A stretch of 64,000 bases of DNA from a bacterium (GTDB lineage Bacteria; Margulisbacteria; Marinamargulisbacteria; JAHFDA01), in contig JAHFDA010000007.1 in the NCBI GenBank assembly GCA_023249225.1, forward strand, positions 1,169 through 65,168. Direction: 5' to 3'. The notes under the pieces were generated by a model. The model did not search any database, was not told the DNA's origin, and saw nothing but the letters and a program-made list of their open reading frames with translations. The position numbers were made by a program, and so were the translations under genes. Below, in pieces: positions 1-64,000 of this stretch; positions within the stretch are counted from its first letter, which is position 1, and each line of letters opens with the position of its first letter.

Positions 1-447
1 GGTTATGCGATGGATCTTTAAACCTGTGCGCCTTGCTTCTTCAACCAGGCACACACTGGCATCTCGGAAGGTAAATAGATCAGGCAGTCGGTCTTCAATC
101 AGCATCCGGGTCATGAGAATCCGTTCATCTGGCGAAAGTTCTCCCTTTTTGTAAATTATTTTGTTTGCCTGGTGATCCAGCCAAAATATTTTTGGAATGC
201 TTGCCCAGGGCAATCTCAAGATCTGCCAAGCCAGTGCCATGGGGGGATGAACCAAAAAAGCGGGACTCACGCTGGATAAAACCACCGTTTGAATATGTGT
301 AGTGGCAATAAACCGTGTGGTGTCCAAAATGGATCGGGCAATAGTAAAATCCATCTCGGTCAATGATTTTGGATCTACCCGATTTACCGGATGGGTAAAG
401 TCCAGCCGTAATTCCGGAATCAACCAGGCACTGCGTCTATGGTTCAT
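1..447 (-). CDS. hypothetical protein, 5' portion (gene continues beyond window start)
   Basis: The minus-strand reading frame is open from the ATG (complement of 445-447) to the window edge. I found no stop by manual translation (MNHRRSAWLIPELRLDFTHPVNR...). It is not in the ORF track because it is truncated. Confidence 0.3.
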   Translation of the reverse strand, partial: MNHRRSAWLIPELRLDFTHPVNRVDPKSLTEMDFTIARSILDTTRFIATTHIQTVVLSSVSPAFLVHPPMALAWQILRLPWASIPKIFWLDHQANKIIYKKGELSPDERILMTRMLIEDRLPDLFTFRDASVCLVEEARRTGLKIHRIT

Positions 448-508
448 TTGATATTTATCGTTACAAAGTTTACGGGTCTCCCACTCAAATCATTCCCTTG
501 TTTTTCCC

Positions 509-1531
509 CTATTTCTTTGGCGGAACAGGCTTGGTCTGGACCGCCTTTACATTCTGCGTCAGGGGTTCCAGGGCAGTCAGCTTGAGTCCGGCGGCCTGGA
601 CAGCGGCGCTCACCGTAGCTTCGGACAGGGTGGTAGACAGGGGCAGGTATAGCTGGGCGCTTGCAGTTTCAAAATCAGCTTCCATTTGCTTAAGGGGGCC
701 TTGTTGTTTAAGCAGTTGCTCCAGCGCAAAAAGGTGGAAGCCGTTTGTCAGGCCGTCTACGCGCGCAGCCAGTCCGGATAAAGTTAATTTTTCTTTGGGG
801 GTCAAGGCCTTGGGGGTCTCGATCATCGGCGGCCAGGGGGGCCAATAGGGTTCCTGTAAAAAAGCCTTGTATCCGCATACAAAGACAGCAGACTGGTTGC
901 TGCTTAAGGGTAGTTGCACGCCCAGGCTCCACAGCAGATTGCGCCGCGACATTTGGATGCCTGGCGAAATATACCACTTGCCTTTTTCGGCATCGGCAAA
1001 GGTATGTTTATAGTTGGCCTCAAGCACAAAATGCATGTCGTATCCTAAATAATCAATGACCGTGGGCCGGTATCCCAGGGCCGACTGCAACAAGATCTGG
1101 TCGCCGTTATAGGCAGCGTTACGGTATAAAAAGCCGCGCAAGTCTGCATGGCCATCAGTGATCGAAAGAAAGGGCAGCAGGGTTTGACGCGGAAAATCAT
1201 ATAAGGCCCCGGCCTGCCACGCGGCACTTTCAAGGCGTCCCGGTTCAGTCTGGATTTGATAACGTTCTTTAACGCGAAAGGCGATTGATCCAAAACCCAG
1301 TTCGGTCAGCTGCAGGTGGCCCAGGTAGTTAAAAGAATCTTTTTCGCCGTATTCAAGTTGTGCGGTATAGGCAATGCGTCCACCCGCGTTGCTGCCCAGC
1401 GAGGGTTTAAAAAGCCATCCGCCCTGATAGACCGTGTAGGGGCTTTCGAAGAACAAGGGTTCCGAAGCCAAGGCCAGGGTGCTGACCATAAACCCCAGCA
1501 GGGTCGCACATAAAATCCGGTTTTGAGTCAC
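509..1531 (-). CDS. hypothetical secreted protein (N-terminal signal peptide)
   Basis: 340-aa ORF with an N-terminus MTQNRILCATLLGFMVSTLALASE that is typical of a Sec signal peptide. No recognisable catalytic motif. Confidence 0.5.
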   Translation of the reverse strand: MTQNRILCATLLGFMVSTLALASEPLFFESPYTVYQGGWLFKPSLGSNAGGRIAYTAQLEYGEKDSFNYLGHLQLTELGFGSIAFRVKERYQIQTEPGRLESAAWQAGALYDFPRQTLLPFLSITDGHADLRGFLYRNAAYNGDQILLQSALGYRPTVIDYLGYDMHFVLEANYKHTFADAEKGKWYISPGIQMSRRNLLWSLGVQLPLSSNQSAVFVCGYKAFLQEPYWPPWPPMIETPKALTPKEKLTLSGLAARVDGLTNGFHLFALEQLLKQQGPLKQMEADFETASAQLYLPLSTTLSEATVSAAVQAAGLKLTALEPLTQNVKAVQTKPVPPKK

Positions 1532-1590
1532 CTTTTTATTGTAAGGCGAGGGTGGTTTGTTATGCTAAAAGAAAAGAAGCGAGGTTTGTC

Positions 1591-2271
1591 ATGCGGCAAA
1601 GAATGCTGTGGTTAAGTGTAGGATTTTTGGTGATCTGTGGGGCGCAGGCTTCGGCGGCCTTGTATTTGCAAAACGAAGAACGATATATCAAAGATAACCG
1701 CAGCAGCCAGGCCCAGGCCTGGGTCGACGAGCGCTATTTGCGAATTGAACTGCGCCGGGGAAATCAAAATGATATCTACTTGTTTGATCGGGATGGAATG
1801 AGCTTTGTGATTCTCAACGAACGCCAGAAAACTTTTCGTGTCTATGCCCAGGCCGAAATTGAAAAAGGGCTTAAGGGTTACGACGCAGTGCCATTGCGTT
1901 ATGCCGTGTCCTTGCCCACCTATAAGGAAGGTTGGCGCTGCAACCAATATAACGGGGTCAAACAAGGTGTGTTGCGGCAACAAATGTTTACCGTGGACCG
2001 CCGCCAGTTCGAGGTTTCTACCGAGGCTTACCGCACCTTGCAATCTGCGCGCGTGTTTTTAGATGTGCTGGCGCCAGACGTGGTGGCGTTTTTTCATGCG
2101 GGTAACGTGGAATGGGAGCGGGGCGCGCAAGGCTACGCTGGCATTCCTGTGATCCAGAATAATTTTGACAAGGATGGTCAACTGCTTAGAACCACGCAGA
2201 TTACGCAAAGCAGCGCGGCAGACGTGCCAACTGATTTTTATAGCGTGCCTGAAGATTATCGGGAGATTTAG
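1591..2271 (+). CDS. hypothetical secreted protein or lipoprotein
   Basis: ORF 1552-2271. Internal ATG at 1591 gives MRQRMLWLSVGFLVICGAQA signal-like N-terminus. Confidence 0.45.
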   Translation: MRQRMLWLSVGFLVICGAQASAALYLQNEERYIKDNRSSQAQAWVDERYLRIELRRGNQNDIYLFDRDGMSFVILNERQKTFRVYAQAEIEKGLKGYDAVPLRYAVSLPTYKEGWRCNQYNGVKQGVLRQQMFTVDRRQFEVSTEAYRTLQSARVFLDVLAPDVVAFFHAGNVEWERGAQGYAGIPVIQNNFDKDGQLLRTTQITQSSAADVPTDFYSVPEDYREI

Positions 2272-2289
2272 TTTTCTACGATCAATGGC

Positions 2290-3105
2290 ATGGATTCCCG
2301 CGGGCTTTATGCGCCCCAATCGCTGACCTGGCAGATCAATCGGCATCCAATTATTTTGCTGGGGGGTTTGCGGGCACTGCTGATGCAGGTGGCCCATCCG
2401 CTGGTGGCCCAGGGGGTGGCAGAGCACAGCAGCTTTCAAAAAATGCCGCTGAAGCGTCTTTTTCGCACACTTGATTTAATGCTTACGGTTACCTTTGGCG
2501 ATCTTTTGCAAGCCCAGCAGGCGGTCGACGCCATTGGGCAAGCCCACCTTAAGGTGAAAGGTGTTTTACCGCAGACGGCGGGGCCTTATAAGCAAGGCCA
2601 GGCTTACCATGCCGAAATGTTGCCTCTTAAAGTATGGGTATTGGCCACATTGGTGGATACATCAATGCGGATGTATGACTTGTTTGTGCAACCGCTGGGC
2701 CTAGGTCAAAGAAAGCAGTATTACTATGAAAGTTTCGCGATGAGTCGCATGCTGGGCATACCCGATGAGGCCTGGCCGTGCGATTACGATGCCTTTGAAA
2801 AGTATATGCGTGAAATGGAGCAGCACGGGATCATGGCCAAGGGTACCACAGCAAAACAATTGGGCCGGGACATCATGTATCCGCCGATTGCCGGGTTGCC
2901 GCAATTTCTGGTGAGTCCATTGCGAATGTTGACCCTGGGCTTTTTACCCGAAAGCTTGCGTAAGGATTTTGGCTTTGAATGGCGCAATCGAAATGCCAAG
3001 ATACATGCAGCGTGGGTCATCGGCCTACGCCTTTTTTACCGGTTATGGCCGCCGGTGCTCAAGACCCTGCCGTATGCCCGTAAGGCAAAAAAAAGATGGA
3101 GTTAA
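2290..3105 (+). CDS. DUF2236 / MpaB-family oxygenase-like protein
   Basis: 271 aa. The N-terminal pattern LTWQINRHPIILLGGLRALLMQVAHPLVAQGV resembles the ER-bound oxygenase MpaB/DUF2236 family. Family assignment is from memory. Confidence 0.45.
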   Translation: MDSRGLYAPQSLTWQINRHPIILLGGLRALLMQVAHPLVAQGVAEHSSFQKMPLKRLFRTLDLMLTVTFGDLLQAQQAVDAIGQAHLKVKGVLPQTAGPYKQGQAYHAEMLPLKVWVLATLVDTSMRMYDLFVQPLGLGQRKQYYYESFAMSRMLGIPDEAWPCDYDAFEKYMREMEQHGIMAKGTTAKQLGRDIMYPPIAGLPQFLVSPLRMLTLGFLPESLRKDFGFEWRNRNAKIHAAWVIGLRLFYRLWPPVLKTLPYARKAKKRWS

Positions 3106-3108
3106 AGC

Positions 3109-3540
3109 GTGACTAACCAGATTGCAGCACAAATGTTTATTACGTTCGTGGCGCTTATGATCATAGGACTGTCTGGTTGTGGTTGGCTGGCTTCATTGCT
3201 GGGAGGATCCAGCACAAGCAGCAATACCACGGCCACATTGTCGTCTATCCAAGCCAACGTGTTTAACACAAGCTGTACAAGCTGTCATAGTGGCAGCTCG
3301 CCAGCGGGCAGCTTGAACCTGACCAGCGGACAGTCTTATGGTGAGATGGTCAGCGTCAACGCCACCACGGCCTTAACAAGCATGTATTTGGTCAAGCCCG
3401 GCAGCAGCACCGAAAGCGTGCTGATTCGAAGGCTCGAGGGCAATGGCGTGGGGCCGATGCCGCAGGGCGGATCGGCACTGGACGCAGCGGTCATTAACAC
3501 GATCAAAGCGTGGATTGATGCGGGGGCAGCGAATAATTAA
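3109..3540 (+). CDS. putative small c-type cytochrome-like lipoprotein
   Basis: N-terminal TM/lipobox-like LSGCGW, a single CxxCH motif (SCTSCHSG) and a C-terminal ...GPMPQGG... segment reminiscent of planctomycete-type cytochrome c domains. Confidence 0.4.
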   Translation: MTNQIAAQMFITFVALMIIGLSGCGWLASLLGGSSTSSNTTATLSSIQANVFNTSCTSCHSGSSPAGSLNLTSGQSYGEMVSVNATTALTSMYLVKPGSSTESVLIRRLEGNGVGPMPQGGSALDAAVINTIKAWIDAGAANN

Positions 3541-4128
3541 ATGCAAAACAAAATACAACTTACCCTCGCTTTGTTATTCATAAGCCTTGGTTTTTTTTCT
3601 CCTCTACAAGCCTCTGAATGGCATGTGGATGACACCGTAACCCGGCAGGCCACGTTTGTCTCGGATGCGCCGTTTGAATCTTTCGATGGAGTTACTGAAA
3701 AGCTAGACGGTTACGCCCAATGGCACGGAGAAGATTTTACCGCACAGAGCGAATTTTATTTTGAAGTTGACCTCAACGCGATCGATACCGGGATAGGCCT
3801 GCGTAACCGGCACATGCAGCAAAATTACCTTGAGACAGATCGTTTTCCGTTGGCGCAGTATGAGGGGCGTGTGGTTGCAGTACGGCCACAGGAGGCAGGA
3901 CCGCGGGCTTTGGAACTGGAGGGCCGATTTTCAGTGCACGGCGTGACCCAGGATCTGCGGGTGACGGCCGATGTGGTGTGGATTGAAAATCGGTATCACG
4001 TGCACAGCCGCTTCAACATCCGGTTAAATGATTATGCTATTAAAATACCGGCGATCATGTTTTATAAGATCAACGAACTGGTCGAGGTGAGGGTAGATTT
4101 TTATTTGAAAGCAGCAGAGGAGGGATGA
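3541..4128 (+). CDS. YceI-like periplasmic protein
   Basis: 195 aa with signal peptide, then a domain with a YceI-like pattern (W..D...S.V.F......F.G, ...LELEGRFSVHGVTQDL...). Confidence 0.55.
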   Translation: MQNKIQLTLALLFISLGFFSPLQASEWHVDDTVTRQATFVSDAPFESFDGVTEKLDGYAQWHGEDFTAQSEFYFEVDLNAIDTGIGLRNRHMQQNYLETDRFPLAQYEGRVVAVRPQEAGPRALELEGRFSVHGVTQDLRVTADVVWIENRYHVHSRFNIRLNDYAIKIPAIMFYKINELVEVRVDFYLKAAEEG

Positions 4129-4973
4129 TCATAATGCGGATGTTGCGAGTGCTGGTTATGGCCGGAATAATGTGTGTTTTTGCGCTTCCCGCGCAGGCCA
4201 AAAGCGCAAAGTGGAAGCACATGGGAACTTCGACGCAGCCCAATTACAGTTTGTTTCATTCCACGCAGGCGCTGGCTTTGCCCACAGCCGAGACTCTGCG
4301 GCAGGGGATAATTCAGTTTGAGATTCAACACCGCTTTGTTCCAGCGGTAAGCAGTGGCCTTGGCGGATTGTATGGCGTGGATGGGCCAGCGTATATCCGT
4401 TTTGGCTTGGCATACGGATTTACCCATGACCTTACGCTGACTTTGGGCCGGAGTAATCTTGACGACAACTACGATCTTCAGGCCAAACAGGTGATTTACC
4501 AGAACCGTCTCGGTGAGTGGCCTTTGGTGATGGCCGTGCAACTGGGATCGGCATGGAATGCGTCGGTGGCGGGACGCAGCAGCCTGGATCAGCGGAACTT
4601 TCAGAATTATGGTCAACTCATTGTTAACATGATGCCGCTTGAGCAATGGGCGTTTGGGCTGGTGCCCACGTTTGTTGACAACGCCAGTTACAATACAGCG
4701 CAAACGCAATCAACCCTGGCTTTAGGCACGTATATCCAGTATTACGTCACTGATTTATGGAGCCTGGTGGCAGAGTGGAATCATCTGATCTCGGGATACA
4801 TCAACAGTTATCCGAGTGCTTCGTATGGCTTTGAACTCGAAACCGGCGGCCACTTTTTTAAATTTTTTGTAAGCAATATCGCAAAAATAAACCAAGCGCA
4901 GTATGTGACTGGCGGAGATCTCAATGGCGACTGGCGGCTGGGATTTTTAATTACGCGACTGCTTAAATTTTAA
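4125..4973 (+). CDS. putative outer-membrane beta-barrel protein
   Basis: Signal peptide (MRMLRVLVMAGIMCVFALPAQA), alternating hydrophobic pattern and a C-terminal aromatic residue (..LLKF), typical of BAM-dependent OM barrels. Confidence 0.4.
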   Translation: MIIMRMLRVLVMAGIMCVFALPAQAKSAKWKHMGTSTQPNYSLFHSTQALALPTAETLRQGIIQFEIQHRFVPAVSSGLGGLYGVDGPAYIRFGLAYGFTHDLTLTLGRSNLDDNYDLQAKQVIYQNRLGEWPLVMAVQLGSAWNASVAGRSSLDQRNFQNYGQLIVNMMPLEQWAFGLVPTFVDNASYNTAQTQSTLALGTYIQYYVTDLWSLVAEWNHLISGYINSYPSASYGFELETGGHFFKFFVSNIAKINQAQYVTGGDLNGDWRLGFLITRLLKF

Positions 4974-5142
4974 GCTAAAACCACGTTTAAGCCCCTTAAA
5001 AAACGGGAATAAAACCTATGCGCCGGTTGGGGACGCCGAGTGGGCAATGGAGCCTATATCGGAATTTTCACCAGCGGCGGAAAATTGCTCGGCAAAGTTA
5101 AAATTGCGGTTTATAAGAGCGGCTGATCGTATACTGAATTCA

Positions 5143-6000
5143 ATGCTTAAAAGGTTTCGAGCTTATTCAGTATTGTTCCTAAAGGGTTTGTGCATGGGTG
5201 GCGCAGATTTTGTGCCTGGTATTTCTGGAGGAACCGTTGCGCTCATGCTCGGGATTTATGAGCGTTGGGTATTTGCGCTGGGGGACATCGACCTAAGTCT
5301 TTTTGTGGATCTGTTGCGGAGGCGCAACCAGGCGGCCAAACAGAAATTTTTTTTGGTGCCATTTGGTTTTTTGCTTCCGCTTGGCCTGGGCCTGATGCTG
5401 GCGCCCTTTGCGGTATCGCATGGAGTAGCCTTTTTGCTGGGGCGCCATGCCGCCTTTACCTACGCTTTTTTTATGGGCCTGATTGTGGCCACCAGCATTT
5501 TGATTTTTAAACGCATTGGTACATTTAACTGGCAGACCTGGGCGGTACTTGTGCTGGGAGCGGCACTTGGCTATGGCCTGACGGGTTTTAGCGGTGCAGC
5601 GGCGCTGCCGCATTCCAAACCATTTTTTGTGATCTATGGCTCCCTGGCCATCTGCGCCATGGTATTGCCAGGCATTTCGGGCGCATTTATTTTGTATCTG
5701 TTGGGGCAGTACGAAGTCATGGTTCAGGCCGTGCAGCACGTGGATCTAGAAGTGATGGGCCTGTTTGGCCTGGGCGCGGTGCTGGGGATTTTAAGTTTTG
5801 TGCGCGGGGTGGCCTGGCTGCTTAAGAAGTTTCCGGGCCTGACCATGGCGGGTTTAACCGGGCTGATGCTGGGGGCTTTGCGCCTGCCGCTTTTGCATAT
5901 CAGTCAACATGGATTTAACCAGGGTTGGCCAGTCTTCGGGCTTGTCGGGGGAATGGGATTGGTATGGGGGGCAACGTTTATTTTTCGACCCAGGCCTTAA
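5143..6000 (+). CDS. DUF368 family membrane protein (polyprenyl-phosphate translocase-like)
   Basis: Conserved DUF368 N-terminal motif GADFVPGISGGTVALMLGIYERW and multiple TM helices. ORF track 5047-6000; start placed at in-frame ATG 5143. Confidence 0.6.
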   Translation: MLKRFRAYSVLFLKGLCMGGADFVPGISGGTVALMLGIYERWVFALGDIDLSLFVDLLRRRNQAAKQKFFLVPFGFLLPLGLGLMLAPFAVSHGVAFLLGRHAAFTYAFFMGLIVATSILIFKRIGTFNWQTWAVLVLGAALGYGLTGFSGAAALPHSKPFFVIYGSLAICAMVLPGISGAFILYLLGQYEVMVQAVQHVDLEVMGLFGLGAVLGILSFVRGVAWLLKKFPGLTMAGLTGLMLGALRLPLLHISQHGFNQGWPVFGLVGGMGLVWGATFIFRPRP

Positions 6001-6018
6001 ATGGGACAATAGGACTTC

Positions 6019-7047
6019 ATGGCTGTCGAAACCCAGGTTCCCAATCAAGCGTTATTGCAGGCCCGTTACCGTCTGCATCCCTTACATGCGGCTGAATATA
6101 CCCTTGAGCGTTGTCAGCGCATTATTGAACTGCAGGCCGAAATCCGCCGTCTCAAGCTGGAACGCAATGCCATCATTCTGGCACATTCTTATGTGCGGTC
6201 TGAAATTCTTGATGTGGCAGACACGGTTGCGGATTCTTATGCCCTTAGCCTTGAGGCCGTCAAGCATCCTGAAAAAGAGGTGATCTTGTTTGCGGGGGTG
6301 TTGTTTATGGCCGAGACTGCCAAAATTTTAAGTCCCGAAAAAACGGTGTTGATACCAGACAGGCAAGCCGGTTGTTCGCTGGCCGAAAGCACCGGAGACA
6401 TTCGACAGATTCAACACTGGTTATCCGATCTTAAACAGCAATACAACGACCTGGTCAAAGTGACTTACATTAATTCCACTGCCGAAGTTAAAGCGCTGTG
6501 TGATGTGGTGGTGACATCTTCTAATGTGCGTCGTATTCTCGATAAACTTCCGCAAAAGCATATTGCCTTTATGCCCGACAAATTCATGGGTGCATTTTTG
6601 CAGGAACAGATGCCCGAACGTATCTTTCACCTCTGGGATGGTACATGTATGGTGCATGAGCAGATCACGCCTGCAGAATATCAGCGTATTCTGGCGCAGT
6701 GGCCAGATGCTGTGTTACTTACGCATATGGAAGCGCCACTGCAGACCTTGCAAATGTCGCACTTTGTGGGCAGCACCACGCAAATGATGGACTATGCCGC
6801 CAAACTTCCGGACGGTACCACGGTGGTGTTGGGTACCGCCTGCGGGGTACCTACGATCCTGCGCGAACAACATGGCCAGCGCCTTAATATCGTAGGCGGC
6901 TGCTACACCTGCCCGCATATGGAACGGAATACTATAGAAGGCGTATATGCGGCCTTGCGTGATTTAAAGCCGCAGATCCAGTTGCCGGACACAGTCATGC
7001 AGGCTGCCCGCAAAGCGCTGCAGCAGATGATGGCGCTGGCGGGCTAG
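6019..7047 (+). CDS. nadA: quinolinate synthase NadA
   Basis: Strong match to NadA blocks: IILAHSYV..., FMAETAKILSPEKTVLIPD (E. coli FMGETAKILSPEKTILMP), VVTSSN, CMVHE. The protein is 342 aa. Confidence 0.9.
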   Translation: MAVETQVPNQALLQARYRLHPLHAAEYTLERCQRIIELQAEIRRLKLERNAIILAHSYVRSEILDVADTVADSYALSLEAVKHPEKEVILFAGVLFMAETAKILSPEKTVLIPDRQAGCSLAESTGDIRQIQHWLSDLKQQYNDLVKVTYINSTAEVKALCDVVVTSSNVRRILDKLPQKHIAFMPDKFMGAFLQEQMPERIFHLWDGTCMVHEQITPAEYQRILAQWPDAVLLTHMEAPLQTLQMSHFVGSTTQMMDYAAKLPDGTTVVLGTACGVPTILREQHGQRLNIVGGCYTCPHMERNTIEGVYAALRDLKPQIQLPDTVMQAARKALQQMMALAG

Positions 7048-7092
7048 GCTTTTAAGCTTTTGCTATCATCTTAATTAATCAGGAGGGAAATC

Positions 7093-7308
7093 ATGGCAAA
7101 ACAAAATTCAGTTTACACTAGGCAATTGAGCCGCGAAATTGAGGCGACTCCAGTTGAATATATCCCTGCCTTGTTGGAGATTGTGCGGATTTTCAGAGAG
7201 ACCGTTGCTTTGAAGTCGGCTCCGGAGTCGTTCAAACAAGGGTGGAAAGAGGCTCGATCTGGCCAGACCAAACCGGTAAGTAAATTGTGGAAAGAAGTGG
7301 ATGCTTAG
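7093..7308 (+). CDS. putative antitoxin of type II TA pair
   Basis: 71-aa ORF with a strong SD (AGGAGGG) that overlaps by 8 nt the start of a RelE/ParE-like toxin gene. Confidence 0.45.
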   Translation: MAKQNSVYTRQLSREIEATPVEYIPALLEIVRIFRETVALKSAPESFKQGWKEARSGQTKPVSKLWKEVDA

Positions 7309-7648
7309 CGCCAGGCAAGACGGTTTGTCGGTCGAGTACACGCCTGAATTTCAGCGGAATATCCGGGATCTTTCAAAAAAGTATCCTGGCATCCGACAAG
7401 ACATAGAGCCAGTTATATCCCAGATTCAGATGGGGCAAACGCCTGGGGATCGGGTGCCCGGCATTGGATATCCACTATTTAAGGTAAGGATCCGTAACAC
7501 CGATGCAAGAAAGGGAAAAAGCGGTGGATATCGCGTGATTTATTTTCTTAAAACTCCAGACCAGATTATTCTAATCACGATCTATTCAAAGTCGGATCAG
7601 TCAGACGTAAGCACGTTACAGATTAAACGGATTATTGAGAGTTTTTGA
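7301..7648 (+). CDS. RelE/ParE-family type II toxin
   Basis: 115 aa with the typical RelE/ParE C-terminal block ...KGKSGGYRVIYFLKTPDQIILITIYSKSD.... Confidence 0.6.
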   Translation: MLSARQDGLSVEYTPEFQRNIRDLSKKYPGIRQDIEPVISQIQMGQTPGDRVPGIGYPLFKVRIRNTDARKGKSGGYRVIYFLKTPDQIILITIYSKSDQSDVSTLQIKRIIESF

Positions 7649-7663
7649 ATTTTTGGATTAAAT

Positions 7664-8167
7664 CTATTTCACAAATCCTATTCTGCGGTGCATGGCCAGT
7701 GACATGATCACACCCCACACCAATGCAAATCCGTTTTGTCCAAAAAGTTTAAGAGAGTCTGGCAGAAACATATAAATCAAGGCCGAAGCCGGGCCCCAAA
7801 ATGCCCAGCTGCGCAGCTGTACAAAGAGGTAATTCCGTTTAAGGTATTCAACCGGGCCAAAGTTCCAGTCGCCTTCCATCCAGTGCCGGAGGTAATACAC
7901 CATCACCATGACAAAGGCGTTATTGGTGGGTCCAAAAAACAACTGATCCCATAGCAGGCGGGGCAACCAGGCTTCTTGCGGATAAAAATGACCCATGACT
8001 TTAAAAAATGTTTCAACGATCAGAATACCCACCAGGGCGCCCATCAGGCCCATGTAAAGTAAACGTTTCCAATCCAGGGCCGGGCGGGTTATTTTTTGAG
8101 CGATAAAATCCGGAAAAACGCCCAGTGCAAAAAAACAAGTGAATACTTTTATAAGCCATAGACCCAT
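7664..8167 (-). CDS. hypothetical integral membrane protein
   Basis: 167 aa with 4-5 predicted hydrophobic helices. No family recognised. Confidence 0.4.
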   Translation of the reverse strand: MGLWLIKVFTCFFALGVFPDFIAQKITRPALDWKRLLYMGLMGALVGILIVETFFKVMGHFYPQEAWLPRLLWDQLFFGPTNNAFVMVMVYYLRHWMEGDWNFGPVEYLKRNYLFVQLRSWAFWGPASALIYMFLPDSLKLFGQNGFALVWGVIMSLAMHRRIGFVK

Positions 8168-8209
8168 GATTTACATCATACGGGCTTTACGTCATCCCGG
8201 CTAAATGCC

Positions 8210-8638
8210 ATGTTTAAAACAGTTACAAACAAGGGAATCATTCCACTGGAGGGTTTTCTTATGGCAGAAATAGGTCGCATGCAAGGTGTTGATCATACTG
8301 ATTTTTTCAGTTGGAATAACTCTGCTCTTAAGGGCACATCGCTTTTAGACCTTAAAAAGGGCATACCCAAGGTGGATATAAAGCAGCCCAGTGGCCGACT
8401 CGTGGCCGTTAGTTTTTCAAGCTTGGGGGAGCATCTCGACCTTCAAGCGGGCATGCTTGGCCTGGCAGGACAATTGGAACAGATCGGAGACGCGGCTTAC
8501 GAAGATCTGTTGCGAGCCGACCCCACGCTAAGCAAACCCGAAATGGATCTGATCCTTGGCGCCATGATGGAGGAAGCCCGGGCCAACATGGACGGCAAGG
8601 GCGATATGCATGTGACTTACGAAAAATCAGTGAATTAA
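8210..8638 (+). CDS. hypothetical protein
   Basis: 142-aa ORF in a gap between convergent genes. No recognisable motif. Confidence 0.3.
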   Translation: MFKTVTNKGIIPLEGFLMAEIGRMQGVDHTDFFSWNNSALKGTSLLDLKKGIPKVDIKQPSGRLVAVSFSSLGEHLDLQAGMLGLAGQLEQIGDAAYEDLLRADPTLSKPEMDLILGAMMEEARANMDGKGDMHVTYEKSVN

Positions 8639-8886
8639 CGGATCATGTGATTATATGCGGAGTGGCTGCCGATCCAAACCCAGATAAATGAATCCTCGTC
8701 CTTTAAAGCCAAGGCCCGATAATTGTTTCCGATTCGTATTGACCAGAATTTTCCAGTTTTTTTAAAATGCAGTGACGGGTGCAGAGGATCTTTTTTCAAG
8801 AGCTCGAAATTTTTTTGAGATAATTGCTGGATATGATTTGGAAGAGCGTCAAAATCTTTCCAAAATCGGTTTGTGGCTTGGTGCAT
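8635..8886 (-). CDS. RelE/ParE-family type II toxin
   Basis: 83 aa. ...LHFKKTGKFWSIRIGNNYRALALKDEDSFIWVWIGSHSAYNHMI resembles plasmid-stabilisation RelE/ParE toxins. It lies directly downstream of a small antitoxin-like ORF. Confidence 0.55.
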   Translation of the reverse strand: MHQATNRFWKDFDALPNHIQQLSQKNFELLKKDPLHPSLHFKKTGKFWSIRIGNNYRALALKDEDSFIWVWIGSHSAYNHMIR

Positions 8887-9087
8887 TTAAAGCTCATTTA
8901 ATTTATGGGCGTTTTTTTCTTCTATGGCTTCTTTAACCAAGAAATCTAGTTTTCCAGATTCGGAATCGGTTTCAATTTGCCGATCCCAGCGTTCCTGATC
9001 TCGTTGGGCAAACCACTGGCGTAACCGTTGGTAGTCGGAATTAGAAAGGGATTCTATCGAATTCAAAATTTCTTCAATTTTAGTCAT
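8887..9087 (-). CDS. putative antitoxin (addiction-module component)
   Basis: The track ORF 8887-9156 runs into the tRNA-Gly gene. The internal ATG at 9085-9087 (MTKIEEILNSIESLSNSDYQRLRQWF...) gives a 66-aa protein that abuts the toxin gene. Confidence 0.5.
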   Translation of the reverse strand: MTKIEEILNSIESLSNSDYQRLRQWFAQRDQERWDRQIETDSESGKLDFLVKEAIEEKNAHKLNEL

Positions 9088-9095
9088 ATTATTAA

Positions 9096-9171
9096 TGGAG
9101 CGGGCGACCGGTCTCGAACCGGCGACCTCAACCTTGGCAAGGTTGCGCTCTACCAACTGAGCTACGCCCGC
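9096..9171 (-). tRNA. tRNA-Gly (anticodon GCC)
   Basis: The reverse complement folds as a cloverleaf. It has acceptor GCGGGCG/CGCCCGC, D-arm GCTCAGTTGGTAGAGC, anticodon stem-loop CAACC-TTGCCAA-GGTTG, T-arm with TTCGAGA, discriminator U and encoded CCA. It is 76 nt. Confidence 0.85.
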
Positions 9172-9204
9172 GTGCCTTTTATTGTACCGTAATCCTGCCG
9201 AATT

Positions 9205-10575
9205 TTAACCTTGGGTGCCAAGAGGCTCCGGCAAATTTACGGGGTCTTCTTTAAGCAGGGTTTCGATGTCCCAAAAACTTTCTACCTTGTCTGTCCGTGG
9301 TTTTAGTCCGTCCAGCCAACCTTTCTTAAGCAGCGTCCGAAACAGGTCAGCAGCAAAGGCCGGGGCTCCGGTGGCGCCGGGGGAGTTGTAGTTAACAATG
9401 TGCAGGCTGCGTCGGCCCCAATACTCCTGCGCTTCAGAGACAAAATGCCCCGATTCATCCACCAGCGAAGCGCGGATGCCCGAAAGCCCGCGGTAAGTCA
9501 GATGTCCACCGCGCAGTTCGGGGATAAATTGGCGCATACGTTTAGCCAGGTGACTTTTTAAGATTGCACCGCGCCATTCCGATACAGCCAACGACAGAAA
9601 GGTCGAATTTTTAAGCAATTTCCATTTATTTTCAGTGGGGGGTGTTTGCATAAAATGCTTCCAGTCCCACAGGTTGACGCCATCGTAGCTGGTGGGGGTG
9701 GGTACCGGAATGGCAGTGGGACCAATCTCCACCAAGCCGCTGGCGGCGCGGCGCACCCAATGCGGATCCAAAAAAGGGAACTCCTTAAAGCGTGGCACCG
9801 AGTAAATGTTGGCGCCAAACCAGTCGCGGATACCAGCGTCGACTTCCCAGTAATCGCCGCGAAAGAACACGTTGCAGTGGTTTCGTCCCATCCCAAGTTG
9901 CTGTGCCAGGTTTAACGACCCCGCGCCAGAGCAGTTGATGACGATGCCAGCCTTGAGATCGGTTTGTGCTGTTTTACTGTGCAGAAAAACTTCTTGATCT
10001 CCTTCGCTGATGCCCGTAATGGGCATACGAAAAAGAAAATGGACGCCCTGGGCCATGGCCCGGTCACGCAATGACTGGGTCATGTTCTGAAAGTCCACTG
10101 AGGTGTCTGTGACTACAAACACGGCACCGGGCGCCTTGATATGCGGAAACTTCTGGGCCAGTTTTTCTGCGTCAAACAGGTCTACCTCATATTCCTTCAT
10201 TCCGTTTTTAAGCGACCAATCCTTATAGGTTGCCAGACTGGGTAACTGTGACTCATCGATGGCTACCTCTAAAGTGCCGCACGGCAACCAGGGCGTACCG
10301 GGAACCGTCTGGGCCAGTTTTTTCCACAGGTGGTAGGACTGTTCGGCGCAGCGGGCAAAGCGTGCCTTGGTTTCGGGATCCAGATAAAAGGGCCGGTGCA
10401 GCACCCCGGTGTTGCGTCGGCTGCTGTGCTGGGCTACGTCGGCCTCGGTCTCAAGCACCACAATCTGCCGATCCTGATATTTGAGCGAAAGCAGATAAGC
10501 CAGGGTAACGCCCAAAATACCCCCGCCAATAATCACCAGCGGGTAGTCACGCTGTGCGAGGCTGCGGTTGCGCAT
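9205..10575 (-). CDS. FAD-dependent oxidoreductase (L-2-hydroxyglutarate oxidase/dehydrogenase-like) with C-terminal extension
   Basis: N-terminal dinucleotide-binding motif VIIGGGILG and LhgO-like block HSSRRNTGVLH. Start placed at in-frame ATG 10575 (MRNRSLAQRDYPLVIIGGG...). Confidence 0.6.
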   Translation of the reverse strand: MRNRSLAQRDYPLVIIGGGILGVTLAYLLSLKYQDRQIVVLETEADVAQHSSRRNTGVLHRPFYLDPETKARFARCAEQSYHLWKKLAQTVPGTPWLPCGTLEVAIDESQLPSLATYKDWSLKNGMKEYEVDLFDAEKLAQKFPHIKAPGAVFVVTDTSVDFQNMTQSLRDRAMAQGVHFLFRMPITGISEGDQEVFLHSKTAQTDLKAGIVINCSGAGSLNLAQQLGMGRNHCNVFFRGDYWEVDAGIRDWFGANIYSVPRFKEFPFLDPHWVRRAASGLVEIGPTAIPVPTPTSYDGVNLWDWKHFMQTPPTENKWKLLKNSTFLSLAVSEWRGAILKSHLAKRMRQFIPELRGGHLTYRGLSGIRASLVDESGHFVSEAQEYWGRRSLHIVNYNSPGATGAPAFAADLFRTLLKKGWLDGLKPRTDKVESFWDIETLLKEDPVNLPEPLGTQG

Positions 10576-10621
10576 ATCGTTATTGTCACATTTCGAAGAT
10601 TTTTGGTAAAATTTTTGGCCT

Positions 10622-11917
10622 ATGGTCAAAATCATCAAGCAAGAAAAAAATGGCAATCTGATTACGGTCGAAGCCGAGGCCGAAGCAGATGCCGTGAACA
10701 AGGGCATTCAAAAAGCTTTTGTGGATTTATCTAAGAATGCGCGCATTCCCGGATTTCGCTCGGGCAAGGCACCGCGCAAAGTTTTTGAACAATTTTATGG
10801 TCGCGATTATTTATTTGATCGTGCTGCCAGTTATATCATCGACGCGGTTTATCCCGACATCATCAAGGGGGGTGACATTGATCCCATCGATCACCCGAAA
10901 AACATAGACATTAAACCCGTCGAAGAAGCCAAGCCCCTGTTGTTTTCGTTTTCGGTCGAAGTTAAACCCGAGGTCAAACTAGGCAAGTACAAAGGTGTCA
11001 AAGTCGACATTGTTAAACCCGTGGTGGGCGAGGCCCAGATTCAAGAACAAATTGACCGCATTGCCGATCAGCTTTCGGATTACAAGCCGGTCGAAGAAGT
11101 CCGTGGATTACAGAATGGCGATTTGGCAACCTATCATGTGCGGGCCTTGATTGAAGGTGAAACCTATCAGGCCTGGACCCGTGAACCCGGCGGGGGCCGC
11201 GTGGGCACACCCTGGATCGACCCGCAATTTGACGAAAAAATTCTGGGGATAAAAGTGAACGAAGAACGCAATTTTGTCATCCACTTTTCAAAAGATCATC
11301 CCCACGAAGCAGTGCAAGACAAGGATGTATCATTCTTTGTAAAGCTCGGGGCCATTCACCAGCAGATTCGTCCTGAAATCGATGATGAACTGGCCAAAAA
11401 AAACGGGCGTTTTCAGACTCTGGCAGAGCTTAAGGCCGATATTCAAAAACATTTGCAGATGCATACTGATCAGGATTTTGACCGTGACAAGCGCCAGAAA
11501 CTCTTTGACGCGGTGCTCGAACGCTGCGAGGTGATGCTTCCGGAAGTACTCGTCAAGCGCGAGCTTGAGCGTATCAAGCGCAATTTTGAGCAGGAGCTGG
11601 GCCGCCAAAAAATTGACCTGGCAGGTTATGCCCGGCTTATGAAAAAAACTGAAGATGATGTGGTGGCCGAAATGAAACCGGCAGCCGAGCAGCGCGTTAA
11701 GCTTGAACTGGTGCTTGAGGCGGTGGCCAAGGCCGAAAAAATTGAAGTAGGTGAGGCAGACTTTGATGCCGAAATTAAACGCCAGGCCGAAAACAGTCAA
11801 AAACCCGAGGATGCAATCCGCCGGGTCTTTACCGCCGAGTACAAACAGTTTTTACAGTCTTATTTGCTAGAAGAAAAGACCATCCAATGGTTGCTGGAGC
11901 AAGCGAAAATCGCGTAG
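10622..11917 (+). CDS. tig: trigger factor
   Basis: N-terminal ribosome-binding domain with the signature GFRSGKAP motif. Overall length and charged C-terminal domain fit trigger factor. Confidence 0.85.
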   Translation: MVKIIKQEKNGNLITVEAEAEADAVNKGIQKAFVDLSKNARIPGFRSGKAPRKVFEQFYGRDYLFDRAASYIIDAVYPDIIKGGDIDPIDHPKNIDIKPVEEAKPLLFSFSVEVKPEVKLGKYKGVKVDIVKPVVGEAQIQEQIDRIADQLSDYKPVEEVRGLQNGDLATYHVRALIEGETYQAWTREPGGGRVGTPWIDPQFDEKILGIKVNEERNFVIHFSKDHPHEAVQDKDVSFFVKLGAIHQQIRPEIDDELAKKNGRFQTLAELKADIQKHLQMHTDQDFDRDKRQKLFDAVLERCEVMLPEVLVKRELERIKRNFEQELGRQKIDLAGYARLMKKTEDDVVAEMKPAAEQRVKLELVLEAVAKAEKIEVGEADFDAEIKRQAENSQKPEDAIRRVFTAEYKQFLQSYLLEEKTIQWLLEQAKIA

Positions 11918-11919
11918 TC

Positions 11920-13068
11920 ATGGAGCTGAACCCCCAGCAATACAAGCGGTATGGTCGGCATCTGATTTTGCCCGATGTGGGTCTTGAAGGGCAAAAGAAG
12001 TTATTGCAGTCCAAAATACTGATCATTGGCACGGGGGGGCTGGGAGCGCCGCTGCAAATGTATCTGGCAGCGGCCGGTATCGGAACCCTGGGCATTGTTG
12101 ATTTTGATGTGGTTGATTATTCCAACCTGCAACGCCAGATCATTCATTTTACCGATGATGTGGGCAAGCCCAAGGTGCAGAGCGCGGCCGAAAAAATACG
12201 CCAGATCAACCCAGATTGCCAGGTGGTCATTCATGAAACGATGATCAACAGTCATAACGCGCTCGATATTATCCGTAGTTATGACTATGTGATCGACGGC
12301 ACAGACAACTTTCCCACGCGTTACTGTGTGAATGATGCCTGTGTGCTCCTCAAAAAACCCAACATTTATGGTTCTATCTTTCGTTTCGAGGGCCAGGCTA
12401 CGGTGTTTTATCCGGGCAAGGGCCCCTGCTATCGCTGTCTGTACCCCGATCCGCCACCGCCGGGTTTGGTTCCAAGCTGTGCCGAGGGAGGTGTGCTGGG
12501 TGTACTTCCGGGCATGATTGCCATGATTCAGGCCACCGAAGTGATTAAACTGATTCTTGGCAAGGGTGAGCCTCTGATCGGACGCCTGGTGCTTTACGAC
12601 GCCCTTAAGATGAAACTGCGCGAGGTCAAGCTGCGCCGCGACCCGCAGTGTCCGGTATGCGGTGACCATCCCACTGTGACGCAACTGATTGATTACCAGC
12701 AGTTTTGTGGTATTCCCGTGGGGCAGGAGGCAGCCGACAAGGAGATTCCCGAAATGACGCCCGTAGATCTTAAAGTCAAGCTGGATGCCCACGAAGATTT
12801 TTTACTGCTCGATGTGCGTGAACCGCATGAGTATGACATTGCGCGTATTCCTGGAAGCAAGCTGATTCCGCTCAACGCGGTGGGGCAGCGCATCAGCGAA
12901 ATTGAGCCTTATAAACACAAGGAGATTGTGGTGCACTGCAAATCAGGAGGGCGTAGTTTGCGGGCCAGCAAGCAGCTTAAGGCGGCGGGTTTTTCCAATG
13001 TCAAAAATCTGGCGGGCGGGATTGGGGCTTGGTCGGATCAGGTGGATTCGACGGTGCCAAAGTATTAA
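11920..13068 (+). CDS. moeB: MoeB/ThiF-family adenylyltransferase with C-terminal rhodanese domain (MoeZ/MOCS3-like)
   Basis: YKRYGRHLILPDVGLEGQKKL...IIGTGGLGAPLQMYLAAAGIGTLGIVDFDVVDYSNLQRQ plus CxxC pairs. C-terminal rhodanese-like module (...VHCKSGGRS...). Confidence 0.8.
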   Translation: MELNPQQYKRYGRHLILPDVGLEGQKKLLQSKILIIGTGGLGAPLQMYLAAAGIGTLGIVDFDVVDYSNLQRQIIHFTDDVGKPKVQSAAEKIRQINPDCQVVIHETMINSHNALDIIRSYDYVIDGTDNFPTRYCVNDACVLLKKPNIYGSIFRFEGQATVFYPGKGPCYRCLYPDPPPPGLVPSCAEGGVLGVLPGMIAMIQATEVIKLILGKGEPLIGRLVLYDALKMKLREVKLRRDPQCPVCGDHPTVTQLIDYQQFCGIPVGQEAADKEIPEMTPVDLKVKLDAHEDFLLLDVREPHEYDIARIPGSKLIPLNAVGQRISEIEPYKHKEIVVHCKSGGRSLRASKQLKAAGFSNVKNLAGGIGAWSDQVDSTVPKY

Positions 13069-13099
13069 TCCCATGGGCCCGCTGCCCCTGGACCCCGCC

Positions 13100-13126
13100 A
13101 AAAGAGGGGAGTCCTTCCCCTCTTTT
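13100..13126 (+). terminator. rho-independent terminator downstream of moeB
   Basis: Perfect hairpin AAAAGAGGGGA-GTCC-TTCCCCTCTTTT. Confidence 0.6.
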
Positions 13127-13208
13127 GAAATCACCCCTAAAGTGATTCGTTGACCAAAGTGTTCCCGTATAATGAGGTGACTTGAATCTTGTTACAAAGG
13201 GGTATGGG

Positions 13209-13715
13209 ATGGGGAAAAGAGTTGTGATTTTGGTGGAACGGGATTTCCAGGATATGGAAGTCATGTATCCCTTTTACCGCCTAAAGGAAGCTGGCCATGA
13301 GGTGGTAGTCGTTGGCAGTGGCAGCGCCAAAGAATACAAGGGTAAGTTTGGTTATCCTGTTGTGGCTGATAAAAATATGGATGAGGTGTCTGCCAAAGAT
13401 TTTGACGCCGTGGTGGTGCCCGGCGGCTGGGCGCCCGATTTTATGCGCCGTTATCCCAAGATGGTGCAGCTTGTGGCCGATATGGACAAGGCTAAAAAAC
13501 CGGTGGCGGCTATCTGCCATGCGGGCTGGATGCTGGTGTCGGCCAAAATTCTCAAGGGGCGTACAGTGACCTGTTTTTCGGCTATTCGCGACGATGTTGA
13601 AGCGGCGGGGGCTACCTGGGTGGACAAAGAAGTCTGCGTGGATGGCAACCTTATCACCTCCCGCAAGCCCGACGATCTGCCGGCATTTATGCGGGAGTTG
13701 TTAAAACAACTTTAA
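13209..13715 (+). CDS. DJ-1/PfpI family protein
   Basis: Block AAICHAGWMLVSAKILKGRTVTCF carries the nucleophile-elbow Cys. ATG 13209 is preceded by AAAGGGG. Confidence 0.75.
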   Translation: MGKRVVILVERDFQDMEVMYPFYRLKEAGHEVVVVGSGSAKEYKGKFGYPVVADKNMDEVSAKDFDAVVVPGGWAPDFMRRYPKMVQLVADMDKAKKPVAAICHAGWMLVSAKILKGRTVTCFSAIRDDVEAAGATWVDKEVCVDGNLITSRKPDDLPAFMRELLKQL

Positions 13716-15685
13716 CGGATTCGATAACGCCCAAGCACTTTCATTCCTTCAAGGGTTTCCGCATGCGTAGGATCAAGCTTTAAAGTTTTTTCCCAACTTT
13801 GCCGCGCTTCAAGGTATCGTCCACTTAATGCATAAGCCCGGCCAAGTTCATACCAGAGTTTGGCGTTGTCGGGAGAAATTTCGACGGCTTTACGAAAATT
13901 TTCAAGCGCCTGATCTAAATTTCCTTCGGAACCATTTTTGTAACCAAGATATACATATTGATCCACCACCATGGGGTAGGCTTTTTCAAGAAAGGGATGC
14001 CGAGGGTAAAGTGCTTTGGCCCGGTCGAGGGCGGCCATGGCCTGATCGGGCTGATGCAGCTTGATGTAGGCCAAGCCAAGGTTTAGGACGCTGGGCACAT
14101 AAGTGGGATGGATGCGGATGACCCGGTTTAGATGTTCAATGGCTTTTTGCAGCAAGGCTTCGCGCTGGGCGCTGTATTTTGGAAAGTCGGCCATCTCCAA
14201 AAGTTGTGCTCCAGCGTTATTGCTGGCAATCACGCTGCGGGGAGCGGTCTGCACGTCCTTTAAAAACAAGCTGCGGTCGTTTTTCCATTCGGCGTTACGC
14301 GGAATGACTTTATAGGCACTGACGGACGTCACCAGGATCAATAGGGCGGACAGCACTATTTTTTTTGTCTTTTGAGCAGCTTTCCAAGAGGTTATTCCCT
14401 GCACAATCACCCAGGCAGCCACCATTGCAAAGCCAAGCGATGAGTGAAAAATGAGGCGCTCGCCCAGGGTGCCGCCGATGTTAACAAACAAATTGCATAC
14501 CAGCGCCAGATTGGCCAGGTAAAACGAGATGGCAAAACCCAGCGGATGTTTTTTAAGGGTCAGCCCGATGGCAGAAACAAGCAGGGCCAGATGCACGCCT
14601 ATGGAAAGCCACACTTCGACATCAAAAAAGTCGCGGTAGGGGATATGGTTGTACGAATAATCCGCCAGCAAAGGGTGCGGAAAGACAAGTTGCTTAAGAT
14701 ACAGCAGTGGCGTAAACAGAATGGTGGCTTTTTTCTGCCAGACTGTGGCCAGCAAATAAGGATCGTTCATAATTTCGGTTTGGGGCAGGTTTGAACCAAG
14801 ACCTACGGCTTTAATGCGAAAGAAAATGTAAACCCCGGCCACCAGGGCATAGGGCAAGGTGCGTATGACCAGCGCTTGCCATTTCTTGTCGTAAAAAACA
14901 TAAAGCATCACAGGTAAAAGTAGCATCAATGTTATCGAGTATTCCTTGGAAAGCAGGGCCAGGGCATAGATAGGCAGGCTTAAGCCCAGGGTCCACCACG
15001 ACCCCTTTTCGGTGAAACGCACAAAGCCAAGCAGGGTCAGCATCATGAAAAAAAAAGACATCACTTCGTCGCGGCTTTTGATGTTGGCTACGGCTTCGGT
15101 GTGGATGGGATGCACTAAAAAAATAAGCGCGGTGATAAAGGCAATGTCGGGACGATCTTTTAGCACATATTTGTGCAGCATGTGAAACAAAATCAACACC
15201 GAAAACACATATAAAAATACATTCACTCCGTGTCTAAAAGCTGCCCCGCGCACATGGAAGTCGCGGTGGTTAAAGACACCATCTCTGTTTAAATCTTCTT
15301 CAGGATCTCCCTGGCCGTTTTTGTTGGTATCCCAGTCGGCCGGGCTTGGCTGGCCATTTTGAAAAGTGCCGATCCACTGCTGTTCAATGGCAAAGGTAAC
15401 GATCGAGAGCGGGCGGAAGCGGCCGCCGCTAAGCTGTTGGTTGGAATGCAGCATGTCATAGACCGGCTGATAGGCGTCGTGGGTCAGAATATCTTTGATG
15501 CCCGCCAGGCCCTTGAGCACATAGCTGTTGTTTTCGATCACCATGCCGTCATCAAGCGCCAGCTCGTTAGGGACTGCGTTTATGTAAAAGCCTGTGCCAA
15601 TGGCAAGCAGCAGAATCACTTTGAATGGATAAGATAAAAACGAAAGCAGACCAGATTTTTCTGTGTGTGGGGCGGGTGCTTTCAA
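13712..15685 (-). CDS. TMTC-like GT-C membrane glycosyltransferase with C-terminal TPR repeats
   Basis: 657 aa. The N-terminal ~450 aa are polytopic. A loop contains the Asp-rich EF-hand-like DTNKNGQGDPEEDLNRDGVFNHRD. The C-terminal ~200 aa hold TPR-like repeats (AYALSGRYLEARQSWEKTLKLDP...). Confidence 0.55.
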   Translation of the reverse strand: MKAPAPHTEKSGLLSFLSYPFKVILLLAIGTGFYINAVPNELALDDGMVIENNSYVLKGLAGIKDILTHDAYQPVYDMLHSNQQLSGGRFRPLSIVTFAIEQQWIGTFQNGQPSPADWDTNKNGQGDPEEDLNRDGVFNHRDFHVRGAAFRHGVNVFLYVFSVLILFHMLHKYVLKDRPDIAFITALIFLVHPIHTEAVANIKSRDEVMSFFFMMLTLLGFVRFTEKGSWWTLGLSLPIYALALLSKEYSITLMLLLPVMLYVFYDKKWQALVIRTLPYALVAGVYIFFRIKAVGLGSNLPQTEIMNDPYLLATVWQKKATILFTPLLYLKQLVFPHPLLADYSYNHIPYRDFFDVEVWLSIGVHLALLVSAIGLTLKKHPLGFAISFYLANLALVCNLFVNIGGTLGERLIFHSSLGFAMVAAWVIVQGITSWKAAQKTKKIVLSALLILVTSVSAYKVIPRNAEWKNDRSLFLKDVQTAPRSVIASNNAGAQLLEMADFPKYSAQREALLQKAIEHLNRVIRIHPTYVPSVLNLGLAYIKLHQPDQAMAALDRAKALYPRHPFLEKAYPMVVDQYVYLGYKNGSEGNLDQALENFRKAVEISPDNAKLWYELGRAYALSGRYLEARQSWEKTLKLDPTHAETLEGMKVLGRYRIR

Positions 15686-15701
15686 CGTTTTATTGTATCC
15701 T

Positions 15702-16547
15702 TTAAGAAAAAAATTTCAACGCTTTTTTAACGGATTCATCCTTGAGCCCCGTCCATCTTTTGAGGGTGGTGTAGGCTCTGATCAGCTGGGTGTCGCCCCA
15801 GATCAAAATTGTTTTTAAGCCATCAGCGGGGCGGGCGCGGTACTGGGTGCTCTGCACTTTGAGAGGTTTTTTTTCTTCGGTAAAGTAATACAGCGCGATC
15901 GATTTTCGGCTGATGTGCTCGGGGCAGGTCATGGGTTCCGGATGTCCGTGGTAAGACGTGGCATCGGTGGAAAAAACGACACAGCGGTTAAATAACGGAG
16001 CGATCTTTTTGATGCGGGCTTTCATGTCGCGCGACCATAGTTCCAGGTGTCCGCCGTAATCGTCTTTCCAGCCTTCGTTTAAGTAGATCAGCACGTTAAC
16101 CCTGCGGCGCCAGTGGGCTTGATACGGGTGGGAGCCAAAGTCGGCGTGGATATTTAAAAAGCCACCGCGAAAAGACTCGTGCATGCCCCCGCCTTCGAGC
16201 AGGGGGTCCGACAAAAGGCCCTCTATGCTGGTCAACTGCGAAAGAAAACGGCAAAAGGCCTCGGAATTAAGCTCATGAACCAGTGCTTTGATCGTGGGTG
16301 GAAAATATTCCAGTTTTTTTAGCCCGCGCTTTTTTTCGTTAAAGTGGGCATAGTGGATCCAGGCATCGGACTGCTGGGATAAAAACTCCTGATGGGCTTT
16401 TTCCAGGGCTTCTTCCACGATAAACCGCTCAAGCACAATGTGCGGAAAGGGCTCGGCAGACTGGTAAGCCTGTGCCAGATCCTGAAGTTGAGATTCCCAA
16501 TGGGCGTGATTGAATGTTTTGAACGGGTTAAGCATGGTGGCATCCAC
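15702..16547 (-). CDS. 2OG-Fe(II) oxygenase family protein
   Basis: HxD...H facial-triad candidates (NIHADFGSH ... GGHLELW) in a P4H-like context. Confidence 0.5.
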   Translation of the reverse strand: MDATMLNPFKTFNHAHWESQLQDLAQAYQSAEPFPHIVLERFIVEEALEKAHQEFLSQQSDAWIHYAHFNEKKRGLKKLEYFPPTIKALVHELNSEAFCRFLSQLTSIEGLLSDPLLEGGGMHESFRGGFLNIHADFGSHPYQAHWRRRVNVLIYLNEGWKDDYGGHLELWSRDMKARIKKIAPLFNRCVVFSTDATSYHGHPEPMTCPEHISRKSIALYYFTEEKKPLKVQSTQYRARPADGLKTILIWGDTQLIRAYTTLKRWTGLKDESVKKALKFFS

Positions 16548-16619
16548 AGCTTGTTCTATGGTTATTATACTGGGGTGTTAAAATGACCACGATTTTATTT
16601 TTTTCGCAAGGAGTTTTCT

Positions 16620-17054
16620 ATGAGTTTGTACGACAAAATCAATAACGATATTAAAGAGGCCATGAAGCAAAAAGATGCAGTGCGCCTGGAGACTCTGCGC
16701 ATGATGAAGTCCAAGATCATGACGGTCGATGCCCGCGGAGCCCTGCCAGAGGCCGAACTCGAAAAAATCCTGCGCAGCTATAGTAAGTTGCTTAAAGAAG
16801 TCATCGAGGTGTCCGGTCAAAATCAAAAGCTGGCCGAGGCCGAGCAGGCCAAGAAAGAACTGGCCATTGTGGAATCTTATCTGCCGAAGCAACTCGACGA
16901 GGCTGGCATCAAGGCCCTGGTCGACGAGATCATTGCCCAGACGGGTGCCAAGACCAAGGCTGACATGGGCAAGATCATGAAGGCTGTCATGGCCACCGGC
17001 AAACCGGTGGATGGCAAGCTGGTCAATCAGTATGCGGCGTCAAAACTGGTTTAA
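16620..17054 (+). CDS. GatB/YqeY domain protein
   Basis: MSLYDKINNDIKEAMKQKDAVRLETLRMMKSKI is the canonical YqeY N-terminus. Confidence 0.8.
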   Translation: MSLYDKINNDIKEAMKQKDAVRLETLRMMKSKIMTVDARGALPEAELEKILRSYSKLLKEVIEVSGQNQKLAEAEQAKKELAIVESYLPKQLDEAGIKALVDEIIAQTGAKTKADMGKIMKAVMATGKPVDGKLVNQYAASKLV

Positions 17055-17069
17055 ACCCTGGGACGGTCG

Positions 17070-17738
17070 TTGAAAAATCTATACGAGAAGATTATCCAAA
17101 GCCTGCGCCGCAAGGTGGTAAACGAATTCCACCGCATTTATTATTATTCCAACGTGTGGGATCGCACTTACTTTTTGGGCAAGCGTATCCTGAAATGCCC
17201 ACTTGACCTGTGGACCTACCAGGAAATATTTTTTGAACTTAAACCCGATGTGGTGGTGGAATGTGGCACACGTTTTGGCGGCTCGGCGTATTACATGGCG
17301 CGCCTTTTTGACTGGATCGGCCAGGGTCGGGTGATTACCATCGATATCGAAAGCCATGAACAAGTAGAAGAAAAACGGCCGCTTCATGAACGCATCACCT
17401 ACCTGATTGGCTCCTCCACAGACCGAGCCATTGTTGAGCAAGTACGGGCGCTTATTCAGCCACACGAAAAAGTTCTGGTGATTTTAGATTCAGACCACAG
17501 CGCTCGCCATGTGTTAGAGGAACTGCGCCTTTATCATCTGCTGGTCAGCACCGGGAGCTACCTGATCGTCGAAGACACCAACATCAACGGCCATCCGGTG
17601 TTACCTCGGTGGGGCGCTGGACCCATGGAAGCCTTAGACACATTTTTAACGGAGAACCAGCAATTTGTGGTCGACTCGAAGCGCGAAAAGTTTATGATGA
17701 CCCAAAATCCACGCGGGTATCTATTGAAAGTTAAATAA
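17070..17738 (+). CDS. CmcI/cephalosporin-hydroxylase-family class I SAM-dependent O-methyltransferase
   Basis: HRIYYYSNVWDRTYFLGKRILKCPLDLWTYQEIFFELKPDVVVECGTRFGGSAYY is the conserved CmcI-family core. TTG start per the ORF track. Confidence 0.65.
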   Translation: MKNLYEKIIQSLRRKVVNEFHRIYYYSNVWDRTYFLGKRILKCPLDLWTYQEIFFELKPDVVVECGTRFGGSAYYMARLFDWIGQGRVITIDIESHEQVEEKRPLHERITYLIGSSTDRAIVEQVRALIQPHEKVLVILDSDHSARHVLEELRLYHLLVSTGSYLIVEDTNINGHPVLPRWGAGPMEALDTFLTENQQFVVDSKREKFMMTQNPRGYLLKVK

Positions 17739-19161
17739 AGGTTAACTCCTGAAACCGTTGCCAGTAAGTTTCACCCAACGAGGCCGGAGACACAGTGGCA
17801 TCCATCTTAAAATCAACATACAGCGGCGGTATGGGCAGGCGGAGCGCCGATACATAGCTGGCCAGGATCCAAAACCAGCCCCCAGATTCACAGAGATTAT
17901 GAATGATATTGATATCGTCGCGCACCAGTATTTCAATGACCGCCTTGAGCGTCCGGGGCTGGCTTGCGAGGTTGAAAATTGAGTATGGAAACTGCTCGTG
18001 ACGCAGCTTTAGCAATAAGGGCTGCACATATTTGGCTGTTGCATCGTCAGGCACCACAAACAGAACCCGCGACGAGCGTGCCAGCAAATAAAAATCGAAG
18101 CCGGGCTGGCGCAGCTGTCCCCCAGCCGCCAACAAGGTCTCGATGGCCTGCACGACCGAATCCGGAGACTGGTCTTTTAAACAGGTATCCAGGGGACAAT
18201 GGCGCGGCACACAAGCAAGCGGGCATGAAGTCTGATCCCGCACCAACAAGTATTTGGTAAACCAGGGGCCCCAGTGTAAAGGCTTAACGTTTTTAGTGGG
18301 GAATATCGCTGCAATCGAAATGCCCAGAGCGCTGGCCAAATGAAAAGGCCCGGTATCCACACCCACGTAGCAATCGTACAGCGAGATCAACGCAATCAGT
18401 TCTGGCAGCGAGGTTTGACTGACCAGACTGCTCACCGAACTTCCGAACTGTGCAAGCAAAGATTGTTCGGCCTCACGATCCTGGTCTTGCCCAGTGAGCA
18501 CGACTTTGTGGTGGGCAGCGAGCAATTGCGTAATGACCTGCGCATAACCTGCGGTATGCCAGGCCTTATTGCCGCCGCCGGAACTCAAGTGTATGCCCAC
18601 CAGTTTTTGACCAGGCTGCCAACCCAGTTGTCCTAACCGGGTGCGCATACGTTCGCGCAAGTCTGACTTGGCTTTGAGCACCATGGGGGCATAACCGTGT
18701 TGATAGCCCAGTGCCTTGAGTAAATCGAGATTATGTTCCACTTCGTGTTTGGTCAGATTACGCCAGGTCTGACGGGCGGGCACATTGTTCATCCACGCCA
18801 TAAATATTTTGGAACGGTCTCCGAGACGCAGCGGCACCCCTGCCAGCCAGGCAGCGGCAACATAGGGTAACTCCTGATAAAAATGGATGACAAGGTCATA
18901 ACGCCACGAACGCCATAACTGCACATATTGCCAGTACGCCCGCAGCCCTTTAACGCCACCGGTGTAATATGGATCGATGCGTACCTGACGAATGTCTGCA
19001 TTGCCGTCGAAGAGTTCACGCGTATACTCGCGCGCCAGCACGTCGATCTGCCAATCGGGATGCAGTTGCTTAAGCATACGAATGGCAGGCGTGATCAGCA
19101 TCACATCGCCGATGGCATCGGGACGCACGCATAAAACCGAACGTACGTGGCTAAGATGCAT
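17731..19161 (-). CDS. GT9 glycosyltransferase (heptosyltransferase-like) paralog 1 with Cys4 motif and C-terminal extension
   Basis: N-terminal VRPDAIGDVMLITPAIRMLKQ. GT9 motifs SSGGGNKAW and WGPW. Then CPLACVPRHCPLDTC and ~120 extra residues. Confidence 0.75.
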   Translation of the reverse strand: MHLSHVRSVLCVRPDAIGDVMLITPAIRMLKQLHPDWQIDVLAREYTRELFDGNADIRQVRIDPYYTGGVKGLRAYWQYVQLWRSWRYDLVIHFYQELPYVAAAWLAGVPLRLGDRSKIFMAWMNNVPARQTWRNLTKHEVEHNLDLLKALGYQHGYAPMVLKAKSDLRERMRTRLGQLGWQPGQKLVGIHLSSGGGNKAWHTAGYAQVITQLLAAHHKVVLTGQDQDREAEQSLLAQFGSSVSSLVSQTSLPELIALISLYDCYVGVDTGPFHLASALGISIAAIFPTKNVKPLHWGPWFTKYLLVRDQTSCPLACVPRHCPLDTCLKDQSPDSVVQAIETLLAAGGQLRQPGFDFYLLARSSRVLFVVPDDATAKYVQPLLLKLRHEQFPYSIFNLASQPRTLKAVIEILVRDDINIIHNLCESGGWFWILASYVSALRLPIPPLYVDFKMDATVSPASLGETYWQRFQELTFI

Positions 19162-20329
19162 GGTAGTTCACCAGCGCCTGGGCAAGGTTTGAAATTTTAA
19201 ATTTTTCATGGGTGCGCATGCGGGCCGCTGCGCCCCAATGGCGCACTTCATCCGGATGATTCCACAGCCAGCGTAGTTTACGGGCGATATCGTCAGCATC
19301 CAAGGCCTTGGCGTGCAGGCCCGTGACGCCGTCCATGACGACTTCGGATGGACCACAGCAATCCGACACCAGACAGGCCCGGCCATAGCGGCCCAGCTCC
19401 ATCGGCACCAAACCCATGGGTTCGTCCAGGGGCAGGTAGATGCCAAAGGCTGCGTTCGATAAGAGCTGTTCAAGCGCAGGTTCGTCCACAAAACCGGTGC
19501 GTTGCAATTCGGTTTGCAAGCGCTGCGTCTGAATGTAAGTGTCAACCTCGGATGCAAGTGGTCCCTGTCCAATCAGTTTAAGCTGAAAACCGCTGGGCCA
19601 ATGACCTTGATCACGCAACTGACGGCAAACGTCCAAAAGCAGGGATACATTTTTGTACGCTTCCAAACGACCCACCCAGACCGCATAATTCTGCGGATTT
19701 CCTGGGGGCGGGTTGTTTGCGGTTATTTCGGGCAGGCCAAAATACACTGTCTCGGCCTGCCGCCCATAAATTTGGCGCACACAAGCAGCGGTATACATAC
19801 TATTGGCAATGATATGGTCGACAACGGTCACGGCCTTTAGATCGGCATCCCGCAACTTTTGAAACTGTGCCGAATGGTATTCACGGTCGCTTTGTTCACG
19901 AAACCTGGGATCCAGACGCTGCTGGCGCACTAACACGGGCGCATATAAAGACCGCGGCGGCTCATGACAGGTCCAGACAATTTTTGGAAAATGCTTGTGA
20001 TCGTGCCTGGCCCGCGTAACCCAGATGGCTGACGGATAATGATGCACGTTAATCAGATCGAAATCGATAAAATAGTTTCGCAAGAGCCAGGCCGCAACAT
20101 CAAAGCGATAGACCCAATTAAAGACGTAGCGCGTCAGGGGTAGTTGTTGCAGGGTTATTTTTTGGGCTGCAAACAGTTTACGCAAGGCTTGATTGTTAAA
20201 CGAGCAGGCAAACACCGTGGGCTGATGTCCTTGGGCCTTGAGTGCGCTTGCCAGCCAAAGGATGATCTTTTCGGCGCCACCGTAAGTGTCTAAGCTGGGA
20301 TGAACAATTGCAATTTTCAGGCCAGACAT
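19151..20329 (-). CDS. GT4 (GT-B fold) glycosyltransferase
   Basis: N-terminal KIAIVHPSLDTYGGAEK and C-terminal EPMGLVPMELGRYGRACLVSDCCGPSEVV (E-x7-E-like motif). Overlaps neighbouring genes by 11-13 nt (operon). Confidence 0.75.
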   Translation of the reverse strand: MSGLKIAIVHPSLDTYGGAEKIILWLASALKAQGHQPTVFACSFNNQALRKLFAAQKITLQQLPLTRYVFNWVYRFDVAAWLLRNYFIDFDLINVHHYPSAIWVTRARHDHKHFPKIVWTCHEPPRSLYAPVLVRQQRLDPRFREQSDREYHSAQFQKLRDADLKAVTVVDHIIANSMYTAACVRQIYGRQAETVYFGLPEITANNPPPGNPQNYAVWVGRLEAYKNVSLLLDVCRQLRDQGHWPSGFQLKLIGQGPLASEVDTYIQTQRLQTELQRTGFVDEPALEQLLSNAAFGIYLPLDEPMGLVPMELGRYGRACLVSDCCGPSEVVMDGVTGLHAKALDADDIARKLRWLWNHPDEVRHWGAAARMRTHEKFKISNLAQALVNYHAS

Positions 20330-21456
20330 GCTTGATACGATTTTACCGTTGCAGCCACAGTTTTCGACCAGGTCAGTTCTGACGCGCGTTGCCGACCCTG
20401 GGTGACAAGCGATTGTCGCAGCACTGGCATGGCCTGCAAGCGATCAACCGCTTCGGCCAATTGTCCCGGTTGATCGGGTTCAATCAGCAAGGCCGCATCC
20501 CCAACCACTTCTGGCAGGGCACCGCGGTTTGAACACACCACCGGCACCCCATGCCGCATGGCCTCAAGCGGCGGAAAACCAAAGCCTTCGTACCAGGACG
20601 GAAACAGAAACATCGTTGCACCGGCAAACAGCTGCGCCAGTTCATCTGCCGGAACAAAACCTTTAACCCGAACCCGATTTTGAATTCCAGCCTGCTTGGC
20701 CCAGGTCTTGATTTGTTTGCTTTGAGTGCGGTCAAAGGGGCCAGCCAGCACCAGTGTCAGCGTTTGATCCTGCACCTGCGCAAAGCCTTGAATCAGACCG
20801 GGAATGTTTTTGTGCGTATCCAGGGCGCCCACAAACAAGGCATAGGGCGGCTCTGCGGAATCTTTCGGATGCGGTCTGCCCGTTTCAACTTGCTGAAAAT
20901 GATCACAGCCCAGTGGTGTGACGTAAATCTTCTCTGGCCTGAAATTCAGATGCTCCACCAAATCCTTTTGCGTGGCTTGTGACGGGGTTAGGATCGCCAG
21001 TGCCCGTTGCCCGAGCGCCTGTATCTTTTGCGCATACGCATCTGCTTCGGACTGCTGGCCATGAAAATACTTTTGAAAATCCACGTCTTTGAGCACGAGC
21101 GGAATGATATCGTGCACGGTGGCAATCACAGCCACCGATGCGGGCAATTCAAATACGTTGTACTGGGCCGTAAAGTGAAACAGGTCGATGTCGGCATCCA
21201 CAACGGGCTGACCATAGGCTTGGGAAGAACGCCTGACCCAAAACTGCCAGCCCGGTGCGCCTAACCACAGTGTGCGCAGACGCAGAGCCTCTAACTCCGC
21301 CGGATACGGTAGCGCGCGGTCGACCACGATAAACCACTGCACATGTTCAAAGGTCGGCAAATTTTTAAGCAGTTGATACACATACTGTCCCACTCCCCGC
21401 AGCCGCGAGCCTTCTTGCAAGGGACGGGCATCAATGGCAATTCGGACGGGTGTCAT
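20317..21456 (-). CDS. GT4 (GT-B fold) glycosyltransferase
   Basis: VRIAIDARPL N-terminus and EGFGFPPLEAMRHGVPVVCSNRGALPEVV motif. The longer track ORF (to 21555) only adds translation of a palindromic repeat, so the start is set at ATG 21456. Confidence 0.75.
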   Translation of the reverse strand: MTPVRIAIDARPLQEGSRLRGVGQYVYQLLKNLPTFEHVQWFIVVDRALPYPAELEALRLRTLWLGAPGWQFWVRRSSQAYGQPVVDADIDLFHFTAQYNVFELPASVAVIATVHDIIPLVLKDVDFQKYFHGQQSEADAYAQKIQALGQRALAILTPSQATQKDLVEHLNFRPEKIYVTPLGCDHFQQVETGRPHPKDSAEPPYALFVGALDTHKNIPGLIQGFAQVQDQTLTLVLAGPFDRTQSKQIKTWAKQAGIQNRVRVKGFVPADELAQLFAGATMFLFPSWYEGFGFPPLEAMRHGVPVVCSNRGALPEVVGDAALLIEPDQPGQLAEAVDRLQAMPVLRQSLVTQGRQRASELTWSKTVAATVKSYQACLA

Positions 21457-21481
21457 GTCGGCCAATACTATAATGGGGCTG

Positions 21482-21552
21482 CCGAAAAAGTCTGTTTTCT
21501 GCGACGCGTCATCCCGGCGAAAGCCGGGATGACGTAAAAGAGACTTTTTCAG
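21482..21552. repeat. MITE-like palindromic repeat, copy A (short form)
   Basis: Perfect palindrome CGTCATCCCGGCGAAAGCCGGGATGACG flanked by inverted arms CCGAAAAAGTCTGTTTTCTGCG / TAAAAGAGACTTTTTCAGC. The same family occurs at ~31.7 kb and ~60.1 kb. Confidence 0.6.
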
Positions 21553-21679
21553 CACTCCTCCTGGCTACCCTAAGGGATCAGAAAAACCACCATACACTGC
21601 ATCGAAGTTGGCCTAATTTGTATGATTGCTTATATTCATTATACAAAAACAGTATTTTTTGTATAATAATTAAATTATA

Positions 21680-22972
21680 GTGAACAAGAATCAAATTATA
21701 TCTGTCCTTGAAGATTGGAATTTCTGGGATGGTCAGCGGACAGTGGGTATTGAGCGCAGCAATGGCCTTAAGCGTATGGAGCGGCTTTTGGCGACCGAAC
21801 AGGTTCTGGTAGTCACTGGGCCCCGGCGCAGCGGCAAGTCCACCTTGATGCGCCAGTATGCCAGGCAGCTCATTGAGAAGGCCGGTGTTGCGTCTGCAAA
21901 CATTCTGTTCATCAATTTTGAAGATCCGCGTCTGGATGTAACCGATGCCCGCGCATTGGAGATGGTATTTCAAATCTACTGCGAATACCGGCATCCGACA
22001 GGGGTTCCATATGTCTTTTTGGATGAGGTGCAGGAAGTGGCGGGTTGGGAAAAATGGGTGTGCAGCATGCATGAACTTGGCAAGGCGCGCATCATCGTAT
22101 CGGGCTCCAACGCCCACCTGTTGAGCCGCGAGTTGGGCACGGCGCTGACCGGACGATACGTTCCCATGACGGTTTTTCCGCTTTCATTCCGGGAGTTTTT
22201 AAAGTTTCGGGAAGCAACTCCGTTGGGCGAATTTGATATGCAGGCCCGGCTGCGCGAATATTTTGAAACCGGAGGTTTTCCGGCCGCAGTGCAGTCGCCC
22301 CAGTACCGGGAAATCCTGCTGGGCTACTACGATGATATTCTGACGCACGATCTGGTGCGCCGATACCGTATTCGCAAGGCACCGCAGTTCAAGCAACTGG
22401 CCCAGTTTTACCTGACGCAAACGGCTTCGGCCGTCACGTTTCAGTCCGCTGCCAGGCATATGGGCGTCAATACCAATACGGCCATCGCATTTTCAGAATA
22501 TCTCGAAAGCGCCTATGTGACATTTTTGATCAAGCGTTTTTCATTCAAGTTTAAGGAGCAGGACAAAAGCCCGCGCAAGGTATATGCCGTCGATCAGGGA
22601 CTGGCAAATACCGTGGGTTTCCGGTTCATGGAAAATATGGGTCGTCTGGCCGAGAGTGTGGTGTTTATGGAACTCAAGCGCCGCCAGTCCGAAAACCCGC
22701 TTCTGGAACTTTATTACTGGAAAAATGTCCAGCACCACGAGGTGGATTTTGCCGTCAAAAACGGCTTGCAAATCGAGCGCCTCATTCAGGTATGCTGGCA
22801 GCCCGAAACCGCGCGGACGCGTATGCGCGAGGTGCGCGCGCTACGGGCCGCCATGGACGAATTCGGATTGGGAGAGGCTTGGGTACTTACCCGGGATGTG
22901 GAGGTAGACGAAAACGTTTCCGGCAAGATGATTCATTTTGCGCCGTTGTGGAAGTGGTTGATGGAAGTCTAA
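21680..22972 (+). CDS. AAA-superfamily ATPase of the AAA_14 + DUF4143 type
   Basis: Walker A VVTGPRRSGKST, Walker B-like VFLDEVQ, and a C-terminal region typical of DUF4143. It is preceded by an AT-rich segment with the inverted repeat TACAAAAA-N7-TTTTTGTA and a TATAAT box. Confidence 0.7.
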   Translation: MNKNQIISVLEDWNFWDGQRTVGIERSNGLKRMERLLATEQVLVVTGPRRSGKSTLMRQYARQLIEKAGVASANILFINFEDPRLDVTDARALEMVFQIYCEYRHPTGVPYVFLDEVQEVAGWEKWVCSMHELGKARIIVSGSNAHLLSRELGTALTGRYVPMTVFPLSFREFLKFREATPLGEFDMQARLREYFETGGFPAAVQSPQYREILLGYYDDILTHDLVRRYRIRKAPQFKQLAQFYLTQTASAVTFQSAARHMGVNTNTAIAFSEYLESAYVTFLIKRFSFKFKEQDKSPRKVYAVDQGLANTVGFRFMENMGRLAESVVFMELKRRQSENPLLELYYWKNVQHHEVDFAVKNGLQIERLIQVCWQPETARTRMREVRALRAAMDEFGLGEAWVLTRDVEVDENVSGKMIHFAPLWKWLMEV

Positions 22973-23011
22973 GATGGGGGACTTGACCAAAATGCCTTTA
23001 TACTGAGTTTT

Positions 23012-23440
23012 GTGCGAATTCAATTTCTAATTGTTTTGAGTGACTGTCCTCAATACGGGGATGATGCCAAAGGCATGTTTTTGGTGCGATTTTTGTGGAC
23101 TTCCTGTCAGATGCAGCCTCAACATTTAGATGGTATTGCATGGGATCACGTGTACCTTTTTGACTATGATGATTCTTTATCTGCCTTTCCGTTGTGGTTT
23201 CCTACAGATGTGGTCTGGTTGCGCACGTTGACGCGGATATATTTTAAAACCTGTGTCATGCAGGAAACGCAAACCGATATGAATTATAAGGTTTTGCCGT
23301 TTTTTTTGATACGGCATTGAGAGACTTTTTGGGAGACTGGCGGTATAAACTTTTGCATCGTCTAACAATGTCAAGGGTGTTCAAACATTTATTTCGCTGC
23401 CGGTTGAACAAATGGTTTTAATCAATGACCATGAATCGGT
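23012..23440 (+). pseudogene. truncated, frameshifted fragment of a paralog of the 23601-24674 gene (inverted orientation)
   Basis: Frame 1 (23012-23320) matches the first ~100 aa of the neighbouring gene: ...WDHVYLFDYDDS / HVVLFDYFDE and LRTLTRIYFKT / LKSLSSLYLKT. After a frame change, ...KLLHRLTMSRVFKHLFRCRLNKWF matches ILHHRSLSRHSPRFLKHLWFQKR and is then stopped. Confidence 0.45.
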
Positions 23441-23600
23441 ATTGTCGGCCATCGACCATGTGCTAAGCCATTGGAATGAATATGCGGATATGCGCGCCGC
23501 CAATTATCATCATATCGAGCAATATCTTGAACGGGGCGCCTTTTCCATTCGTCGTCCCAAGGCCTAGGAAAGATTTATGGCCCAGATATCTTAGGTGGTC

Positions 23601-24674
23601 CTAAGCCAATTGAGCCATGAATAATTGGTGGGGCAAGGGTTTGCCTGGATAATAATTTCCCGACTCAAGATAACGGGACAGGAAATTTACGCCATGGTCT
23701 AGCCGATCCCAGTATGTTTTGGGATGGGTCAACAGGCGGTCGATTATCGGTAGCACCGGCTGATGATCCGGAATGAGGAACAGGGCTTCCTTTGGTATGG
23801 GCACCAAAGTTTCTATGGCGCTGATGTCATTGGAAATCACAAACGAGTAACTCCAAACGCCTTCAAAATGACGATAGGTCCATCGGCTGTGGCCAGCCGG
23901 AGCTAAAACAATTTTTGACTGAAGCATGGTGTTGAAGTAAGTTTCAAAATCTAATTTTTGGCCCTTAAAGAACAAGTGATCAATTGGGCCGTGCTGGCTT
24001 TGGCATTGATCCAAAGGAAAGTAGGGGAGTTGGAGCAAGCCACCGAAAAAAGAATGCCGTGCTGCGGGCATCAATTCTAAAAGCCAATCGACGCGTTGGA
24101 AATAATTTGTTGAGGTGCCTGTGGAAAATTTATCGAGCCAGGTGGGGGTGCCAATAAAATGGATGTCGATTTTGCGTTTCTGAAACCAGAGATGTTTTAA
24201 AAACCGCGGAGAGTGTCGTGATAGTGACCGATGATGAAGAATGGTGCGAACATGGGCGTTAAAAAAAATGGGTAGTAGACCGATTTTGACATCGTCAATT
24301 ATTGGCAGATGATTTAGGCGACTGGTTTTAAGGTACAAGGAGCTAAGGGATTTTAAAAATAATTGATCAGAATAGTCCCAGCGGAGCCTCGGTTCGTCAA
24401 AATAGTCGAACAGGACGACGTGTTTGAATGTTATTTGGTGTAGATCCCTGGTATTAAAATGAGTGGGCATTCCAATAAAAAGATAATCCGTTGTAATATT
24501 GTCCAGCGCCTGCAGTTCGCTTAAGCTTAAACATCGTAGTTTTTCCGGTGGGGTGAAGCAACCCAAAAATGAGTAAAGTATTTTACCCTGGATATCAATA
24601 TTAAAGCGGGCATCGTCGCTTAAAATAATGAGATGGTTCAGGATCATGAACGGGCTTTCATCAATTGATGGCAA
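23601..24674 (-). CDS. hypothetical protein of unrecognised family (candidate glycan-modifying enzyme)
   Basis: 357-aa ORF. Its start overlaps the stop of the upstream GT4 gene, so it is in an operon with it. I recognise no known motif. Confidence 0.5.
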   Translation of the reverse strand: MPSIDESPFMILNHLIILSDDARFNIDIQGKILYSFLGCFTPPEKLRCLSLSELQALDNITTDYLFIGMPTHFNTRDLHQITFKHVVLFDYFDEPRLRWDYSDQLFLKSLSSLYLKTSRLNHLPIIDDVKIGLLPIFFNAHVRTILHHRSLSRHSPRFLKHLWFQKRKIDIHFIGTPTWLDKFSTGTSTNYFQRVDWLLELMPAARHSFFGGLLQLPYFPLDQCQSQHGPIDHLFFKGQKLDFETYFNTMLQSKIVLAPAGHSRWTYRHFEGVWSYSFVISNDISAIETLVPIPKEALFLIPDHQPVLPIIDRLLTHPKTYWDRLDHGVNFLSRYLESGNYYPGKPLPHQLFMAQLA

Positions 24675-25852
24675 TGCTCAAGATACCAGTCAAAAAATCT
24701 GGTAAAGGAATACTGATCGTTAACCCACCGCTGCGCGGCTTTTCCCATATGGCGCATGGCTTCTGGCTGGGTGAGACAATCGTTTAATGTCTTGGCGATG
24801 GCATGGATATCCAGCGGATCGACACACAACCCTGTAATCTGGTGTTGCACCGTTTCAGCTGGCCCGCCATGATTGGTGGCGATCGTTGGAACCCCCAGCA
24901 AAGCAGCCTCCAGCGGCACAAGTCCCAGGGGTTCATCCAACGAGAGATAGATTAAGGTGATCGCATTTTTTAAGAGTTGTTGTTTTGCGGTATTGGGGGC
25001 AAATGGAATCATTTGCACGTCATTTTGCAAGTGCAATTCCCGTATTAGATTTTTGCATGGAATTTCTTCGCGTCCCTTGCCAAGGATTACCAGCTGAGCG
25101 GGGTTGGGGGTATACCGTTTGAAAATTGAAAAGGCTCGGATGACATTGGGTACGTTTTTTTCATTTTCTAGACGTGAAATTACTATAAAATACGGTGCCG
25201 CAGGCTTAAAAAAATTATCCGCATCAATTCCCGAGTTTTGTTCGGTAATAATATTGGGATCGGTGGCGTACCAATGATAATCAGTGGTTTGTCCGTATAT
25301 CTCCCGAGTTTTGTGGAAGGAGTACAGCGAGTTACACAAAATGGCACCGGAGAGTTTGGTGGCCTTTAATTCTGTGCGTTGAATCCAATTCATGGTGTCC
25401 GGGTGATCCGTATAAAAGTTGGCATTGGTTAGGGACGAGTTGGCGTAATGTTCATTAAGAACACGTTTGAACACATTACGCGGAGCTTCGTGGCAAGTCC
25501 AAAGAATGGGCGGGTGCGATATACATAGTCTTTGGGCATAAAGCAACCAAATGTTGCTTGGGAAATTGTGGGTGTTTACAAGGTCAGCCCAACGCAATGA
25601 GGGTGCTAATCGCAAGGCAATGTAATACCAATACCATTCATTAATGCGGCCACCTGGCTGGGGCAGGTTGATATACTCAATATTATATTGTTTAAACTCC
25701 TTGATAAAAAAGGGGGCGATCTGGCAACTGGCAACGCGTACCTGATAAGCTTTCTGCGTTAAATTTTTAGCTAGGCTTAACACCACAAGTTCCGCACCTC
25801 CTACAAATTCCAGAGTGCTTTGTAAAATTAAAATTTTTTTTGCCGAATTCAT
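24644..25852 (-). CDS. GT4 (GT-B fold) glycosyltransferase
   Basis: KILILQSTLEFVGGAEL N-terminus and EPLGLVPLEAALLGVPTIATNHGGPAETV motif. Confidence 0.75.
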   Translation of the reverse strand: MNSAKKILILQSTLEFVGGAELVVLSLAKNLTQKAYQVRVASCQIAPFFIKEFKQYNIEYINLPQPGGRINEWYWYYIALRLAPSLRWADLVNTHNFPSNIWLLYAQRLCISHPPILWTCHEAPRNVFKRVLNEHYANSSLTNANFYTDHPDTMNWIQRTELKATKLSGAILCNSLYSFHKTREIYGQTTDYHWYATDPNIITEQNSGIDADNFFKPAAPYFIVISRLENEKNVPNVIRAFSIFKRYTPNPAQLVILGKGREEIPCKNLIRELHLQNDVQMIPFAPNTAKQQLLKNAITLIYLSLDEPLGLVPLEAALLGVPTIATNHGGPAETVQHQITGLCVDPLDIHAIAKTLNDCLTQPEAMRHMGKAAQRWVNDQYSFTRFFDWYLEHCHQLMKARS

Positions 25853-26207
25853 CTTTAGAATTATACTGGTTTGCTATACAGGGGTTCTAAGGCGTAATGA
25901 GAGGTGTTCTATTGCAGGGATATCGATTCCTATCAATCAACATGATGTTATTTTGGTGCACAATTTACCTTCTTCTTATTGGGCATACGAAGCGTTCAGA
26001 CAATAAGTGATGGCTTTTTTTTACCCGGTGGTAGTTTAATGCAAAGGAAAACGCATTAACTGCATACATGGTCATGAAGTGATTTATCACGGTACAACAT
26101 TCAGTTGGGCTGTTCGGAATGCGTTGTATAATGGTGTGCGATGGGCCAGCTACAATCTAATCCCTGCTATGTTCTCCACTCCAAAGGCAAAACGTCACGT
26201 TAACAGT

Positions 26208-26744
26208 ATGTCCCACAGTCGATCAAAGATATCCTTGTTGGTCGTCGTTCCTGAAGAATCCATTCAATCCAAAATTTACCTGATACGAGGCGAGAAGGTT
26301 ATGCTTGATCGGGATCTGGCAATTTTATATGGCGTTGAAACCCGGGTGTTGAAACAGGCAGTCAACCGGAACTTGGATCGTTTTCCGGTTGATTTTATGT
26401 TTCAGTTGAATCAACGGGAATTCCAAAATTGGAGATCACAATCTGTGATCTCCAAAAGCGACCGGATGGGGCTCCGGTGGCGACCTTTTGTTTTTACCGA
26501 ACAGGGGGTGGCCATGCTTTCAAGCGTCCTGAACAGCAAGCGGGCGGTGCAAGTGAACATACAAATTATGCGCACGTTCACAAAACTTAGAAAATGGATT
26601 GCAGGACATGACGGTCTTCGGAAAAAAATTGAGGCGATGGAACGAAAATATGACCATCAATTCAGTGCGGTGTTTGAAACCATTAAACAGTTGCTGGATG
26701 ACAAACAAAAACCGGTCAGGCGAATTGGATTTTTAAGGGGTTGA
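26208..26744 (+). CDS. ORF6N (KilA-N-like) domain DNA-binding protein, paralog 1
   Basis: IYLIRGEKVMLDRDLAILYGVETRVLKQAVNRNLDRFPVDFMFQL...FTEQGVAMLSSVLNSKRAVQVNIQIMRTF is the ORF6N domain pattern. Start placed at internal ATG 26208 (track ORF begins 26079). Confidence 0.6.
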   Translation: MSHSRSKISLLVVVPEESIQSKIYLIRGEKVMLDRDLAILYGVETRVLKQAVNRNLDRFPVDFMFQLNQREFQNWRSQSVISKSDRMGLRWRPFVFTEQGVAMLSSVLNSKRAVQVNIQIMRTFTKLRKWIAGHDGLRKKIEAMERKYDHQFSAVFETIKQLLDDKQKPVRRIGFLRG

Positions 26745-26801
26745 GGGCTTCAGGTCGGAAGGGTTGGGGAAATATTGCTGACAGCGATTTGCCAGCGTTT
26801 T

Positions 26802-27734
26802 ATGATGATGCCACATAAATTACAAATAAAAGCCTTGTGGGAAGATCTTCCGGATGTCGTGCGCCGCTGGGCTTTGCGCAGCGACCGAAAACCCTACCTG
26901 ATCAAGGCCCCGCCCTGGGGTAACGGATCGGCGGGAACGCGCGTGTTGCATTTGTTGTGTCATCGCCTGAATCAGGCAGGGGAGCACGCTTACATTATCA
27001 TCGATCATCCCAGGCATTTGAACAAAAATCTATTTACGCCGTTTGTAAGAGAGCCTTGGGCAAGAATGATGGCACTCTGCGGAGCCATTGTGGTTTACCC
27101 AGAGAGAGAACACGGCAATGCGTTTCATGCCAAAACGGTGGTGCGCTATGTGCTGAATCGGCCAGGCTTGCTGGGGGGAGATTCCATATACGATGAGCGC
27201 GAACTGGTTTTTGTTTACAGTGCAGTGTTGTCAAAATTTGTTCAAAATTCATTAAAAGGATTGCTATTTCTTCCAAGTATCGAGCCAGAGATTTTCCATG
27301 CGCGGCAGCAGGAGGAACGGGATTTGATTACGTTTTATGTGGGTAAGGGCCAGTACCGAGAGGGCGTGGTTGATCGGGGTTCATCCGGGGTTGTGGAAAT
27401 CACCAAAGTGCCTCAATGCCCAGAGACCCGGGAGGAACTGGCAGAACTTTTCCGGCGCAGTCGGGTGTTTTACTGTTTTGACATGCTGTCGATTACTGCA
27501 TCGGAGGCCAGGTTGTGTGGTTGTCCAGTGGTCTTGTTTCCCGACCAGCATTACTCAAAAGAGCAGATCGCCGAACAAGAGTTGGGATTTGAAGGTATTA
27601 CGTTTGAGAACAGCGATTCGGCCATTGAAGAGGCCCGGCGTTATGTGCATGTTGTGCAAGAACGTTATGCTGCCGTGACGGCACGCTTTAAGGAACAACT
27701 GGCTGATTTTATAGAAATGACACAAGGGGCTTAA
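26802..27734 (+). CDS. hypothetical protein of unrecognised family
   Basis: ORF 26775-27734 sits 30 nt downstream of ORF6N paralog 1. No motif recognised. The ATG-ATG-ATG at 26802 is taken as the start. Confidence 0.4.
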   Translation: MMMPHKLQIKALWEDLPDVVRRWALRSDRKPYLIKAPPWGNGSAGTRVLHLLCHRLNQAGEHAYIIIDHPRHLNKNLFTPFVREPWARMMALCGAIVVYPEREHGNAFHAKTVVRYVLNRPGLLGGDSIYDERELVFVYSAVLSKFVQNSLKGLLFLPSIEPEIFHARQQEERDLITFYVGKGQYREGVVDRGSSGVVEITKVPQCPETREELAELFRRSRVFYCFDMLSITASEARLCGCPVVLFPDQHYSKEQIAEQELGFEGITFENSDSAIEEARRYVHVVQERYAAVTARFKEQLADFIEMTQGA

Positions 27735-27781
27735 AGATTTTTAACCCGGATTATTCACGCATATGAAGCGGACTATTACAC

Positions 27782-27824
27782 ACGGGAACCCGCTACGAGT
27801 AAAGTATGAATAGTGCGGGTTAAA
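27782..27824 (+). repeat. GT-C-flanking ~43-bp repeat, copy R1
   Basis: ACGGGAACCCGCTACGAGTAAAGTATGAATAGTGCGGGTTAAA. Nearly identical to the copy at 40737-40780, with a divergent copy at 39027-39066. It contains the inverted repeat AACCCGC...GCGGGTT and the mini-ORF ATGAATAGTGCGGGTTAA. Confidence 0.5.
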
Positions 27825-27842
27825 TTTTTTGACATGAAGCAT

Positions 27843-29516
27843 TTATTCAATTTGCTTGTAACTCATAAAAAAATCCAGTGGCTTTGACAAGCCCTGATAA
27901 ACCATCCACGGCCCTACGGTGTGACTTTGATGCCGAATCTTTTGCTGCTCCAAGGTTTTGGCAAATGCATTTTGCGCTTTGGATCCAGATTTAAGCACAT
28001 AAGCGACTTGCATGGCGGGTGCGTCCAGCATGGTTTGACAAAGACTTGAATAGTTAAGCAAACGCTTTTCACGATCAAAAGGCACACCCTTTAAGTGTCC
28101 GTGAGATAAAAATTCCAGGGTATACAGCGCAGCGTATTCCACAAACACATAGCGGGCACCACAGTCTTGCAAGTCCGAGGTCAAGTGACTCAGCTCCCAT
28201 TCGCGCGACGTTGAAAATGAGTTAAGCAGACCCTGGGCTGCAACCGTTTGATAGTTGAGTCCTGCCAGATACAAGACCAGGCCCAGGATCAGAACAAGCT
28301 TTTTATTTTGATTTAATCGGGAACAAACAAAATCGAGTCCCACATAAAGGGTGTACGGCAGTACGCTAAGCAGGGGCAACACAAAACGTATGCTGCTGAC
28401 ATCGTGTAGGTTGGGGGTAAACACGTAAACCAACAGGCACATAAAAAAATAAAGCAGCATGAGTTCGTGATCGGTAAACTTTCGACGTTCGAGCGCAACC
28501 GTAGCGCGCCATACCGGCCAGCTTTGATAAATCAGGCGTGTGGCGGCTAGCAGGACTACCCATGTATACAAGATGCCCAAGAGGGCCAAAAGGTCTGGCC
28601 ATCCAACGGCGGCAGGCAAAACAGCAATCGCCTGCACACCCAATAAAAGCGGAAGTATCTGTATGAACAAAAGGCTAAGATTTCCCAATAAACCAAGTGG
28701 CCCCACCAGGCACCAGGGCGCCGCTGGCGGAAAGTAGCCAGATGCGGGCACAAAGTATGCTAATAATTTTGGACTATATCCAATCAGAAAACTGGCACAT
28801 CCCAGTTGCCACAAGCGCTGGGTAAACACGTTGCGCAGGATGTCACGCAGTCCGTATTGCAGTATTCCCCAAGCCACAAAAAACAATACATAGACAACGG
28901 CGAGGCTATAGGTATAAAACGCCAACCCGCAAAAAAACGCTGCTGCCGCAATCCAGACTGCTTTCAACGGGGTGGGGGTATGCCTCGCTTTAAGGGCCAG
29001 ATAAATTGAAGCCGTGCCTAGCACAGTGACAGTCATGTGGCCCCCAACGGAAAACCAAGCATAATAATGTAGTGCTGGGGTGCCTATGGCCAGTAGTAAC
29101 ATGACGGCCAAACTTAGACCACGCCGACCGGTTAACAAGACCAATGTCTGATAAGCAATGATTAGAAATGCCAGGTACAACACAAAAACAGCTGACTTAT
29201 AGGCCAGCACCGTGGGTCCCAGAACTTTCATAAACAAACCACACCACAGAAGTTCAGTGCTGCCCTGGTATGGGGCGCCAGGCAATATCAGGGGTAAGGG
29301 ATCACCGCCCGACAAGGTATGTAACACCAACGTCGCGTTAAAGGCTTCATCAGCATGAAAATGGTCTAAGGCATGATGCAAGTACGGCACATGAAAAAAC
29401 GTAAATACCAGAGCCAATAGAAGTGCAGAAATCCAAGGTGAGCGTATAAGTCGATTCAATATCATGGCACGGTAACGTACAATTATAAGCCCGATGACCC
29501 AAACCAGGCTTGTCAT
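27843..29516 (-). CDS. GT-C fold membrane glycosyltransferase (ArnT/PMT-like), paralog A
   Basis: About 12 TM segments. First-loop Asp/Glu motif HADEAFN and PGAPYQGSTEL block shared with the paralog at 39063-40718 (DADEAYN, PGAPYQGITEL). The true start may be ATG 29468. Confidence 0.6.
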   Translation of the reverse strand: MTSLVWVIGLIIVRYRAMILNRLIRSPWISALLLALVFTFFHVPYLHHALDHFHADEAFNATLVLHTLSGGDPLPLILPGAPYQGSTELLWCGLFMKVLGPTVLAYKSAVFVLYLAFLIIAYQTLVLLTGRRGLSLAVMLLLAIGTPALHYYAWFSVGGHMTVTVLGTASIYLALKARHTPTPLKAVWIAAAAFFCGLAFYTYSLAVVYVLFFVAWGILQYGLRDILRNVFTQRLWQLGCASFLIGYSPKLLAYFVPASGYFPPAAPWCLVGPLGLLGNLSLLFIQILPLLLGVQAIAVLPAAVGWPDLLALLGILYTWVVLLAATRLIYQSWPVWRATVALERRKFTDHELMLLYFFMCLLVYVFTPNLHDVSSIRFVLPLLSVLPYTLYVGLDFVCSRLNQNKKLVLILGLVLYLAGLNYQTVAAQGLLNSFSTSREWELSHLTSDLQDCGARYVFVEYAALYTLEFLSHGHLKGVPFDREKRLLNYSSLCQTMLDAPAMQVAYVLKSGSKAQNAFAKTLEQQKIRHQSHTVGPWMVYQGLSKPLDFFMSYKQIE

Positions 29517-30261
29517 TTTAAGTGTTGTGCTGGCATTCGTCCTTGGGTACGCATGGGTTCATGCCAGGGTCCGTTATCCTCAAAATATTGCTCCGGCAGT
29601 TATTGACTTACAGTTTCAGGCCGCCAGCCGCAGCCAGTCTGTAGCCGATTATTTTATTTTGGGTTCGTATTATCTGGTCAACAACCAGCCCATCACCGCT
29701 ATTAAGACGTTACAGAAACTTTCGGGCACTTCCTTCGAAGAGCTTAACAGGCAACTGGAGCCTGTGCTGCTAGAAGATATCCGCCAAAACCCCAGCCAAT
29801 GGCTGCCGTATTTTCAACAAGTGCTACTGGCCCTGCTGGCACAAAAGTATGCCGACGCGCTGGTGCAAGCGCAAGCAAGCGCACCACGCTTTCAAAATAT
29901 TGAATGGTTTGAAATCGCCATCGCATTTTGCGAAGCCAAATTCAATCACATGCCGCAAGCATTTGATCACATTCAACGCGCCATGAAAATTCAGCCCCAC
30001 AATACCTTGGCCAAGGTGCTGTATACCCTGGCGTTATGGACCGATGGCCAAAAGGGCCCTGCTTTCATGGCGCTGGGCTCATTTTTATTCAGTCTGCGTT
30101 TTTCAGAAATCAGCTACATCATTCTGCAGATGGTCGATCAGGGCCTAAAAACCGCCCCGATGTATATTCAGTTAGGGGTCTTTCTGTTTTATTATTGGGT
30201 ACTGACCAAACTCTTTAACCTCAAGGGCAGCGGGTCTAGGTTGCGGAACTTGTGGGCGTAG
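29494..30261 (+). CDS. TPR-like small membrane protein, paralog of the 40789-41520 gene
   Basis: N- and C-terminal hydrophobic segments with a helical-repeat middle. Aligns with the 40789 gene (AIKTL/AIKNL; ...KVLYTLALWTDGQKGPAF / VLLAIAYWELGDKALAL). Confidence 0.45.
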   Translation: MTQTRLVILSVVLAFVLGYAWVHARVRYPQNIAPAVIDLQFQAASRSQSVADYFILGSYYLVNNQPITAIKTLQKLSGTSFEELNRQLEPVLLEDIRQNPSQWLPYFQQVLLALLAQKYADALVQAQASAPRFQNIEWFEIAIAFCEAKFNHMPQAFDHIQRAMKIQPHNTLAKVLYTLALWTDGQKGPAFMALGSFLFSLRFSEISYIILQMVDQGLKTAPMYIQLGVFLFYYWVLTKLFNLKGSGSRLRNLWA

Positions 30262-30277
30262 CCGCACGCTAACCCGG

Positions 30278-31615
30278 ATGATTCAAAAATCTTTTCAGCC
30301 TAAAAAACTCCTGGCGATCCGTACCGACCACCTGGGCGACCTGCTCCTGACGCTACCGGCCCTTAATCTTTTTAAAGAACGAACCCCCACCTGCGAATTA
30401 CACATGGTTGCGTCAGAGTCTTATGCGGCAGTGCTGCGCCATCTTTCGTGGTTAAAGCAGGTGTGGATTCCATCTGAAGTGGATGAGGCTTTTTTGAGGC
30501 AGGGTTTTGACAGCTACCTGGCGTTTTGGGAACAGGAACCGCTCAATCAAAATTCGCTGATTCAAAAGATACCCTTCCGTGCCGGGTACCGCCGCGGGTG
30601 GCAACGCAGCTATCTCAACCTGGCCTTGCCCCATCAACATATTCGCGCTTCGTATCGGCCGCAGGTGCTGCAAAACTTGGATCTGCTTGCGATGCTAGGT
30701 TTTAAAGCCACGCTGGAGGAACTTCCGCTGATCACGCTGGATCATTCAAAGGCAGGGACGGCTGGCTGGCGCATCGGAATCTGCATTGATACGGCGGGGT
30801 CAGACCGGCGCTACGCTTTGGCGCACATCAACATGTTGACGCAAGACATCTTGAAGAAGTGGCCACAGTCTACAGTGGTCTTGCTGGGCACAGGTCGATC
30901 CACTTCACAGGCTGAAGAACTGATACGTGCGATAGGGCCCTTGGCGTTGCGGGTTGAGAATCTTGTAGGTAAAACCACGGTCGAAGAACTCCTGGCATTA
31001 TGCAAGACCTTGCGCATTTTGGTGGTTGGCAATACCGGGCCGGCGCACTTGGCAGCCGCTTTGGATATTCCGCAGGTCACGCTGTTTATTGCCCAGGCGC
31101 CGTCACTGACGCGTTGGGGGCCCTGGTCGCTCAAGGCACGTATCCTTAAGCGGTCTCCGGCCTGCGATTTTGTCTGTCGTCCGCCCGAGTGTGACCAGGG
31201 GGCCCGCATTTGTGAACTAGACATTCACCCCGCGCAGGTGCTGGACGCCATTGCAGCAGTGCTGGCACAAGCCCAGCAGGTCAATTCTATGCGTGAACAG
31301 CTTACGCAATTTGCCAAACAAGGCATTGCCATTGCAAGTTCCCAGACTCAAGTGGTCGAAACCTTGCGCGCGCGTGGCTGGCAGGCGCATCTTATTCCTA
31401 AAAGCAAAGACGCTGCCGAGCGGCTGCGCTTTTTAAAAGCGCGCCAGACGCTGGTCTGTGTGGACAGCGGACCTTTGCTGCGCTGGATCGAACGCCTGCG
31501 CCTGTCGAATCATGTGGGGGTGTTGCCGTTGTATGATTCATTTAAGGGTGACTGGGATGTGCAACATTTCGAGGGCTGCCTGTACAGATACTTTGGCATG
31601 GAAGAACTGGCGTAA
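30278..31615 (+). CDS. GT9 glycosyltransferase (heptosyltransferase-like) paralog 2 with Cys4 motif and C-terminal extension
   Basis: IRTDHLGDLLLTLPALNLFKE, WGPW, CDFVCRPPECDQGARIC, then ~110 extra residues. Confidence 0.75.
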   Translation: MIQKSFQPKKLLAIRTDHLGDLLLTLPALNLFKERTPTCELHMVASESYAAVLRHLSWLKQVWIPSEVDEAFLRQGFDSYLAFWEQEPLNQNSLIQKIPFRAGYRRGWQRSYLNLALPHQHIRASYRPQVLQNLDLLAMLGFKATLEELPLITLDHSKAGTAGWRIGICIDTAGSDRRYALAHINMLTQDILKKWPQSTVVLLGTGRSTSQAEELIRAIGPLALRVENLVGKTTVEELLALCKTLRILVVGNTGPAHLAAALDIPQVTLFIAQAPSLTRWGPWSLKARILKRSPACDFVCRPPECDQGARICELDIHPAQVLDAIAAVLAQAQQVNSMREQLTQFAKQGIAIASSQTQVVETLRARGWQAHLIPKSKDAAERLRFLKARQTLVCVDSGPLLRWIERLRLSNHVGVLPLYDSFKGDWDVQHFEGCLYRYFGMEELA

Positions 31616-31659
31616 AAAATAAAGAATGGTTGGGGAACATGCATGAAAATCTGGGACTG

Positions 31660-31778
31660 CCGAAAAAGTCTCTTTTACGTCATCCCGGCGAAAGCCGGGA
31701 TCCCATCGTTGGAGTTCTTAGCCTGGGATTCCGGCTTTCGCCGGAATGACACGTCGCAGGAAACAGACGTTTTCGGCG
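31660..31778. repeat. MITE-like palindromic repeat, copy B (long form)
   Basis: Terminal inverted repeats CCGAAAAAGTCTCTTTTACG ... CGCAGGAAACAGACGTTTTCGG enclose two inverted units, GTCATCCCGGCGAAAGCCGGGATCCC and GGGATTCCGGCTTTCGCCGGAATGAC, separated by ~20 nt. Confidence 0.6.
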
Positions 31779-31851
31779 CTCCCAATCTGCCTGCAACGCG
31801 CCGACAGCCCCGGTTTCATAGGTGTGAATATTCCGGGGTAGAATACTGCCA

Positions 31852-32379
31852 ATGATCAAACGTACCGGATTGCTTCCTGCAGAAATAATTGAAAGCAAAA
31901 TTTTTTTGATTCGCAGTCAAAAAGTCATGATGGATCGGGATTTGGCGGCGCTTTATGGCGTAACAACCTTTAATTTGAACAAGGCGATTAAGCGGAATTC
32001 GAGACGTTTCCCGGATGATTTTATGTTTAAACTGACGTTCAAAGAATACCAGTCTTTAAGATTCCAAACTGGAATCTTAAAGCGGGGACAACACAGCAAA
32101 TACCTGCCGAATGTTTTCACTGAACAGGGTGTTGCCATGCTTTCCAGCGTCCTTCATAGTACGCGTGCCATTCGGGTCAATATTCAAATCATGCGTACCT
32201 TTACCAAACTTCGTAAAATGCTGGAGACGCACAAAGATCTTCGGATCCAAATTGAAGCGCTTGAACGCAAGTACGCCAAACATGACCATCAAATTCAACA
32301 GGTTTTTCATGCCATCAAACTTTTGCTGGCGGAAAAACGCGATCATAAGCCCAAAGCCATTGGATTCATTCGTGGCTGA
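31852..32379 (+). CDS. ORF6N (KilA-N-like) domain DNA-binding protein, paralog 2
   Basis: IFLIRSQKVMMDRDLAALYGVTTFNLNKAIKRNSRRFPDDFMFKL...FTEQGVAMLSSVLHSTRAIRVNIQIMRTF. It is 12 nt upstream of GT9 paralog 3, so probably co-transcribed. Confidence 0.65.
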   Translation: MIKRTGLLPAEIIESKIFLIRSQKVMMDRDLAALYGVTTFNLNKAIKRNSRRFPDDFMFKLTFKEYQSLRFQTGILKRGQHSKYLPNVFTEQGVAMLSSVLHSTRAIRVNIQIMRTFTKLRKMLETHKDLRIQIEALERKYAKHDHQIQQVFHAIKLLLAEKRDHKPKAIGFIRG

Positions 32380-32391
32380 ACTGCCGTTTTC

Positions 32392-33804
32392 ATGAAAATC
32401 TGTCTGCAACGCGCCGATAACCTGGGCGATTGCATACCTGGGATGTCGTTGATCCCGTGGGTGCGCAAGGCTTTTCGCGATGCTGAAATTCAAATCATGG
32501 TGGCCGAAAAACTGGCACCCTTGTTTACGGGCTGGGCCGAAGTGGATACGGTTATTCCAATTCCGCAGCGCGCCAATTTTGAAGACATTGATGTGGCAGC
32601 CTGCAAAGACGCGCTTAAAAAACACCGGCCAGATGTCTTTGTTTCGTTGTGGGAGAAGCATGGTTTTGTACGCGCTGCCAAAGAGGCCGGTATACCCAAA
32701 ATTGTGGCAGACATTCAGGGCGACCCGCACAACTGGCGCTATGCAACTGTGCCGGTCAAGCGGCCGTGGCACGATATCACCCGCCATCAGGTGGAGTGGA
32801 ACCTGGATCTGTTGAGGCCGATTGGTGTGGATATTCCCTTGGAACGCATCGAACTTAGTTGCCCGGTTAACGCCGAGGCCGAGCGTTACGCGGCGTCTTT
32901 TTTAGACAAGCACAAATTGCAATACTCCCGCTTTGCGGTGATCTCTTTTGGTAGCACGGGCCGGAACAAGCTGCCCGAAGCCTGGCCCCCGGCTTGCGTG
33001 GCGGCCTTTATCGACTGGCTTTATAAGGAACGTGACATGCAAGCGGTGCTGTGTGGTGCGCTGGACCAGCAACCCTATTATGCCGCCATCCGCAGTCAGT
33101 GCCAGTGTCCTCCCATCGATGCGGTCGGAAACGGTTACGTGGCCATGGCCGGGCTTATGAAATATGCGGCCTGTTACGTGGGAGGCGATACAGGTCTGGT
33201 GCAAATGGCGGCGGCATTTAAAAAACCTTGTCTGGTGCTGTATCCCACCAAGCTGGCAAACCCCATGCGTTGGGGGCCCTGGGGCACCCGGCAGCGTATC
33301 ATCTGCCGACCCTACCGGTGCGACCGGGTATGCAACACCGTGACCTGTCCAGATTGGCAATGCAGCAAGGATATATCGCTGTCTGAAGCGGTGCGGGGCT
33401 TTGAAGATTTGATGTCTGAAAATATGGTGCCTAAAGTCTCGCAACTTAAACGGTATTGGGCCAGCAAGGTGTTGCGGCCGCTTTTGCTGGGTTCGGTCGA
33501 AGAACATTTAACCCAAGCCCTGGCGCGGTCAGAAATGTTTTATGGAAAAACGGAATGGCCGCGTGGCCTGGGGCTTGAATTCTGGGCGCTGCGCCAACAG
33601 ATGATACGTGACAACCTGTGGGTGTTGCATGTTCCGCAGCCGTTGCATACGTTTAAGGCCAGGGGCTTACAGATTCTGGCAAGCAAGGGTCTGCCGCTTA
33701 AGCCGTTGCTGGTGCTGGGACATGCCGATGTCGAAGATCTGCTTGATCTCTATATCCAGGGTTTTTCCCAGCCCGAGAGGGTGCTGCATGCTCAAGCCAA
33801 TTAA
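32392..33804 (+). CDS. GT9 glycosyltransferase (heptosyltransferase-like) paralog 3 with Cys4 motif and C-terminal extension
   Basis: QRADNLGDCIPGMSLIPWVRKA, FGSTGRNKLPEAWP, WGPW, CRPYRCDRVCNTVTCPDWQC, then a ~140-aa tail. Confidence 0.7.
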   Translation: MKICLQRADNLGDCIPGMSLIPWVRKAFRDAEIQIMVAEKLAPLFTGWAEVDTVIPIPQRANFEDIDVAACKDALKKHRPDVFVSLWEKHGFVRAAKEAGIPKIVADIQGDPHNWRYATVPVKRPWHDITRHQVEWNLDLLRPIGVDIPLERIELSCPVNAEAERYAASFLDKHKLQYSRFAVISFGSTGRNKLPEAWPPACVAAFIDWLYKERDMQAVLCGALDQQPYYAAIRSQCQCPPIDAVGNGYVAMAGLMKYAACYVGGDTGLVQMAAAFKKPCLVLYPTKLANPMRWGPWGTRQRIICRPYRCDRVCNTVTCPDWQCSKDISLSEAVRGFEDLMSENMVPKVSQLKRYWASKVLRPLLLGSVEEHLTQALARSEMFYGKTEWPRGLGLEFWALRQQMIRDNLWVLHVPQPLHTFKARGLQILASKGLPLKPLLVLGHADVEDLLDLYIQGFSQPERVLHAQAN

Positions 33805-35365
33805 ACGCATTTTAATGGGCAAAGGCTTATATCAGTATGTGCCACCCCCCCGGCGGCTTTTGTGCATCCGGCCTGATGACATGGGCGATGTGGTGTGGAT
33901 GACGCCGACCCTGGCGGCCATTAAAGCGCGTTTTCCGCAGTGTCACATTACCGTATTGTGCAGCACGCAGATGGCGCCTTTGCTATTGCAACATCCCTGT
34001 GTTGACGATGTGGTCGAAGATGTATGGTGGCAGCGCACGGCCCTTTTTAGTCGGCCTTTTTGGCAGGGAGTCAATTTTTTTAAGCTCAAGCAGTGGGATG
34101 CGGTGCTGCACTTTTTATATGATCCCTTGTTTGCATGGATGGCTTTTTGTGCCGGTATCCCCTACCGGGTGGGGGATCGCAGCAAATTTTTGATGCGTTC
34201 CTTATGCAATGTGAATGTGACACAAGTGTGGGGTGATCCTGGGGCGCATGCGGTGGAATTGAATTTGCAGCTGATCAGGCCGCTGGGAATTAAAATGGAA
34301 CTGGAGAAGCTGCCCAGGTTGCATGTGCCGGTCGACACGCAGTGTGAAAAATGGTTTTCCGAACTGTTAAAGCATCAAACTCCAGAATCTGGGGGCAAGG
34401 TCATTGTGATGGCCATTGGATCGGGTGGTGGCAACAAGGCCTGGACGCCGCAAGGTTTTGCACAAGCCATTCGACTTTTGTTGCAGCGCGGAAAATACCG
34501 TGTGGTGCTGGTGGGCGGTCAGGGCGAACGTCAGGCCGCTAACAAGATCATGGCGGCGTTGGAAGACAATCGAATTGGCGCCGACTCTCCAACTCTCCGA
34601 CTCTCCGACTCGATCACAGACTTGGTTGGCAATACAACTTTGATGCAGCTCGTATCCGTGATCCGCAGCGCCGATGTTTTTGTGGGTGTTGACTCGGGTC
34701 CGTTACACATGGCCGCCGCGCTCGGACGTCCGACGCTGGCTTTGTTTCCAACCAAATACATTAAACCGCTGCGCTCGGGGCCTTGGGGCACGCGCCATTT
34801 GATTTTGCGCGAGTCACAGGTCTGTCCACTTGCGTGTTTTCCGCGCAGCTGCCCCGAGTCAATATGCCTCGATGCGATAACGCCCGATCAGGTGATGACC
34901 GGGGTGGAAAAACTGCTGTCGGGTGCCGGATACGTGCTGCCCGAAGCGCAAAGTCAGTGGTTTACGCGTTCGATGTCGCTTTTATTTATCGCGCCACCGC
35001 TGTGGTCTGATCGCTTGATCAGCGTGCTTGAAATGCTTATCGGGATGCATGTGCCGTGCGTGGTGGTGAGCGCAAACACTCACACGCTACCCAAGTTACT
35101 CACGCAGCTGCTGGTCTATCAACCCACCCGGTATCCACAGCTTTTCTTGCGCTGGCTGGTGTTGCACAATGTCACCGTGGTACATGATGTGCGCGAAGCA
35201 AGTGCCCGCAACCCTCTTTCGGCGTTTTTCCTGGCAGGAATGGCCAGAGGGGCTGCGTTTAAACTTTCGGTGCTGCCCCTTGTGATGCATGCTGCGGATA
35301 TTCCCTCTGATGCGCACACTCTGCTTAAGCAGTACCGGGCTGCTTTCGGCCGTCGGAGTTACTGA
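33788..35365 (+). CDS. GT9 glycosyltransferase (heptosyltransferase-like) paralog 4 with Cys4 motif and C-terminal extension
   Basis: ATG at 33788 (MLKPIKR...) overlaps the upstream stop by 17 nt. IRPDDMGDVVWMTPTLAAIKARFP, GSGGGNKAWTPQGF, SGPWG, CPLACFPRSCPESIC, then a ~170-aa tail. Confidence 0.7.
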   Translation: MLKPIKRILMGKGLYQYVPPPRRLLCIRPDDMGDVVWMTPTLAAIKARFPQCHITVLCSTQMAPLLLQHPCVDDVVEDVWWQRTALFSRPFWQGVNFFKLKQWDAVLHFLYDPLFAWMAFCAGIPYRVGDRSKFLMRSLCNVNVTQVWGDPGAHAVELNLQLIRPLGIKMELEKLPRLHVPVDTQCEKWFSELLKHQTPESGGKVIVMAIGSGGGNKAWTPQGFAQAIRLLLQRGKYRVVLVGGQGERQAANKIMAALEDNRIGADSPTLRLSDSITDLVGNTTLMQLVSVIRSADVFVGVDSGPLHMAAALGRPTLALFPTKYIKPLRSGPWGTRHLILRESQVCPLACFPRSCPESICLDAITPDQVMTGVEKLLSGAGYVLPEAQSQWFTRSMSLLFIAPPLWSDRLISVLEMLIGMHVPCVVVSANTHTLPKLLTQLLVYQPTRYPQLFLRWLVLHNVTVVHDVREASARNPLSAFFLAGMARGAAFKLSVLPLVMHAADIPSDAHTLLKQYRAAFGRRSY

Positions 35366-36783
35366 TGCGCGAACCCAAAAATGTGGTGATCATCCGTTCA
35401 GATGCCATCGGGGATTGGCTGGTAACAACGCCGGTGGTGGCAGCACTCAAGCAGGCTTTTCCAGCCCTGCGGCTGACAATGGTGGGCGGTTCGCTTAACT
35501 GGAAATTGATGCGTGAACATCCACTGGTCGATGATGTCATTGTCTGGCATGAGCACATGGACGTTGCTGCCAAGACCCGACAACTGGCAACTTACGGCTT
35601 TGACCTGGCGTTGATTTATCATCAAACTCTGGCGCACACGCTGGCATGCCAGCGGGCGGGCATTCCAGTCCGCATGGGCGACAGCGCACGCATCCCAAGC
35701 GGGCGTTACCTGACTGAACATACGCCCGTGATCAACGCGGATCAATCGCGCCATGTGGTTGAGGCCAACATGGGTGTGCTTGCGCCGATGGGTCTTTCAA
35801 CGCTGCGCCTGCCGATGTCGGCCGGCATCAATCCTGTGGCCAGGGAAAACATTCAGGCCAGATTGCTCTCCCAGGGATGGACGCCTCAACAGCCTTTGGT
35901 CGGTATCCACCTTAACCCCGGGGGCGCCAACCGCAGCTGGCCAGCAGAACGCATGGCGCAGACGATGAAACTGATTCATGAAAAACATACTGAATGGTTC
36001 TTTGTACTTACGGGCACCGAACTGGCTTGCGGGATGCGGGATCAGGTGTTGAGAATCAAGTCGGACTCCATTTTTGATCTTGTCGGCCAGACCAGTCTTT
36101 CTGAACTCTCTGCCCTAAGCTCACTTTACAGTTTGTTTGTCGGGGTCGACAGTGGCCCCTACCACTTGGCGGTCGCGCACGGCGTGCCCACGGTGGAAAT
36201 TGCGCCCACCAAAGCCGTGCGCCCCATCCGTTGGGGTCCGTGGCTGGTGCCAAACGTGGTACTGCGCAGCCCGATCCGTTGCGCGCTCTATTGCGATCAC
36301 CAGCGCTGTCCGGTAGATGATTGCCTTAACGCCATCACGCCCGAGAGCGTGGCCCAGGCGGCGGACAGTTTGCTCGCCGGCGGCGGCAACCGCACTTACG
36401 AAGATTCCAAAAAAGATTGGTTTAAAAAATCGCAGAGCATTGTGCTGATTGATTCGGGTCTACGTACGCAGGATGTCGAACGGGCCCGCCAGGTGCTGTC
36501 ACAGGATCCTGATATCCGCGTGGTGGTATGGCCGTTTTCAATCAAGCAAGCCTGGCGCTTGGCGGCACTGGCCCGCCGTATCCAGGCCGACGACGTCACC
36601 ACCTGGATACTCGATGATCCTTACTGGCTGCCGTATTTTAAGGCGGCGCACTTATATGCGCCGCTTAAGGTTTTTGTGCCGCCCTTACTGGTGATGTTGC
36701 CGTCTTATGTGCATGCCACATCGGGGGCCTGGGTAGACTGGTTGATGGCCGAGAACAGCAAGTTGGGGCAGACCCTGCGATGA
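35365..36783 (+). CDS. GT9 glycosyltransferase (heptosyltransferase-like) paralog 5 with Cys4 motif and C-terminal extension
   Basis: ATGA start/stop overlap with paralog 4. IRSDAIGDWLVTTPVVAALKQAFP, NPGGANRSWP, WGPW, CALYCDHQRCPVDDC, then a ~150-aa tail. Confidence 0.75.
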   Translation: MREPKNVVIIRSDAIGDWLVTTPVVAALKQAFPALRLTMVGGSLNWKLMREHPLVDDVIVWHEHMDVAAKTRQLATYGFDLALIYHQTLAHTLACQRAGIPVRMGDSARIPSGRYLTEHTPVINADQSRHVVEANMGVLAPMGLSTLRLPMSAGINPVARENIQARLLSQGWTPQQPLVGIHLNPGGANRSWPAERMAQTMKLIHEKHTEWFFVLTGTELACGMRDQVLRIKSDSIFDLVGQTSLSELSALSSLYSLFVGVDSGPYHLAVAHGVPTVEIAPTKAVRPIRWGPWLVPNVVLRSPIRCALYCDHQRCPVDDCLNAITPESVAQAADSLLAGGGNRTYEDSKKDWFKKSQSIVLIDSGLRTQDVERARQVLSQDPDIRVVVWPFSIKQAWRLAALARRIQADDVTTWILDDPYWLPYFKAAHLYAPLKVFVPPLLVMLPSYVHATSGAWVDWLMAENSKLGQTLR

Positions 36784-37658
36784 GCCAGATGGAACGCATT
36801 GGCGTTGCCCTGCGCAGTTATAACCGCATTGAAGACGCGGTGATTCAGGTGAAGTATCTTTGGAAACATTTTAAGGCTTATCCGTATTATGTGGTGGTCG
36901 TCACCAACGGAGATGCCCAGGGTCATGTGTACCCCGCCGGTCAGGGCGAAGATGCGGTGCTGCGGCTGGACAAAGGTAACCCGGGCCACTTGTGTGGTGA
37001 CAACGACATGTTTAAAGCCAGTATCGAGCATTTGCATGCGCAGGGCATTCGGTATGCGCTGTGCCTTACCAGCGACACATGGTTGCTTAACGAGCAACTG
37101 TTAAAAAAGTATCTACCACGCTTAATTGCCGGACGTCATCAGTGGATTTCGGCGCAATGGGATACGCCTCCAGAGGTCGCTTTAGACTTGATGCTGGTGG
37201 ATGTGAAATTTGTACTTGAACACCAGTTATTTTGGGCCGATTGGTCACCAGAAATTCTGATCTATCAGCGTCTCGAAGCTCTGGTAAGTCCAGAATACCC
37301 GCGTCCTTACGGAAGGATACGCGAAATTTTTCCGATCCAGTACCCGCGCCATCTGTGGCGGCCGGGCTTTGATCCGTCAGGCTCGTATCACGCGCTGGGA
37401 CGGCCGTTTTATTTTCCACGTGCGGCCGTGGTGACGCATCATGCTGAACTATTGCCAGACGGGATGACCTCCAAAAAGCGTTATGCCAACGAGTGTGTGG
37501 GACGCGAACTGTTTCCAGACGTGGGATATGAGGCCAGGCAGCTTAAGGAAATGCGTCTGCGCCGTTGGTACCGGCGCTGCTATCATGCCATTGACGATGT
37601 ATTGTTTCCGCTTTACCGGCCGTTCTACACGCATCCCCCCAGTCCCAGTCTTTCGTAA
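36780..37658 (+). CDS. hypothetical protein of unrecognised family, last gene of the GT9 operon
   Basis: 292-aa ORF with ATGA overlap to GT9 paralog 5. The N-terminal IGVALRSYNRIED is reminiscent of the first beta-strand of GT-A-type transferases, but there is no clear DxD. Confidence 0.45.
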   Translation: MSQMERIGVALRSYNRIEDAVIQVKYLWKHFKAYPYYVVVVTNGDAQGHVYPAGQGEDAVLRLDKGNPGHLCGDNDMFKASIEHLHAQGIRYALCLTSDTWLLNEQLLKKYLPRLIAGRHQWISAQWDTPPEVALDLMLVDVKFVLEHQLFWADWSPEILIYQRLEALVSPEYPRPYGRIREIFPIQYPRHLWRPGFDPSGSYHALGRPFYFPRAAVVTHHAELLPDGMTSKKRYANECVGRELFPDVGYEARQLKEMRLRRWYRRCYHAIDDVLFPLYRPFYTHPPSPSLS

Positions 37659-38980
37659 GCCCAGGTTTCAAAAGCGGGTATCTCCAAATCGGCCAGATGC
37701 ACATACACCGGCGGATTCCATGCGGTCAGGTTAGAGGTTTTCATCTTTAAAGGGTAGATCCACGGATGTCGCCAGGGCTGCTTGAGTACCAGGACGTTTA
37801 TCTTGTGAGAAACAAGTATCTGTTCTGCAAATTTCATATTGAATGGGCACAGGCTATGTGCCTGGTAGCCCGCATCTTGCAAGTGCCGGGTGGCCTGTGG
37901 ATCGTCGCATAGAATTTCTAGAGAAGCTTTCAGTAGGTGGCTCCGCAGTTGTGTCGCTGTCCAGTACGTAGGCTTGTCGAGTTGTTGCTGGCACAGAGCA
38001 AATAACTTTTCTGCAGAAATATGCGGCTGACAGGTGCTTACGGCCAGAGCACAATTCCATGGCGTGCAGGCCATGGCGCAGTGCGGAGTTTCTTTGTACG
38101 CCAACGCGTGTACATCCCAAGGCGCCCAGCGGCAGGGATTGATGTTCTGGGTGACAAGCACACATATTTGCGGGATACCGCACGCGGCGGCCAGGTGTGC
38201 GGTGCCAGTGCTGGGGCCAAGTAGCAGGCGTGCATGGGCGATCCACGCTGCCAGTTCGCTCACCGAGGTTTGGCCGGTGGCGTCCAGCACGCGTATTTTC
38301 AGGGGTTCCGGAATTTCTGCCAGAATTTTTTGGGCGGTATGGCTGGCTTTGGATGTGCCCATCAATCCAACCGCGGCACGGGGATAGGTTAAAAGCAAAT
38401 GCCTGGCCAAAGTAGCCAAGGTGCTAAAACTCACAGCCAACGCGCTTTGCGCTTCGAGCGCCAGTAAAATCCACTCGGTTTGACCGGAATGATTTTGAAA
38501 CTGACTGACAGATTCAGGCAACTTGAATGTCGAGGGATTGAAGTGGTAATGAATTCCTGCCGATGCGGGTGTCATGGAAAGTTTATTGACAAGGTCCAGG
38601 TTCTGAAAGACCTGTGGTCTAAATGAGGACACGCGGTGCGAACGCCAAAGTCCGCGGTTGAACAGGCGCAAGTCTTTGGGCGAACGCTTCCAGCCGCTCC
38701 GTAGCGGGATCCCAACCTCGAGCGCTAAGCGGGCATGGGGATCTTCTTCCCAAAAAAATACGGCAGCGTCAAAGGCAGCCTGACGCAATCGTTCTACAGT
38801 CATATCTTTGGGAGACCAGATTTCATCTACCCAGGTCATGGCTGGATGCAAGTGCTCAAGTCCTGGCGCGGCCACTAGGGTGAGGTGTGCGCCGCCAGAC
38901 TTAAGCTGCCAAAGTGCAGGAAGGGTTAGAATCAGATCTCCTAAATGATCGGGACGGGACAATAATACTTTGCGTAACAT
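37625..38980 (-). CDS. GT9 glycosyltransferase (heptosyltransferase-like) paralog 6 with Cys4 motif and C-terminal extension
   Basis: SRPDHLGDLILTLPALWQLKS, W.PW, CAMACTPWNCALAVSTC, then ~110 extra residues. Confidence 0.7.
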   Translation of the reverse strand: MLRKVLLSRPDHLGDLILTLPALWQLKSGGAHLTLVAAPGLEHLHPAMTWVDEIWSPKDMTVERLRQAAFDAAVFFWEEDPHARLALEVGIPLRSGWKRSPKDLRLFNRGLWRSHRVSSFRPQVFQNLDLVNKLSMTPASAGIHYHFNPSTFKLPESVSQFQNHSGQTEWILLALEAQSALAVSFSTLATLARHLLLTYPRAAVGLMGTSKASHTAQKILAEIPEPLKIRVLDATGQTSVSELAAWIAHARLLLGPSTGTAHLAAACGIPQICVLVTQNINPCRWAPWDVHALAYKETPHCAMACTPWNCALAVSTCQPHISAEKLFALCQQQLDKPTYWTATQLRSHLLKASLEILCDDPQATRHLQDAGYQAHSLCPFNMKFAEQILVSHKINVLVLKQPWRHPWIYPLKMKTSNLTAWNPPVYVHLADLEIPAFETWAYERLGLGGCV

Positions 38981-39026
38981 GGTGCGGTTAACCCAGATGA
39001 TGCATACTTAGAAGTCGATCATGGCA

Positions 39027-39066
39027 CACGGGAACCTGATACTACTATATGAATAGTGCGGGCTAA
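39027..39066 (+). repeat. GT-C-flanking repeat, copy R2 (diverged)
   Basis: ACGGGAACCTGATACTACTATATGAATAGTGCGGGCTAA. Shares ACGGGAACC and ATGAATAGTGCGGG(T/C)TAA with R1/R3. It overlaps the stop codon of GT-C paralog B. Confidence 0.45.
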
Positions 39067-40718
39067 TAAAAAGGCCTTAAATCAAAAAAGGTGTTTTCTT
39101 TGTTCATGCCGTAGACCACGGTATAGGTTGGGTTTGCATAGCATTGATACGCGATGTCATGTTTTTGTGAAAAACGTTTCCAGGTATGCAGGTGGGCTGA
39201 ACCCGTAAAAAATATATACGGTCGTTCAGCTACAGGTTTACGCATCAAGGATCGATAGATAAAAATTTCATAGCTGGAGTCACGGGCGTAAGTCATCACC
39301 GGAATAGACTGGTGTTGTCTGCCCGAAAGATAGGTGAGCTTGTGACTGATCCAGTATTCAGAAAAGCTAAGGGCCAGCGCATGGTTGTCTAAAAAACCGA
39401 TCAGGTCTTGCATGTCGCTTTCAGCGGCATTGGGCGTCTGGCGATACAAACCTTGTTGCAGGGCGTAAACATGATAGTGGCATCCAATATAGGCCAGCGT
39501 GAAAACCAGAAACACCACAAGTGCTTTGCGTCCGCCACGCTGTTCAATCCATTCAAGAAACCGGCACCACAAAAAAGGGATAAAACCAAGCACCGGTATT
39601 AAAAAACGTACGTGCACGAAGTCATGCAATTGCCTGGACAAAATGGCCACGCCAAAGATCCATAGTAATCCAAGTATCATGATGGATTCTTCAGACAGCA
39701 GGCGTTTTTGCAGACTTAAATAGGCTTTGATCTCACCAAGATTGCGATGGATCACAAAAATGATAAAGCCAAACAGTATGGCCAGGTACAGATGGCCGGC
39801 GATTTTTAAGCTGGTGGGTAAGGTAAAAGACGCCACATGGGTCAGGTTTTGAATGCCACGGTAAAAGGGGAGCGACTCCGCTGGAATCCATTTAACGCCT
39901 GCATAGTAAGGCAGTATTTCTGTCACACAGAGTTTGAGCGATTGAAAGATGCTGGCGGGATCCGCCAAACCCATGACAGGACCACCCACATCGACCCGAA
40001 AAATTTTTGCCAGTATGCCTGGAGCGTAACCAAGCCCAAAACCCCCTAACGCAAGGTATCCGTTTTTTGTAGAGCCTATTTTTTTAATCAGTCCGCGTAC
40101 TCCGTTTTCAATGATGCCGATGGTTAAAAATAGTCCCAGGTAATAAATAGCCAGGGTATAGGTGTAGTAGGCAAAACCCATAAAAAATCCGGCAAACCAT
40201 AGCCAGGTTCTGGACGAGCTGCTGTTTTTTTTCCGGTATTTAAAAAAGCAAAACAAAGCCAGGGTTCCCAGGGCGGTGATGGTGGTATGTCCGCCTACCG
40301 CAAAAAAAGCAAAGTGTTTTGTGATCCAAATATTAAACGCCAGGGGCAGCGTTCCCCAAAAGGCGTACGTGACACCTATGCCCAAGAGGCGCAGTAACTT
40401 AAACGAAGTGCCCACCAGCACAAGGTAGGCTAAAAAAATACTAAACTTATAAGCGCCCGGACCGGCCCCCAGGATCAGTTGTGCCGGAATGGTGCCGGCC
40501 AGCTCGGTGATGCCCTGGTAGGGGGCCCCCGGTATGTTTAAAGGGCGATAATGTTCATGGATCATACGCTGGGATACGATGGCGTTATAGGCCTCATCGG
40601 CATCCAAATAACTGGCGGCATGCATCAAAAAGGGGATCTGGGTGAGCACCGTGATCAAAATGAGCGCAAAAAATGCCAACGGCTCACCAGATAAAATGAG
40701 TTTTTTAACTGGCACCAT
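39063..40718 (-). CDS. GT-C fold membrane glycosyltransferase (ArnT/PMT-like), paralog B
   Basis: Polytopic with a DADEAYN first-loop motif. Paralogous to 27843-29516, and flanked on both sides by copies of the ~43-bp repeat. Confidence 0.6.
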   Translation of the reverse strand: MVPVKKLILSGEPLAFFALILITVLTQIPFLMHAASYLDADEAYNAIVSQRMIHEHYRPLNIPGAPYQGITELAGTIPAQLILGAGPGAYKFSIFLAYLVLVGTSFKLLRLLGIGVTYAFWGTLPLAFNIWITKHFAFFAVGGHTTITALGTLALFCFFKYRKKNSSSSRTWLWFAGFFMGFAYYTYTLAIYYLGLFLTIGIIENGVRGLIKKIGSTKNGYLALGGFGLGYAPGILAKIFRVDVGGPVMGLADPASIFQSLKLCVTEILPYYAGVKWIPAESLPFYRGIQNLTHVASFTLPTSLKIAGHLYLAILFGFIIFVIHRNLGEIKAYLSLQKRLLSEESIMILGLLWIFGVAILSRQLHDFVHVRFLIPVLGFIPFLWCRFLEWIEQRGGRKALVVFLVFTLAYIGCHYHVYALQQGLYRQTPNAAESDMQDLIGFLDNHALALSFSEYWISHKLTYLSGRQHQSIPVMTYARDSSYEIFIYRSLMRKPVAERPYIFFTGSAHLHTWKRFSQKHDIAYQCYANPTYTVVYGMNKENTFFDLRPFY

Positions 40719-40736
40719 TCATCAGTACAACTTTGA

Positions 40737-40780
40737 ACGGGAGCCCGCGACAAGTAAAGTATGAATAGTGCGGGTTAAAA
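40737..40780 (+). repeat. GT-C-flanking repeat, copy R3
   Basis: ACGGGAGCCCGCGACAAGTAAAGTATGAATAGTGCGGGTTAAAA, 3 mismatches to R1. It fills the 70-bp divergent gap between GT-C paralog B and the 40789 gene. A TTGAAC-N16-TAAAGT promoter-like arrangement overlaps it. Confidence 0.5.
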
Positions 40781-40788
40781 CGCGGAAC

Positions 40789-41520
40789 ATGCTCGGCTTC
40801 ATTTTGGGTCTGGTGCTTTTAGCACTGGGCCGCAATGATGTGCGCTACCTTTTTAAATCGGCTTCGGTGCTTGCTTGCAACGAAATATTTTCGACACCCG
40901 GCAGTGCCGCAGCCCAGTTCGAAAAAAGTGCCAATCTCCTTTACTGTGGTCGCCTCATTGAAGCCATCCATGCCATAAAAAATTTGCCGCCCCCGTACCA
41001 GATTCGCGATGAGCTTGAGGCAGAATTTAATAACCAAATCAATATCCATACGGCCCGTTGGCAGCCAGGCGTGAATCTGGTTTTGGTGCACCTTTTTAAT
41101 AATGAATACGACGATGCGCTTGCAAGGAGCAACGCCAATTTACGTTCTTTTCCGGATCAGGCCTGGTGCAAACTGCTACATGCCTTTGTTTTAGCTAAAA
41201 AGGGGCAGATGCACGCAGCCGTTGGTATGGGGCATGAGGCCGATGCGATGCTGCCAGACCATCCTTTGCCGCCTGTGCTGCTTGCGATTGCCTACTGGGA
41301 ACTGGGGGATAAAGCATTGGCCTTGCGTACCCTTGGCGTGGCGCTATTGCGGCTGCGCCTTTTAGAAATAATGTGGGTGCTCAATGAAATCGTTCGAGGC
41401 CTGTTTAACAATCTTTCAGTGTTTGGCATGGTATTGGCTGGGGGAGTTTATTTTTGGATATTCCGCCGCATGGCGGGTATTCGGCAGAGTCTGCTGGGCG
41501 ATATCCGACGCTTGATTTAG
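40789..41520 (+). CDS. TPR-like small membrane protein, paralog of the 29494-30261 gene
   Basis: ATG 40789 gives MLGFILGLVLLALG as a signal/TM segment. Helical-repeat middle and C-terminal TM (GVYFWIFRRMAGI). Confidence 0.45.
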   Translation: MLGFILGLVLLALGRNDVRYLFKSASVLACNEIFSTPGSAAAQFEKSANLLYCGRLIEAIHAIKNLPPPYQIRDELEAEFNNQINIHTARWQPGVNLVLVHLFNNEYDDALARSNANLRSFPDQAWCKLLHAFVLAKKGQMHAAVGMGHEADAMLPDHPLPPVLLAIAYWELGDKALALRTLGVALLRLRLLEIMWVLNEIVRGLFNNLSVFGMVLAGGVYFWIFRRMAGIRQSLLGDIRRLI

Positions 41521-41600
41521 CCCGCAGTTAAATTCCACATGATTTTGGGTGAAATATCGAAAATATTAAATCGATACATAATATAAGCGGCTCCTATCTT

Positions 41601-42104
41601 ATGAAGGCTATTTTATATAAGCGCGTTGCCGAATCCACCGACCCCTTCGAACGTGCGGCCAAGCGTTGGGGCGTCCGCAAGGACGGTATCCGTCATGACA
41701 CCAGGTCTTCTGATCGCAGACAGGATCTCCGGCCTTTTGACCCGCCACCCACTGTAGAGGATCTGGGCGAGCCCACGGTGGAAAAATTAATCCATTGCCG
41801 AAATCGAGAAGGTTATTTGAAAGCAGATTTGAAAAAGTATTCCAACGTACTCAAATACAATTTTGGAATGCTTGTATTCATTGGGGTAAGCCTGGGGCTT
41901 TCGATGAGTCAACAGTGGGATCCCCTATGGCCTACCCTGGCAATCCTGCTGGTCGCCGATTTTGCGGTCGAAGGCTGGGCCTTTACCAAGTACGCCCGGA
42001 CGGATCAAGCGATTTCAAAAAACCGCGCAGTGATGCTTGGCCTCGAGCTGGCCCTCTATAACCGGGGCATTCCTTTTTCGCCCGAAGACGACACGGCATT
42101 CTAA
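41601..42104 (+). CDS. hypothetical membrane protein
   Basis: 167 aa with charged N-terminal half and two hydrophobic helices. No equivalent in the first copy of the duplicated module. Confidence 0.35.
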   Translation: MKAILYKRVAESTDPFERAAKRWGVRKDGIRHDTRSSDRRQDLRPFDPPPTVEDLGEPTVEKLIHCRNREGYLKADLKKYSNVLKYNFGMLVFIGVSLGLSMSQQWDPLWPTLAILLVADFAVEGWAFTKYARTDQAISKNRAVMLGLELALYNRGIPFSPEDDTAF

Positions 42105-42143
42105 ACAACGCCGTAAGCACAGAAAGTCGTAAAATAATGGAAT

Positions 42144-43544
42144 ATGTCATGGTCTGATTCCATTCGCCGCATCCTGGTCATTCGCCCAGACCAGATTGGC
42201 GACTTGTTGCTGATTACGCCAGTGCTACGGGCCTTAAAAAAAAAATGTCCCGGCGTAGAAATCACGGCCTGCATCAAGCCTTACACCGCGCCCATTGCCT
42301 GCCGTATTCCTGAAATTGATGTCATCTTTACAGATCGCCTGCTACCAGGCCAATATACCTGGTCTGATTTTTGGCAGGTAGCAAACGAGATTCGCGCCCG
42401 TCAGTTTGACCTGGCCATTCATTTCACCACCGATTATCCCTACACACTCATATCTTTTTTGGCAGGTATTCGCTACCGGGTAGGAGATTATGCCCGCCTG
42501 GGGATGCGACCCTGGCTCAACATGCCTGTGCGTCAGCATTACCGTGATACCAGCAAGCACGAGATTGAACACAACTATGATCTTTGTAACATTTTTGACA
42601 GCGGACTTTCTGAAGAGCCGATGTCGCTGCGGGTCAGTGCCGAAGAAGTGCAAAAATTTCGGATGACCCATCAGCTTCCAGCGGGACCACTGCTTGCGGT
42701 GCATCTTGGGACGGGTGGCGGAAATAAGCCTTGGTTGCCTGAATCTTATGCGATGGTTTGTGACCAGATACTCCAAAAGTTTCAGATGCCATCCCTGGTC
42801 ATCGGGTCGCCTGCGGAACAATCTCTCGCGCAGCGGTTTATGGCCTCTGCAAAAGGGCGGCACCATGTCATGGTGGGTAAAACCGATCTTTCAGATTTGC
42901 CGTTGGCCATTGCCTGCGGTGATTATTTTTTGGGCGTCGATTCGGGACCCATGCATATTGCTGCTGCGCTACAAAAGCCCACCGTGGCTATTTTTCCAAC
43001 CAAAATGGTCAAGGCGGCACACTGGGGTCCCTGGCATGTGCCGCAAGAAATTGTGCATATGCAAACCGCTTGCGAGCTGCGTTGTGTGCCCCGCCAATGT
43101 GCTTTGGAGACCTGCTTAAAAGAACATCCGGTCGATGCGGTTTTTCAGGCTGTGTCACGGCTGATCGAAGGGCATTGTTCCAAAAATGCTTGGGATCAAA
43201 AGCTGCAACGCATCCGTAAAACACTGGGCATTGGTTTTATACACAAGGGCCATGGCCTTTTGCCGACGATGCAAACACAGATGCATCAGGTAAAAGCAGA
43301 AGGCTTCCAAGTCCGATTATTGCAGCTTGGCCCCTGGCAGGTCAGCGAACTGGCCGCTGCTTTAAATGCTTTTAACCTGCATGTATTGGTGGTGCCTTCG
43401 CACGTACAGCTCTGGCGCGTGGCAGCGGCCCTCACAGGCTCCAAAGTATTTATTCCACCCCTGGTGATCACGCCCGATGCTTTGGAAGCTGCCGAGGGGA
43501 ACGTGGCGCAACGCCTGGTGCAATGTTTTAACCCGTGCGAGTAA
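42144..43544 (+). CDS. GT9 glycosyltransferase (heptosyltransferase-like) paralog 7 with Cys4 motif and C-terminal extension
   Basis: IRPDQIGDLLLITPVLRALKKKCP, LGTGGGNKPWLPESY, WGPW, CELRCVPRQCALETC, then ~130 extra residues. Confidence 0.75.
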   Translation: MSWSDSIRRILVIRPDQIGDLLLITPVLRALKKKCPGVEITACIKPYTAPIACRIPEIDVIFTDRLLPGQYTWSDFWQVANEIRARQFDLAIHFTTDYPYTLISFLAGIRYRVGDYARLGMRPWLNMPVRQHYRDTSKHEIEHNYDLCNIFDSGLSEEPMSLRVSAEEVQKFRMTHQLPAGPLLAVHLGTGGGNKPWLPESYAMVCDQILQKFQMPSLVIGSPAEQSLAQRFMASAKGRHHVMVGKTDLSDLPLAIACGDYFLGVDSGPMHIAAALQKPTVAIFPTKMVKAAHWGPWHVPQEIVHMQTACELRCVPRQCALETCLKEHPVDAVFQAVSRLIEGHCSKNAWDQKLQRIRKTLGIGFIHKGHGLLPTMQTQMHQVKAEGFQVRLLQLGPWQVSELAAALNAFNLHVLVVPSHVQLWRVAAALTGSKVFIPPLVITPDALEAAEGNVAQRLVQCFNPCE

Positions 43545-43578
43545 AATACCGTCATGGGTCAAAGGGCGGCCATCACGT

Positions 43579-44496
43579 ATGACTAAAACTCCGCAAATTT
43601 CTGTGGTCATCGGCACCTTTAACCAGGCCGCCAAACTCAATCTGGTGCTTAACGGATTTGCGCGGCAGACCCTTGCTAAGGATGCGTTTGAAGTGCTGGT
43701 GGCGGATTCCTGCTCTACCGACGATACGCGTACGATCTGTGAAGCCTTTAAGGCTGACATGGCGCTTACTTATTTATGTATCCAAAACCAGGGCAAGGCC
43801 AAAGCACGCAATCTGGCGGCCCAACAGGCCAGCGGGGCGGTTTTGTTTTTGACCGATGCCGACATGGTTCCGGCGCCTGACTTGCTTGAAGAACATCTCA
43901 AGGCCCACGGTCGGCTATCCACCCTGGCCATGTTCGAAGGCCTGACCTTTAATCTTAAAACCGAAACACTTCCAGCCGATCAGGCCATTAAAAGTCCTTA
44001 TATCACCAGATATTTGCGGTCGGGGCAGCGCCTGGGTTTTTATTATTTTTTAAGTGGCAATCTTTCGCTGCCACGGGATGTCTTTTTACAACACGGGGGT
44101 TTCGACGAGCGTTTTACGGGTTATGGCTGGGAAGATATCGAACTGGGATATCGACTGGTACGGCTGGGACGCGTCCCGCTGTGTTATCTGCCCGAGGCAG
44201 TCAATTATCACTATCATGTGCTTGCGGACGAAGAAGAGATCCACCGGGCGGTGGCCAAGGGCGTTGCGGCGCTGACCGTGCTTAAGCTGCATCCCGAACT
44301 ACGCAGTTTTTTAGGTTTAGACCCCTGGTTACTGCGCTTTTGGCAGTGGCTGGATCGGCCCGTCTGGGAGCAAAAAGCCTGGAAACAATTTCGAGAGGGT
44401 GGGGCTTTGGCACGGCGCCTAGTAAAATGGTGTTTGATGGAGATCTACTATCGCCGTGGTGCCAGGCAGGGTATGAAAGCAGAAGTTAGAAGGTAG
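43579..44496 (+). CDS. GT2 (GT-A fold) glycosyltransferase
   Basis: PQISVVIGTFNQAAKLNLVLNGFARQT...FEVLVADSCSTDDT, LTDADMVP (DxD) and GGFDERFTGYGWEDIELGYR. Confidence 0.75.
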   Translation: MTKTPQISVVIGTFNQAAKLNLVLNGFARQTLAKDAFEVLVADSCSTDDTRTICEAFKADMALTYLCIQNQGKAKARNLAAQQASGAVLFLTDADMVPAPDLLEEHLKAHGRLSTLAMFEGLTFNLKTETLPADQAIKSPYITRYLRSGQRLGFYYFLSGNLSLPRDVFLQHGGFDERFTGYGWEDIELGYRLVRLGRVPLCYLPEAVNYHYHVLADEEEIHRAVAKGVAALTVLKLHPELRSFLGLDPWLLRFWQWLDRPVWEQKAWKQFREGGALARRLVKWCLMEIYYRRGARQGMKAEVRR

Positions 44497-44505
44497 AACG
44501 CAGAA

Positions 44506-46008
44506 GTGATTCCAATGACCACCCACATTCCTATAGATGATTCTGATCTTAAATTCAAAGACATTGCGCAGATGTCTCCTGCGGTTTCGGTGGTCATGGT
44601 TCACTTTCGCCACCCGGCGCAAACCTGGCAAGCCTTAGAAGCTTTGTTTGCTTCGACATTAATGTCTATCGAAGTCATTCTGGTCGATAACGGTAAAGAT
44701 GGTGGCGAGCCCTATGCGTTTGGACATCCGCAACTGCTGCGCCTGGCCAATGAACGTAACGAAGGTTTTGCCAAGGCTTGCAACCAGGGGGCGCGCAAAG
44801 CGCGGGGGGAATTTTTATTTTTCTTAAACTCTGATGCGCATGTGCATCCGGGTTGTATCGAGGCTTTAATGGCGTATTTGCGTTATCACCCTGACGTCAT
44901 GTTGGCAGGTCCGCAGTTGCTGTATCCCAATGGTCGGGTGCAGGGTCAGGGCAGCCTTCTCGGCGCAGGCCGTTGGGGTGGGTCCCATCCGCGCCATAAG
45001 GCCTTTATCAGCGGGGCGGCCATGTTGATCCGGGCAAAAGACTTTGGGGATTTGGGCGCATTTGACGAACAGTTTGTCTTTTACAATGAGGATGTAGACT
45101 TGTGTCGACGCATCCGCAGACAAAAAAAACACATGGCCTATGTGCCGACTGCCAAAGTCACCCATTTGGGTGGTGGCTCGGGAACGCAGACGCCTTTTAC
45201 AATTGAACACGGACATCAGGGTGCACTGCGTTTGGCACAAAAACATTATCCGCGCTGGGTGGCTGGCAGTTATCGTGGGTTGATGTTGGCCGAGACAGCG
45301 GTGTTAGGTTGTTGGTCGGCAGTCAGGCAAAAACCAGCGCAGGCGCAGGCCTATCGAAAAGTCCTGGGATGGCTTTGGCGGGCAGGTCGCGTGGCTTGTA
45401 CGGTTCTGTTGCTGATGGCTTTATCGACGCCTCTTTGGGCGGCCGAGTATGACGCCGAGCGGGTTAAACAAACCATCCATTGGCAGGCACAGGTGCAAAA
45501 AAATCCCGAAGACTCCCGCAGTCATTTTGAGCTGGCCATGATTTATGCGCTGACGGGACGGGTCGAAAAGGGCCTGGCTGAACTTGGAAAACTGCAGCCT
45601 AGTTATGCGCCCGACATTATCAAAGTGTACGAACCCCTGGTGCAATCTGAACCCTGGGATGCTGACCACCGCTTTAAATTGGCCTTTGCCTATTATTTTG
45701 CCAATCGAAAAGAAGATGCCAAGAAAATGTTCCAGCGCATTCTTGACGAGAACAATCCCGACCATGTGTGGGCTTTGGGCTATAAAGCGCTGATCATCGG
45801 TTACGAAGGCGACAACGATACGGTGATCAAGTTATGTCAACGGGCTCTCGAAATCGATAAAAATGCCGCAGGCATTTTGTACTTGCGCGGCGAAGCCTAC
45901 CGAAAAAAAGGCGATCTGTTTAAAGGGGCTACAGATATTCTTAAGGCCTTGCGTCTGCGGGCGTTAGACGAGCATGATTGGAAAAAATGGGAGCGCGAGG
46001 CGCGTTAA
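44506..46008 (+). CDS. GT2 glycosyltransferase fused to C-terminal TPR repeats
   Basis: VSVVMVHFRHPAQTW...IEVILVDNG, FLNSDAHV (DxD-like). TM segment ~310-330, then TPR-like repeats (HFELAMIYALTGRVEKG..., AFAYYFANRKEDA...). Confidence 0.7.
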   Translation: MIPMTTHIPIDDSDLKFKDIAQMSPAVSVVMVHFRHPAQTWQALEALFASTLMSIEVILVDNGKDGGEPYAFGHPQLLRLANERNEGFAKACNQGARKARGEFLFFLNSDAHVHPGCIEALMAYLRYHPDVMLAGPQLLYPNGRVQGQGSLLGAGRWGGSHPRHKAFISGAAMLIRAKDFGDLGAFDEQFVFYNEDVDLCRRIRRQKKHMAYVPTAKVTHLGGGSGTQTPFTIEHGHQGALRLAQKHYPRWVAGSYRGLMLAETAVLGCWSAVRQKPAQAQAYRKVLGWLWRAGRVACTVLLLMALSTPLWAAEYDAERVKQTIHWQAQVQKNPEDSRSHFELAMIYALTGRVEKGLAELGKLQPSYAPDIIKVYEPLVQSEPWDADHRFKLAFAYYFANRKEDAKKMFQRILDENNPDHVWALGYKALIIGYEGDNDTVIKLCQRALEIDKNAAGILYLRGEAYRKKGDLFKGATDILKALRLRALDEHDWKKWEREAR

Positions 46009-46013
46009 TACAG

Positions 46014-46055
46014 AACGCGGAATGGGGAATGCGGAATGCGGAATGGGGAATGGGG
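46014..46055 (+). repeat. 6 x 7-nt tandem repeat (AAYGSGG) spanning the predicted lptC start
   Basis: AACGCGG AATGGGG AATGCGG AATGCGG AATGGGG AATGGGG sits between the GT2-TPR stop (46006-46008) and the lptC N-terminus. The first in-frame ATG (46036) lies inside the tract. Confidence 0.6.
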
Positions 46056-46608
46056 AACAAAAAAATCCAAGAAGGCTATTCTGCATTTTTTACTGCTCGG
46101 TTTTGTGGTTGTTTTTTTGTTGGGGTTTTGGTGGTTCCGGCACCTACCCCAAATTTTTGAGGCTCCCTTAGGGTTAAGACCAGATGTAAGCTTTGAAGGC
46201 GTGCACTTAAGCGAGTGGCAGGGCAATCAGGCACAATTTTATTTGCGCGCGCAAAAAGCGGATTTTTACCAGGCACTCGGACATACCCAGTTGTATGACG
46301 TCAGTGGCACGGTGCCCCGCAGCGGTACGCTGCCAGAGTTTGAGTTTTATGCCCAGCGGGGTCTGTATCAACAGCGGGATGGCCGCTTTACCTGGGAGGA
46401 TATTCGCTTAAGCACCAAAACGTCTGATTCTCTTATTGTTCAGGCCGGTGCCTTGGACTGGGTGCCGGGCGCGGCGTTTTTAGACTGCCGCAGCGGGGTC
46501 ACATTTTGGCAAAAGAATGTGTCCGGTCAGGCTGCCCGTGCCGCCGCCAATCTCGAAAATGGCCATGTTAAACTTTGGGATGGTGTGCGGGCCACGATTC
46601 AACCGTAA
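46036..46608 (+). CDS. lptC: LptC-like LPS export periplasmic protein (start uncertain)
   Basis: Single N-terminal TM (ILHFLLLGFVVVFLLGFWWF) followed by a ~150-aa beta-rich periplasmic domain. Position immediately upstream of lptA. Confidence 0.55.
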   Translation: MRNGEWGTKKSKKAILHFLLLGFVVVFLLGFWWFRHLPQIFEAPLGLRPDVSFEGVHLSEWQGNQAQFYLRAQKADFYQALGHTQLYDVSGTVPRSGTLPEFEFYAQRGLYQQRDGRFTWEDIRLSTKTSDSLIVQAGALDWVPGAAFLDCRSGVTFWQKNVSGQAARAAANLENGHVKLWDGVRATIQP

Positions 46609-46615
46609 ATCTTTT

Positions 46616-47143
46616 TTGCTTTATTTTTTGCTTGGCATGGCCTTGATGTCGCCAGTTTCAGCTAGTGAAACCCCCACGCCTGATCAAATTATCATTGATG
46701 CGGATCGCTTTGAAGTGATTGGCCAAAGCAACGATGTTCTGGCGCAAGGCAACGTGCAAGTGGTGCAGGGTAGGGTGCGGGTGCAGGGCGCTGAAGCCAC
46801 GTACCGCCAAGCGGATCAAATTGTTTATATGCGTGGGCAGGTCGAGTTGTTTAACGAAGGCATTGTGTTGCGGGCTCCACAAGTTGATGTATATGGCAAT
46901 CAACGCTTGATTCATGCTTCTGGGGGCGTTGAGTTTACCTTGAACGATCTTAAAGGCCAAAGCGAGATGATCGATTTTGACATGCGAGCGCAGACCATGA
47001 CATTGACCGGAGAACCCCACGCTTCGCAAGGTAAAGACGAGGTGCAGGGTACGGTGATCAAGGTGTTGCTTCAAGAAAAACGCATTGTGGCCGAAGGCAA
47101 GACGCGTATTATTTTGTCACCGGAGACGGTCAAAGGACGCTAA
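46616..47143 (+). CDS. lptA: LptA (OstA-like N-terminal domain) LPS transport periplasmic protein
   Basis: Signal peptide (LYFLLGMALMSPVSA), then the OstA-N pattern IIIDADRFEVIGQSNDVLAQGNVQVVQGRVRVQGAEATY. Confidence 0.65.
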   Translation: MLYFLLGMALMSPVSASETPTPDQIIIDADRFEVIGQSNDVLAQGNVQVVQGRVRVQGAEATYRQADQIVYMRGQVELFNEGIVLRAPQVDVYGNQRLIHASGGVEFTLNDLKGQSEMIDFDMRAQTMTLTGEPHASQGKDEVQGTVIKVLLQEKRIVAEGKTRIILSPETVKGR

Positions 47144-47146
47144 TTC

Positions 47147-47773
47147 ATGACATATGTCTTTGGCGACCAAACCCAGCCTTCCAGTGCCTGGTTCCATAGG
47201 CTAGACCCAAAAAAAAGGATCCGGTGGGCCACGGCCAATCAAGTTCATGGTCACAAAGTACTGCTGATTGGCCCGGAAAATATTCCTTCACACGGCATTG
47301 CAGGGGAGGCCGATGCCTTGCTTGCGCGTCACCCCGGCATAGGCCTGTGGATACGCACGGCCGACTGTCTGCCGCTTGTGATTGTTCAAAAAGGCGGTCC
47401 CTGGTTTGGCATCGTGCATGCCGGGTGGCGGGGTCTTGAGCGTGAAGTGATTTGCAAGACAGTTCAAGTTCTGCAGGCCCAGGGGGTTAGTCCATCAGCG
47501 CTCACGGTGCAGATCGGGCCCCATATCGATGGGCGCTGCTATCAGGTTGGTTCTGAATTATGTCAACGATTTGCGTCAATACCCTCTGCTATAATCAGTG
47601 ACGCATATCTCAATATGCAGGCGGTGGCCTGCGCGCAACTTGTGCGGATGGGGGTAGCACTGAAAAACATTCACAGCGTGCATCGCTGTACCCTTTGTGA
47701 TCCGCAGCTGGCATCGTTTCGGCGCAACCGCACAACGGCTCGAAACATTAGCGCGGTGGCTGTGGCAGTTTAA
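47147..47773 (+). CDS. pgeF: peptidoglycan editing factor PgeF / YfiH (DUF152) family
   Basis: TADCLPLVIVQKGGPWFGIVHAGWRGL and GPHIDGRCYQVGSE blocks. Confidence 0.7.
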   Translation: MTYVFGDQTQPSSAWFHRLDPKKRIRWATANQVHGHKVLLIGPENIPSHGIAGEADALLARHPGIGLWIRTADCLPLVIVQKGGPWFGIVHAGWRGLEREVICKTVQVLQAQGVSPSALTVQIGPHIDGRCYQVGSELCQRFASIPSAIISDAYLNMQAVACAQLVRMGVALKNIHSVHRCTLCDPQLASFRRNRTTARNISAVAVAV

Positions 47774-47784
47774 GGAGCAGTGGC

Positions 47785-48756
47785 GTGGAGTTTAATACAG
47801 AAACGGTTAGACAGCGCGAGGCTGTCGATGAATTGGACGTCTATGACCTGGTGATCATTGGTGCCGGTCCAGCAGGCATGTCGGCAGCCATCTACGCTGC
47901 CCGGGGTCAGTTACGAACCATGTTGCTTGAAAAAGCCATGCCCGGTGGTCAAGTCAGCAATATCTGGAAAATTGAAAACTATATCGGCTTTCCCCAAGGC
48001 ATTATCGGTACGGAACTCACCAAACGTATGGAAGCCCACCTCAATGAATTTAAGGTAGAAAAGGCCTGGGGCTATGTATCTGAAATTGAACACCTTGAAG
48101 CCAAGGTCAAATGCGTCAAGACCGATATTGGCAACCGTTACTATACCCGCACCATTATTATCGCATCGGGTCTTGAACCCAAAAAACTTAACGTGCCCGG
48201 AGAACTTCAGTTTCGAGGGCGCGGTGTCTCCTACCTGGCCACGCTCGATGGCCACAATTATCTGGGTAAACACGTGGCCATTATTGGGGGCACCACCGAG
48301 GCGGTAGACAGCGCTTTATATCTGGCGCGTTTTGCAAAAAAAATTTACATCATCTATCCCCAGTCTGAATTACATGCGGTCATGTCGCATAAGCAAAAAA
48401 TTCATGAAAAATCTGATCAGATTGACTGTCTGTGTAATTCGGTTATTGAAGAAATCATGGGTGAAGCCCGTGTGCACGAAATTTGTATTCGTAATACCCT
48501 GACCGATAAAACCCGCGTTATTCCTTGCGAAGGGGTCTTTGTGAATATAGGTAAGAACCCCGAAAACCGCTTTCTAACACCCCAGGTCAAGTTAGACGAA
48601 GAAGGTTTTGTGGTCACAGATGCCTATAACCGTACCACTGTTGAAGGTGTCTTTGCGGCGGGTGATGTGCGTTCAAAATATATTCGTCAAATTGCCACTG
48701 CCGTTGCCGATGGAGCCATTGCGGCTGTGATGGTGGATAAATTTTTACAGCATTAA
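47785..48756 (+). CDS. thioredoxin-reductase-like FAD/NAD(P) oxidoreductase lacking the redox-active CxxC
   Basis: YDLVIIGAGPAGMSAAIYAARG, GG.TEAVDSALYLARFAKKIYII, GVFAAGDV. The TrxB CATCD position reads YLATLD, like TrxR-like ferredoxin-NADP reductases. Confidence 0.65.
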   Translation: MEFNTETVRQREAVDELDVYDLVIIGAGPAGMSAAIYAARGQLRTMLLEKAMPGGQVSNIWKIENYIGFPQGIIGTELTKRMEAHLNEFKVEKAWGYVSEIEHLEAKVKCVKTDIGNRYYTRTIIIASGLEPKKLNVPGELQFRGRGVSYLATLDGHNYLGKHVAIIGGTTEAVDSALYLARFAKKIYIIYPQSELHAVMSHKQKIHEKSDQIDCLCNSVIEEIMGEARVHEICIRNTLTDKTRVIPCEGVFVNIGKNPENRFLTPQVKLDEEGFVVTDAYNRTTVEGVFAAGDVRSKYIRQIATAVADGAIAAVMVDKFLQH

Positions 48757-48809
48757 TTTTTTTAATGAACCATGTTTAGTATCTTGAGTTAGTTGGGAAG
48801 AGTATAACC

Positions 48810-49214
48810 ATGACATCCCAGACTGCTGCGGCAGGCCTGATTTTGGTTGTGGATGACGACCCCCATATACGCAAGGCACTGGCGATCATGCTGCGCCGGG
48901 AGCAGTACCAGGTGCTTGAAGCATCAGGTGTCGAAGAACTATATGCCGTGTTAGAAGATTGCCGTCCAGATCTGATCTTTTTAGATGTCATGCTAAGCGG
49001 CGAGGATGGTTTTTCGGTTTGCCAGCAGTTAAAAACAGAATCTTTTACCATGGATGTGCCGGTATTCTTACTGACGGCGCGGGGTTTGCATGCTGACGTG
49101 GTGCGGGGGTTTATGTGTGGTGCTTCAGAATATGTGCTTAAACCCTTTTTGGCCAAGGATGTCATTGCACTGGTTAAAAAGTATGTGATGACTCATCCAG
49201 TAAAACAGCGCTGA
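48810..49214 (+). CDS. single-domain response regulator (CheY-like receiver)
   Basis: LILVVDDDPHIRKALAIMLRREQYQVLEASGVEELYAVLEDCRPDLIFLDVMLSGEDGF. Confidence 0.75.
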   Translation: MTSQTAAAGLILVVDDDPHIRKALAIMLRREQYQVLEASGVEELYAVLEDCRPDLIFLDVMLSGEDGFSVCQQLKTESFTMDVPVFLLTARGLHADVVRGFMCGASEYVLKPFLAKDVIALVKKYVMTHPVKQR

Positions 49215-49222
49215 CGTATCCT

Positions 49223-49714
49223 TTATAACGTAGATAGCAATGCTTGGAGATTGTGAGTCAGATTGAGACGCTGGGGGCTGTCCATTTGTTCCAGCGTGTG
49301 GGCCATGGCTGACAGATGTAACTGGTAATACTGTTCAGCAAGATCCTTTCCTTTTTGAGACAGGCTGACCCGCACCACACGGCGATCACGCGTGTCAGAG
49401 GTTCTTTTTACATAATCCATGCGATGTAAGCGATCCATCATCTGGGTGGCGTTCGAAAGCTCTACATCCAGATGTTTTGCCAGTTCGCTCATGGTCAGGC
49501 TATGGTGTTCGCGAAGTAAAAAAAGGATGCCGATCTGGTTGTAGGTTAAATCAAATGCAAAGTTTTTTGAGGAAATTTGTACCAGGTGTTTTAAACGCCG
49601 GATTAGTTCCGGTATCTTGGTCAACAAGGCGGCGGCCAGTTCTAAATTTTCGTCGGATAGCGCTGTTTCGCCCATGGATGAGCATACTTTGGCAGTTGGT
49701 ATACTTAATGTCAA
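49223..49714 (-). CDS. MarR-family transcriptional regulator
   Basis: Winged-helix block LFLLREHHSLTMSELAKHLDVELSNATQMMDRLHRMDYVKRTSDTRDRRVVRVSLSQKGKDL. Confidence 0.75.
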   Translation of the reverse strand: MTLSIPTAKVCSSMGETALSDENLELAAALLTKIPELIRRLKHLVQISSKNFAFDLTYNQIGILFLLREHHSLTMSELAKHLDVELSNATQMMDRLHRMDYVKRTSDTRDRRVVRVSLSQKGKDLAEQYYQLHLSAMAHTLEQMDSPQRLNLTHNLQALLSTL

Positions 49715-49746
49715 TGATATTTAATACCCTAAAGCGCTATCAAAAA

Positions 49747-50262
49747 ATGACGCTGTGCCTGGCGGTTTTTATGGGCCTGTTTGTTTTTCCAGCCTGGGCC
49801 AAGGCAGAAAATATTAAATTGCAGATCAAAGCAAGTCCCGTGACGCCTGCGGCAGAAATCGTGTGGAGTGAGTATCTCAATGGTTTGGCCGAAGGCCGAA
49901 AACAAAAGAAGCCGATTTTTATCGATTTTTACACAGACTGGTGTCACTGGTGCCATGAACTTGATCGCGTGACTTACCAGGACAAACAAGTCATCCGCTT
50001 GATGAACGAAAAATTGATTGCTATCAGAATCAACGCCGAATCTAAAACGGGCATGTCCATTGCGCGGCAGTATCCGATCCGGGGCTATCCCAGTCTGTGG
50101 TTTTTAAATTCTAACGGGGACGTCATTACGCCGATCAATGGTTACGTGGAACCTCACAACATGGTGTCGATTTTGCTTTATATGGGTGATCATTATTTCG
50201 AACAAATGAATTACGATGAATTTATGAAGTCGATCTATCCAAAGTTAAAAGTGGAAAGTTAA
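49747..50262 (+). CDS. thioredoxin-fold protein with WCHWC active site (DUF255/TlpA-like), secreted
   Basis: Signal peptide MTLCLAVFMGLFVFPAWA. IFIDFYTDWCHWCHELD carries the CxxC. The start could also be ATG 49714. Confidence 0.65.
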   Translation: MTLCLAVFMGLFVFPAWAKAENIKLQIKASPVTPAAEIVWSEYLNGLAEGRKQKKPIFIDFYTDWCHWCHELDRVTYQDKQVIRLMNEKLIAIRINAESKTGMSIARQYPIRGYPSLWFLNSNGDVITPINGYVEPHNMVSILLYMGDHYFEQMNYDEFMKSIYPKLKVES

Positions 50263-50278
50263 AAATAAAAAGTAAAAA

Positions 50279-50998
50279 GTGGATACGTCCTTGCTTGTCA
50301 GCATCAGTTACGGTTCTGCTTTTTTAGCAGGGCTGGCTTCGTTTCTTACGCCTTGTGTGTTGCCGCTCGTGCCGGTGTACTTAAGTTATCTGGGGGGCGT
50401 GTCAGTGGGCGAACTGGCCCAGCTCGACCGACACAAGCAGCCGCGTTTGTGGCTGAATGGTTTATGTTTTATTGCGGGTTTTTCTACGGTCTTTATTGCC
50501 CTGGGCGCCAGCGCCACCACGTTGGGGCGTTTTTTATTGATCCATCTGGGCGCGGTGGAACGTCTGGCAGGTGCGCTGGTCTTGTTCTTTGGTCTGTTCC
50601 TGGCGGGGTTGATCAAAGTTCCCACTTTGTGGCGTACGCTAAATATCAAGTGGTTTACGCCTCGCCCCGGCATTGGCTTAGGGGGTTCCTGGTTGCTTGG
50701 GTTTACCTTTGCTTTTGGCTGGACGCCCTGCGTTGGGCCTATTTTAGGGGCCATTCTGGCCTTGGCAGCCACCAAACAACATATTGCTTCGGGTATCACA
50801 CTGCTGGCGCTTTATTCTCTTGGGTTGGCTCTGCCCTTTATCCTGGTTTTGCTTGGCTTGCAGTGGGCCTTGCCGCGCATTAAACATATGCAACGCCATG
50901 CGCCCGTGATTGAAAAAATTTCAGCCTTCGGACTCATCCTGCTTGGGGGAGCCATGCTGCTGGGGTGGTTTTCCAGACTAAGTAGTTTGTTGGGTTAG
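50279..50998 (+). CDS. ccdA: cytochrome c-type biogenesis / thiol-disulfide transfer membrane protein CcdA (DsbD TM domain)
   Basis: LASFLTPCVLPLVPVYLSYLGG and second conserved Cys in TPCVGP. Confidence 0.75.
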   Translation: MDTSLLVSISYGSAFLAGLASFLTPCVLPLVPVYLSYLGGVSVGELAQLDRHKQPRLWLNGLCFIAGFSTVFIALGASATTLGRFLLIHLGAVERLAGALVLFFGLFLAGLIKVPTLWRTLNIKWFTPRPGIGLGGSWLLGFTFAFGWTPCVGPILGAILALAATKQHIASGITLLALYSLGLALPFILVLLGLQWALPRIKHMQRHAPVIEKISAFGLILLGGAMLLGWFSRLSSLLG

Positions 50999-51098
50999 TA
51001 CCTCGACCGCATGAATTTGTTACTATTTTCTGATGAAACGCTGCGTGCGGCTCAGTACAGGCCGTGATTTGTTATTTAAAATTCAATCGGTCACGGCA

Positions 51099-51596
51099 CT
51101 AGTCTTTACTATTGATCGCTTCGTTAATGCCCAGCGTTTCGTTTAAGTATTTTGAAAGCTGATCCGAAAGCACTTTAGGAATTCTGACCGCAAAAAACGA
51201 GGTGGCTTCGTCGACGTGTTCTGCTTTAAACCAGCCTTTTTCGGCCATGTGGCGCAGGGCTGATTTATTAACCCCCTTGGCCACCTTGCGGCTGGTTTCG
51301 CTGATGTTTCTGGACATCTCTTTAAGAATTTCACGTTCTTCAGAATCGATGGAAAGGTTTTCATCACTGGCTTCTGTGGCAGCGCTTTCGCCGGTTTCTT
51401 CAGTACCTTCGGTGACCGTCTGAATTGCGGGCCGACCAAGCTCTGGCGGTAGCCCGGCGTTGCCCACGCTTTCTTTTTTTTGCTGTTTTTGCACTTCGTC
51501 CTTAGAAGCTGCGGCAGCAGCACTTGCACTACGGCTGGCTTGATGGGCCTGCGAAACCTGGCTTGGCATTGGCGGAACGGCACCCACTTGAGTCAT
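51099..51596 (-). CDS. hypothetical protein with low-complexity acidic N-terminal region
   Basis: 165-aa ORF with Ala/Ser/Glu-rich N-terminal half and a conserved-looking C-terminal ~70 aa. No family recognised. Confidence 0.35.
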   Translation of the reverse strand: MTQVGAVPPMPSQVSQAHQASRSASAAAAASKDEVQKQQKKESVGNAGLPPELGRPAIQTVTEGTEETGESAATEASDENLSIDSEEREILKEMSRNISETSRKVAKGVNKSALRHMAEKGWFKAEHVDEATSFFAVRIPKVLSDQLSKYLNETLGINEAINSKD

Positions 51597-51720
51597 GGCA
51601 TTACTCCTTTTATGTTACTTGCTACAGTAGTATGCCATTTGTGCCCTGCCAGGCTTTGTTTTAAACCCCATAATTTTTCCTTGAAATCTTGACGGTTTTT
51701 TAGTAAATTTTACTGATCCT

Positions 51721-53508
51721 ATGATCAGCGACGAAATGTCACGTTTGCTTTTTAAAGTTCGCAAGCCTGGACGCTATGTGGGGGGTGAACTGGGCGCACT
51801 GAATTCTGATTTAAAGCACGCTGCGGACGTGCGGGTGGTGTTGTGTTACCCAGACTTATATGAGGTGGGTGCTGATAACGGCGGCATACAGCTTTTGTAT
51901 CAATGTCTCAATCATGTTCCCGATATTCTTTGTCACCGGGTTTTCTGTCCGGATCTTGATTTGGAACAAGCCCTGCATGCCACCGGTGTGGGCTTATGGA
52001 CGCTCGAAAGTCACGAGCCAGTTCGAGACTATCACTTCTTAGGTTTTTCTCTGGCTACCGAACTTAGCTATATTAATTTGATTACTGTTCTTAAATCATC
52101 TGCTCTTCCGGTGATTGCGGCCAATCGTGGGGACGCGGATTCCTGGGTTTTTGCTGGGGGTCCCGCCGGGTATAACCCCGAGCCGGTGGCAGCTTTTATT
52201 GATTTTTTTGTGCTGGGAGAGGCTGAAGATGTACTGCCACAATTGCTGGTGCAACTGTGGCAGCGCCGTGCCACGCCGCGTACAGAGCGTTTGGCCTGGT
52301 TGAGCCAGCAACCCGGTGTATACGTGCCCGCGTGTTATCAATTTGAATATCAGGGTGTGCAGATTGCAGCCACCCGTTACCTGGGAAGAGGTCAGGAACG
52401 GGTGACGCGCCTGGTGGCCAAGTCGTTTCAAGATGCAGTCAAAACGTTGCGACCGGTGCTGCCTGCCGTCGAAACGGTGTTCGACCGCGATAACGTGCAA
52501 ATCTTGCGGGGGTGTCCGCACAAATGTCGTTTTTGCCAGATCAGTTTTATCACTACGCCGGTGCGTGAACGACCCGCTGACGACGTGGTTTCAGAAGCCA
52601 TGGCAAGCTTGGCTTATAGTGGGCGCGAGGGGGTTTCGCTGCTGTCGCTTAGTTCCAGCGACCATACCCAAATTGAGGATATGATTGGCCGTATTGAATC
52701 TGAACTGACTCCCAAACAAGTGTCTGTCACCCTTCCCAGTTTGCGGGTGGATACCTTTAATGAGACCTTGGCGGTTAAAAGCCGGGCGGTGCGCGATACG
52801 GGCCTTACCCTGGCCCCCGAAGGAGGCAGCCAGCGTATGCGTGACGTGGTAAGCAAGCATATTTCCGAGGAACAGATCCTGCGCAGTCTGCAGGTGGCTT
52901 GCCGCGCTGGCATGACGCGCATGAAGTTATATTTTGTCATCGGACTACCCGGCGAGGATGAAAGTGACCTTTTGGCCATTGCCGATCTGGGGCGTAAACT
53001 CGTTGACGCTGCCAGAGAGCTTGGTCACAATAAGTTTAAGGTTACGATCAGTTGTTCGATCCTGGTTCCCAAGCCGCATACGCCCTTTCAGTGGTTAAGG
53101 CAGATAAGCAGGGAAGAGGCCGAAGCAAAATTAAATTTTTTGAAAAAAAATGAAAAGGGGAGAAACGTGGAGTTGCGTTGGCATGATCCGCAGATGGCGG
53201 AGTTAGAAGGTATTCTTAGCCGTGGCGACCGGCGTATGGCAACCGCTTTACTGGCAGCCCACGACCGGGGATGCCGCCTGGATGCTTGGAACGAACATTT
53301 AAACTACGGTTTTTGGCTAGAAGCTTTAGCCCAGACCGGATTTGAAACTACCCAGTGTTTGCGCGCACGTGACACTGAAGAAATTCTGCCGTGGCAGTGG
53401 GTGAACACCGGCGTTCCGCTGGCTTATCTTAAAAAAGAGCACGAAAAAACGCAGCAGATGCTGGCCACCTCCGAAGCCGAAATGCAAGTTGCTGGTCAGG
53501 CTTTGTAG
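51721..53508 (+). CDS. radical SAM protein (B12-binding-like N-terminal domain + radical SAM core)
   Basis: CxxxCxxC motif ILRGCPHKCRFCQISF about 270 aa from the N-terminus. Length and domain order resemble the TIGR03960-type radical SAM family. Confidence 0.7.
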   Translation: MISDEMSRLLFKVRKPGRYVGGELGALNSDLKHAADVRVVLCYPDLYEVGADNGGIQLLYQCLNHVPDILCHRVFCPDLDLEQALHATGVGLWTLESHEPVRDYHFLGFSLATELSYINLITVLKSSALPVIAANRGDADSWVFAGGPAGYNPEPVAAFIDFFVLGEAEDVLPQLLVQLWQRRATPRTERLAWLSQQPGVYVPACYQFEYQGVQIAATRYLGRGQERVTRLVAKSFQDAVKTLRPVLPAVETVFDRDNVQILRGCPHKCRFCQISFITTPVRERPADDVVSEAMASLAYSGREGVSLLSLSSSDHTQIEDMIGRIESELTPKQVSVTLPSLRVDTFNETLAVKSRAVRDTGLTLAPEGGSQRMRDVVSKHISEEQILRSLQVACRAGMTRMKLYFVIGLPGEDESDLLAIADLGRKLVDAARELGHNKFKVTISCSILVPKPHTPFQWLRQISREEAEAKLNFLKKNEKGRNVELRWHDPQMAELEGILSRGDRRMATALLAAHDRGCRLDAWNEHLNYGFWLEALAQTGFETTQCLRARDTEEILPWQWVNTGVPLAYLKKEHEKTQQMLATSEAEMQVAGQAL

Positions 53509-53535
53509 GTGTCAATTTTTGCAAGGGAGGATCCC

Positions 53536-54558
53536 ATGGGTATTAAGAAAAAGGTAACCGCCAAAGAAGTGGCCGATTTGGCTGGCGTGTCGCTGTCGAC
53601 CATTTCGCAAACTTTTAATAATCCCAACCGGGTGGGCGAGGAAAACCGCAAGAAGGTGCTCGAATCTGCCCGCAAATTAGGCTATGAAGTGCCCAAACGG
53701 CAAAAAAAGATCTATGGCCTGATTGGATTGTTGATTGAGCGTTGGGTTGAAACGACCTTGGTAAACCCGTTTTATTCGTTTGTGATCAAGGGTATGTTAG
53801 ACGGTGCCAACAAGAACGGCTATACCATCATGATCGAAACCATTGATAAGGACGAAATTGTTTTTCCAAAGATGATTAAAGATGGACTCATTGACGGCAT
53901 CTTGCTGGTGGGTCGGGTACGGCTCGAGTACGTGCAGCTTTTGCAAGGCAAAAATGTGCCCTTTGTGCTGGTGGATCATTACATTCCCAACACCAATGTG
54001 AACTATGTTTTAAGTGACGGTCGCATGGGTGCGTTTAACGGCACGCAATATTTGATCGACAACGGGCACCGCAAAATTGGTTTGGTGGGTGGACCAGGAG
54101 ACCTGGTTACGATCAATGAGCGCGAGGAGGGTTTTCGGTCGGCGCTTGAAAAAAATGGTCTAACCTACAATCCCAAATGGCGGGTCGAAGGAAACTTTGA
54201 GTTTGAGTCGGCGCGTCAAGCCATGACCAAGTTTGTAAAATCAAGCGCTCCGGGCACGCGTCCGACGGCTTATTTTTGCGTCAATGACCTCATGGCCCTG
54301 GGATCAATTCAGGCTTACCGTGATGCGGGTTTGAAGGTACCCGAAGATGCGTCTTTTATGGGCTTTGACAATATTGAAGTTTCATTTAACGCCAATTTGT
54401 ATAAGTCTACCCTGACGACGGTCGGCGTACGTAAAGAGGATCTGGGCGAAAAAGCCGTGGAACTGCTGAAAGAACTCATTGCGCATCCCGATAAAGATCC
54501 GACCAAAACCATTTTGCCAACAGAACTGGTGATCAGGGAGACAGTAAAGCCAGTATAG
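53536..54558 (+). CDS. LacI-family transcriptional regulator
   Basis: ATG 53536 is preceded by AAGGGAGG. N-terminal HTH VTAKEVADLAGVSLSTISQTFNN, then a periplasmic-binding-protein-like sugar-binding domain. Confidence 0.75.
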   Translation: MGIKKKVTAKEVADLAGVSLSTISQTFNNPNRVGEENRKKVLESARKLGYEVPKRQKKIYGLIGLLIERWVETTLVNPFYSFVIKGMLDGANKNGYTIMIETIDKDEIVFPKMIKDGLIDGILLVGRVRLEYVQLLQGKNVPFVLVDHYIPNTNVNYVLSDGRMGAFNGTQYLIDNGHRKIGLVGGPGDLVTINEREEGFRSALEKNGLTYNPKWRVEGNFEFESARQAMTKFVKSSAPGTRPTAYFCVNDLMALGSIQAYRDAGLKVPEDASFMGFDNIEVSFNANLYKSTLTTVGVRKEDLGEKAVELLKELIAHPDKDPTKTILPTELVIRETVKPV

Positions 54559-54722
54559 TTTTTCATAAGTTTTAATAAAATTTATGTAATATCTAGTAAA
54601 ATAAATACCCTTTATTTTATTTCTTCACGATAATGGTTTACTCGCAAGCTAAACAGCATCAGTGTTTGTGCTGATGGCTTTCGGGGAATATATCAAGTTA
54701 GCTTAGAAAGGTGCGTGTATTA

Positions 54723-55262
54723 ATGAACGCAAAAACAGATTTTCGAATTAAGGATATTAAAAAACCAGTCTCGATTAAATATCGGAACACTTCCAAGATT
54801 GTTGCACATGAGTACGGATGGCTGCTAAAGGGCCGGGGACAAGAAGTATTGATTCGAGTGGCCCTGTCCGAGACCTGGCCCGAAGATGCCAAAATGGTAA
54901 TCGACACCACCCAGTTTAAAGGCCCTTGCGAAGTAAGCGTCAACCATCAGTTACAAGACGATGAACATGTTTTGATCGTCACCAGCTTGATCAACAACGA
55001 AAAAAAAGAAAGCATGCTGCGTCTACGCGATATTCCGGTGATTCACGTGGATATTGATGAGCGCGCCAAAATTCAGTTTAAGGCCGAAGTCAATGGCATT
55101 CAGTTTATCGTGTCTCCCAGCCGTGAAGAAACCATTGCCTTTAATGCCGACGAAAATGAGTTAAATTTCTTTAATGGTTTTAGAAAAATTCATGTTGACC
55201 TTGCTAAAAAGCTGCACGTTGAACTGAATGCGGATCAGATTATTGACGATATCAGGATCTGA
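54723..55262 (+). CDS. hypothetical protein
   Basis: ORF 54711-55262, with the ATG at 54723 after AAAGGTG. It is preceded by a ~100-bp AT-rich region. No family recognised. Confidence 0.4.
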   Translation: MNAKTDFRIKDIKKPVSIKYRNTSKIVAHEYGWLLKGRGQEVLIRVALSETWPEDAKMVIDTTQFKGPCEVSVNHQLQDDEHVLIVTSLINNEKKESMLRLRDIPVIHVDIDERAKIQFKAEVNGIQFIVSPSREETIAFNADENELNFFNGFRKIHVDLAKKLHVELNADQIIDDIRI

Positions 55263-55323
55263 TTTTTATTAGTAAACGCGGAGTAGGTTTTTTTGTTCCG
55301 CATTCCGCGTTTCGCGTTCCACA

Positions 55324-56757
55324 TTATTTCTTCCCCAGGTGCGCAAACATGGCTTTTTTGTACGCTTCCACCCCAGGCTGGTCAAAAGGATTCACGCCCA
55401 GTAAGTAAGCACTGATCGCCACCGCGTATTCGAAAAAGTAAAAAACTTGACCAAGAGTATAAGGGTTGATATGCGGAATGCGCACCGTCAGGTTAGGCAC
55501 ACCACCGGCGCTATGCGCTTCGGCAGTGCCGCGAAAGGCCTGTTCATTGACCCAGTGCAGGGGCTGTCCCTGCAGGTAATTTAGGCCATCGGGGTCTTGG
55601 GGCAGGGCCGGAACCGGCAGCTTGTTGTGGCTTTTTTCTACCCATAGGAACGTTTCAAATAACTGGCGGCGACCATCCTGGATGTATTGGCCCAGGCTAT
55701 GTAAATCGGTGGTAAAGCAGACGCTGGCCGGAAAGAGGCCCTTGCCGTCCTTGCCCTCTGACTCTCCAAAGAGCTGCTTCCACCATTCGGCCACGTTGCG
55801 CAGCGCATTTTGAAAGTGCGCCAGCACTTCGATGCTGTAACCGCGTTGGGCCAGCAAATAACGGATGGCGGCATATTGCAGGGCCGGGTTTTCCATCAGG
55901 GGTTTTTGGCGGCAACGGGTTTCCATGTCTGCGGCGCCAGCCATGATTTCGGCAATGTCGATGCCGGCCATGGCAATCGGAAACAAGCCCACGGGCGTGA
56001 GCAGCGAAAAACGGCCGCCGACATTGTCTGGAATGACAAAGGTCGGAAAACCGTAGGTCTTGGCTAATTTCTTTAACACGCCCTGTCGGGCATCGGTGGT
56101 GGCCACCACGCAGTGGCGCATGTCCTGACCCGCTTGGGAAAACAAGTCCATAAAATAACGAAAAGCCAGTGCTGTTTCGGTGGTGGTGCCCGATTTGCTA
56201 ATCACGTTGAGTCCCACCCGGCGTCCATCGCACATGTCGAGCAAGCTGCGAAACTCGTCGGCGTCTAAATGCTGTCCGCAAAAATAAATTTCGGGGCGTC
56301 CGGCGCGGGCTTCGGCGCCCAGCTGGTTGTAATACGGCGGCAGAATGGCGTCGAGTGTTGCTTTGGCTCCTAAATAACTGCCGCCAATGCCGCAACCTAC
56401 AAAGACATCCACGTTGGCGGCCATGCGGTCAGCCGCACGCTTGATGGTTTTAAGCAGTGTGGGACTGGTTTTTGAAGGCAAGTCTAGCCAACCTAAAAAG
56501 TCGCTGCCTGCGCCGCTGCGGGTTTCTAAAAGCGTTTGGGCGTGCAAGGCCTGGGGTTCGATCTGGCGCAGCTCACGTTCTGATATAAACGGAAGGATAT
56601 TGGCAAGGTCAAGTTGCAGCTGGTTGTCCTGGCGGTATGCGCGGGTTTTAAACGGATGCCGTTTTTCGTGCGCACGCTTTAAATGCCTGATGTGCAGGGT
56701 GTTGGGATCTAAATTTTTCAGACGTAACGGTTTAACAGCGGTAAGTTTTTGTTTCAT
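55324..56757 (-). CDS. pgi: glucose-6-phosphate isomerase
   Basis: PGI-family blocks ...GIGGSYLGAKA..., DQPGVEAYKKAMF. Start at ATG (complement of 56755-56757), MKQKLTAV.... Confidence 0.8.
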   Translation of the reverse strand: MKQKLTAVKPLRLKNLDPNTLHIRHLKRAHEKRHPFKTRAYRQDNQLQLDLANILPFISERELRQIEPQALHAQTLLETRSGAGSDFLGWLDLPSKTSPTLLKTIKRAADRMAANVDVFVGCGIGGSYLGAKATLDAILPPYYNQLGAEARAGRPEIYFCGQHLDADEFRSLLDMCDGRRVGLNVISKSGTTTETALAFRYFMDLFSQAGQDMRHCVVATTDARQGVLKKLAKTYGFPTFVIPDNVGGRFSLLTPVGLFPIAMAGIDIAEIMAGAADMETRCRQKPLMENPALQYAAIRYLLAQRGYSIEVLAHFQNALRNVAEWWKQLFGESEGKDGKGLFPASVCFTTDLHSLGQYIQDGRRQLFETFLWVEKSHNKLPVPALPQDPDGLNYLQGQPLHWVNEQAFRGTAEAHSAGGVPNLTVRIPHINPYTLGQVFYFFEYAVAISAYLLGVNPFDQPGVEAYKKAMFAHLGKK

Positions 56758-56871
56758 CGTTCTTCCTTGCTTCAATTGAGAAGATCTTTTCACGAAACCC
56801 ATAAACTTCCTTTCTACTGATTCTTCGTATACCAGCAAACCTTGATTTCAGACGATTTGGCAGTCCTATTT

Positions 56872-57138
56872 ACCACCTTCGGTGGTCGGTGTGAGCTGCC
56901 TTTGGCAGAGTCACACATGTGGTCGGCGTGAACTGCCTTAGGCAGAGTCACCGATGTAGTCGCTAACGCTCCATCTTACTGACCACCTTCGGTGGTCGGC
57001 GTGAGCTGCCTTAGGCAGAGTCACCGATGTAGTCGCTAACGCTCCATCTTACTGACCACCTTCGGTGGTCGGCGTGAGCTGCCTTAGGCAGAGTCACCGA
57101 TGTAGTCGCTAACGCTCCATCTTACTGACCACCTTCGG
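56872..57138. repeat. tandem array (~3.5 copies) of a 73-bp unit, each ending with the last 12 nt of tRNA-Pro
   Basis: The unit ACCACCTTCGGTGGTCGGCGTGAGCTGCCTTAGGCAGAGTCACCGATGTAGTCGCTAACGCTCCATCTTACTG is repeated at 56982, 57055 and 57128 (partial). A degenerate, internally duplicated copy lies at 56872-56981. TGGTCGGCGTGA is the reverse complement of the tRNA 3' end TCACGCCGACCA. Confidence 0.8.
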
Positions 57139-57215
57139 TGGTCGGCGTGACTGGATTTGAACCAGCGACCCCTGCGTCCCGAACGCAGTGCGCTACCAGG
57201 CTGCGCTACACGCCG
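57139..57215 (-). tRNA. tRNA-Pro (anticodon CGG)
   Basis: The reverse complement CGGCGTGTAGCGCAGCCTGGTAGCGCACTGCGTTCGGGACGCAGGGGTCGCTGGTTCAAATCCAGTCACGCCGACCA folds as a cloverleaf. Anticodon loop TTCGGGA; CCA encoded. Confidence 0.85.
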
Positions 57216-57272
57216 TGAGTAAGAATTATACGTTGGGATTACCAAAAAAGTCCTGTTAGAATCATCTGGCCC

Positions 57273-60056
57273 ATGAATCCATTAAAACTTCCACGGATGG
57301 TTTGGTTCGGTTTAGGGTTTTTTCTTTTGTACAGTTTCACTCGGGCCCTGTTGCGGCTGTATCCCGATTACCTGTGGTTTGACCAGCTGGGCTATGCCAG
57401 TGTGTTTATCAAGCGGTTTGGCGTCCAGTTGGCGCTGGGTTTGGCGGCCTTTGTGGTGTTTATGGCCTGGGCGTTTTTAAATTTGTGGTGGGCACGCCGC
57501 AATGTGGGCGAACGTAGTCCCGTCAGTGCGGGTTACCAGCGCTTTAAAGAATTTGAAAATGTCATTGAACTTGAAGAATTCCGCAGCAATGCCAACAAAC
57601 TTTGGCCTTGGATCTTTAAGGGGATGGTTTGGCTGGCATTGGCGGTGGCCTTCTTTTTTGCCTTGGGTGTCATGCAGTCCTGGCAGGATGTGCTCATGGC
57701 CCGGCATGCCAAAGCGTTTGGCATGGCTGATCCGGTTTTTCATAAGGATATTGGTTTTTATGTATTTCTTTGGCCAGTGTTGCGACGCCTGATTACCTAT
57801 GCGCAGGTTGCGGTAACCCTGGTTACCTTGGGGGTGGTATTTCTTTATATCACCATGGGCTTGTTTAACGCAGCGGCGCTGTTTACAAAACGCCCCAGTC
57901 GACCGGCAGCGGGCCCCATTGGAAAAGGCGTGGCCTGGCATCTGGCTACTTTGGTGGCGGTTTTTTTGCTTTTATGCGCCGCACAGACTTATTTGGGGCT
58001 TTTTGACATTTTGTTTTCTGTTCGTGGCGCAGTTTTTGGCGCTGCTTACGCCGATGTCCACGCTGATTTGATGGGTGGACGGGTGGTCATCGTGCTGCTT
58101 GTGGCAGCGGCCGTGGTAGCCCTGGTGTCGGCATGGACACGCCGTTTTACGTTGCTAGGCATGGCGCTTTTGGCGGTGTTGGCGGCCTGGATTGTCTTGC
58201 GCGGCGTTTACCCAGGCATGGTGCAGCAGTATGTGGTTAAGCCGGACGAGTTTAACAAAGAAAAAGAATACCTGATTCAAAACATCAAGCACACGCTTTA
58301 TGCCTATGGTTTGTCAAACGTGGTGGTGGCCGACTTTCCGGCGCAAGATAATTTGGATGCTGCTGCGCTGGCCCGGAACCAGGTGACCATCGAAAATATC
58401 CGCCTATGGGATAGTGGACCACTTCAAAAAACTTTTAAGCAACTTCAGGAGATCCGCCTGTACTACGATTTTATGGATGTCGATGTGGATCGTTATCAAA
58501 TTGGAAACCGCCTTCAACAAGTCATGTTGTCGGCCCGTGAGTTTAACCCGACCAACCTTTCGGACAAAGCCAAAACCTGGGTGAACCTGCACCTTACGTA
58601 TACGCACGGTTTTGGGGCGGTGGTGAGTCCGGTCAACCGGGTCAACCGCGAGGGTCTGCCCGAGTTTTATGTTAAAAACATTCCGCCCGAAACCGGGGTG
58701 GAGGAGTTCAAGTTAGAACGGCCTGAAATCTACTATGGCGAGGCACCATCGACCTATGCCTTTGTGAATGCCGCTGAAGATGAGTTTGACTATCCCATGG
58801 GCGATCAAAATCAGTACAGCCGTTATCATGGCCAGGGCGGGGTCAAGCTCGGAAATCTGTGGCAGCGCATCCTGCTGGCCTATGTGTTTGGCGATTTTAA
58901 AATTCTGATCAGTCCCTCGTTGCATGCCGAATCGCGCATTCTCTGGCGCCGCAACGTGCTTGAACGGGTACGGACGCTGGCCCCCTTTCTGCGCTGGGAA
59001 AACGACGCCTATCTGGTGATACACGGCGGCCGGCTGTGGTGGATACTGGATGGCTATACCATGTCATCTCATTTTCCATACAGCGAAAAGGTGGGGGAGG
59101 GCATCAACTATATTCGCAATCCGGTCAAAGCGGTGGTAGACGCATATGAGGGCAGTGTCGACTTTTATCTGCTCGATGATAAAGATCCGCTGGCACAGGC
59201 GGTTGACAGCGCTTATCCGGGCCTGCTTAAACCTTTTTCAGAGATGCCCGCCGGTTTACGTGCGCATGTGCGTTACCCGGTGGGTTTGTACAATATTCAA
59301 ACGTATATCTACGCCACATACCACATGCAGGATCCGCAGGTTTTTTATAACCGCGAGGACGTATGGGCGCTTCCGACCAAGGCCACATCATCCACCGACG
59401 AGGGGACATCGCAGCCTTTTTACGTCAACATGCGTCTGCCCGGAGAACAAAAAGACAGTTTTATTTTGCTGCGACCATTTACGCCGACCAACAAAAGCAA
59501 CATGATTGCGTGGATGGCGGCCCAGTGCAATCTTGAGGATTACGGACGTCTGCTGGTGTACAACTTTCCAAAACAAAAACAGGTGTTTGGCCCAGCCCAA
59601 ATTGAGGCCCGCATCAACCAGGATGCCTATATTTCACAGCAGTTGACCTTGTGGGATCAGGCTGGCAGCAATGTGATCCGTGGTGAACTGCTGGTGATTC
59701 CCATTGAAACATCGTTGCTGTATGTCGAACCCATTTACCTGCAGGCGACATCGGGACAACTGCCAGAGCTCAAGCGGGTAATCGTCGGCTACCAAAACAA
59801 CGTGGTGATGCGCGAAAAATTAAGCGAGGCGCTTAACGATATTTTTGCCTATCGGGTGTCTGACCAGGTCGAAACCGAAAAGTCCGCAGGGGCACCCGGA
59901 CGTGTGCCCCTGCGCACATCATCTGCACAGGCCGCCGATGCCTGGAGCCTGTACCAAAAGGCGCGTCAGGCCTTGCGGCAAGAAGATTTTGTGGCCTACG
60001 GCAAGGCCATGGAAGAACTAGGAAAAATTTTGCAGCAGATTAAAACGGGGAGATAA
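57273..60056 (+). CDS. UPF0182 family large membrane protein
   Basis: 927 aa. N-terminal ~330 aa carry 7 TM segments beginning MNPLKLPRMVWFGLGFFLLYSFTRALLRLYPDYLWFDQLGY. Large C-terminal soluble region. This architecture is typical of UPF0182. Confidence 0.75.
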   Translation: MNPLKLPRMVWFGLGFFLLYSFTRALLRLYPDYLWFDQLGYASVFIKRFGVQLALGLAAFVVFMAWAFLNLWWARRNVGERSPVSAGYQRFKEFENVIELEEFRSNANKLWPWIFKGMVWLALAVAFFFALGVMQSWQDVLMARHAKAFGMADPVFHKDIGFYVFLWPVLRRLITYAQVAVTLVTLGVVFLYITMGLFNAAALFTKRPSRPAAGPIGKGVAWHLATLVAVFLLLCAAQTYLGLFDILFSVRGAVFGAAYADVHADLMGGRVVIVLLVAAAVVALVSAWTRRFTLLGMALLAVLAAWIVLRGVYPGMVQQYVVKPDEFNKEKEYLIQNIKHTLYAYGLSNVVVADFPAQDNLDAAALARNQVTIENIRLWDSGPLQKTFKQLQEIRLYYDFMDVDVDRYQIGNRLQQVMLSAREFNPTNLSDKAKTWVNLHLTYTHGFGAVVSPVNRVNREGLPEFYVKNIPPETGVEEFKLERPEIYYGEAPSTYAFVNAAEDEFDYPMGDQNQYSRYHGQGGVKLGNLWQRILLAYVFGDFKILISPSLHAESRILWRRNVLERVRTLAPFLRWENDAYLVIHGGRLWWILDGYTMSSHFPYSEKVGEGINYIRNPVKAVVDAYEGSVDFYLLDDKDPLAQAVDSAYPGLLKPFSEMPAGLRAHVRYPVGLYNIQTYIYATYHMQDPQVFYNREDVWALPTKATSSTDEGTSQPFYVNMRLPGEQKDSFILLRPFTPTNKSNMIAWMAAQCNLEDYGRLLVYNFPKQKQVFGPAQIEARINQDAYISQQLTLWDQAGSNVIRGELLVIPIETSLLYVEPIYLQATSGQLPELKRVIVGYQNNVVMREKLSEALNDIFAYRVSDQVETEKSAGAPGRVPLRTSSAQAADAWSLYQKARQALRQEDFVAYGKAMEELGKILQQIKTGR

Positions 60057-60079
60057 CGAGTGTAGTGCGTCTAACACTT

Positions 60080-60220
60080 CTTTACATATCATGTCATTCC
60101 CGCCCCCGATCACAGTCGAGGGCAGGCTCCAGCGGGAATCCCAGACATAGTAGTTCTTACCAAGGAGATCCCCGCTTTCGCGGGGATGACAGTGTGGGCA
60201 AACAAATGCAAAGAGACTTA
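60080..60220. repeat. MITE-like palindromic repeat, copy C (composite; coordinates approximate)
   Basis: GTCATTCCCGC[29-nt insert]GCGGGAATCCC, then AGTTCTTACCAAGG and the perfect hairpin GATCCCCGCTTTCGCGGGGATGAC, then AAAGAGACTT. These are homologous to the units and flanks of copies A and B. Confidence 0.5.
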
Positions 60221-60595
60221 TGAGGATGTTCTTTCCAGAATCTGCGCTACTTTTTGGATGAGTTCCTCCGGTTCAAACGGTTTATGAATGGTGTATACCG
60301 CGTTGGTGTTGGTGGCAATATTTCCGGCCATCTGGGCCGTGGCGGTGACAAGAATAATGGGAATGTGCTGGGTGTCTGGGTCGCTCTTAAGCAGGGTGGT
60401 GGCCATGTGTCCGTTCATTTCGGGCATCAGTACATCCATTAATATCAGGTGTGGCCGATGGCGTTTGGCCATGGCCACGCCTTCTTCGCCATTGCGGGCC
60501 ACGAGTACCTGATAATCTTCCATGCCGAGCAACAGCTCCATCACACTGACGATCGACGGGTCGTCGTCTACGACTAAAATAGTTTGTCCGGTCAT
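60218..60595 (-). CDS. single-domain response regulator (CheY-like receiver)
   Basis: MTGQTILVVDDDPSIVSVMELLLGMEDYQVLVARNGEEGVAMAKRHRPHLILMDVLMPEMNG. Start placed at Met14 of the track ORF (60218-60634). Confidence 0.7.
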   Translation of the reverse strand: MTGQTILVVDDDPSIVSVMELLLGMEDYQVLVARNGEEGVAMAKRHRPHLILMDVLMPEMNGHMATTLLKSDPDTQHIPIILVTATAQMAGNIATNTNAVYTIHKPFEPEELIQKVAQILERTSS

Positions 60596-60667
60596 ACCTT
60601 GGCCTGCCACTGATTTTCCCAGGTCGAAACTCAATTAAACCATGCTTTTACAGGGTACAATAGCCCC

Positions 60668-61969
60668 GTGGCCAAACAAGCTGCCTCCACCGCCAAACAG
60701 GTTGAACGCGCGTTGATGTTTGGCGTCGATAGCGGCACAAACGAATTTGGTTTTAGCGCGCGTGAATCCATCCAGGAACTGTGTGATCTGGCAGCCACGG
60801 CAGGTCTGCAAGTCTGCGGCACGGATCTTCAGAAGCTGGACCAGCCTAAAACCGGCACCTACTTTGGTGCGGGCAAGGTGGCTGAATGGGCTGCGATGAT
60901 TCAAGGCTGCCGTGCCAATGTGGTGGTGGTGGACGATGAACTGCGCCCGGCCCAGCAGCGTTACCTTGAAGAATCATGGAATCTTAAAGTGATCGACCGG
61001 ACTATGTTGATTTTGGATATTTTTGCGCGGCGCGCACGCACCAGCGAAGCCAAACTACAAATTGAAATGGCGCAATTGGAGTATCTGTTTCCGCGCCTGA
61101 CGCGTATGTGGCAGCACTTTGGTCAGCAAAGCGGCGGTATTGGTGTGCGTGGTCCGGGCGAAACCCAGCTTGAGGTCGATCGGCGCCGAAACCGATTGCG
61201 CGTGGCGCAGTTAAAAAAACAACTGCAAAAAGTGCGTGGCAGCCGTGAGCTTTACCGCAACCGGCGCCAGGCCGTGCCCGTGCCGGTGGTAAGTCTGGTG
61301 GGTTATACCAATGCAGGCAAGTCCACCCTGTTTAATGCGCTGACCCAGGCTGCTGTGTTGGCTGAAGACAAACTTTTTGCCACGCTTGATCCCACCACGC
61401 GGCACATACGACTGGCCAACGGCCAAAAGATCTTGCTGACGGATACGGTCGGATTCATTCAAAAACTGCCGCATTCGCTCATCAGTGGTTTTCATGCCAC
61501 GCTCGAAGAAGTGACCCAGGCTGACCTGCTGGTGCACGTGGTGGATGCCTCGCATCCCAAGGCGCCTGACATGGTGCAGACGGTGTTAAAGGTGCTTGAA
61601 GACATTCACGCCATTGGGTTGCCCATGGTGCTGGTGGCCAACAAGGCCGACTGTGGCTTTCCGTATGCCTGGCAGGCTTTTATCAAAAAGCTGCGCATAC
61701 CTGTTTGCGCGGTTTCAGCGCTTAAAGCCAGCGGTCTCGAGCGTTTGGGCGCTACGTTGGCCGAGCAACTGCGGGCCTTTCGGGTACACGGCGTATTTTG
61801 CGTTCCGGCAGACGAAGGCGCCACCTTGGCCGAGCTTCAGTCGTGCGGTTCCTTAAAAATCACCCGCAGCGACGAGACGGGTGTGTGGCTCGAAGGATGG
61901 GTGGATAAAAAGGTGGCCAGTAAGTATCGGCGTTGGGAGATTGTGGCCATTCCCACGTCGTCGTCGTAG
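60668..61969 (+). CDS. hflX: GTPase HflX
   Basis: HflX N-terminal domain, then G-domain with LVGYTNAGKSTLFNALT (G1) and DTVGF (G3). About 430 aa. Confidence 0.85.
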   Translation: MAKQAASTAKQVERALMFGVDSGTNEFGFSARESIQELCDLAATAGLQVCGTDLQKLDQPKTGTYFGAGKVAEWAAMIQGCRANVVVVDDELRPAQQRYLEESWNLKVIDRTMLILDIFARRARTSEAKLQIEMAQLEYLFPRLTRMWQHFGQQSGGIGVRGPGETQLEVDRRRNRLRVAQLKKQLQKVRGSRELYRNRRQAVPVPVVSLVGYTNAGKSTLFNALTQAAVLAEDKLFATLDPTTRHIRLANGQKILLTDTVGFIQKLPHSLISGFHATLEEVTQADLLVHVVDASHPKAPDMVQTVLKVLEDIHAIGLPMVLVANKADCGFPYAWQAFIKKLRIPVCAVSALKASGLERLGATLAEQLRAFRVHGVFCVPADEGATLAELQSCGSLKITRSDETGVWLEGWVDKKVASKYRRWEIVAIPTSSS

Positions 61970-62010
61970 GGGCACGGCGCGCCGTGCCCCTACGACGACG
62001 GCATTGTTTT
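61957..62010 (+). terminator. rho-independent terminator between convergent hflX and the GH94-like gene
   Basis: ~20-bp perfect palindrome CGTCGTCGTAGGGGCACGGC / GCCGTGCCCCTACGACGACG followed by GCATTGTTTTT. Confidence 0.6.
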
Positions 62011-64000
62011 TCCCAGGGTCACCACCACCTGATGCCTGCCTCCATCGCCCACAAACGGAATAAACGGTTTATCCAGGATCTGTCCGTCAAGGGTAACCCG
62101 GTGAACACCACAGGTGACACCATGGGGATTATTGATTTCGATTTCATAAATATCGTTGCGAAAAGGTCGTATCAGGCGGCATTGTTTCCAAGCACAGGGC
62201 AGCACCGGGTGCACATGCAGTCCGTGCAGTTCGGGATGGATGCCAAGCATCCACTGGCTGATCAGCCACAGGGTTGCCCCGGCGCTGGCGGTCATCCAGC
62301 TAAAGCAGCCCATCCCGGTGTTGTACGGATGATCCGGTCCCACCAAAAACTGGGCCATCACATAAGGTTCGCTTTTGTAACGGTCATAATCGGCTTGTGT
62401 ATTAGGCAGGCTTTTTTGAAGCACCTGGTAGGCACTGTCGCCGCGATCCAGTTTAAAATTGGCGGCCAGCATAAAAATTTGCGCGTGAGTCATGATGCCA
62501 GCATTGTCTTTGACGCCCGGGCTAAACTTGGCAATGCGGCCGATGGTGGCGTCAAACAAAGTATAGGCCGGATAAAACAAGGTATAACCTTTTTCAACCT
62601 CCAGGTATTGGTCCACGTTCTTGAGCAGCGCAGCAATACGGTCATTGGGCACAATGTCTGATAGTACCGCCCAACTTTGCGTGTTCAGGTACAGCTTGCC
62701 TTCGGAGTTTTGAGCCGAGCCGATCGGCTGGCCTTCGTCGGTGTAGCCGCGCAGATACCATTCGCCGTCCCAACCGTGGCGGTTGATGCGTTCTGAAAGC
62801 CCATGAATCCACTGGGCGTAAGTTTCTACAATGTCTTCTTCGCCCAAAGCCTGCGCCAGTTCCATGGCAAAACGCAGGGCCCATACCAGGGCCATACTCA
62901 ACCACACCGATTCGCCCACGTGTTCGTCGCCTGCAAAATCCAGTGACTCATTCCAGTCGCCCATGCCCATGCGCGACAGGCCGTGTACCGAACTGTCGTG
63001 GTAAGAACAGTGCAATTGGGCTTTGATTTTTTCCCATAGGGTGCCATGGCCTTCGCTGCTGGCGTCTTGTTTCCAGTTGGGATCCTGTATGGTGCCAGCC
63101 TCACGCCAGGCATCTTTGAGCCAGGTGCTTTTTTCGTTTAAGAATTCTAAATCGCCGGTTTCCATGATGTACGCATGCATGGCGCTGACAAACCACACGG
63201 CATGGTCCTTGGTGGGCTGGGTGCCAAAAGGCCCGAAGAGATCCGACCAGCCCGGTGCGCAGGAACCATCGCGGCGGATCAGGGTGCTGATATGTTTTAA
63301 GCGTTTGCGCGCGGCGGTCGCATCCAGCAGCAGCATGGCTTCGGCATCATGGCAGGCATCGCGATAGCCGTGACCTGACAGGCCATCAAAATACAGGCTG
63401 GCGCTGCGGCTCCAAAAATGGTTGACCCAGGCCTGGTACTTAAACCATACATTGTACAGTTGATCCAGGTCTCCGTCTGGCGTGCTGATGCGCAAGGGCT
63501 GACCAATCACCCGTTGTTTCCACAAGGCCTGGGTCTGCTTAAGGGCTTTTTCGGCTGTGCTGACATCTTTGTAACGCCGCAGCAAGACTTCGGCCTCGGC
63601 CAGCGTTTGGGTTTGTCCCAGCACAAAGACGATGGTCTTGCGCTCGCCGCTTTTTAAGAAAAAATTATTTTGCAGCACGCCCACGGCTTCCTCGCCGTTG
63701 AGAAACGAGTTATAGCACTGGCCGTGTTCCAAAATGGCTTCGGGGCTGGCGACATTGTTAAAACGTCCCAGAAAGCGGGCCTTGTGGCAGTCAAAACCGT
63801 CTACCCGCGCCGAGCTTCCAAACAAACAGTAAAAACTAAACGGCGTTAAACGTTGTTTTTCAAAGTGCGAGGTTTTGCAGGCCACAATACCGCCGGTTTT
63901 TTCGTCATATTGGGCGCGGTTCCACATGACAGCTTCGTGGTGTATTAAGGTGTCGTCGACCGACCCCATAAACCATTCGGCATAGCCAAAAACCGAAAGG
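61990..64000 (-). CDS. GH94-like glycoside phosphorylase (cellobiose/chitobiose phosphorylase family), 3' portion (gene continues beyond window end)
   Basis: (alpha/alpha)6-barrel-type sequence with the GH94 GMGDWNESL catalytic-acid block. The frame stays open upstream of the first in-window Met (63969). Confidence 0.6.
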   Translation of the reverse strand, partial: LSVFGYAEWFMGSVDDTLIHHEAVMWNRAQYDEKTGGIVACKTSHFEKQRLTPFSFYCLFGSSARVDGFDCHKARFLGRFNNVASPEAILEHGQCYNSFLNGEEAVGVLQNNFFLKSGERKTIVFVLGQTQTLAEAEVLLRRYKDVSTAEKALKQTQALWKQRVIGQPLRISTPDGDLDQLYNVWFKYQAWVNHFWSRSASLYFDGLSGHGYRDACHDAEAMLLLDATAARKRLKHISTLIRRDGSCAPGWSDLFGPFGTQPTKDHAVWFVSAMHAYIMETGDLEFLNEKSTWLKDAWREAGTIQDPNWKQDASSEGHGTLWEKIKAQLHCSYHDSSVHGLSRMGMGDWNESLDFAGDEHVGESVWLSMALVWALRFAMELAQALGEEDIVETYAQWIHGLSERINRHGWDGEWYLRGYTDEGQPIGSAQNSEGKLYLNTQSWAVLSDIVPNDRIAALLKNVDQYLEVEKGYTLFYPAYTLFDATIGRIAKFSPGVKDNAGIMTHAQIFMLAANFKLDRGDSAYQVLQKSLPNTQADYDRYKSEPYVMAQFLVGPDHPYNTGMGCFSWMTASAGATLWLISQWMLGIHPELHGLHVHPVLPCAWKQCRLIRPFRNDIYEIEINNPHGVTCGVHRVTLDGQILDKPFIPFVGDGGRHQVVVTLGKTMPSS

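Follow-up and report, generated by a model that had tools for sequence, protein, structure and literature searches.

Gene Content and Layout of the Island

Seven genes of long family 9 glycosyltransferases (GT9; p1 to p7, Table 1) lie in one 28-kb island of the window, the 64-kb stretch of DNA that was analyzed. Three GT4 genes, two GT2 genes (one with TPR repeats), a CmcI-type methyltransferase and a 2OG-Fe(II) oxygenase had been assigned to the same region in the initial annotation, and profile matches were found for all of them. The left edge of the island is formed by the genes at 13712..17738, including a PMT_2+TPR gene located outside the interval considered initially.

The gene arrangement is operon-like. 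The overlapping run p3-p4-p5-36780 is opened by p3; its last gene has no Pfam match. On the minus strand, p1 is the final gene of the overlapping run GT4-GT4-p1. Overlaps are also observed between p7 and the GT2 gene at 43477..44496 and between the third GT4 gene and a downstream 357-aa ORF of no assigned family.

Three GT-C enzymes had been proposed initially. One of them has a family match (13712-15685, PMT_2). The other two are polytopic membrane proteins, 28% identical to each other, with no Pfam match up to E = 1 and no PDB sequence match; judging by their topology and the D-x-D-E-A motif after TM1, they are possibly GT-C-like. The 255-aa and 250-aa proteins encoded near them are also paralogs (27% identity).

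Table 1. Features of the island and its flanks (positions in the window)
Feature	Position	Strand	Evidence and remarks
PMT_2+TPR membrane protein	13712-15685	-	PMT_2 28.7 bits (cut-off 26.1)
2OG-Fe(II) oxygenase	15702-16547	-	Profile match
YqeY	16620-17054	+	Profile match
CmcI/rhamnosyl O-methyltransferase-like	17070-17738	+	NCBIfam 191 bits (cut-off 400)
p1, long GT9, 476 aa	17731..19161	-	PF01075 79.9 bits; D13, K192 and D261 equivalents kept
GT4 pair, overlapping each other and p1	19151-20329, 20317-21555	-	PF00534 84.9 and 126.8 bits
ORF, 357 aa	23601-24674		No assigned family
Third GT4	24644..25852	-	PF00534 128.8 bits
Polytopic membrane protein, 557 aa	27843..29516	-	Hydropathy, ~12 hydrophobic segments; HADEAFNA after TM1
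255-aa protein, N-terminal TM	29494..30261	+	Faint TPR-like signal; immediately upstream of p2
p2, long GT9, 445 aa, divergent subtype	30278..31615	+	PF01075 62.5 bits
p3, long GT9, 470 aa	32392..33804	+	PF01075 42.5 bits; catalytic residues kept
p4, long GT9, 525 aa (from ATG at 33788)	33788..35365	+	PF01075 90.4 bits
p5, long GT9, 472 aa	35365..36783	+	PF01075 57.5 bits
292-aa protein	36780..37658	+	4-nt overlap with the end of p5
p6, long GT9, 451 aa, divergent subtype	37625..38980	-	PF01075 42.5 bits
Polytopic membrane protein, 551 aa	39063..40718	-	Paralog of 27843-29516; DADEAYNA after TM1
TPR-like protein, 250 aa	40768..41520	+	Upstream of 41601-42104 and p7
p7, long GT9, 466 aa, structure-modelled copy	42144..43544	+	GT-B core aa 1-341
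p7 Cys4 knuckle	43071-43115	+	aa 310-324
p7 alpha/beta tail	43170-43541	+	aa 343-466
GT2	43477..44496	+	PF00535 73 bits; conserved long-GT9 partner in other genomes
GT2 with C-terminal TPR repeats	44506..46008	+	PF00535, TPR_19, TPR_17, TPR_2
LptC-like	46036-46608	+	PF06835 23.8 bits (cut-off 21)
LptA-like	46517-47143	+	PF03968 52.3 bits (cut-off 20.4)

GT9 Paralogs

To our knowledge, work on GT9 proteins has dealt almost exclusively with LPS core heptosyltransferases from Proteobacteria (320-350 aa) and with protein heptosyltransferases of the TibC type. Most characterized members of the family are heptosyltransferases, and those of the LPS core are antibiotic-adjuvant targets.

All seven GT9 genes reported initially were found as intact ORFs (445-525 aa), and each protein passes the Pfam model of the family (PF01075, 42.5-90.4 bits; gathering score 22 bits). 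Their pairwise identity is 21-30% (30% between p2 and p6) and no DNA-level repeat was found between the seven copies; hence the duplications are old, as had been supposed, and not recent. All paralogs have R-x-D-x-x-G-D as their N-terminal motif. The WGPW motif, initially ascribed to each of them, is exact in five and is replaced by SGPW in p4 and WAPW in p6.

E. coli WaaF (HepII, 1PSW), WaaC (HepI, 2H1H/2GT1) and WaaQ (320-350 aa) share ~16-20% identity with the paralogs and differ from them in having neither the Cys4 cluster nor the C-terminal domain described below.

Cys4 Cluster

Four cysteines located ~16 residues past WGPW are invariant in all seven paralogs, in agreement with the initial description. 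The spacing is C-x3-C-x4-C-x4-C in five proteins, for example CPLACVPRHCPLDTC in p1 (aa 313-327) and CALYCDHQRCPVDDC in p5 (aa 306-320), and C-x3-C-x4-C-x6-C in p2 and p6. In the predicted structure of p7 the knuckle follows the final C-lobe strand and precedes the C-terminal helix; it is modelled with high confidence and lacks regular secondary structure.

The cluster is not special to the island: four cysteines with a C-x2-C start occupy the same place in 11 of 16 ordinary-length GT9 homologs examined. In such environmental proteins (e.g., "heptosyltransferase II" and LpxL-GT9 fusions) the pattern is C-x2-C-x4-6-C-x5-8-C, which, as here, lies ~45 residues past the D-S/T-G motif and immediately precedes the C-terminal helix. 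These proteins have no tail and consist of 304-392 aa; fusions with an acyltransferase domain at the N-terminus reach 630-670 aa. Of the protein heptosyltransferases TibC/AAH (BAHT; 4RAP/4RB4), TibC has an iron finger formed by four cysteines in this lobe, with another spacing (Cys 339/342/358/370, C-x2-C-x15-C-x11-C). By analogy with this finger, the island Cys4 could hold a single structural ion of Zn or Fe.

C-Terminal Tail and Predicted Structure

Beyond the last GT9 helix each paralog has a further 115-147 aa, the longest tail (147 aa) being that of p4. Additional C-terminal residues absent from canonical enzymes had been noted initially, and the structure prediction of p7 supports their assignment to a discrete extra domain, modelled as a flavodoxin-like alpha/beta fold. 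The remainder of the model is a two-lobe GT-B fold superposable on WaaC/WaaF. Such a tail was not found in solved or curated heptosyltransferases: the solved GT9 enzymes consist of 326-349 aa, and their alignments with the paralogs end ahead of the Cys cluster. The GT9 protein of Veillonella parvula (3TOV, 349 aa) also lacks the tail; it is uninformative on function, since the protein is uncharacterized. The tail is predicted to be non-catalytic and could serve oligomerization, or docking to a partner or an acceptor.

The paralogs could formally be ordinary WaaC/WaaF/WaaQ enzymes with extensions derived from mis-called or fused ORFs, and their top NCBIfam matches are indeed heptosyltransferase I/II/III models. 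Nevertheless, the cut-offs for WaaC, WaaF, WaaQ and TibC are reached by none of the seven; p7 comes closest (TIGR02195, 123.1 bits against 134.6), the others scoring far below, and therefore the proteins can be classed neither as ordinary core orthologs nor as fused ORFs. Furthermore, the ORFs are uninterrupted, independent assemblies call the same genes (the p4 start at 33788 is called identically in public assemblies), the single-chain model of p7 has a pTM of 0.94 with a confident tail, and over 100 proteins (440-530 aa) of other organisms carry the tail at the same, always C-terminal, position. This explanation is refuted by these results and retains a negligible probability. The data support divergent proteins composed of a WaaF/WaaC-type GT-B core, a Cys4 knuckle and a flavodoxin-like domain.

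Catalytic Residues

The catalytic roles of D13, K192 and D261 have been described for HepI (PMC5713226). Equivalents of these residues (K or R at position 192) are present in p1, p3, p4, p5 and p7, which are predicted to be inverting, nucleotide-sugar-dependent transferases acting on the cytoplasmic side of the membrane. Unlike HepI, p2 and p6 have lost the D261 equivalent: p2 has Asn at this position and VGNTGP where VDTG is expected, while p6 has Ser and a deletion of the K192 region.

Both altered proteins are encoded near a polytopic membrane protein, p6 directly downstream of the gene at 39063-40718. P0096, 38% identical to p6, likewise follows a long unannotated gene. A triad of a D261-less GT9, a polytopic membrane protein and a TPR-like protein is found at two sites of the island. 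The p2 and p6 proteins could be catalytically altered enzymes or scaffolds working with these neighbors.

Long GT9 Subfamily

Long GT9 proteins were defined by a GT9 core, the motif W-G-P-W-x12-C-x3-C-x4-C-x4(6)-C and an alpha/beta domain of 110 aa or more at the C-terminus. All seven paralogs fit the tail/Cys4 profile over its full length, and a search with the tail profile revealed at least 214 clusters (50% identity, E<=1e-3) of the same architecture. The Cys4 residues are conserved in 100% of 101 family sequences, the equivalents of D13, K192 and D261-T/S-G in 90-100% family-wide (K or R at the K192 position in 92 of 94 sequences). The named members belong to Margulisiibacteriota. Individual relatives include two fragments: P0030, 51% identical to p4, and P0002, the sole close relative of p5 (54% identity, tail included).

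Most of the 59 genome loci contain confirmed family members, typically one or two long GT9 genes per locus, often as an operon GNAT-GT9-GT9(-GT2). The GT2 gene at 43477 has orthologs (E 1e-65 to 1e-81) adjoining or near a long GT9 gene at six of the loci (L013, L040, L049, L050, L055 and L063).

The full architecture (GT9, C-x3-C-x4-C-x4-C and tail) is a pre-existing, unnamed subfamily that went unnoticed in databases. Its novelty is real but moderate, since it is already present in ~200 database clusters, and the island overturns no existing concept. It does offer seven natural variants of a third GT9 architecture in one genome. Long GT9 proteins occur widely in candidate lineages related to Margulisiibacteriota (Marinamargulisbacteria, Saganbacteria/WOR-1), and definition of the family could improve the annotation of several hundred proteins. 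A testable question is posed as well, namely whether a GT-B enzyme gains oligomerization, membrane docking or acceptor docking from a metal knuckle and an added third domain. The island points to an uncharacterized envelope glycan in organisms without cultured representatives.

Possible Products of the Island

The preferred explanation, given a somewhat better than even chance, is that an uncultured diderm carries a chromosomal island for the assembly of a surface glycan, and that the long GT9 enzymes of this island build a lipid-linked, LPS-type glycan. Each intact GT9 would add a different residue to the growing glycan, alongside the three GT4, the two GT2 and the O-methyltransferase. Judging by family membership, the donor would most likely be ADP-heptose, and the heptose-rich pathway supposed initially would follow from the same membership. 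The LptC-like and LptA-like genes are directly downstream of the island, and for this reason an LPS-core/O-chain-type glycolipid seems a more probable product than a glycoprotein; both genes score below the NCBIfam equivalog cut-offs, and their adjacency may be coincidental. In the LPS pathway of Helicobacter pylori, several GT9 enzymes reportedly build a heptose-rich glycan (core heptoses and DD-heptan) beyond the E. coli paradigm. The H. pylori enzymes have the usual GT9 length and are encoded at scattered sites, in contrast to the single island here.

Several observations count against the LPS-type reading and fit protein glycosylation. Long GT9 enzymes could transfer heptose or another sugar to surface or S-layer proteins, like TibC/AAH, with the Cys4 and the tail mediating oligomerization and substrate recognition, and with the GT2-TPR protein, the PMT_2-TPR protein and the 2OG oxygenase acting on the same target proteins. 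TPR repeats fused to GT2 and PMT_2 proteins, together with a 2OG-Fe(II) oxygenase, are features seen more typically in systems that modify proteins. The families of waaA, gmhA, hldE, gmhB and hldD are not represented among the scanned ORFs of the window, as had been stated initially. In related genomes the GNAT-GT9-GT9 operons stand among housekeeping genes and not in LPS loci, and the best matches of the GNAT opening them are RimI-type protein acetyltransferases (sub-threshold). However, the profile scores speak against membership in BAHT (TibC/AAH): TIGR04414 gave 17.2 and 20.2 bits, for p4 and p6 only, against a cut-off of 200. TibC possesses an N-terminal beta-barrel, a beta-hairpin thumb and no flavodoxin-like tail; the barrel is excluded here because the GT9 core begins at residue ~8 of the p7 model, and the Cys spacing is unlike that of TibC. 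The closest structures to this model are ADP-heptose enzymes, with WaaF and WaaC matching far better than TibC. Among the island genes, none was seen that encodes an autotransporter or an evident repeat-rich substrate. Protein glycosylation is considered unlikely, though still credible.

The paralogs could also be GT9 by fold only, using a non-heptose donor in the synthesis of an exopolysaccharide, a capsule or a glycolipid, with the seven copies reflecting acceptor/donor diversification in a variable, partly horizontally acquired surface-polysaccharide locus. Such a view is consistent with the scores of all seven paralogs, below the heptosyltransferase equivalog cut-offs, and with the mobile-type genes (two ORF6N, AAA_14/DUF4143), the low-GC stretch and the flanking REP-like inverted repeats of the island. 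The conserved GT2 partner is nearest to the EPS enzyme EpsD (sub-threshold, 148 bits against 370). On the other hand, the family-wide conservation of the ADP-heptose-binding/activating residues of HepI, the ADP-heptose enzymes as nearest structures and the prevalence of heptosyltransferases among characterized GT9 proteins argue against a different donor, and this possibility, too, is rated as an unlikely one.

In a bolder and distinctly improbable scheme the long GT9 proteins would have no part in the LPS core and would form a hetero-oligomeric glycosylation line typical of Margulisiibacteriota-related bacteria, joined by the Cys4 and the tail, with a dead p2/p6 type docked to the polytopic membrane proteins. 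The line would work processively, its acceptor being a protein or an unusual lipid. If true, it would be a new organizational principle for GT-B enzymes, foreshadowed by the TibC dodecamer only.

Seven long GT9 paralogs in the island

Seven paralogs of glycosyltransferase family 9 (GT9; PF01075), designated p1–p7, lie inside the glycosyltransferase island. Each consists of a GT9 core, a four-cysteine cluster after the WGPW motif and a C-terminal tail, an architecture named here long GT9. The initial annotation described them as divergent products of ancient duplication, and the finding is real and accurately described. All seven pass the Pfam Glyco_transf_9 profile (42.5–90.4 bits, gathering cut-off 22), with a match that stops at about residue 290–360 and leaves the C-terminus uncovered. 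Their pairwise identity is 21–30% and no DNA repeat was found between them; the duplications are thus old, and recent duplication is excluded. The annotated N-terminal motif is present in each paralog as R-x-D-x-x-G-D. The WGPW motif, also ascribed to each, is exact in five, whereas p4 carries SGPW and p6 WAPW. The cluster that follows comprises four cysteines invariant in all seven, as annotated, the first located 16 residues past the first residue of WGPW. Five paralogs space them as C-x3-C-x4-C-x4-C; in p2 and p6 the arrangement is C-x3-C-x4-C-x6-C.

Coordinates of the long GT9 paralogs, the neighbours of p2 and p6, and related loci (L0xx) of species-representative genomes
Feature	Position	Strand	Remarks
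p1, long GT9	17731-19161	-	476 aa, uninterrupted ORF
p2, long GT9	30278-31615	+	445 aa, uninterrupted ORF
p3, long GT9	32392-33804	+	470 aa, uninterrupted ORF
p4, long GT9	33788-35365	+	525 aa, uninterrupted ORF
p5, long GT9	35365-36783	+	472 aa, uninterrupted ORF
p6, long GT9	37625-38980	-	451 aa, uninterrupted ORF
p7, long GT9	42144-43544	+	466 aa, uninterrupted ORF
Triad polytopic proteins	27843-29516; 39063-40718		28% identical to each other
Triad TPR-like proteins	29494-30261; 40768-41520		~250 aa, 27% identical to each other
GNAT + two overlapping long GT9	L061 7674-11494		GNAT ~305-311 aa; amid housekeeping genes
GNAT + two overlapping long GT9	L062 7760-11422		GNAT ~305-311 aa; first GT9 without recorded Pfam match
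GNAT + two overlapping long GT9	L063 7675-11452		GNAT ~305-311 aa; window-GT2 ortholog 3 kb downstream
Tail-less GT9, family Cys spacing	L007 5955-6980; L014 694-1677; L015 5086-6180; L017 3704-4747; L027 4307-5359; L043 1733-2815; L054 1444-3128
Long acidobacterial Cys4/tail-matching proteins	L034 5541-7589; L044 195-2195; L047 1319-3709

The nearest public full-length relatives of the paralogs are 25–38% identical. Closer proteins come from related metagenomes (P0002, 54% to p5; P0030, 51% to p4; P0096, 38% to p6), and this closeness suggests a sister organism carrying orthologs of at least three paralogs. Neighbour-joining, without support values and with WaaF unresolved as outgroup, groups p1 with p4 and p7, p2 with p6 and P0096, and p3 and p5 with the proteins P0076 and P0047, respectively. 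Such a grouping suggests old duplication within the lineage combined with distinct subclades. For HflX (60668-61969), a search of 5.8 billion proteins gave a best non-self homolog of 59% identity, and the next, at about 50%, come from mixed phyla; the source organism appears to belong to a poorly sampled deep lineage.

Comparison with characterised GT9 proteins

The NCBIfam equivalogs for heptosyltransferases I, II and III, RfaC/F/Q and Aah/TibC all score p1–p7 below their cut-offs, the nearest approach being that of p7 to the heptosyltransferase II model (123 bits against 134.6). The same gene boundaries are called in independent public assemblies. Hence the reading as ordinary Waa orthologs or fused ORFs is refuted. 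A profile of the seven paralogs matches the solved GT9 structures 3TOV, WaaF (1PSW) and WaaC (2GT1, 2H1F, 6DFE); these proteins have 326–349 aa, and none of the alignments extends past profile position 303, so that the cysteine cluster is not reached.

The cluster and the tail had together been considered distinctive. Both occur in an unnamed subfamily, and the cluster alone is even less special than the full long GT9 architecture: among 16 GT9 homologs of p5 that have the ordinary length, 11 show four cysteines at this position, spaced in the C-x2-C manner. The distinctive features are partly common to many uncharacterised GT9 proteins. In TibC, a structural Cys4 iron finger (Cys339, 342, 358 and 370) is located in the same lobe and is required for dimerisation and substrate recognition (PMC4358343). 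Three proteins of 630–670 aa (P0009, P0012 and P0011, the last from a Verrucomicrobia MAG) have a lipid A acyltransferase domain (PF03279) fused to GT9, each with a CSPCFLRECPxDxRCM cluster.

An AlphaFold2 model of p7 was built from a 46-sequence family alignment (mean pLDDT 94.6, pTM 0.94). The cysteine cluster (aa 310–324) is modelled as a confident stretch without regular secondary structure between the last C-lobe strand (301–304) and the C-terminal helix (330–341), as a putative metal knuckle would look. The annotated C-terminal extension, which has no counterpart in the solved enzymes, forms in the model a discrete four-stranded alpha/beta domain (aa 343–466) of helix-strand units, with strands at 362–366, 389–393, 414–416 and 440–442. 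Response-regulator receiver and B12-binding domains, N-terminal halves of BshA-type GT-B enzymes and sub-domains of adenylating enzymes are listed with it. No column is invariant in 30 aligned tails, and over 101 family members conservation is highest at a Trp (79%) and at a Pro-Pro pair (64–78%); from this conservation we conclude that the tail is probably structural rather than catalytic.

Distribution of the long GT9 architecture

A Cys4-plus-tail profile HMM, run exhaustively against 1.84 billion representative proteins, yielded 214 clusters at E<=1e-3, of which 113 reach E<=1e-10. With few exceptions they are proteins of 440–530 aa in which the match begins near residue 290 and extends to the C-terminus. 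Nearly all have the C-x3-C-x4-C-x4-C spacing, and the named ones are 'glycosyltransferase family 9 protein' of Candidatus Margulisiibacteriota. In species-representative genomes, a degenerate DNA pattern (WGPW-x12-C-x3-C-x4-C-x4-C) matched 59 loci, the majority of which an HMM check confirmed as family members. Those with names belong mostly to Marinamargulisbacteria, Saganbacteria/WOR-1 and other Margulisiibacteriota; a few are acidobacterial, and several matches are probably due to chance. Since clusters and loci carry the same architecture, long GT9 is an existing but unnamed subfamily. In the literature searched, no paper was found that describes this architecture, links heptosyltransferases with Margulisbacteria or Saganbacteria, or reports a zinc finger or a C-terminal extension in GT9.

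Because the pattern recovers only ~59% of family members, the counts for each genome are minimum values: related loci have one or two long GT9, and the per-assembly maximum is at least three or four. Seven within 26 kb, as in the window, is unusual compared with related loci. The genes of relatives are often housed in a conserved GNAT-GT9-GT9 operon, found in three different genomes (L061–L063), amid housekeeping genes and with a GT2 nearby that is orthologous to window gene 43477-44496 (E 1e-65 to 1e-81). The GNAT has generic RimI-like matches only, all sub-threshold, and no homolog of it was found in the window.

Tail-less GT9 proteins of 328–365 aa, which have the family's C-x3-C-x4-C-x4-C spacing and end right past the cluster, often occur beside long GT9. 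They may represent the ancestral state or secondary tail loss. Acidobacterial proteins (Vicinamibacterales, fen MAG) of 667–797 aa are longer still: much additional sequence precedes the C-terminal third, in which the cluster and the first part of the tail are matched.

Catalytic residues and the divergent paralogs p2 and p6

D13, K192 and D261 of HepI (WaaC) are essential and conserved across heptosyltransferases (PMC5713226). They were mapped through an alignment including WaaC and WaaF. Across the family, the positions of D13 and D261 are 90–100% conserved, and 92 of 94 sequences have K or R at that of K192. Five paralogs (p1, p3, p4, p5, p7) keep all three, with K or R for K192. D13 is also kept in p2 and p6; p2 has Arg for K192 and Asn for D261 (VGNTGP), and in p6 the K192 segment is deleted and D261 is replaced by Ser (GPSTGT).

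These two are the closest relatives of each other, and each forms a triad with a polytopic membrane protein and a TPR-like protein. P0096, the p6 ortholog elsewhere, is also directly downstream of a long unannotated gene. Three ArnT/PMT-like GT-C enzymes had been proposed for the island; the PMT_2+TPR protein has a family match, but the two polytopic proteins have no match supporting GT-C in Pfam (E<=1) or among PDB sequences.

A 43-nt intergenic element with an internal AACCCGC/GCGGGTT stem is 93% identical at 27782-27824 and 40737-40779 (0 chance matches expected), with a weaker copy at 39011-39047. Copies lie just 3' of the first polytopic gene and in the divergent promoter region between the second and its TPR-like neighbour. 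It may be either a regulatory site common to these loci or a small repeat element.

Island context and proposed function

The companions are as annotated: three GT4, a GT2, a GT2-TPR fusion, a CmcI-type methyltransferase and a 2OG-Fe(II) oxygenase, in addition to the PMT_2+TPR protein. Two ORF6N genes, an AAA_14/DUF4143 ATPase and several ORFs without a family are also present. LptC-like and LptA-like genes follow directly downstream (46036-47143). The flanks are housekeeping (tig, moeB-like, nadA, hflX, UPF0182, two tRNAs); the island is therefore chromosomal and its host a diderm. In agreement with the annotation, no waaA or ADP-heptose synthesis family was found in the window; the left contig flank of only ~1.2 kb beyond it holds nothing relevant.

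Surface-glycan assembly is the best-supported reading of the island. The five long GT9 transferases predicted to be active, together with the GT4, GT2 and methyltransferase, could act on a lipid-linked glycan. ADP-heptose is the most likely donor, judging only by family membership, catalytic residues and the nearest structures. The Cys4 knuckle could serve as a structural metal site and the tail as a docking or oligomerisation domain. The divergent p2 and p6 would be altered in catalysis and would partner with the membrane proteins. LPS is weakly favoured over protein as the acceptor, solely because lptC and lptA adjoin the island; protein glycosylation is a live alternative, given the TPR fusions, the oxygenase, the TibC parallel and the non-LPS context of the long GT9 genes of relatives.

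Four copies of a REP-like hairpin (TCCCGGCGAAAGCCGGGA; 0.01 expected) occur at 21474-21558 and 31654-31784, and also at 60169-60186. They form inverted arms of 57 and 48 nt, 86–88% complementary, bracketing a 10-kb segment with the ATPase, ORF6N, GT4, unknown ORFs, one polytopic protein and p2. The segment contains the lowest GC of the window (0.44–0.47 at 24–28 kb) and may be an insertion or inversion-prone. The two ORF6N (KilA-N-like) paralogs (26079-26744 and 31852-32379) are 58% identical; ORF6N also occurs in an unrelated MAG (L062 1769-2359), less than 10 kb from a long GT9 pair. Outside the island, small ORFs with weak RelE and ParE-like matches beside tRNA-Gly (~8.2–9.2 kb) are a possible toxin-antitoxin pair. 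A VCA0040-like gene (undecaprenyl-phosphate translocase-like, PF04018; 5047-6000), ~12 kb upstream of the island, might bear on how the lipid carrier of the glycan pathway is recycled.

Follow-up and report, generated by a model that had tools for sequence, protein, structure and literature searches.

All domains of life have GT-C enzymes for glycosylation in the periplasm or lumen, among which TMTC, TfpW and many bacterial PMT_2 proteins carry a fused TPR. TMTC has the TPR fused to its GT-C (PMC7801869) and modifies cadherins, and Pseudomonas aeruginosa TfpW, which modifies pilin, joins a periplasmic TPR to a GT-C. The TPR module of the fused enzymes (animal TMTC1-4, TfpW and bacterial PMT_2+TPR) is extracytoplasmic, lies covalently C-terminal to the GT-C and is thought to recognise acceptors or partners. 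Three-component periplasmic glycosylation systems have also been described, namely GtrA/GtrB/GtrC, ArnC/ArnEF/ArnT and the GT136 pentofuranose systems (PMC11127046).

The window analysed here (the whole stretch of DNA, 64,000 nucleotides) contains two divergent gene pairs, each composed of a GT-C glycosyltransferase gene and a gene for a separate small TPR membrane protein. The pairs (modules A and B) and their neighbours are as follows.

27843-29465, minus strand: GT-C-fold glycosyltransferase, paralogue A (540 aa; starts at ATG 29465, not 29516, from gene calls and alignment)
29494-30261, plus strand: paralogue A of the small TPR membrane protein (255 aa; TPR-like domain between an N-terminal TM helix and a C-terminal one that has a basic tail)
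30278-31615, plus strand: GT9 (heptosyltransferase-like) of 445 aa, A-type clade, extended at the C-terminus (Pfam Glyco_transf_9, E=5e-17)
37625-38980, minus strand: GT9, the actual paralogue of 30278-31615, located immediately downstream from GT-C B (Pfam Glyco_transf_9)
39063-40718, minus strand: GT-C-fold glycosyltransferase, paralogue B (551 aa)
40789-41520, plus strand: paralogue B of the small TPR membrane protein (243 aa, or 250 aa if the start is GTG 40768)
41601-42104, plus strand: orphan ORF of 167 aa, located after TPR B and before the next GT9, with no counterpart in module A
42144-43544, plus strand: GT9 of a different clade by paralogue scores and tree, earlier placed in module B

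The open reading frames reported by a first-pass annotation were all present, and the paralogy it proposed for both genes of the pair was borne out. The GT-C proteins share 28% identity over 535 aa (E=3e-54), and the small proteins 27% over 205 aa (63.5 bits, E=4e-15, inside the limit of 1e-3 that the annotation had set for refutation), so that divergence between the paralogues is equal in both genes; the window holds just two copies of each family. The GT-C motifs read as common to the two proteins were found, with HADEAFN in A, DADEAYN in B and PGAPYQG(S/I)TEL in both. Only B has the small-protein motif AI(H/T)AIK(N/T)L in exact form (AIHAIKNL); in A the sequence is PITAIKTL, leaving I(H/T)AIK(N/T)L as the common core, which is missing from the homologue in L004, one of the related loci. 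The duplication was also rightly called old, since the paralogues are 27-28% identical, yet small protein A and its orthologue in a related organism (P0005) share 76%.

The assignment of the larger proteins to the GT-C type is supported by several features. Hydropathy analysis showed about 10-11 strong hydrophobic segments and a basic N-tail in each paralogue, in keeping with the 8-13 TM helices and cytoplasmic N-terminus of the GT-C superfamily. In the AF2 model, about 11 long helices precede a C-terminal alpha/beta domain, and the structure resembles those of solved GT-C enzymes; the models of the GT-C and small TPR proteins, built from 3-sequence alignments, are of moderate confidence (pLDDT 59 and 64), and the loop bearing the catalytic motif is poorly modelled. 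This acidic motif lies right after TM1, in the first extracytoplasmic loop (D41 and E42 in DADEAYN), and D41 is invariant across 53 relatives, with the Glu and other loop residues conserved.

Neither paralogue matched a Pfam or NCBIfam family at E<=0.1, and both fall below all Pfam, NCBIfam and PDB sequence thresholds. They thus differ from the ArnT/PMT_2-type enzymes (PF13231; GT83/GT39-like), whose Pfam PMT_2 gathering threshold they do not reach; the PMT_2 model matched 27 of the 53 relatives, all remote, so homology to PMT_2 is transitive only. The window GT-C proteins are most likely very divergent PMT_2/ArnT-like enzymes whose first periplasmic loop bears a D-E motif. Among billions of proteins, only a few belong to their narrow PGAPYQGxTE clade, which defines a GT-C subfamily that current curated models miss. 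The lack of a match to any curated family model would also fit proteins that are not active transferases, whether a non-catalytic GT-C fold (like PIG-U/GAB1) or a polymerase/ligase type using diphosphate-linked oligosaccharide donors. This we regard as very improbable, because the invariant Asp, the conserved Glu after TM1 and the other loop residues retained across the 53 relatives argue for a preserved active site, and in relatives the neighbouring genes include short GT2 genes that resemble monophosphate-sugar synthases.

The small proteins, annotated earlier as TPR-like and membrane-bound, have the tandem helix-turn-helix organisation of a TPR solenoid, which supports their reading as membrane-anchored TPR proteins. 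Hydropathy and charge place basic N- and C-tails beside the outer TM helices, favouring an N-in/C-in topology with the TPR domain outside, and we infer that this domain probably faces the periplasm. A third, weakly hydrophobic helix (KD 1.3-2.0) precedes the C-terminal TM helix and leaves a cytoplasmic TPR topology possible. With it, the protein could have three TM segments and both the TPR and the basic C-tail in the cytoplasm, where it would act as a membrane-anchored scaffold following a LapB/YciM-like logic, as the first gene of a rightward operon, organising soluble glycosyltransferases such as GT9; its adjacency to the GT-C gene would then be an operon boundary only. Both window TPR genes do head rightward strings containing GT9 genes. 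The middle hydrophobic segment, however, contains charged residues that are conserved, and the model divides it between two helices; the basic residues of both tails also point the other way.

The GT9 genes bear on this alternative as well. Both flanking genes named in the first-pass annotation are indeed GT9, and the best PDB match of 30278-31615 is WaaF 1PSW. Seven GT9 paralogues were found in the window, six of them within 30.2-43.6 kb, and all have an unexplained C-terminal extension of about 110-130 aa, which could be a docking site for such a scaffold. The proposed duplication of a three-gene module holds for the GT-C and small-protein pairs, but the third member had been misassigned. 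The gene at 42144-43544 was rejected as the module B GT9: its best paralogue is 33788-35365 (33%, E=4e-59, versus 1e-25 to the GT9 of module A), and in the NJ tree it groups with the GT9 genes at 33788, 35365 and 17731. The true counterpart of 30278-31615 is 37625-38980 (30% identity over 452 aa, E=2e-50), the two being sisters with a bootstrap of 100%. If the triplet was duplicated as such, module B would span 37625-41520, with a rearranged gene order. An A-type GT9 was therefore co-duplicated with each pair, as a scaffold would lead one to expect, but that of module B sits in the GT-C operon rather than in the TPR operon.

The divergent GT-C/TPR pair was verified by sequence four times in three organisms (twice in the window and in two other metagenomic organisms), with spacers of 19, 28, 70 and 99 bp. 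A fifth GT-C/small-protein pair, with a 2-bp spacer, is a candidate. P0002 has a putative neighbour of 254 aa. The partner types co-vary, since the L004 small protein and GT-C both have their best matches in module B, and small protein A shares 76% identity with P0005. The gene downstream of the TPR gene is not conserved, being a GT9, a PMT_2-TPR gene, a short GT2 or a small ORF, whereas the GT-C neighbour is constant, so the unit does not always include a GT9. The comparison of synteny in relatives suggested by the annotation thus showed an adjacency that is kept while the flanking genes change, which favours a functional partnership and makes the scaffold explanation unlikely in our judgement. 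The more distant GT-C relatives examined had no TPR partner, indicating that a partner is no inherent feature of this enzyme family; distant members are located in ABC-transporter-type polysaccharide loci.

The pairs sit in a large lipopolysaccharide/glycan gene cluster with the seven WaaF-like GT9 genes, GT4 and GT2 genes, and LptC and LptA genes downstream in the window. As in the three-component systems, a GT-C is found within an LPS or polysaccharide locus, and several paralogous GT-C enzymes, presumably of different specificity, occur together, as in seroconversion systems. A short GT2 (~248 aa) abuts the pair in two relatives (L004 and the ERZ27296333 contig); that of L004 is closest to polyprenyl-P-sugar synthases (AglJ, PpgS, Dol-P-hexose transferase and ArnC), the AglJ, PpgS and ArnC matches being below cut-offs, and in L006 a GT2 is divergent to a distant GT-C relative. 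The window differs in that it lacks a recognisable orthologue of the polyprenyl-P-sugar synthases, and Pfam showed no flippase of the GtrA, SMR or MATE type among the scanned ORFs (mostly of at least 150 aa) in 23.6-48.8 kb. A VCA0040-like Und-P translocase is encoded at 5047-6000. We know of no described three-component system with a TPR partner.

Taken with modest confidence, on the favourable side of even, our reading of the divergent pair is that of a two-part, periplasm-facing glycosyltransferase for an envelope glycoconjugate, with a lipid-linked donor and a cognate TPR accessory. The GT-C protein (~545 aa) would be the catalytic subunit, moving a sugar from a polyprenyl-phosphate-linked donor onto the envelope glycoconjugate, and the TPR protein (~250 aa), held in the membrane by its N- and C-terminal helices, would provide the acceptor recognition or scaffolding that TMTC, TfpW and bacterial PMT_2-TPR contain as a fused part. 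The pair probably functions as those enzymes do, but in split form; it shares with them a multi-span GT-C, an acidic motif in the first extracytoplasmic loop and a TPR module. It differs from them in that the TPR is a separate, divergently encoded protein with its own N- and C-terminal anchors, and in that the GT-C ends in a non-TPR alpha/beta domain. The ancient duplication, one GT9 included, may have given two cognate sets with different specificities.

The acceptor would most likely be the LPS core or a polysaccharide assembled by the GT9, GT4 and GT2 enzymes encoded around the pairs, and less likely an envelope protein. A protein acceptor would make the pair a system for O-glycosylation, the bacterial counterpart of TMTC/PMT or TfpW in split form, in which the TPR selects proteins. 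Peptides are the usual TPR ligands, the best-understood GT-C-TPR enzymes act on proteins (TfpW on pilin, TMTC on cadherins), and a canonical PMT_2-TPR fusion is encoded in the window at 13712-15685, with another beside an A-type pair in a relative. The window GT-C and TPR proteins have no sequence or profile similarity to that window fusion, though, and no candidate acceptor protein gene adjoins the pairs; their place among GT9, GT4 and GT2 genes near lptC and lptA, and that of distant family members in polysaccharide loci, also speak for a glycan, so we think a protein acceptor improbable. A natural split version, with catalytic and TPR genes duplicated and diverged together, would help to clarify the role of fused TPR domains: it offers a genetic handle on the TPR contribution, as cognate and non-cognate pairs could be swapped. 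Practical impact is limited because the lineage is uncultured and the family very rare.

Further features located around the pairs are as follows.

29466-29493, no strand: divergent spacer A, 28 bp (TATAAT at 29487-29482 on the bottom strand, TACAAT at 29478-29483 on the top strand)
27739-27826, plus strand: palindromic repeat copy 1 (nhmmer E=2.9e-25; 18-mer arms at 27740-57 and 27807-24)
40703-40781, plus strand: palindromic repeat copy 2 (nhmmer E=8.5e-21; arms at 40704-21 and 40762-79; aligned with copy 1)
38988-39070, plus strand: palindromic repeat copy 3, with a degenerate left arm (nhmmer E=5.2e-20; 18-mer match at 39050-39067)

The start codons of module A had been described as overlapping, which was not upheld: gene callers and homologue alignment place the GT-C start at ATG 29465, so that the spacer is 28 bp. 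The 70-bp gap given for module B was correct (49 bp if GTG 40768 is used). The TATAAT hexamer occurs only 15 times in the 64 kb on both strands, and 13 of 36 gene starts have TAnnnT 5-11 nt upstream, compared with a background of 6.8%; the genome seems rich in leaderless mRNAs. The suggestion of overlapping divergent promoters was upheld in part: -10-like hexamers on the two strands of spacer A overlap by 2 bp, predicting TSSs about 15 bp apart, but a scan for consensus sigma-70 -35/-10 elements found no full promoter in spacer A or B. In the L004 spacer, TATAAT and TATTAT pair with each other at positions 2 and 6, corresponding exactly to the 18-bp configuration. Symmetric bidirectional promoters have overlapping -10 elements on opposite strands and divergent TSSs 7-29 bp apart (Warman et al., bioRxiv 10.1101/2020.01.31.928960). 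Spacer A and that of L004 resemble them in sequence, having opposite-strand -10 hexamers that overlap in a tiny divergent spacer, although in spacer A the overlap is just 2 bp; the module B spacer differs, being taken up by a palindromic repeat. The two genes of a pair would share one very short bidirectional promoter for their co-expression, and their mRNAs would for the most part be leaderless or have a short leader. Divergent spacers of 19-28 bp with overlapping -10 boxes are a clean candidate for a minimal bidirectional promoter between two protein-coding genes.

The three copies of the palindromic repeat (~85 nt) each abut a GT-C gene. Copy 1 lies 17 nt past the GT-C A stop codon, between convergent genes, and folds as a long hairpin (z=-4.5), after which the plus strand reads UUUUUU. 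Copy 2 fills the 70-bp spacer of module B, with a minus-strand hairpin (z=-4.2); its left arm holds the ATG and first codons of GT-C B, and its right arm holds the alternative GTG 40768. Copy 3 overlaps the GT-C B stop codon, ends 8 nt before the start of the GT9 37625-38980 and has no significant fold (z=-0.3). A wider proposal, which we offer as tentative and rather doubtful, is a lineage-restricted, hitherto unannotated two-subunit GT-C class with a separate, doubly anchored periplasmic TPR module for acceptor specificity and a minimal symmetric bidirectional leaderless promoter, whose cassette would multiply together with its cognate GT9 and the palindromic elements at the GT-C borders, diversifying the envelope glycan.

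The orphan ORF 41601-42104, which had no homologue or paralogue and no Pfam or NCBIfam match, was called as a gene in independent assemblies.

The duplicated module described by the first-pass annotation is real and is partly re-drawn here. All of its open reading frames were found, and each copy contains a gene for a GT-C-fold glycosyltransferase on the minus strand (GT-C A and GT-C B), divergent from a gene for a small TPR membrane protein on the plus strand (TPR A and TPR B). Both pairs sit in a long cell-envelope glycan region, at roughly 13.7-47 kb of the window, which includes the following genes:

13712-15685, minus strand: canonical PMT_2 protein with C-terminal TPR fusion, 657 aa, TMTC-like architecture
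17731-19161, minus strand: GT9
27843-29465, minus strand: GT-C A
29494-30261, plus strand: TPR A
30278-31615, plus strand: GT9
32392-33804: GT9
33788-35365: GT9
35365-36783: GT9
37625-38980, minus strand: GT9
39063-40718, minus strand: GT-C B
40789-41520, plus strand: TPR B
42144-43544, plus strand: GT9
46036-46608: LptC, right edge of the region
46517-47143: LptA, right edge of the region

Other genes of this region encode one 2OG oxygenase, three GT4 and two GT2 proteins (one GT2 fused to TPR) and several conserved unknowns.

The two GT-C proteins are paralogous (28% identity over 535 residues, E=3e-54) and share the motifs HADEAFN/DADEAYN and PGAPYQG(S/I)TEL. The small proteins are also paralogous (27% over 205 residues, 63.5 bits, E=4e-15), a similarity that passes the significance threshold set for it by the first-pass annotation; of the proposed common motif AI(H/T)AIK(N/T)L, the core I(H/T)AIK(N/T)L is shared but the leading A is not. 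No further copy of either family was found within the 64-kb window. The start codons of module A, previously reported to overlap, are separate: independent gene calls and alignment with homologues set the GT-C A start at the ATG at 29465 (540 aa), with 28 bp between it and the small-protein ATG at 29494.

The GT-C/small-protein adjacency is conserved in relatives, within a narrow clade. In an 18.7 kb contig (ERZ27296333; 18,748 bp), an orthologue of TPR A (P0005, 76% identity) is divergent to a 540-aa protein without Pfam match located 99 bp away, and the GT-C protein P0002, 37% identical to GT-C B, is 2 bp from a divergent 254-aa candidate partner, also without Pfam match. The metagenomic contig L004, recovered from an unrelated sample (SRR6483213), carries a 244-aa homologue of TPR B (E=9.5e-20); the spacer to the neighbouring GT-C gene, which is B-like (about 40% identity) and split by a frameshift, measures 19 bp. 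Partner types co-vary, A with A and B-like with B-like. Downstream of the small TPR gene lies a GT9 gene in the window, a gene for a 690-aa PMT_2-TPR protein in the case of P0005, and a short GT2 gene in L004; with this neighbour changing each time, the GT-C/TPR pair stands out as the conserved unit. The 690-aa protein has the same PMT_2 plus TPR architecture as that at 13712-15685.

Four proteins of ~540-566 aa without Pfam match were found in the ERZ27296333 contig, two of them with divergent small partners (one being the candidate), which suggests that the GT-C family has expanded to four or more paralogues in this organism; sequence comparison covered P0002 and P0005 only. The more distant family members examined have no TPR neighbour; they lie either with GT2 and GT4 genes plus an ABC-2 exporter, or beside a GT2 in divergent orientation.

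The GT-C/TPR pairs are part of a very rare, uncurated subfamily. As single sequences, GT-C A and B had no match in Pfam, NCBIfam or PDB sequences, and a 53-sequence GT-C profile still matched no solved structure. When GT-C B was compared with 5.8 billion clusters by word index, the only matches were itself and a single protein with 37% identity; the profile gave few useful matches in a word-indexed search. Exhaustive HMMER searching of 1.84 billion representatives recovered a remote family of 1190 proteins at E<=1e-3, only 33 of them at E<=1e-30. No relative of the GT-C-like proteins was detected in GTDB species genomes, nor any of the pair in GTDB species genomes or JGI metagenomes. At 90% identity, every window protein checked, housekeeping ones too, was a singleton in a set of 15 billion sequences. 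Pfam PMT_2 was matched by 27 of the 53 aligned remote-family members. That the GT-C proteins are non-catalytic, or act as a ligase or polymerase, is regarded as highly improbable. GT-C enzymes, TPR adaptors and periplasmic glycan modification are kinds already known, on which the present pairs are a variation.

Profile-profile comparison with the PMT_2-TPR protein of the window revealed no similarity, for either the GT-C or the TPR part. This protein has an orthologue in L004 (53% identity).

The reading we favour, with moderate confidence, is that each pair encodes a split two-part GT-C glycosyltransferase of the periplasm, composed of a catalytic subunit and a cognate TPR accessory. On the periplasmic side of the membrane, the GT-C subunit would transfer sugar from a lipid-linked donor onto an envelope glycoconjugate, for which LPS core or a polysaccharide is the likeliest candidate in view of the surrounding genes; protein O-glycosylation, the alternative target, is considered unlikely. 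The membrane-anchored TPR protein would be the cognate accessory of the GT-C subunit, analogous to the fused TPR of TfpW, TMTC and bacterial PMT_2-TPR proteins, and a minimal bidirectional promoter would drive both genes together.

The small proteins start with a short basic tail and a strong TM helix. The TPR region comes next, then a helix of weak hydrophobicity in which an acidic residue is conserved, and finally a C-terminal TM helix with a strongly basic tail (+2 to +3). Under the positive-inside rule, these basic tails favour an N-in/C-in topology, in which the TPR domain is probably periplasmic; we put it no higher because a three-helix topology would leave the TPR domain in the cytoplasm. 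A TPR scaffold facing the cytoplasm and serving soluble GTs would agree with such a three-helix topology and disagree with the charged tails, and seems rather doubtful.

Regarding the sugar donor of the proposed periplasmic enzyme, a 248-aa GT2 is encoded directly behind the small gene in L004, and a 249-aa GT2 directly behind the 540-aa GT-C in ERZ27296333. In NCBIfam the L004 GT2 came closest to the polyprenyl-phosphate-sugar synthases AglJ, PpgS, Dol-P-hexose transferase and ArnC, all below cut-offs; no orthologue of this GT2 was found in the window. The adjacent GT2 in relatives and the GT-C protein fit the three-component paradigm of periplasmic glycosylation, which includes a lipid-linked donor and a GT-C enzyme (PMC11127046), here with no flippase identified.

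A clean three-gene duplication, with GT9 30278-31615 matched to 42144-43544, had been proposed. The GT-C and small-protein pairs stand, but the GT9 pairing was ruled out by an NJ tree built from all seven GT9 proteins of the window plus one from a relative: 30278-31615 is sister to the minus-strand GT9 37625-38980 (bootstrap 100%; BLASTP 30% identity, E=2e-50), located immediately downstream of the GT-C B gene, and 42144-43544 clusters with 33788-35365, 35365-36783 and 17731-19161. With identities of 27-30% in all three paralogue pairs, a triplet of GT-C, small protein and GT9 may well have been duplicated, in which case module B would be 37625-41520, with its GT9 moved to the other side. The extra open reading frame assigned to module B (41601-42104) is present, but is an orphan with no homologue among the window proteins and no Pfam or NCBIfam match.

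All seven GT9 proteins (445-525 aa) contain a Cys-rich motif (CxxxC...C...C) right behind the GT-B domain, and a C-terminal extension of ~110-130 aa, which neither WaaC/WaaF (about 320-350 aa) nor the L004 GT9 (372 aa) has. In the PDB they are closest to WaaF (LPS heptosyltransferase II, 1PSW) and 3TOV; a function as TibC-like protein heptosyltransferases was ruled out because the best matches were WaaF and WaaC. Just downstream of GT9 30278-31615 there is a strong inverted repeat (31679-31750; 27-nt arms, 93% complementary, 18-nt loop), both arms of which contain a CCGGCGAAAGCCGG hairpin, and which may be a terminator or another repeat element.

The sequence agrees in part with the suggestion of overlapping divergent promoters. 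Spacer A (CAT-GGCACGGTAACGTACAATTATAAGCCCG-ATG) contains overlapping -10-like hexamers, a perfect TATAAT on the GT-C strand, 16 nt before the GT-C ATG, and TACAAT on the opposite strand, 10 nt before the small-protein ATG, but a consensus -35/-10 (sigma-70) scan found nothing in spacers A and B. An intrinsic terminator scan found none in either. In the L004 spacer (CAT-AGGCGTATAATAACCGCCA-ATG), the GT-C ATG is preceded by TATAAT at 8 nt and the small-protein ATG by TATTAT at 6 nt, and hexamer positions 2 and 6 base-pair; this sequence pattern matches the 18-bp bidirectional configuration described by Warman et al. (bioRxiv 10.1101/2020.01.31.928960).

The whole 64-kb window contains just 15 copies of TATAAT. 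The pattern TAnnnT was found 5-11 nt upstream of 13/36 gene starts versus a 6.8% background (p=3e-7), for example at 25852 and 15685 on the minus strand and 31852, 42144 and 60668 on the plus strand, and a Shine-Dalgarno-like motif in only 11 of the 36. Together this suggests that leaderless, near-leaderless or short-leader mRNAs are widespread in this organism, and this would account for two genes being served by spacers this short.

An imperfect palindrome of ~85 nt occurs three times, each copy in the same orientation and adjoining one of the two GT-C genes:

27739-27826: repeat copy 1, just past the GT-C A stop codon
40703-40781: repeat copy 2, filling the 70-bp module B spacer, thus explaining why this is the widest spacer of the window pairs
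38988-39070: repeat copy 3, overlapping the GT-C B stop codon

Its arms are TTTAACCCGGATTATTCA and TGAATAGTGCGGGTTAAA, the latter an 18-mer with five matches at up to 3 mismatches versus 0.03 expected; nhmmer recovered these three copies only. Copies 1 and 2 form long hairpins (z=-4.5 and -4.2), that of copy 1 followed by a U-run on the plus strand. Over about 45 nt their sequences are almost the same, although the proteins of the flanking genes are only 28% identical, so the repeat is either much younger than the gene duplication or constrained. Rfam gave no match, L004 lacks the repeat, and JGI metagenomes yielded no exact match. The repeat could be a terminator/insulator, an operator, a MITE or a recombination site. 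An integron attC site is not supported: the R' end GTTAAAA misfits GTTRRRY, the fit of copies 2 and 3 is poorer still, and an integrase was not found within the window.

Two ORF6N-domain genes (26079-26744 and 31852-32379), in direct orientation and with 58% amino acid and about 70% nucleotide identity, flank a 5.6-kb segment that includes o26775, repeat copy 1, GT-C A, TPR A and the module A GT9. The second is bracketed by a 26-nt direct repeat (88%; 31784-31809 and 32397-32422), the downstream copy of which constitutes codons 2-10 of GT9 32392-33804, so this ORF6N gene looks inserted at the 5' end of the GT9 gene.

The products of 26775-27734 (319 aa) and 36780-37658 (292 aa), without Pfam or NCBIfam match, are uncharacterised components of the envelope-glycan locus of this lineage; both are kept in the L004 glycan cluster (L004 2-721 and 1767-2585; 59% and 40% identity, respectively). 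A homologue of the VCA0040-like (DUF368) undecaprenyl-phosphate translocase is encoded at 5047-6000, and directly upstream of lptC and lptA is the gene for a 500-aa protein (44506-46008) with a GT2 domain, a TM helix and a C-terminal TPR.
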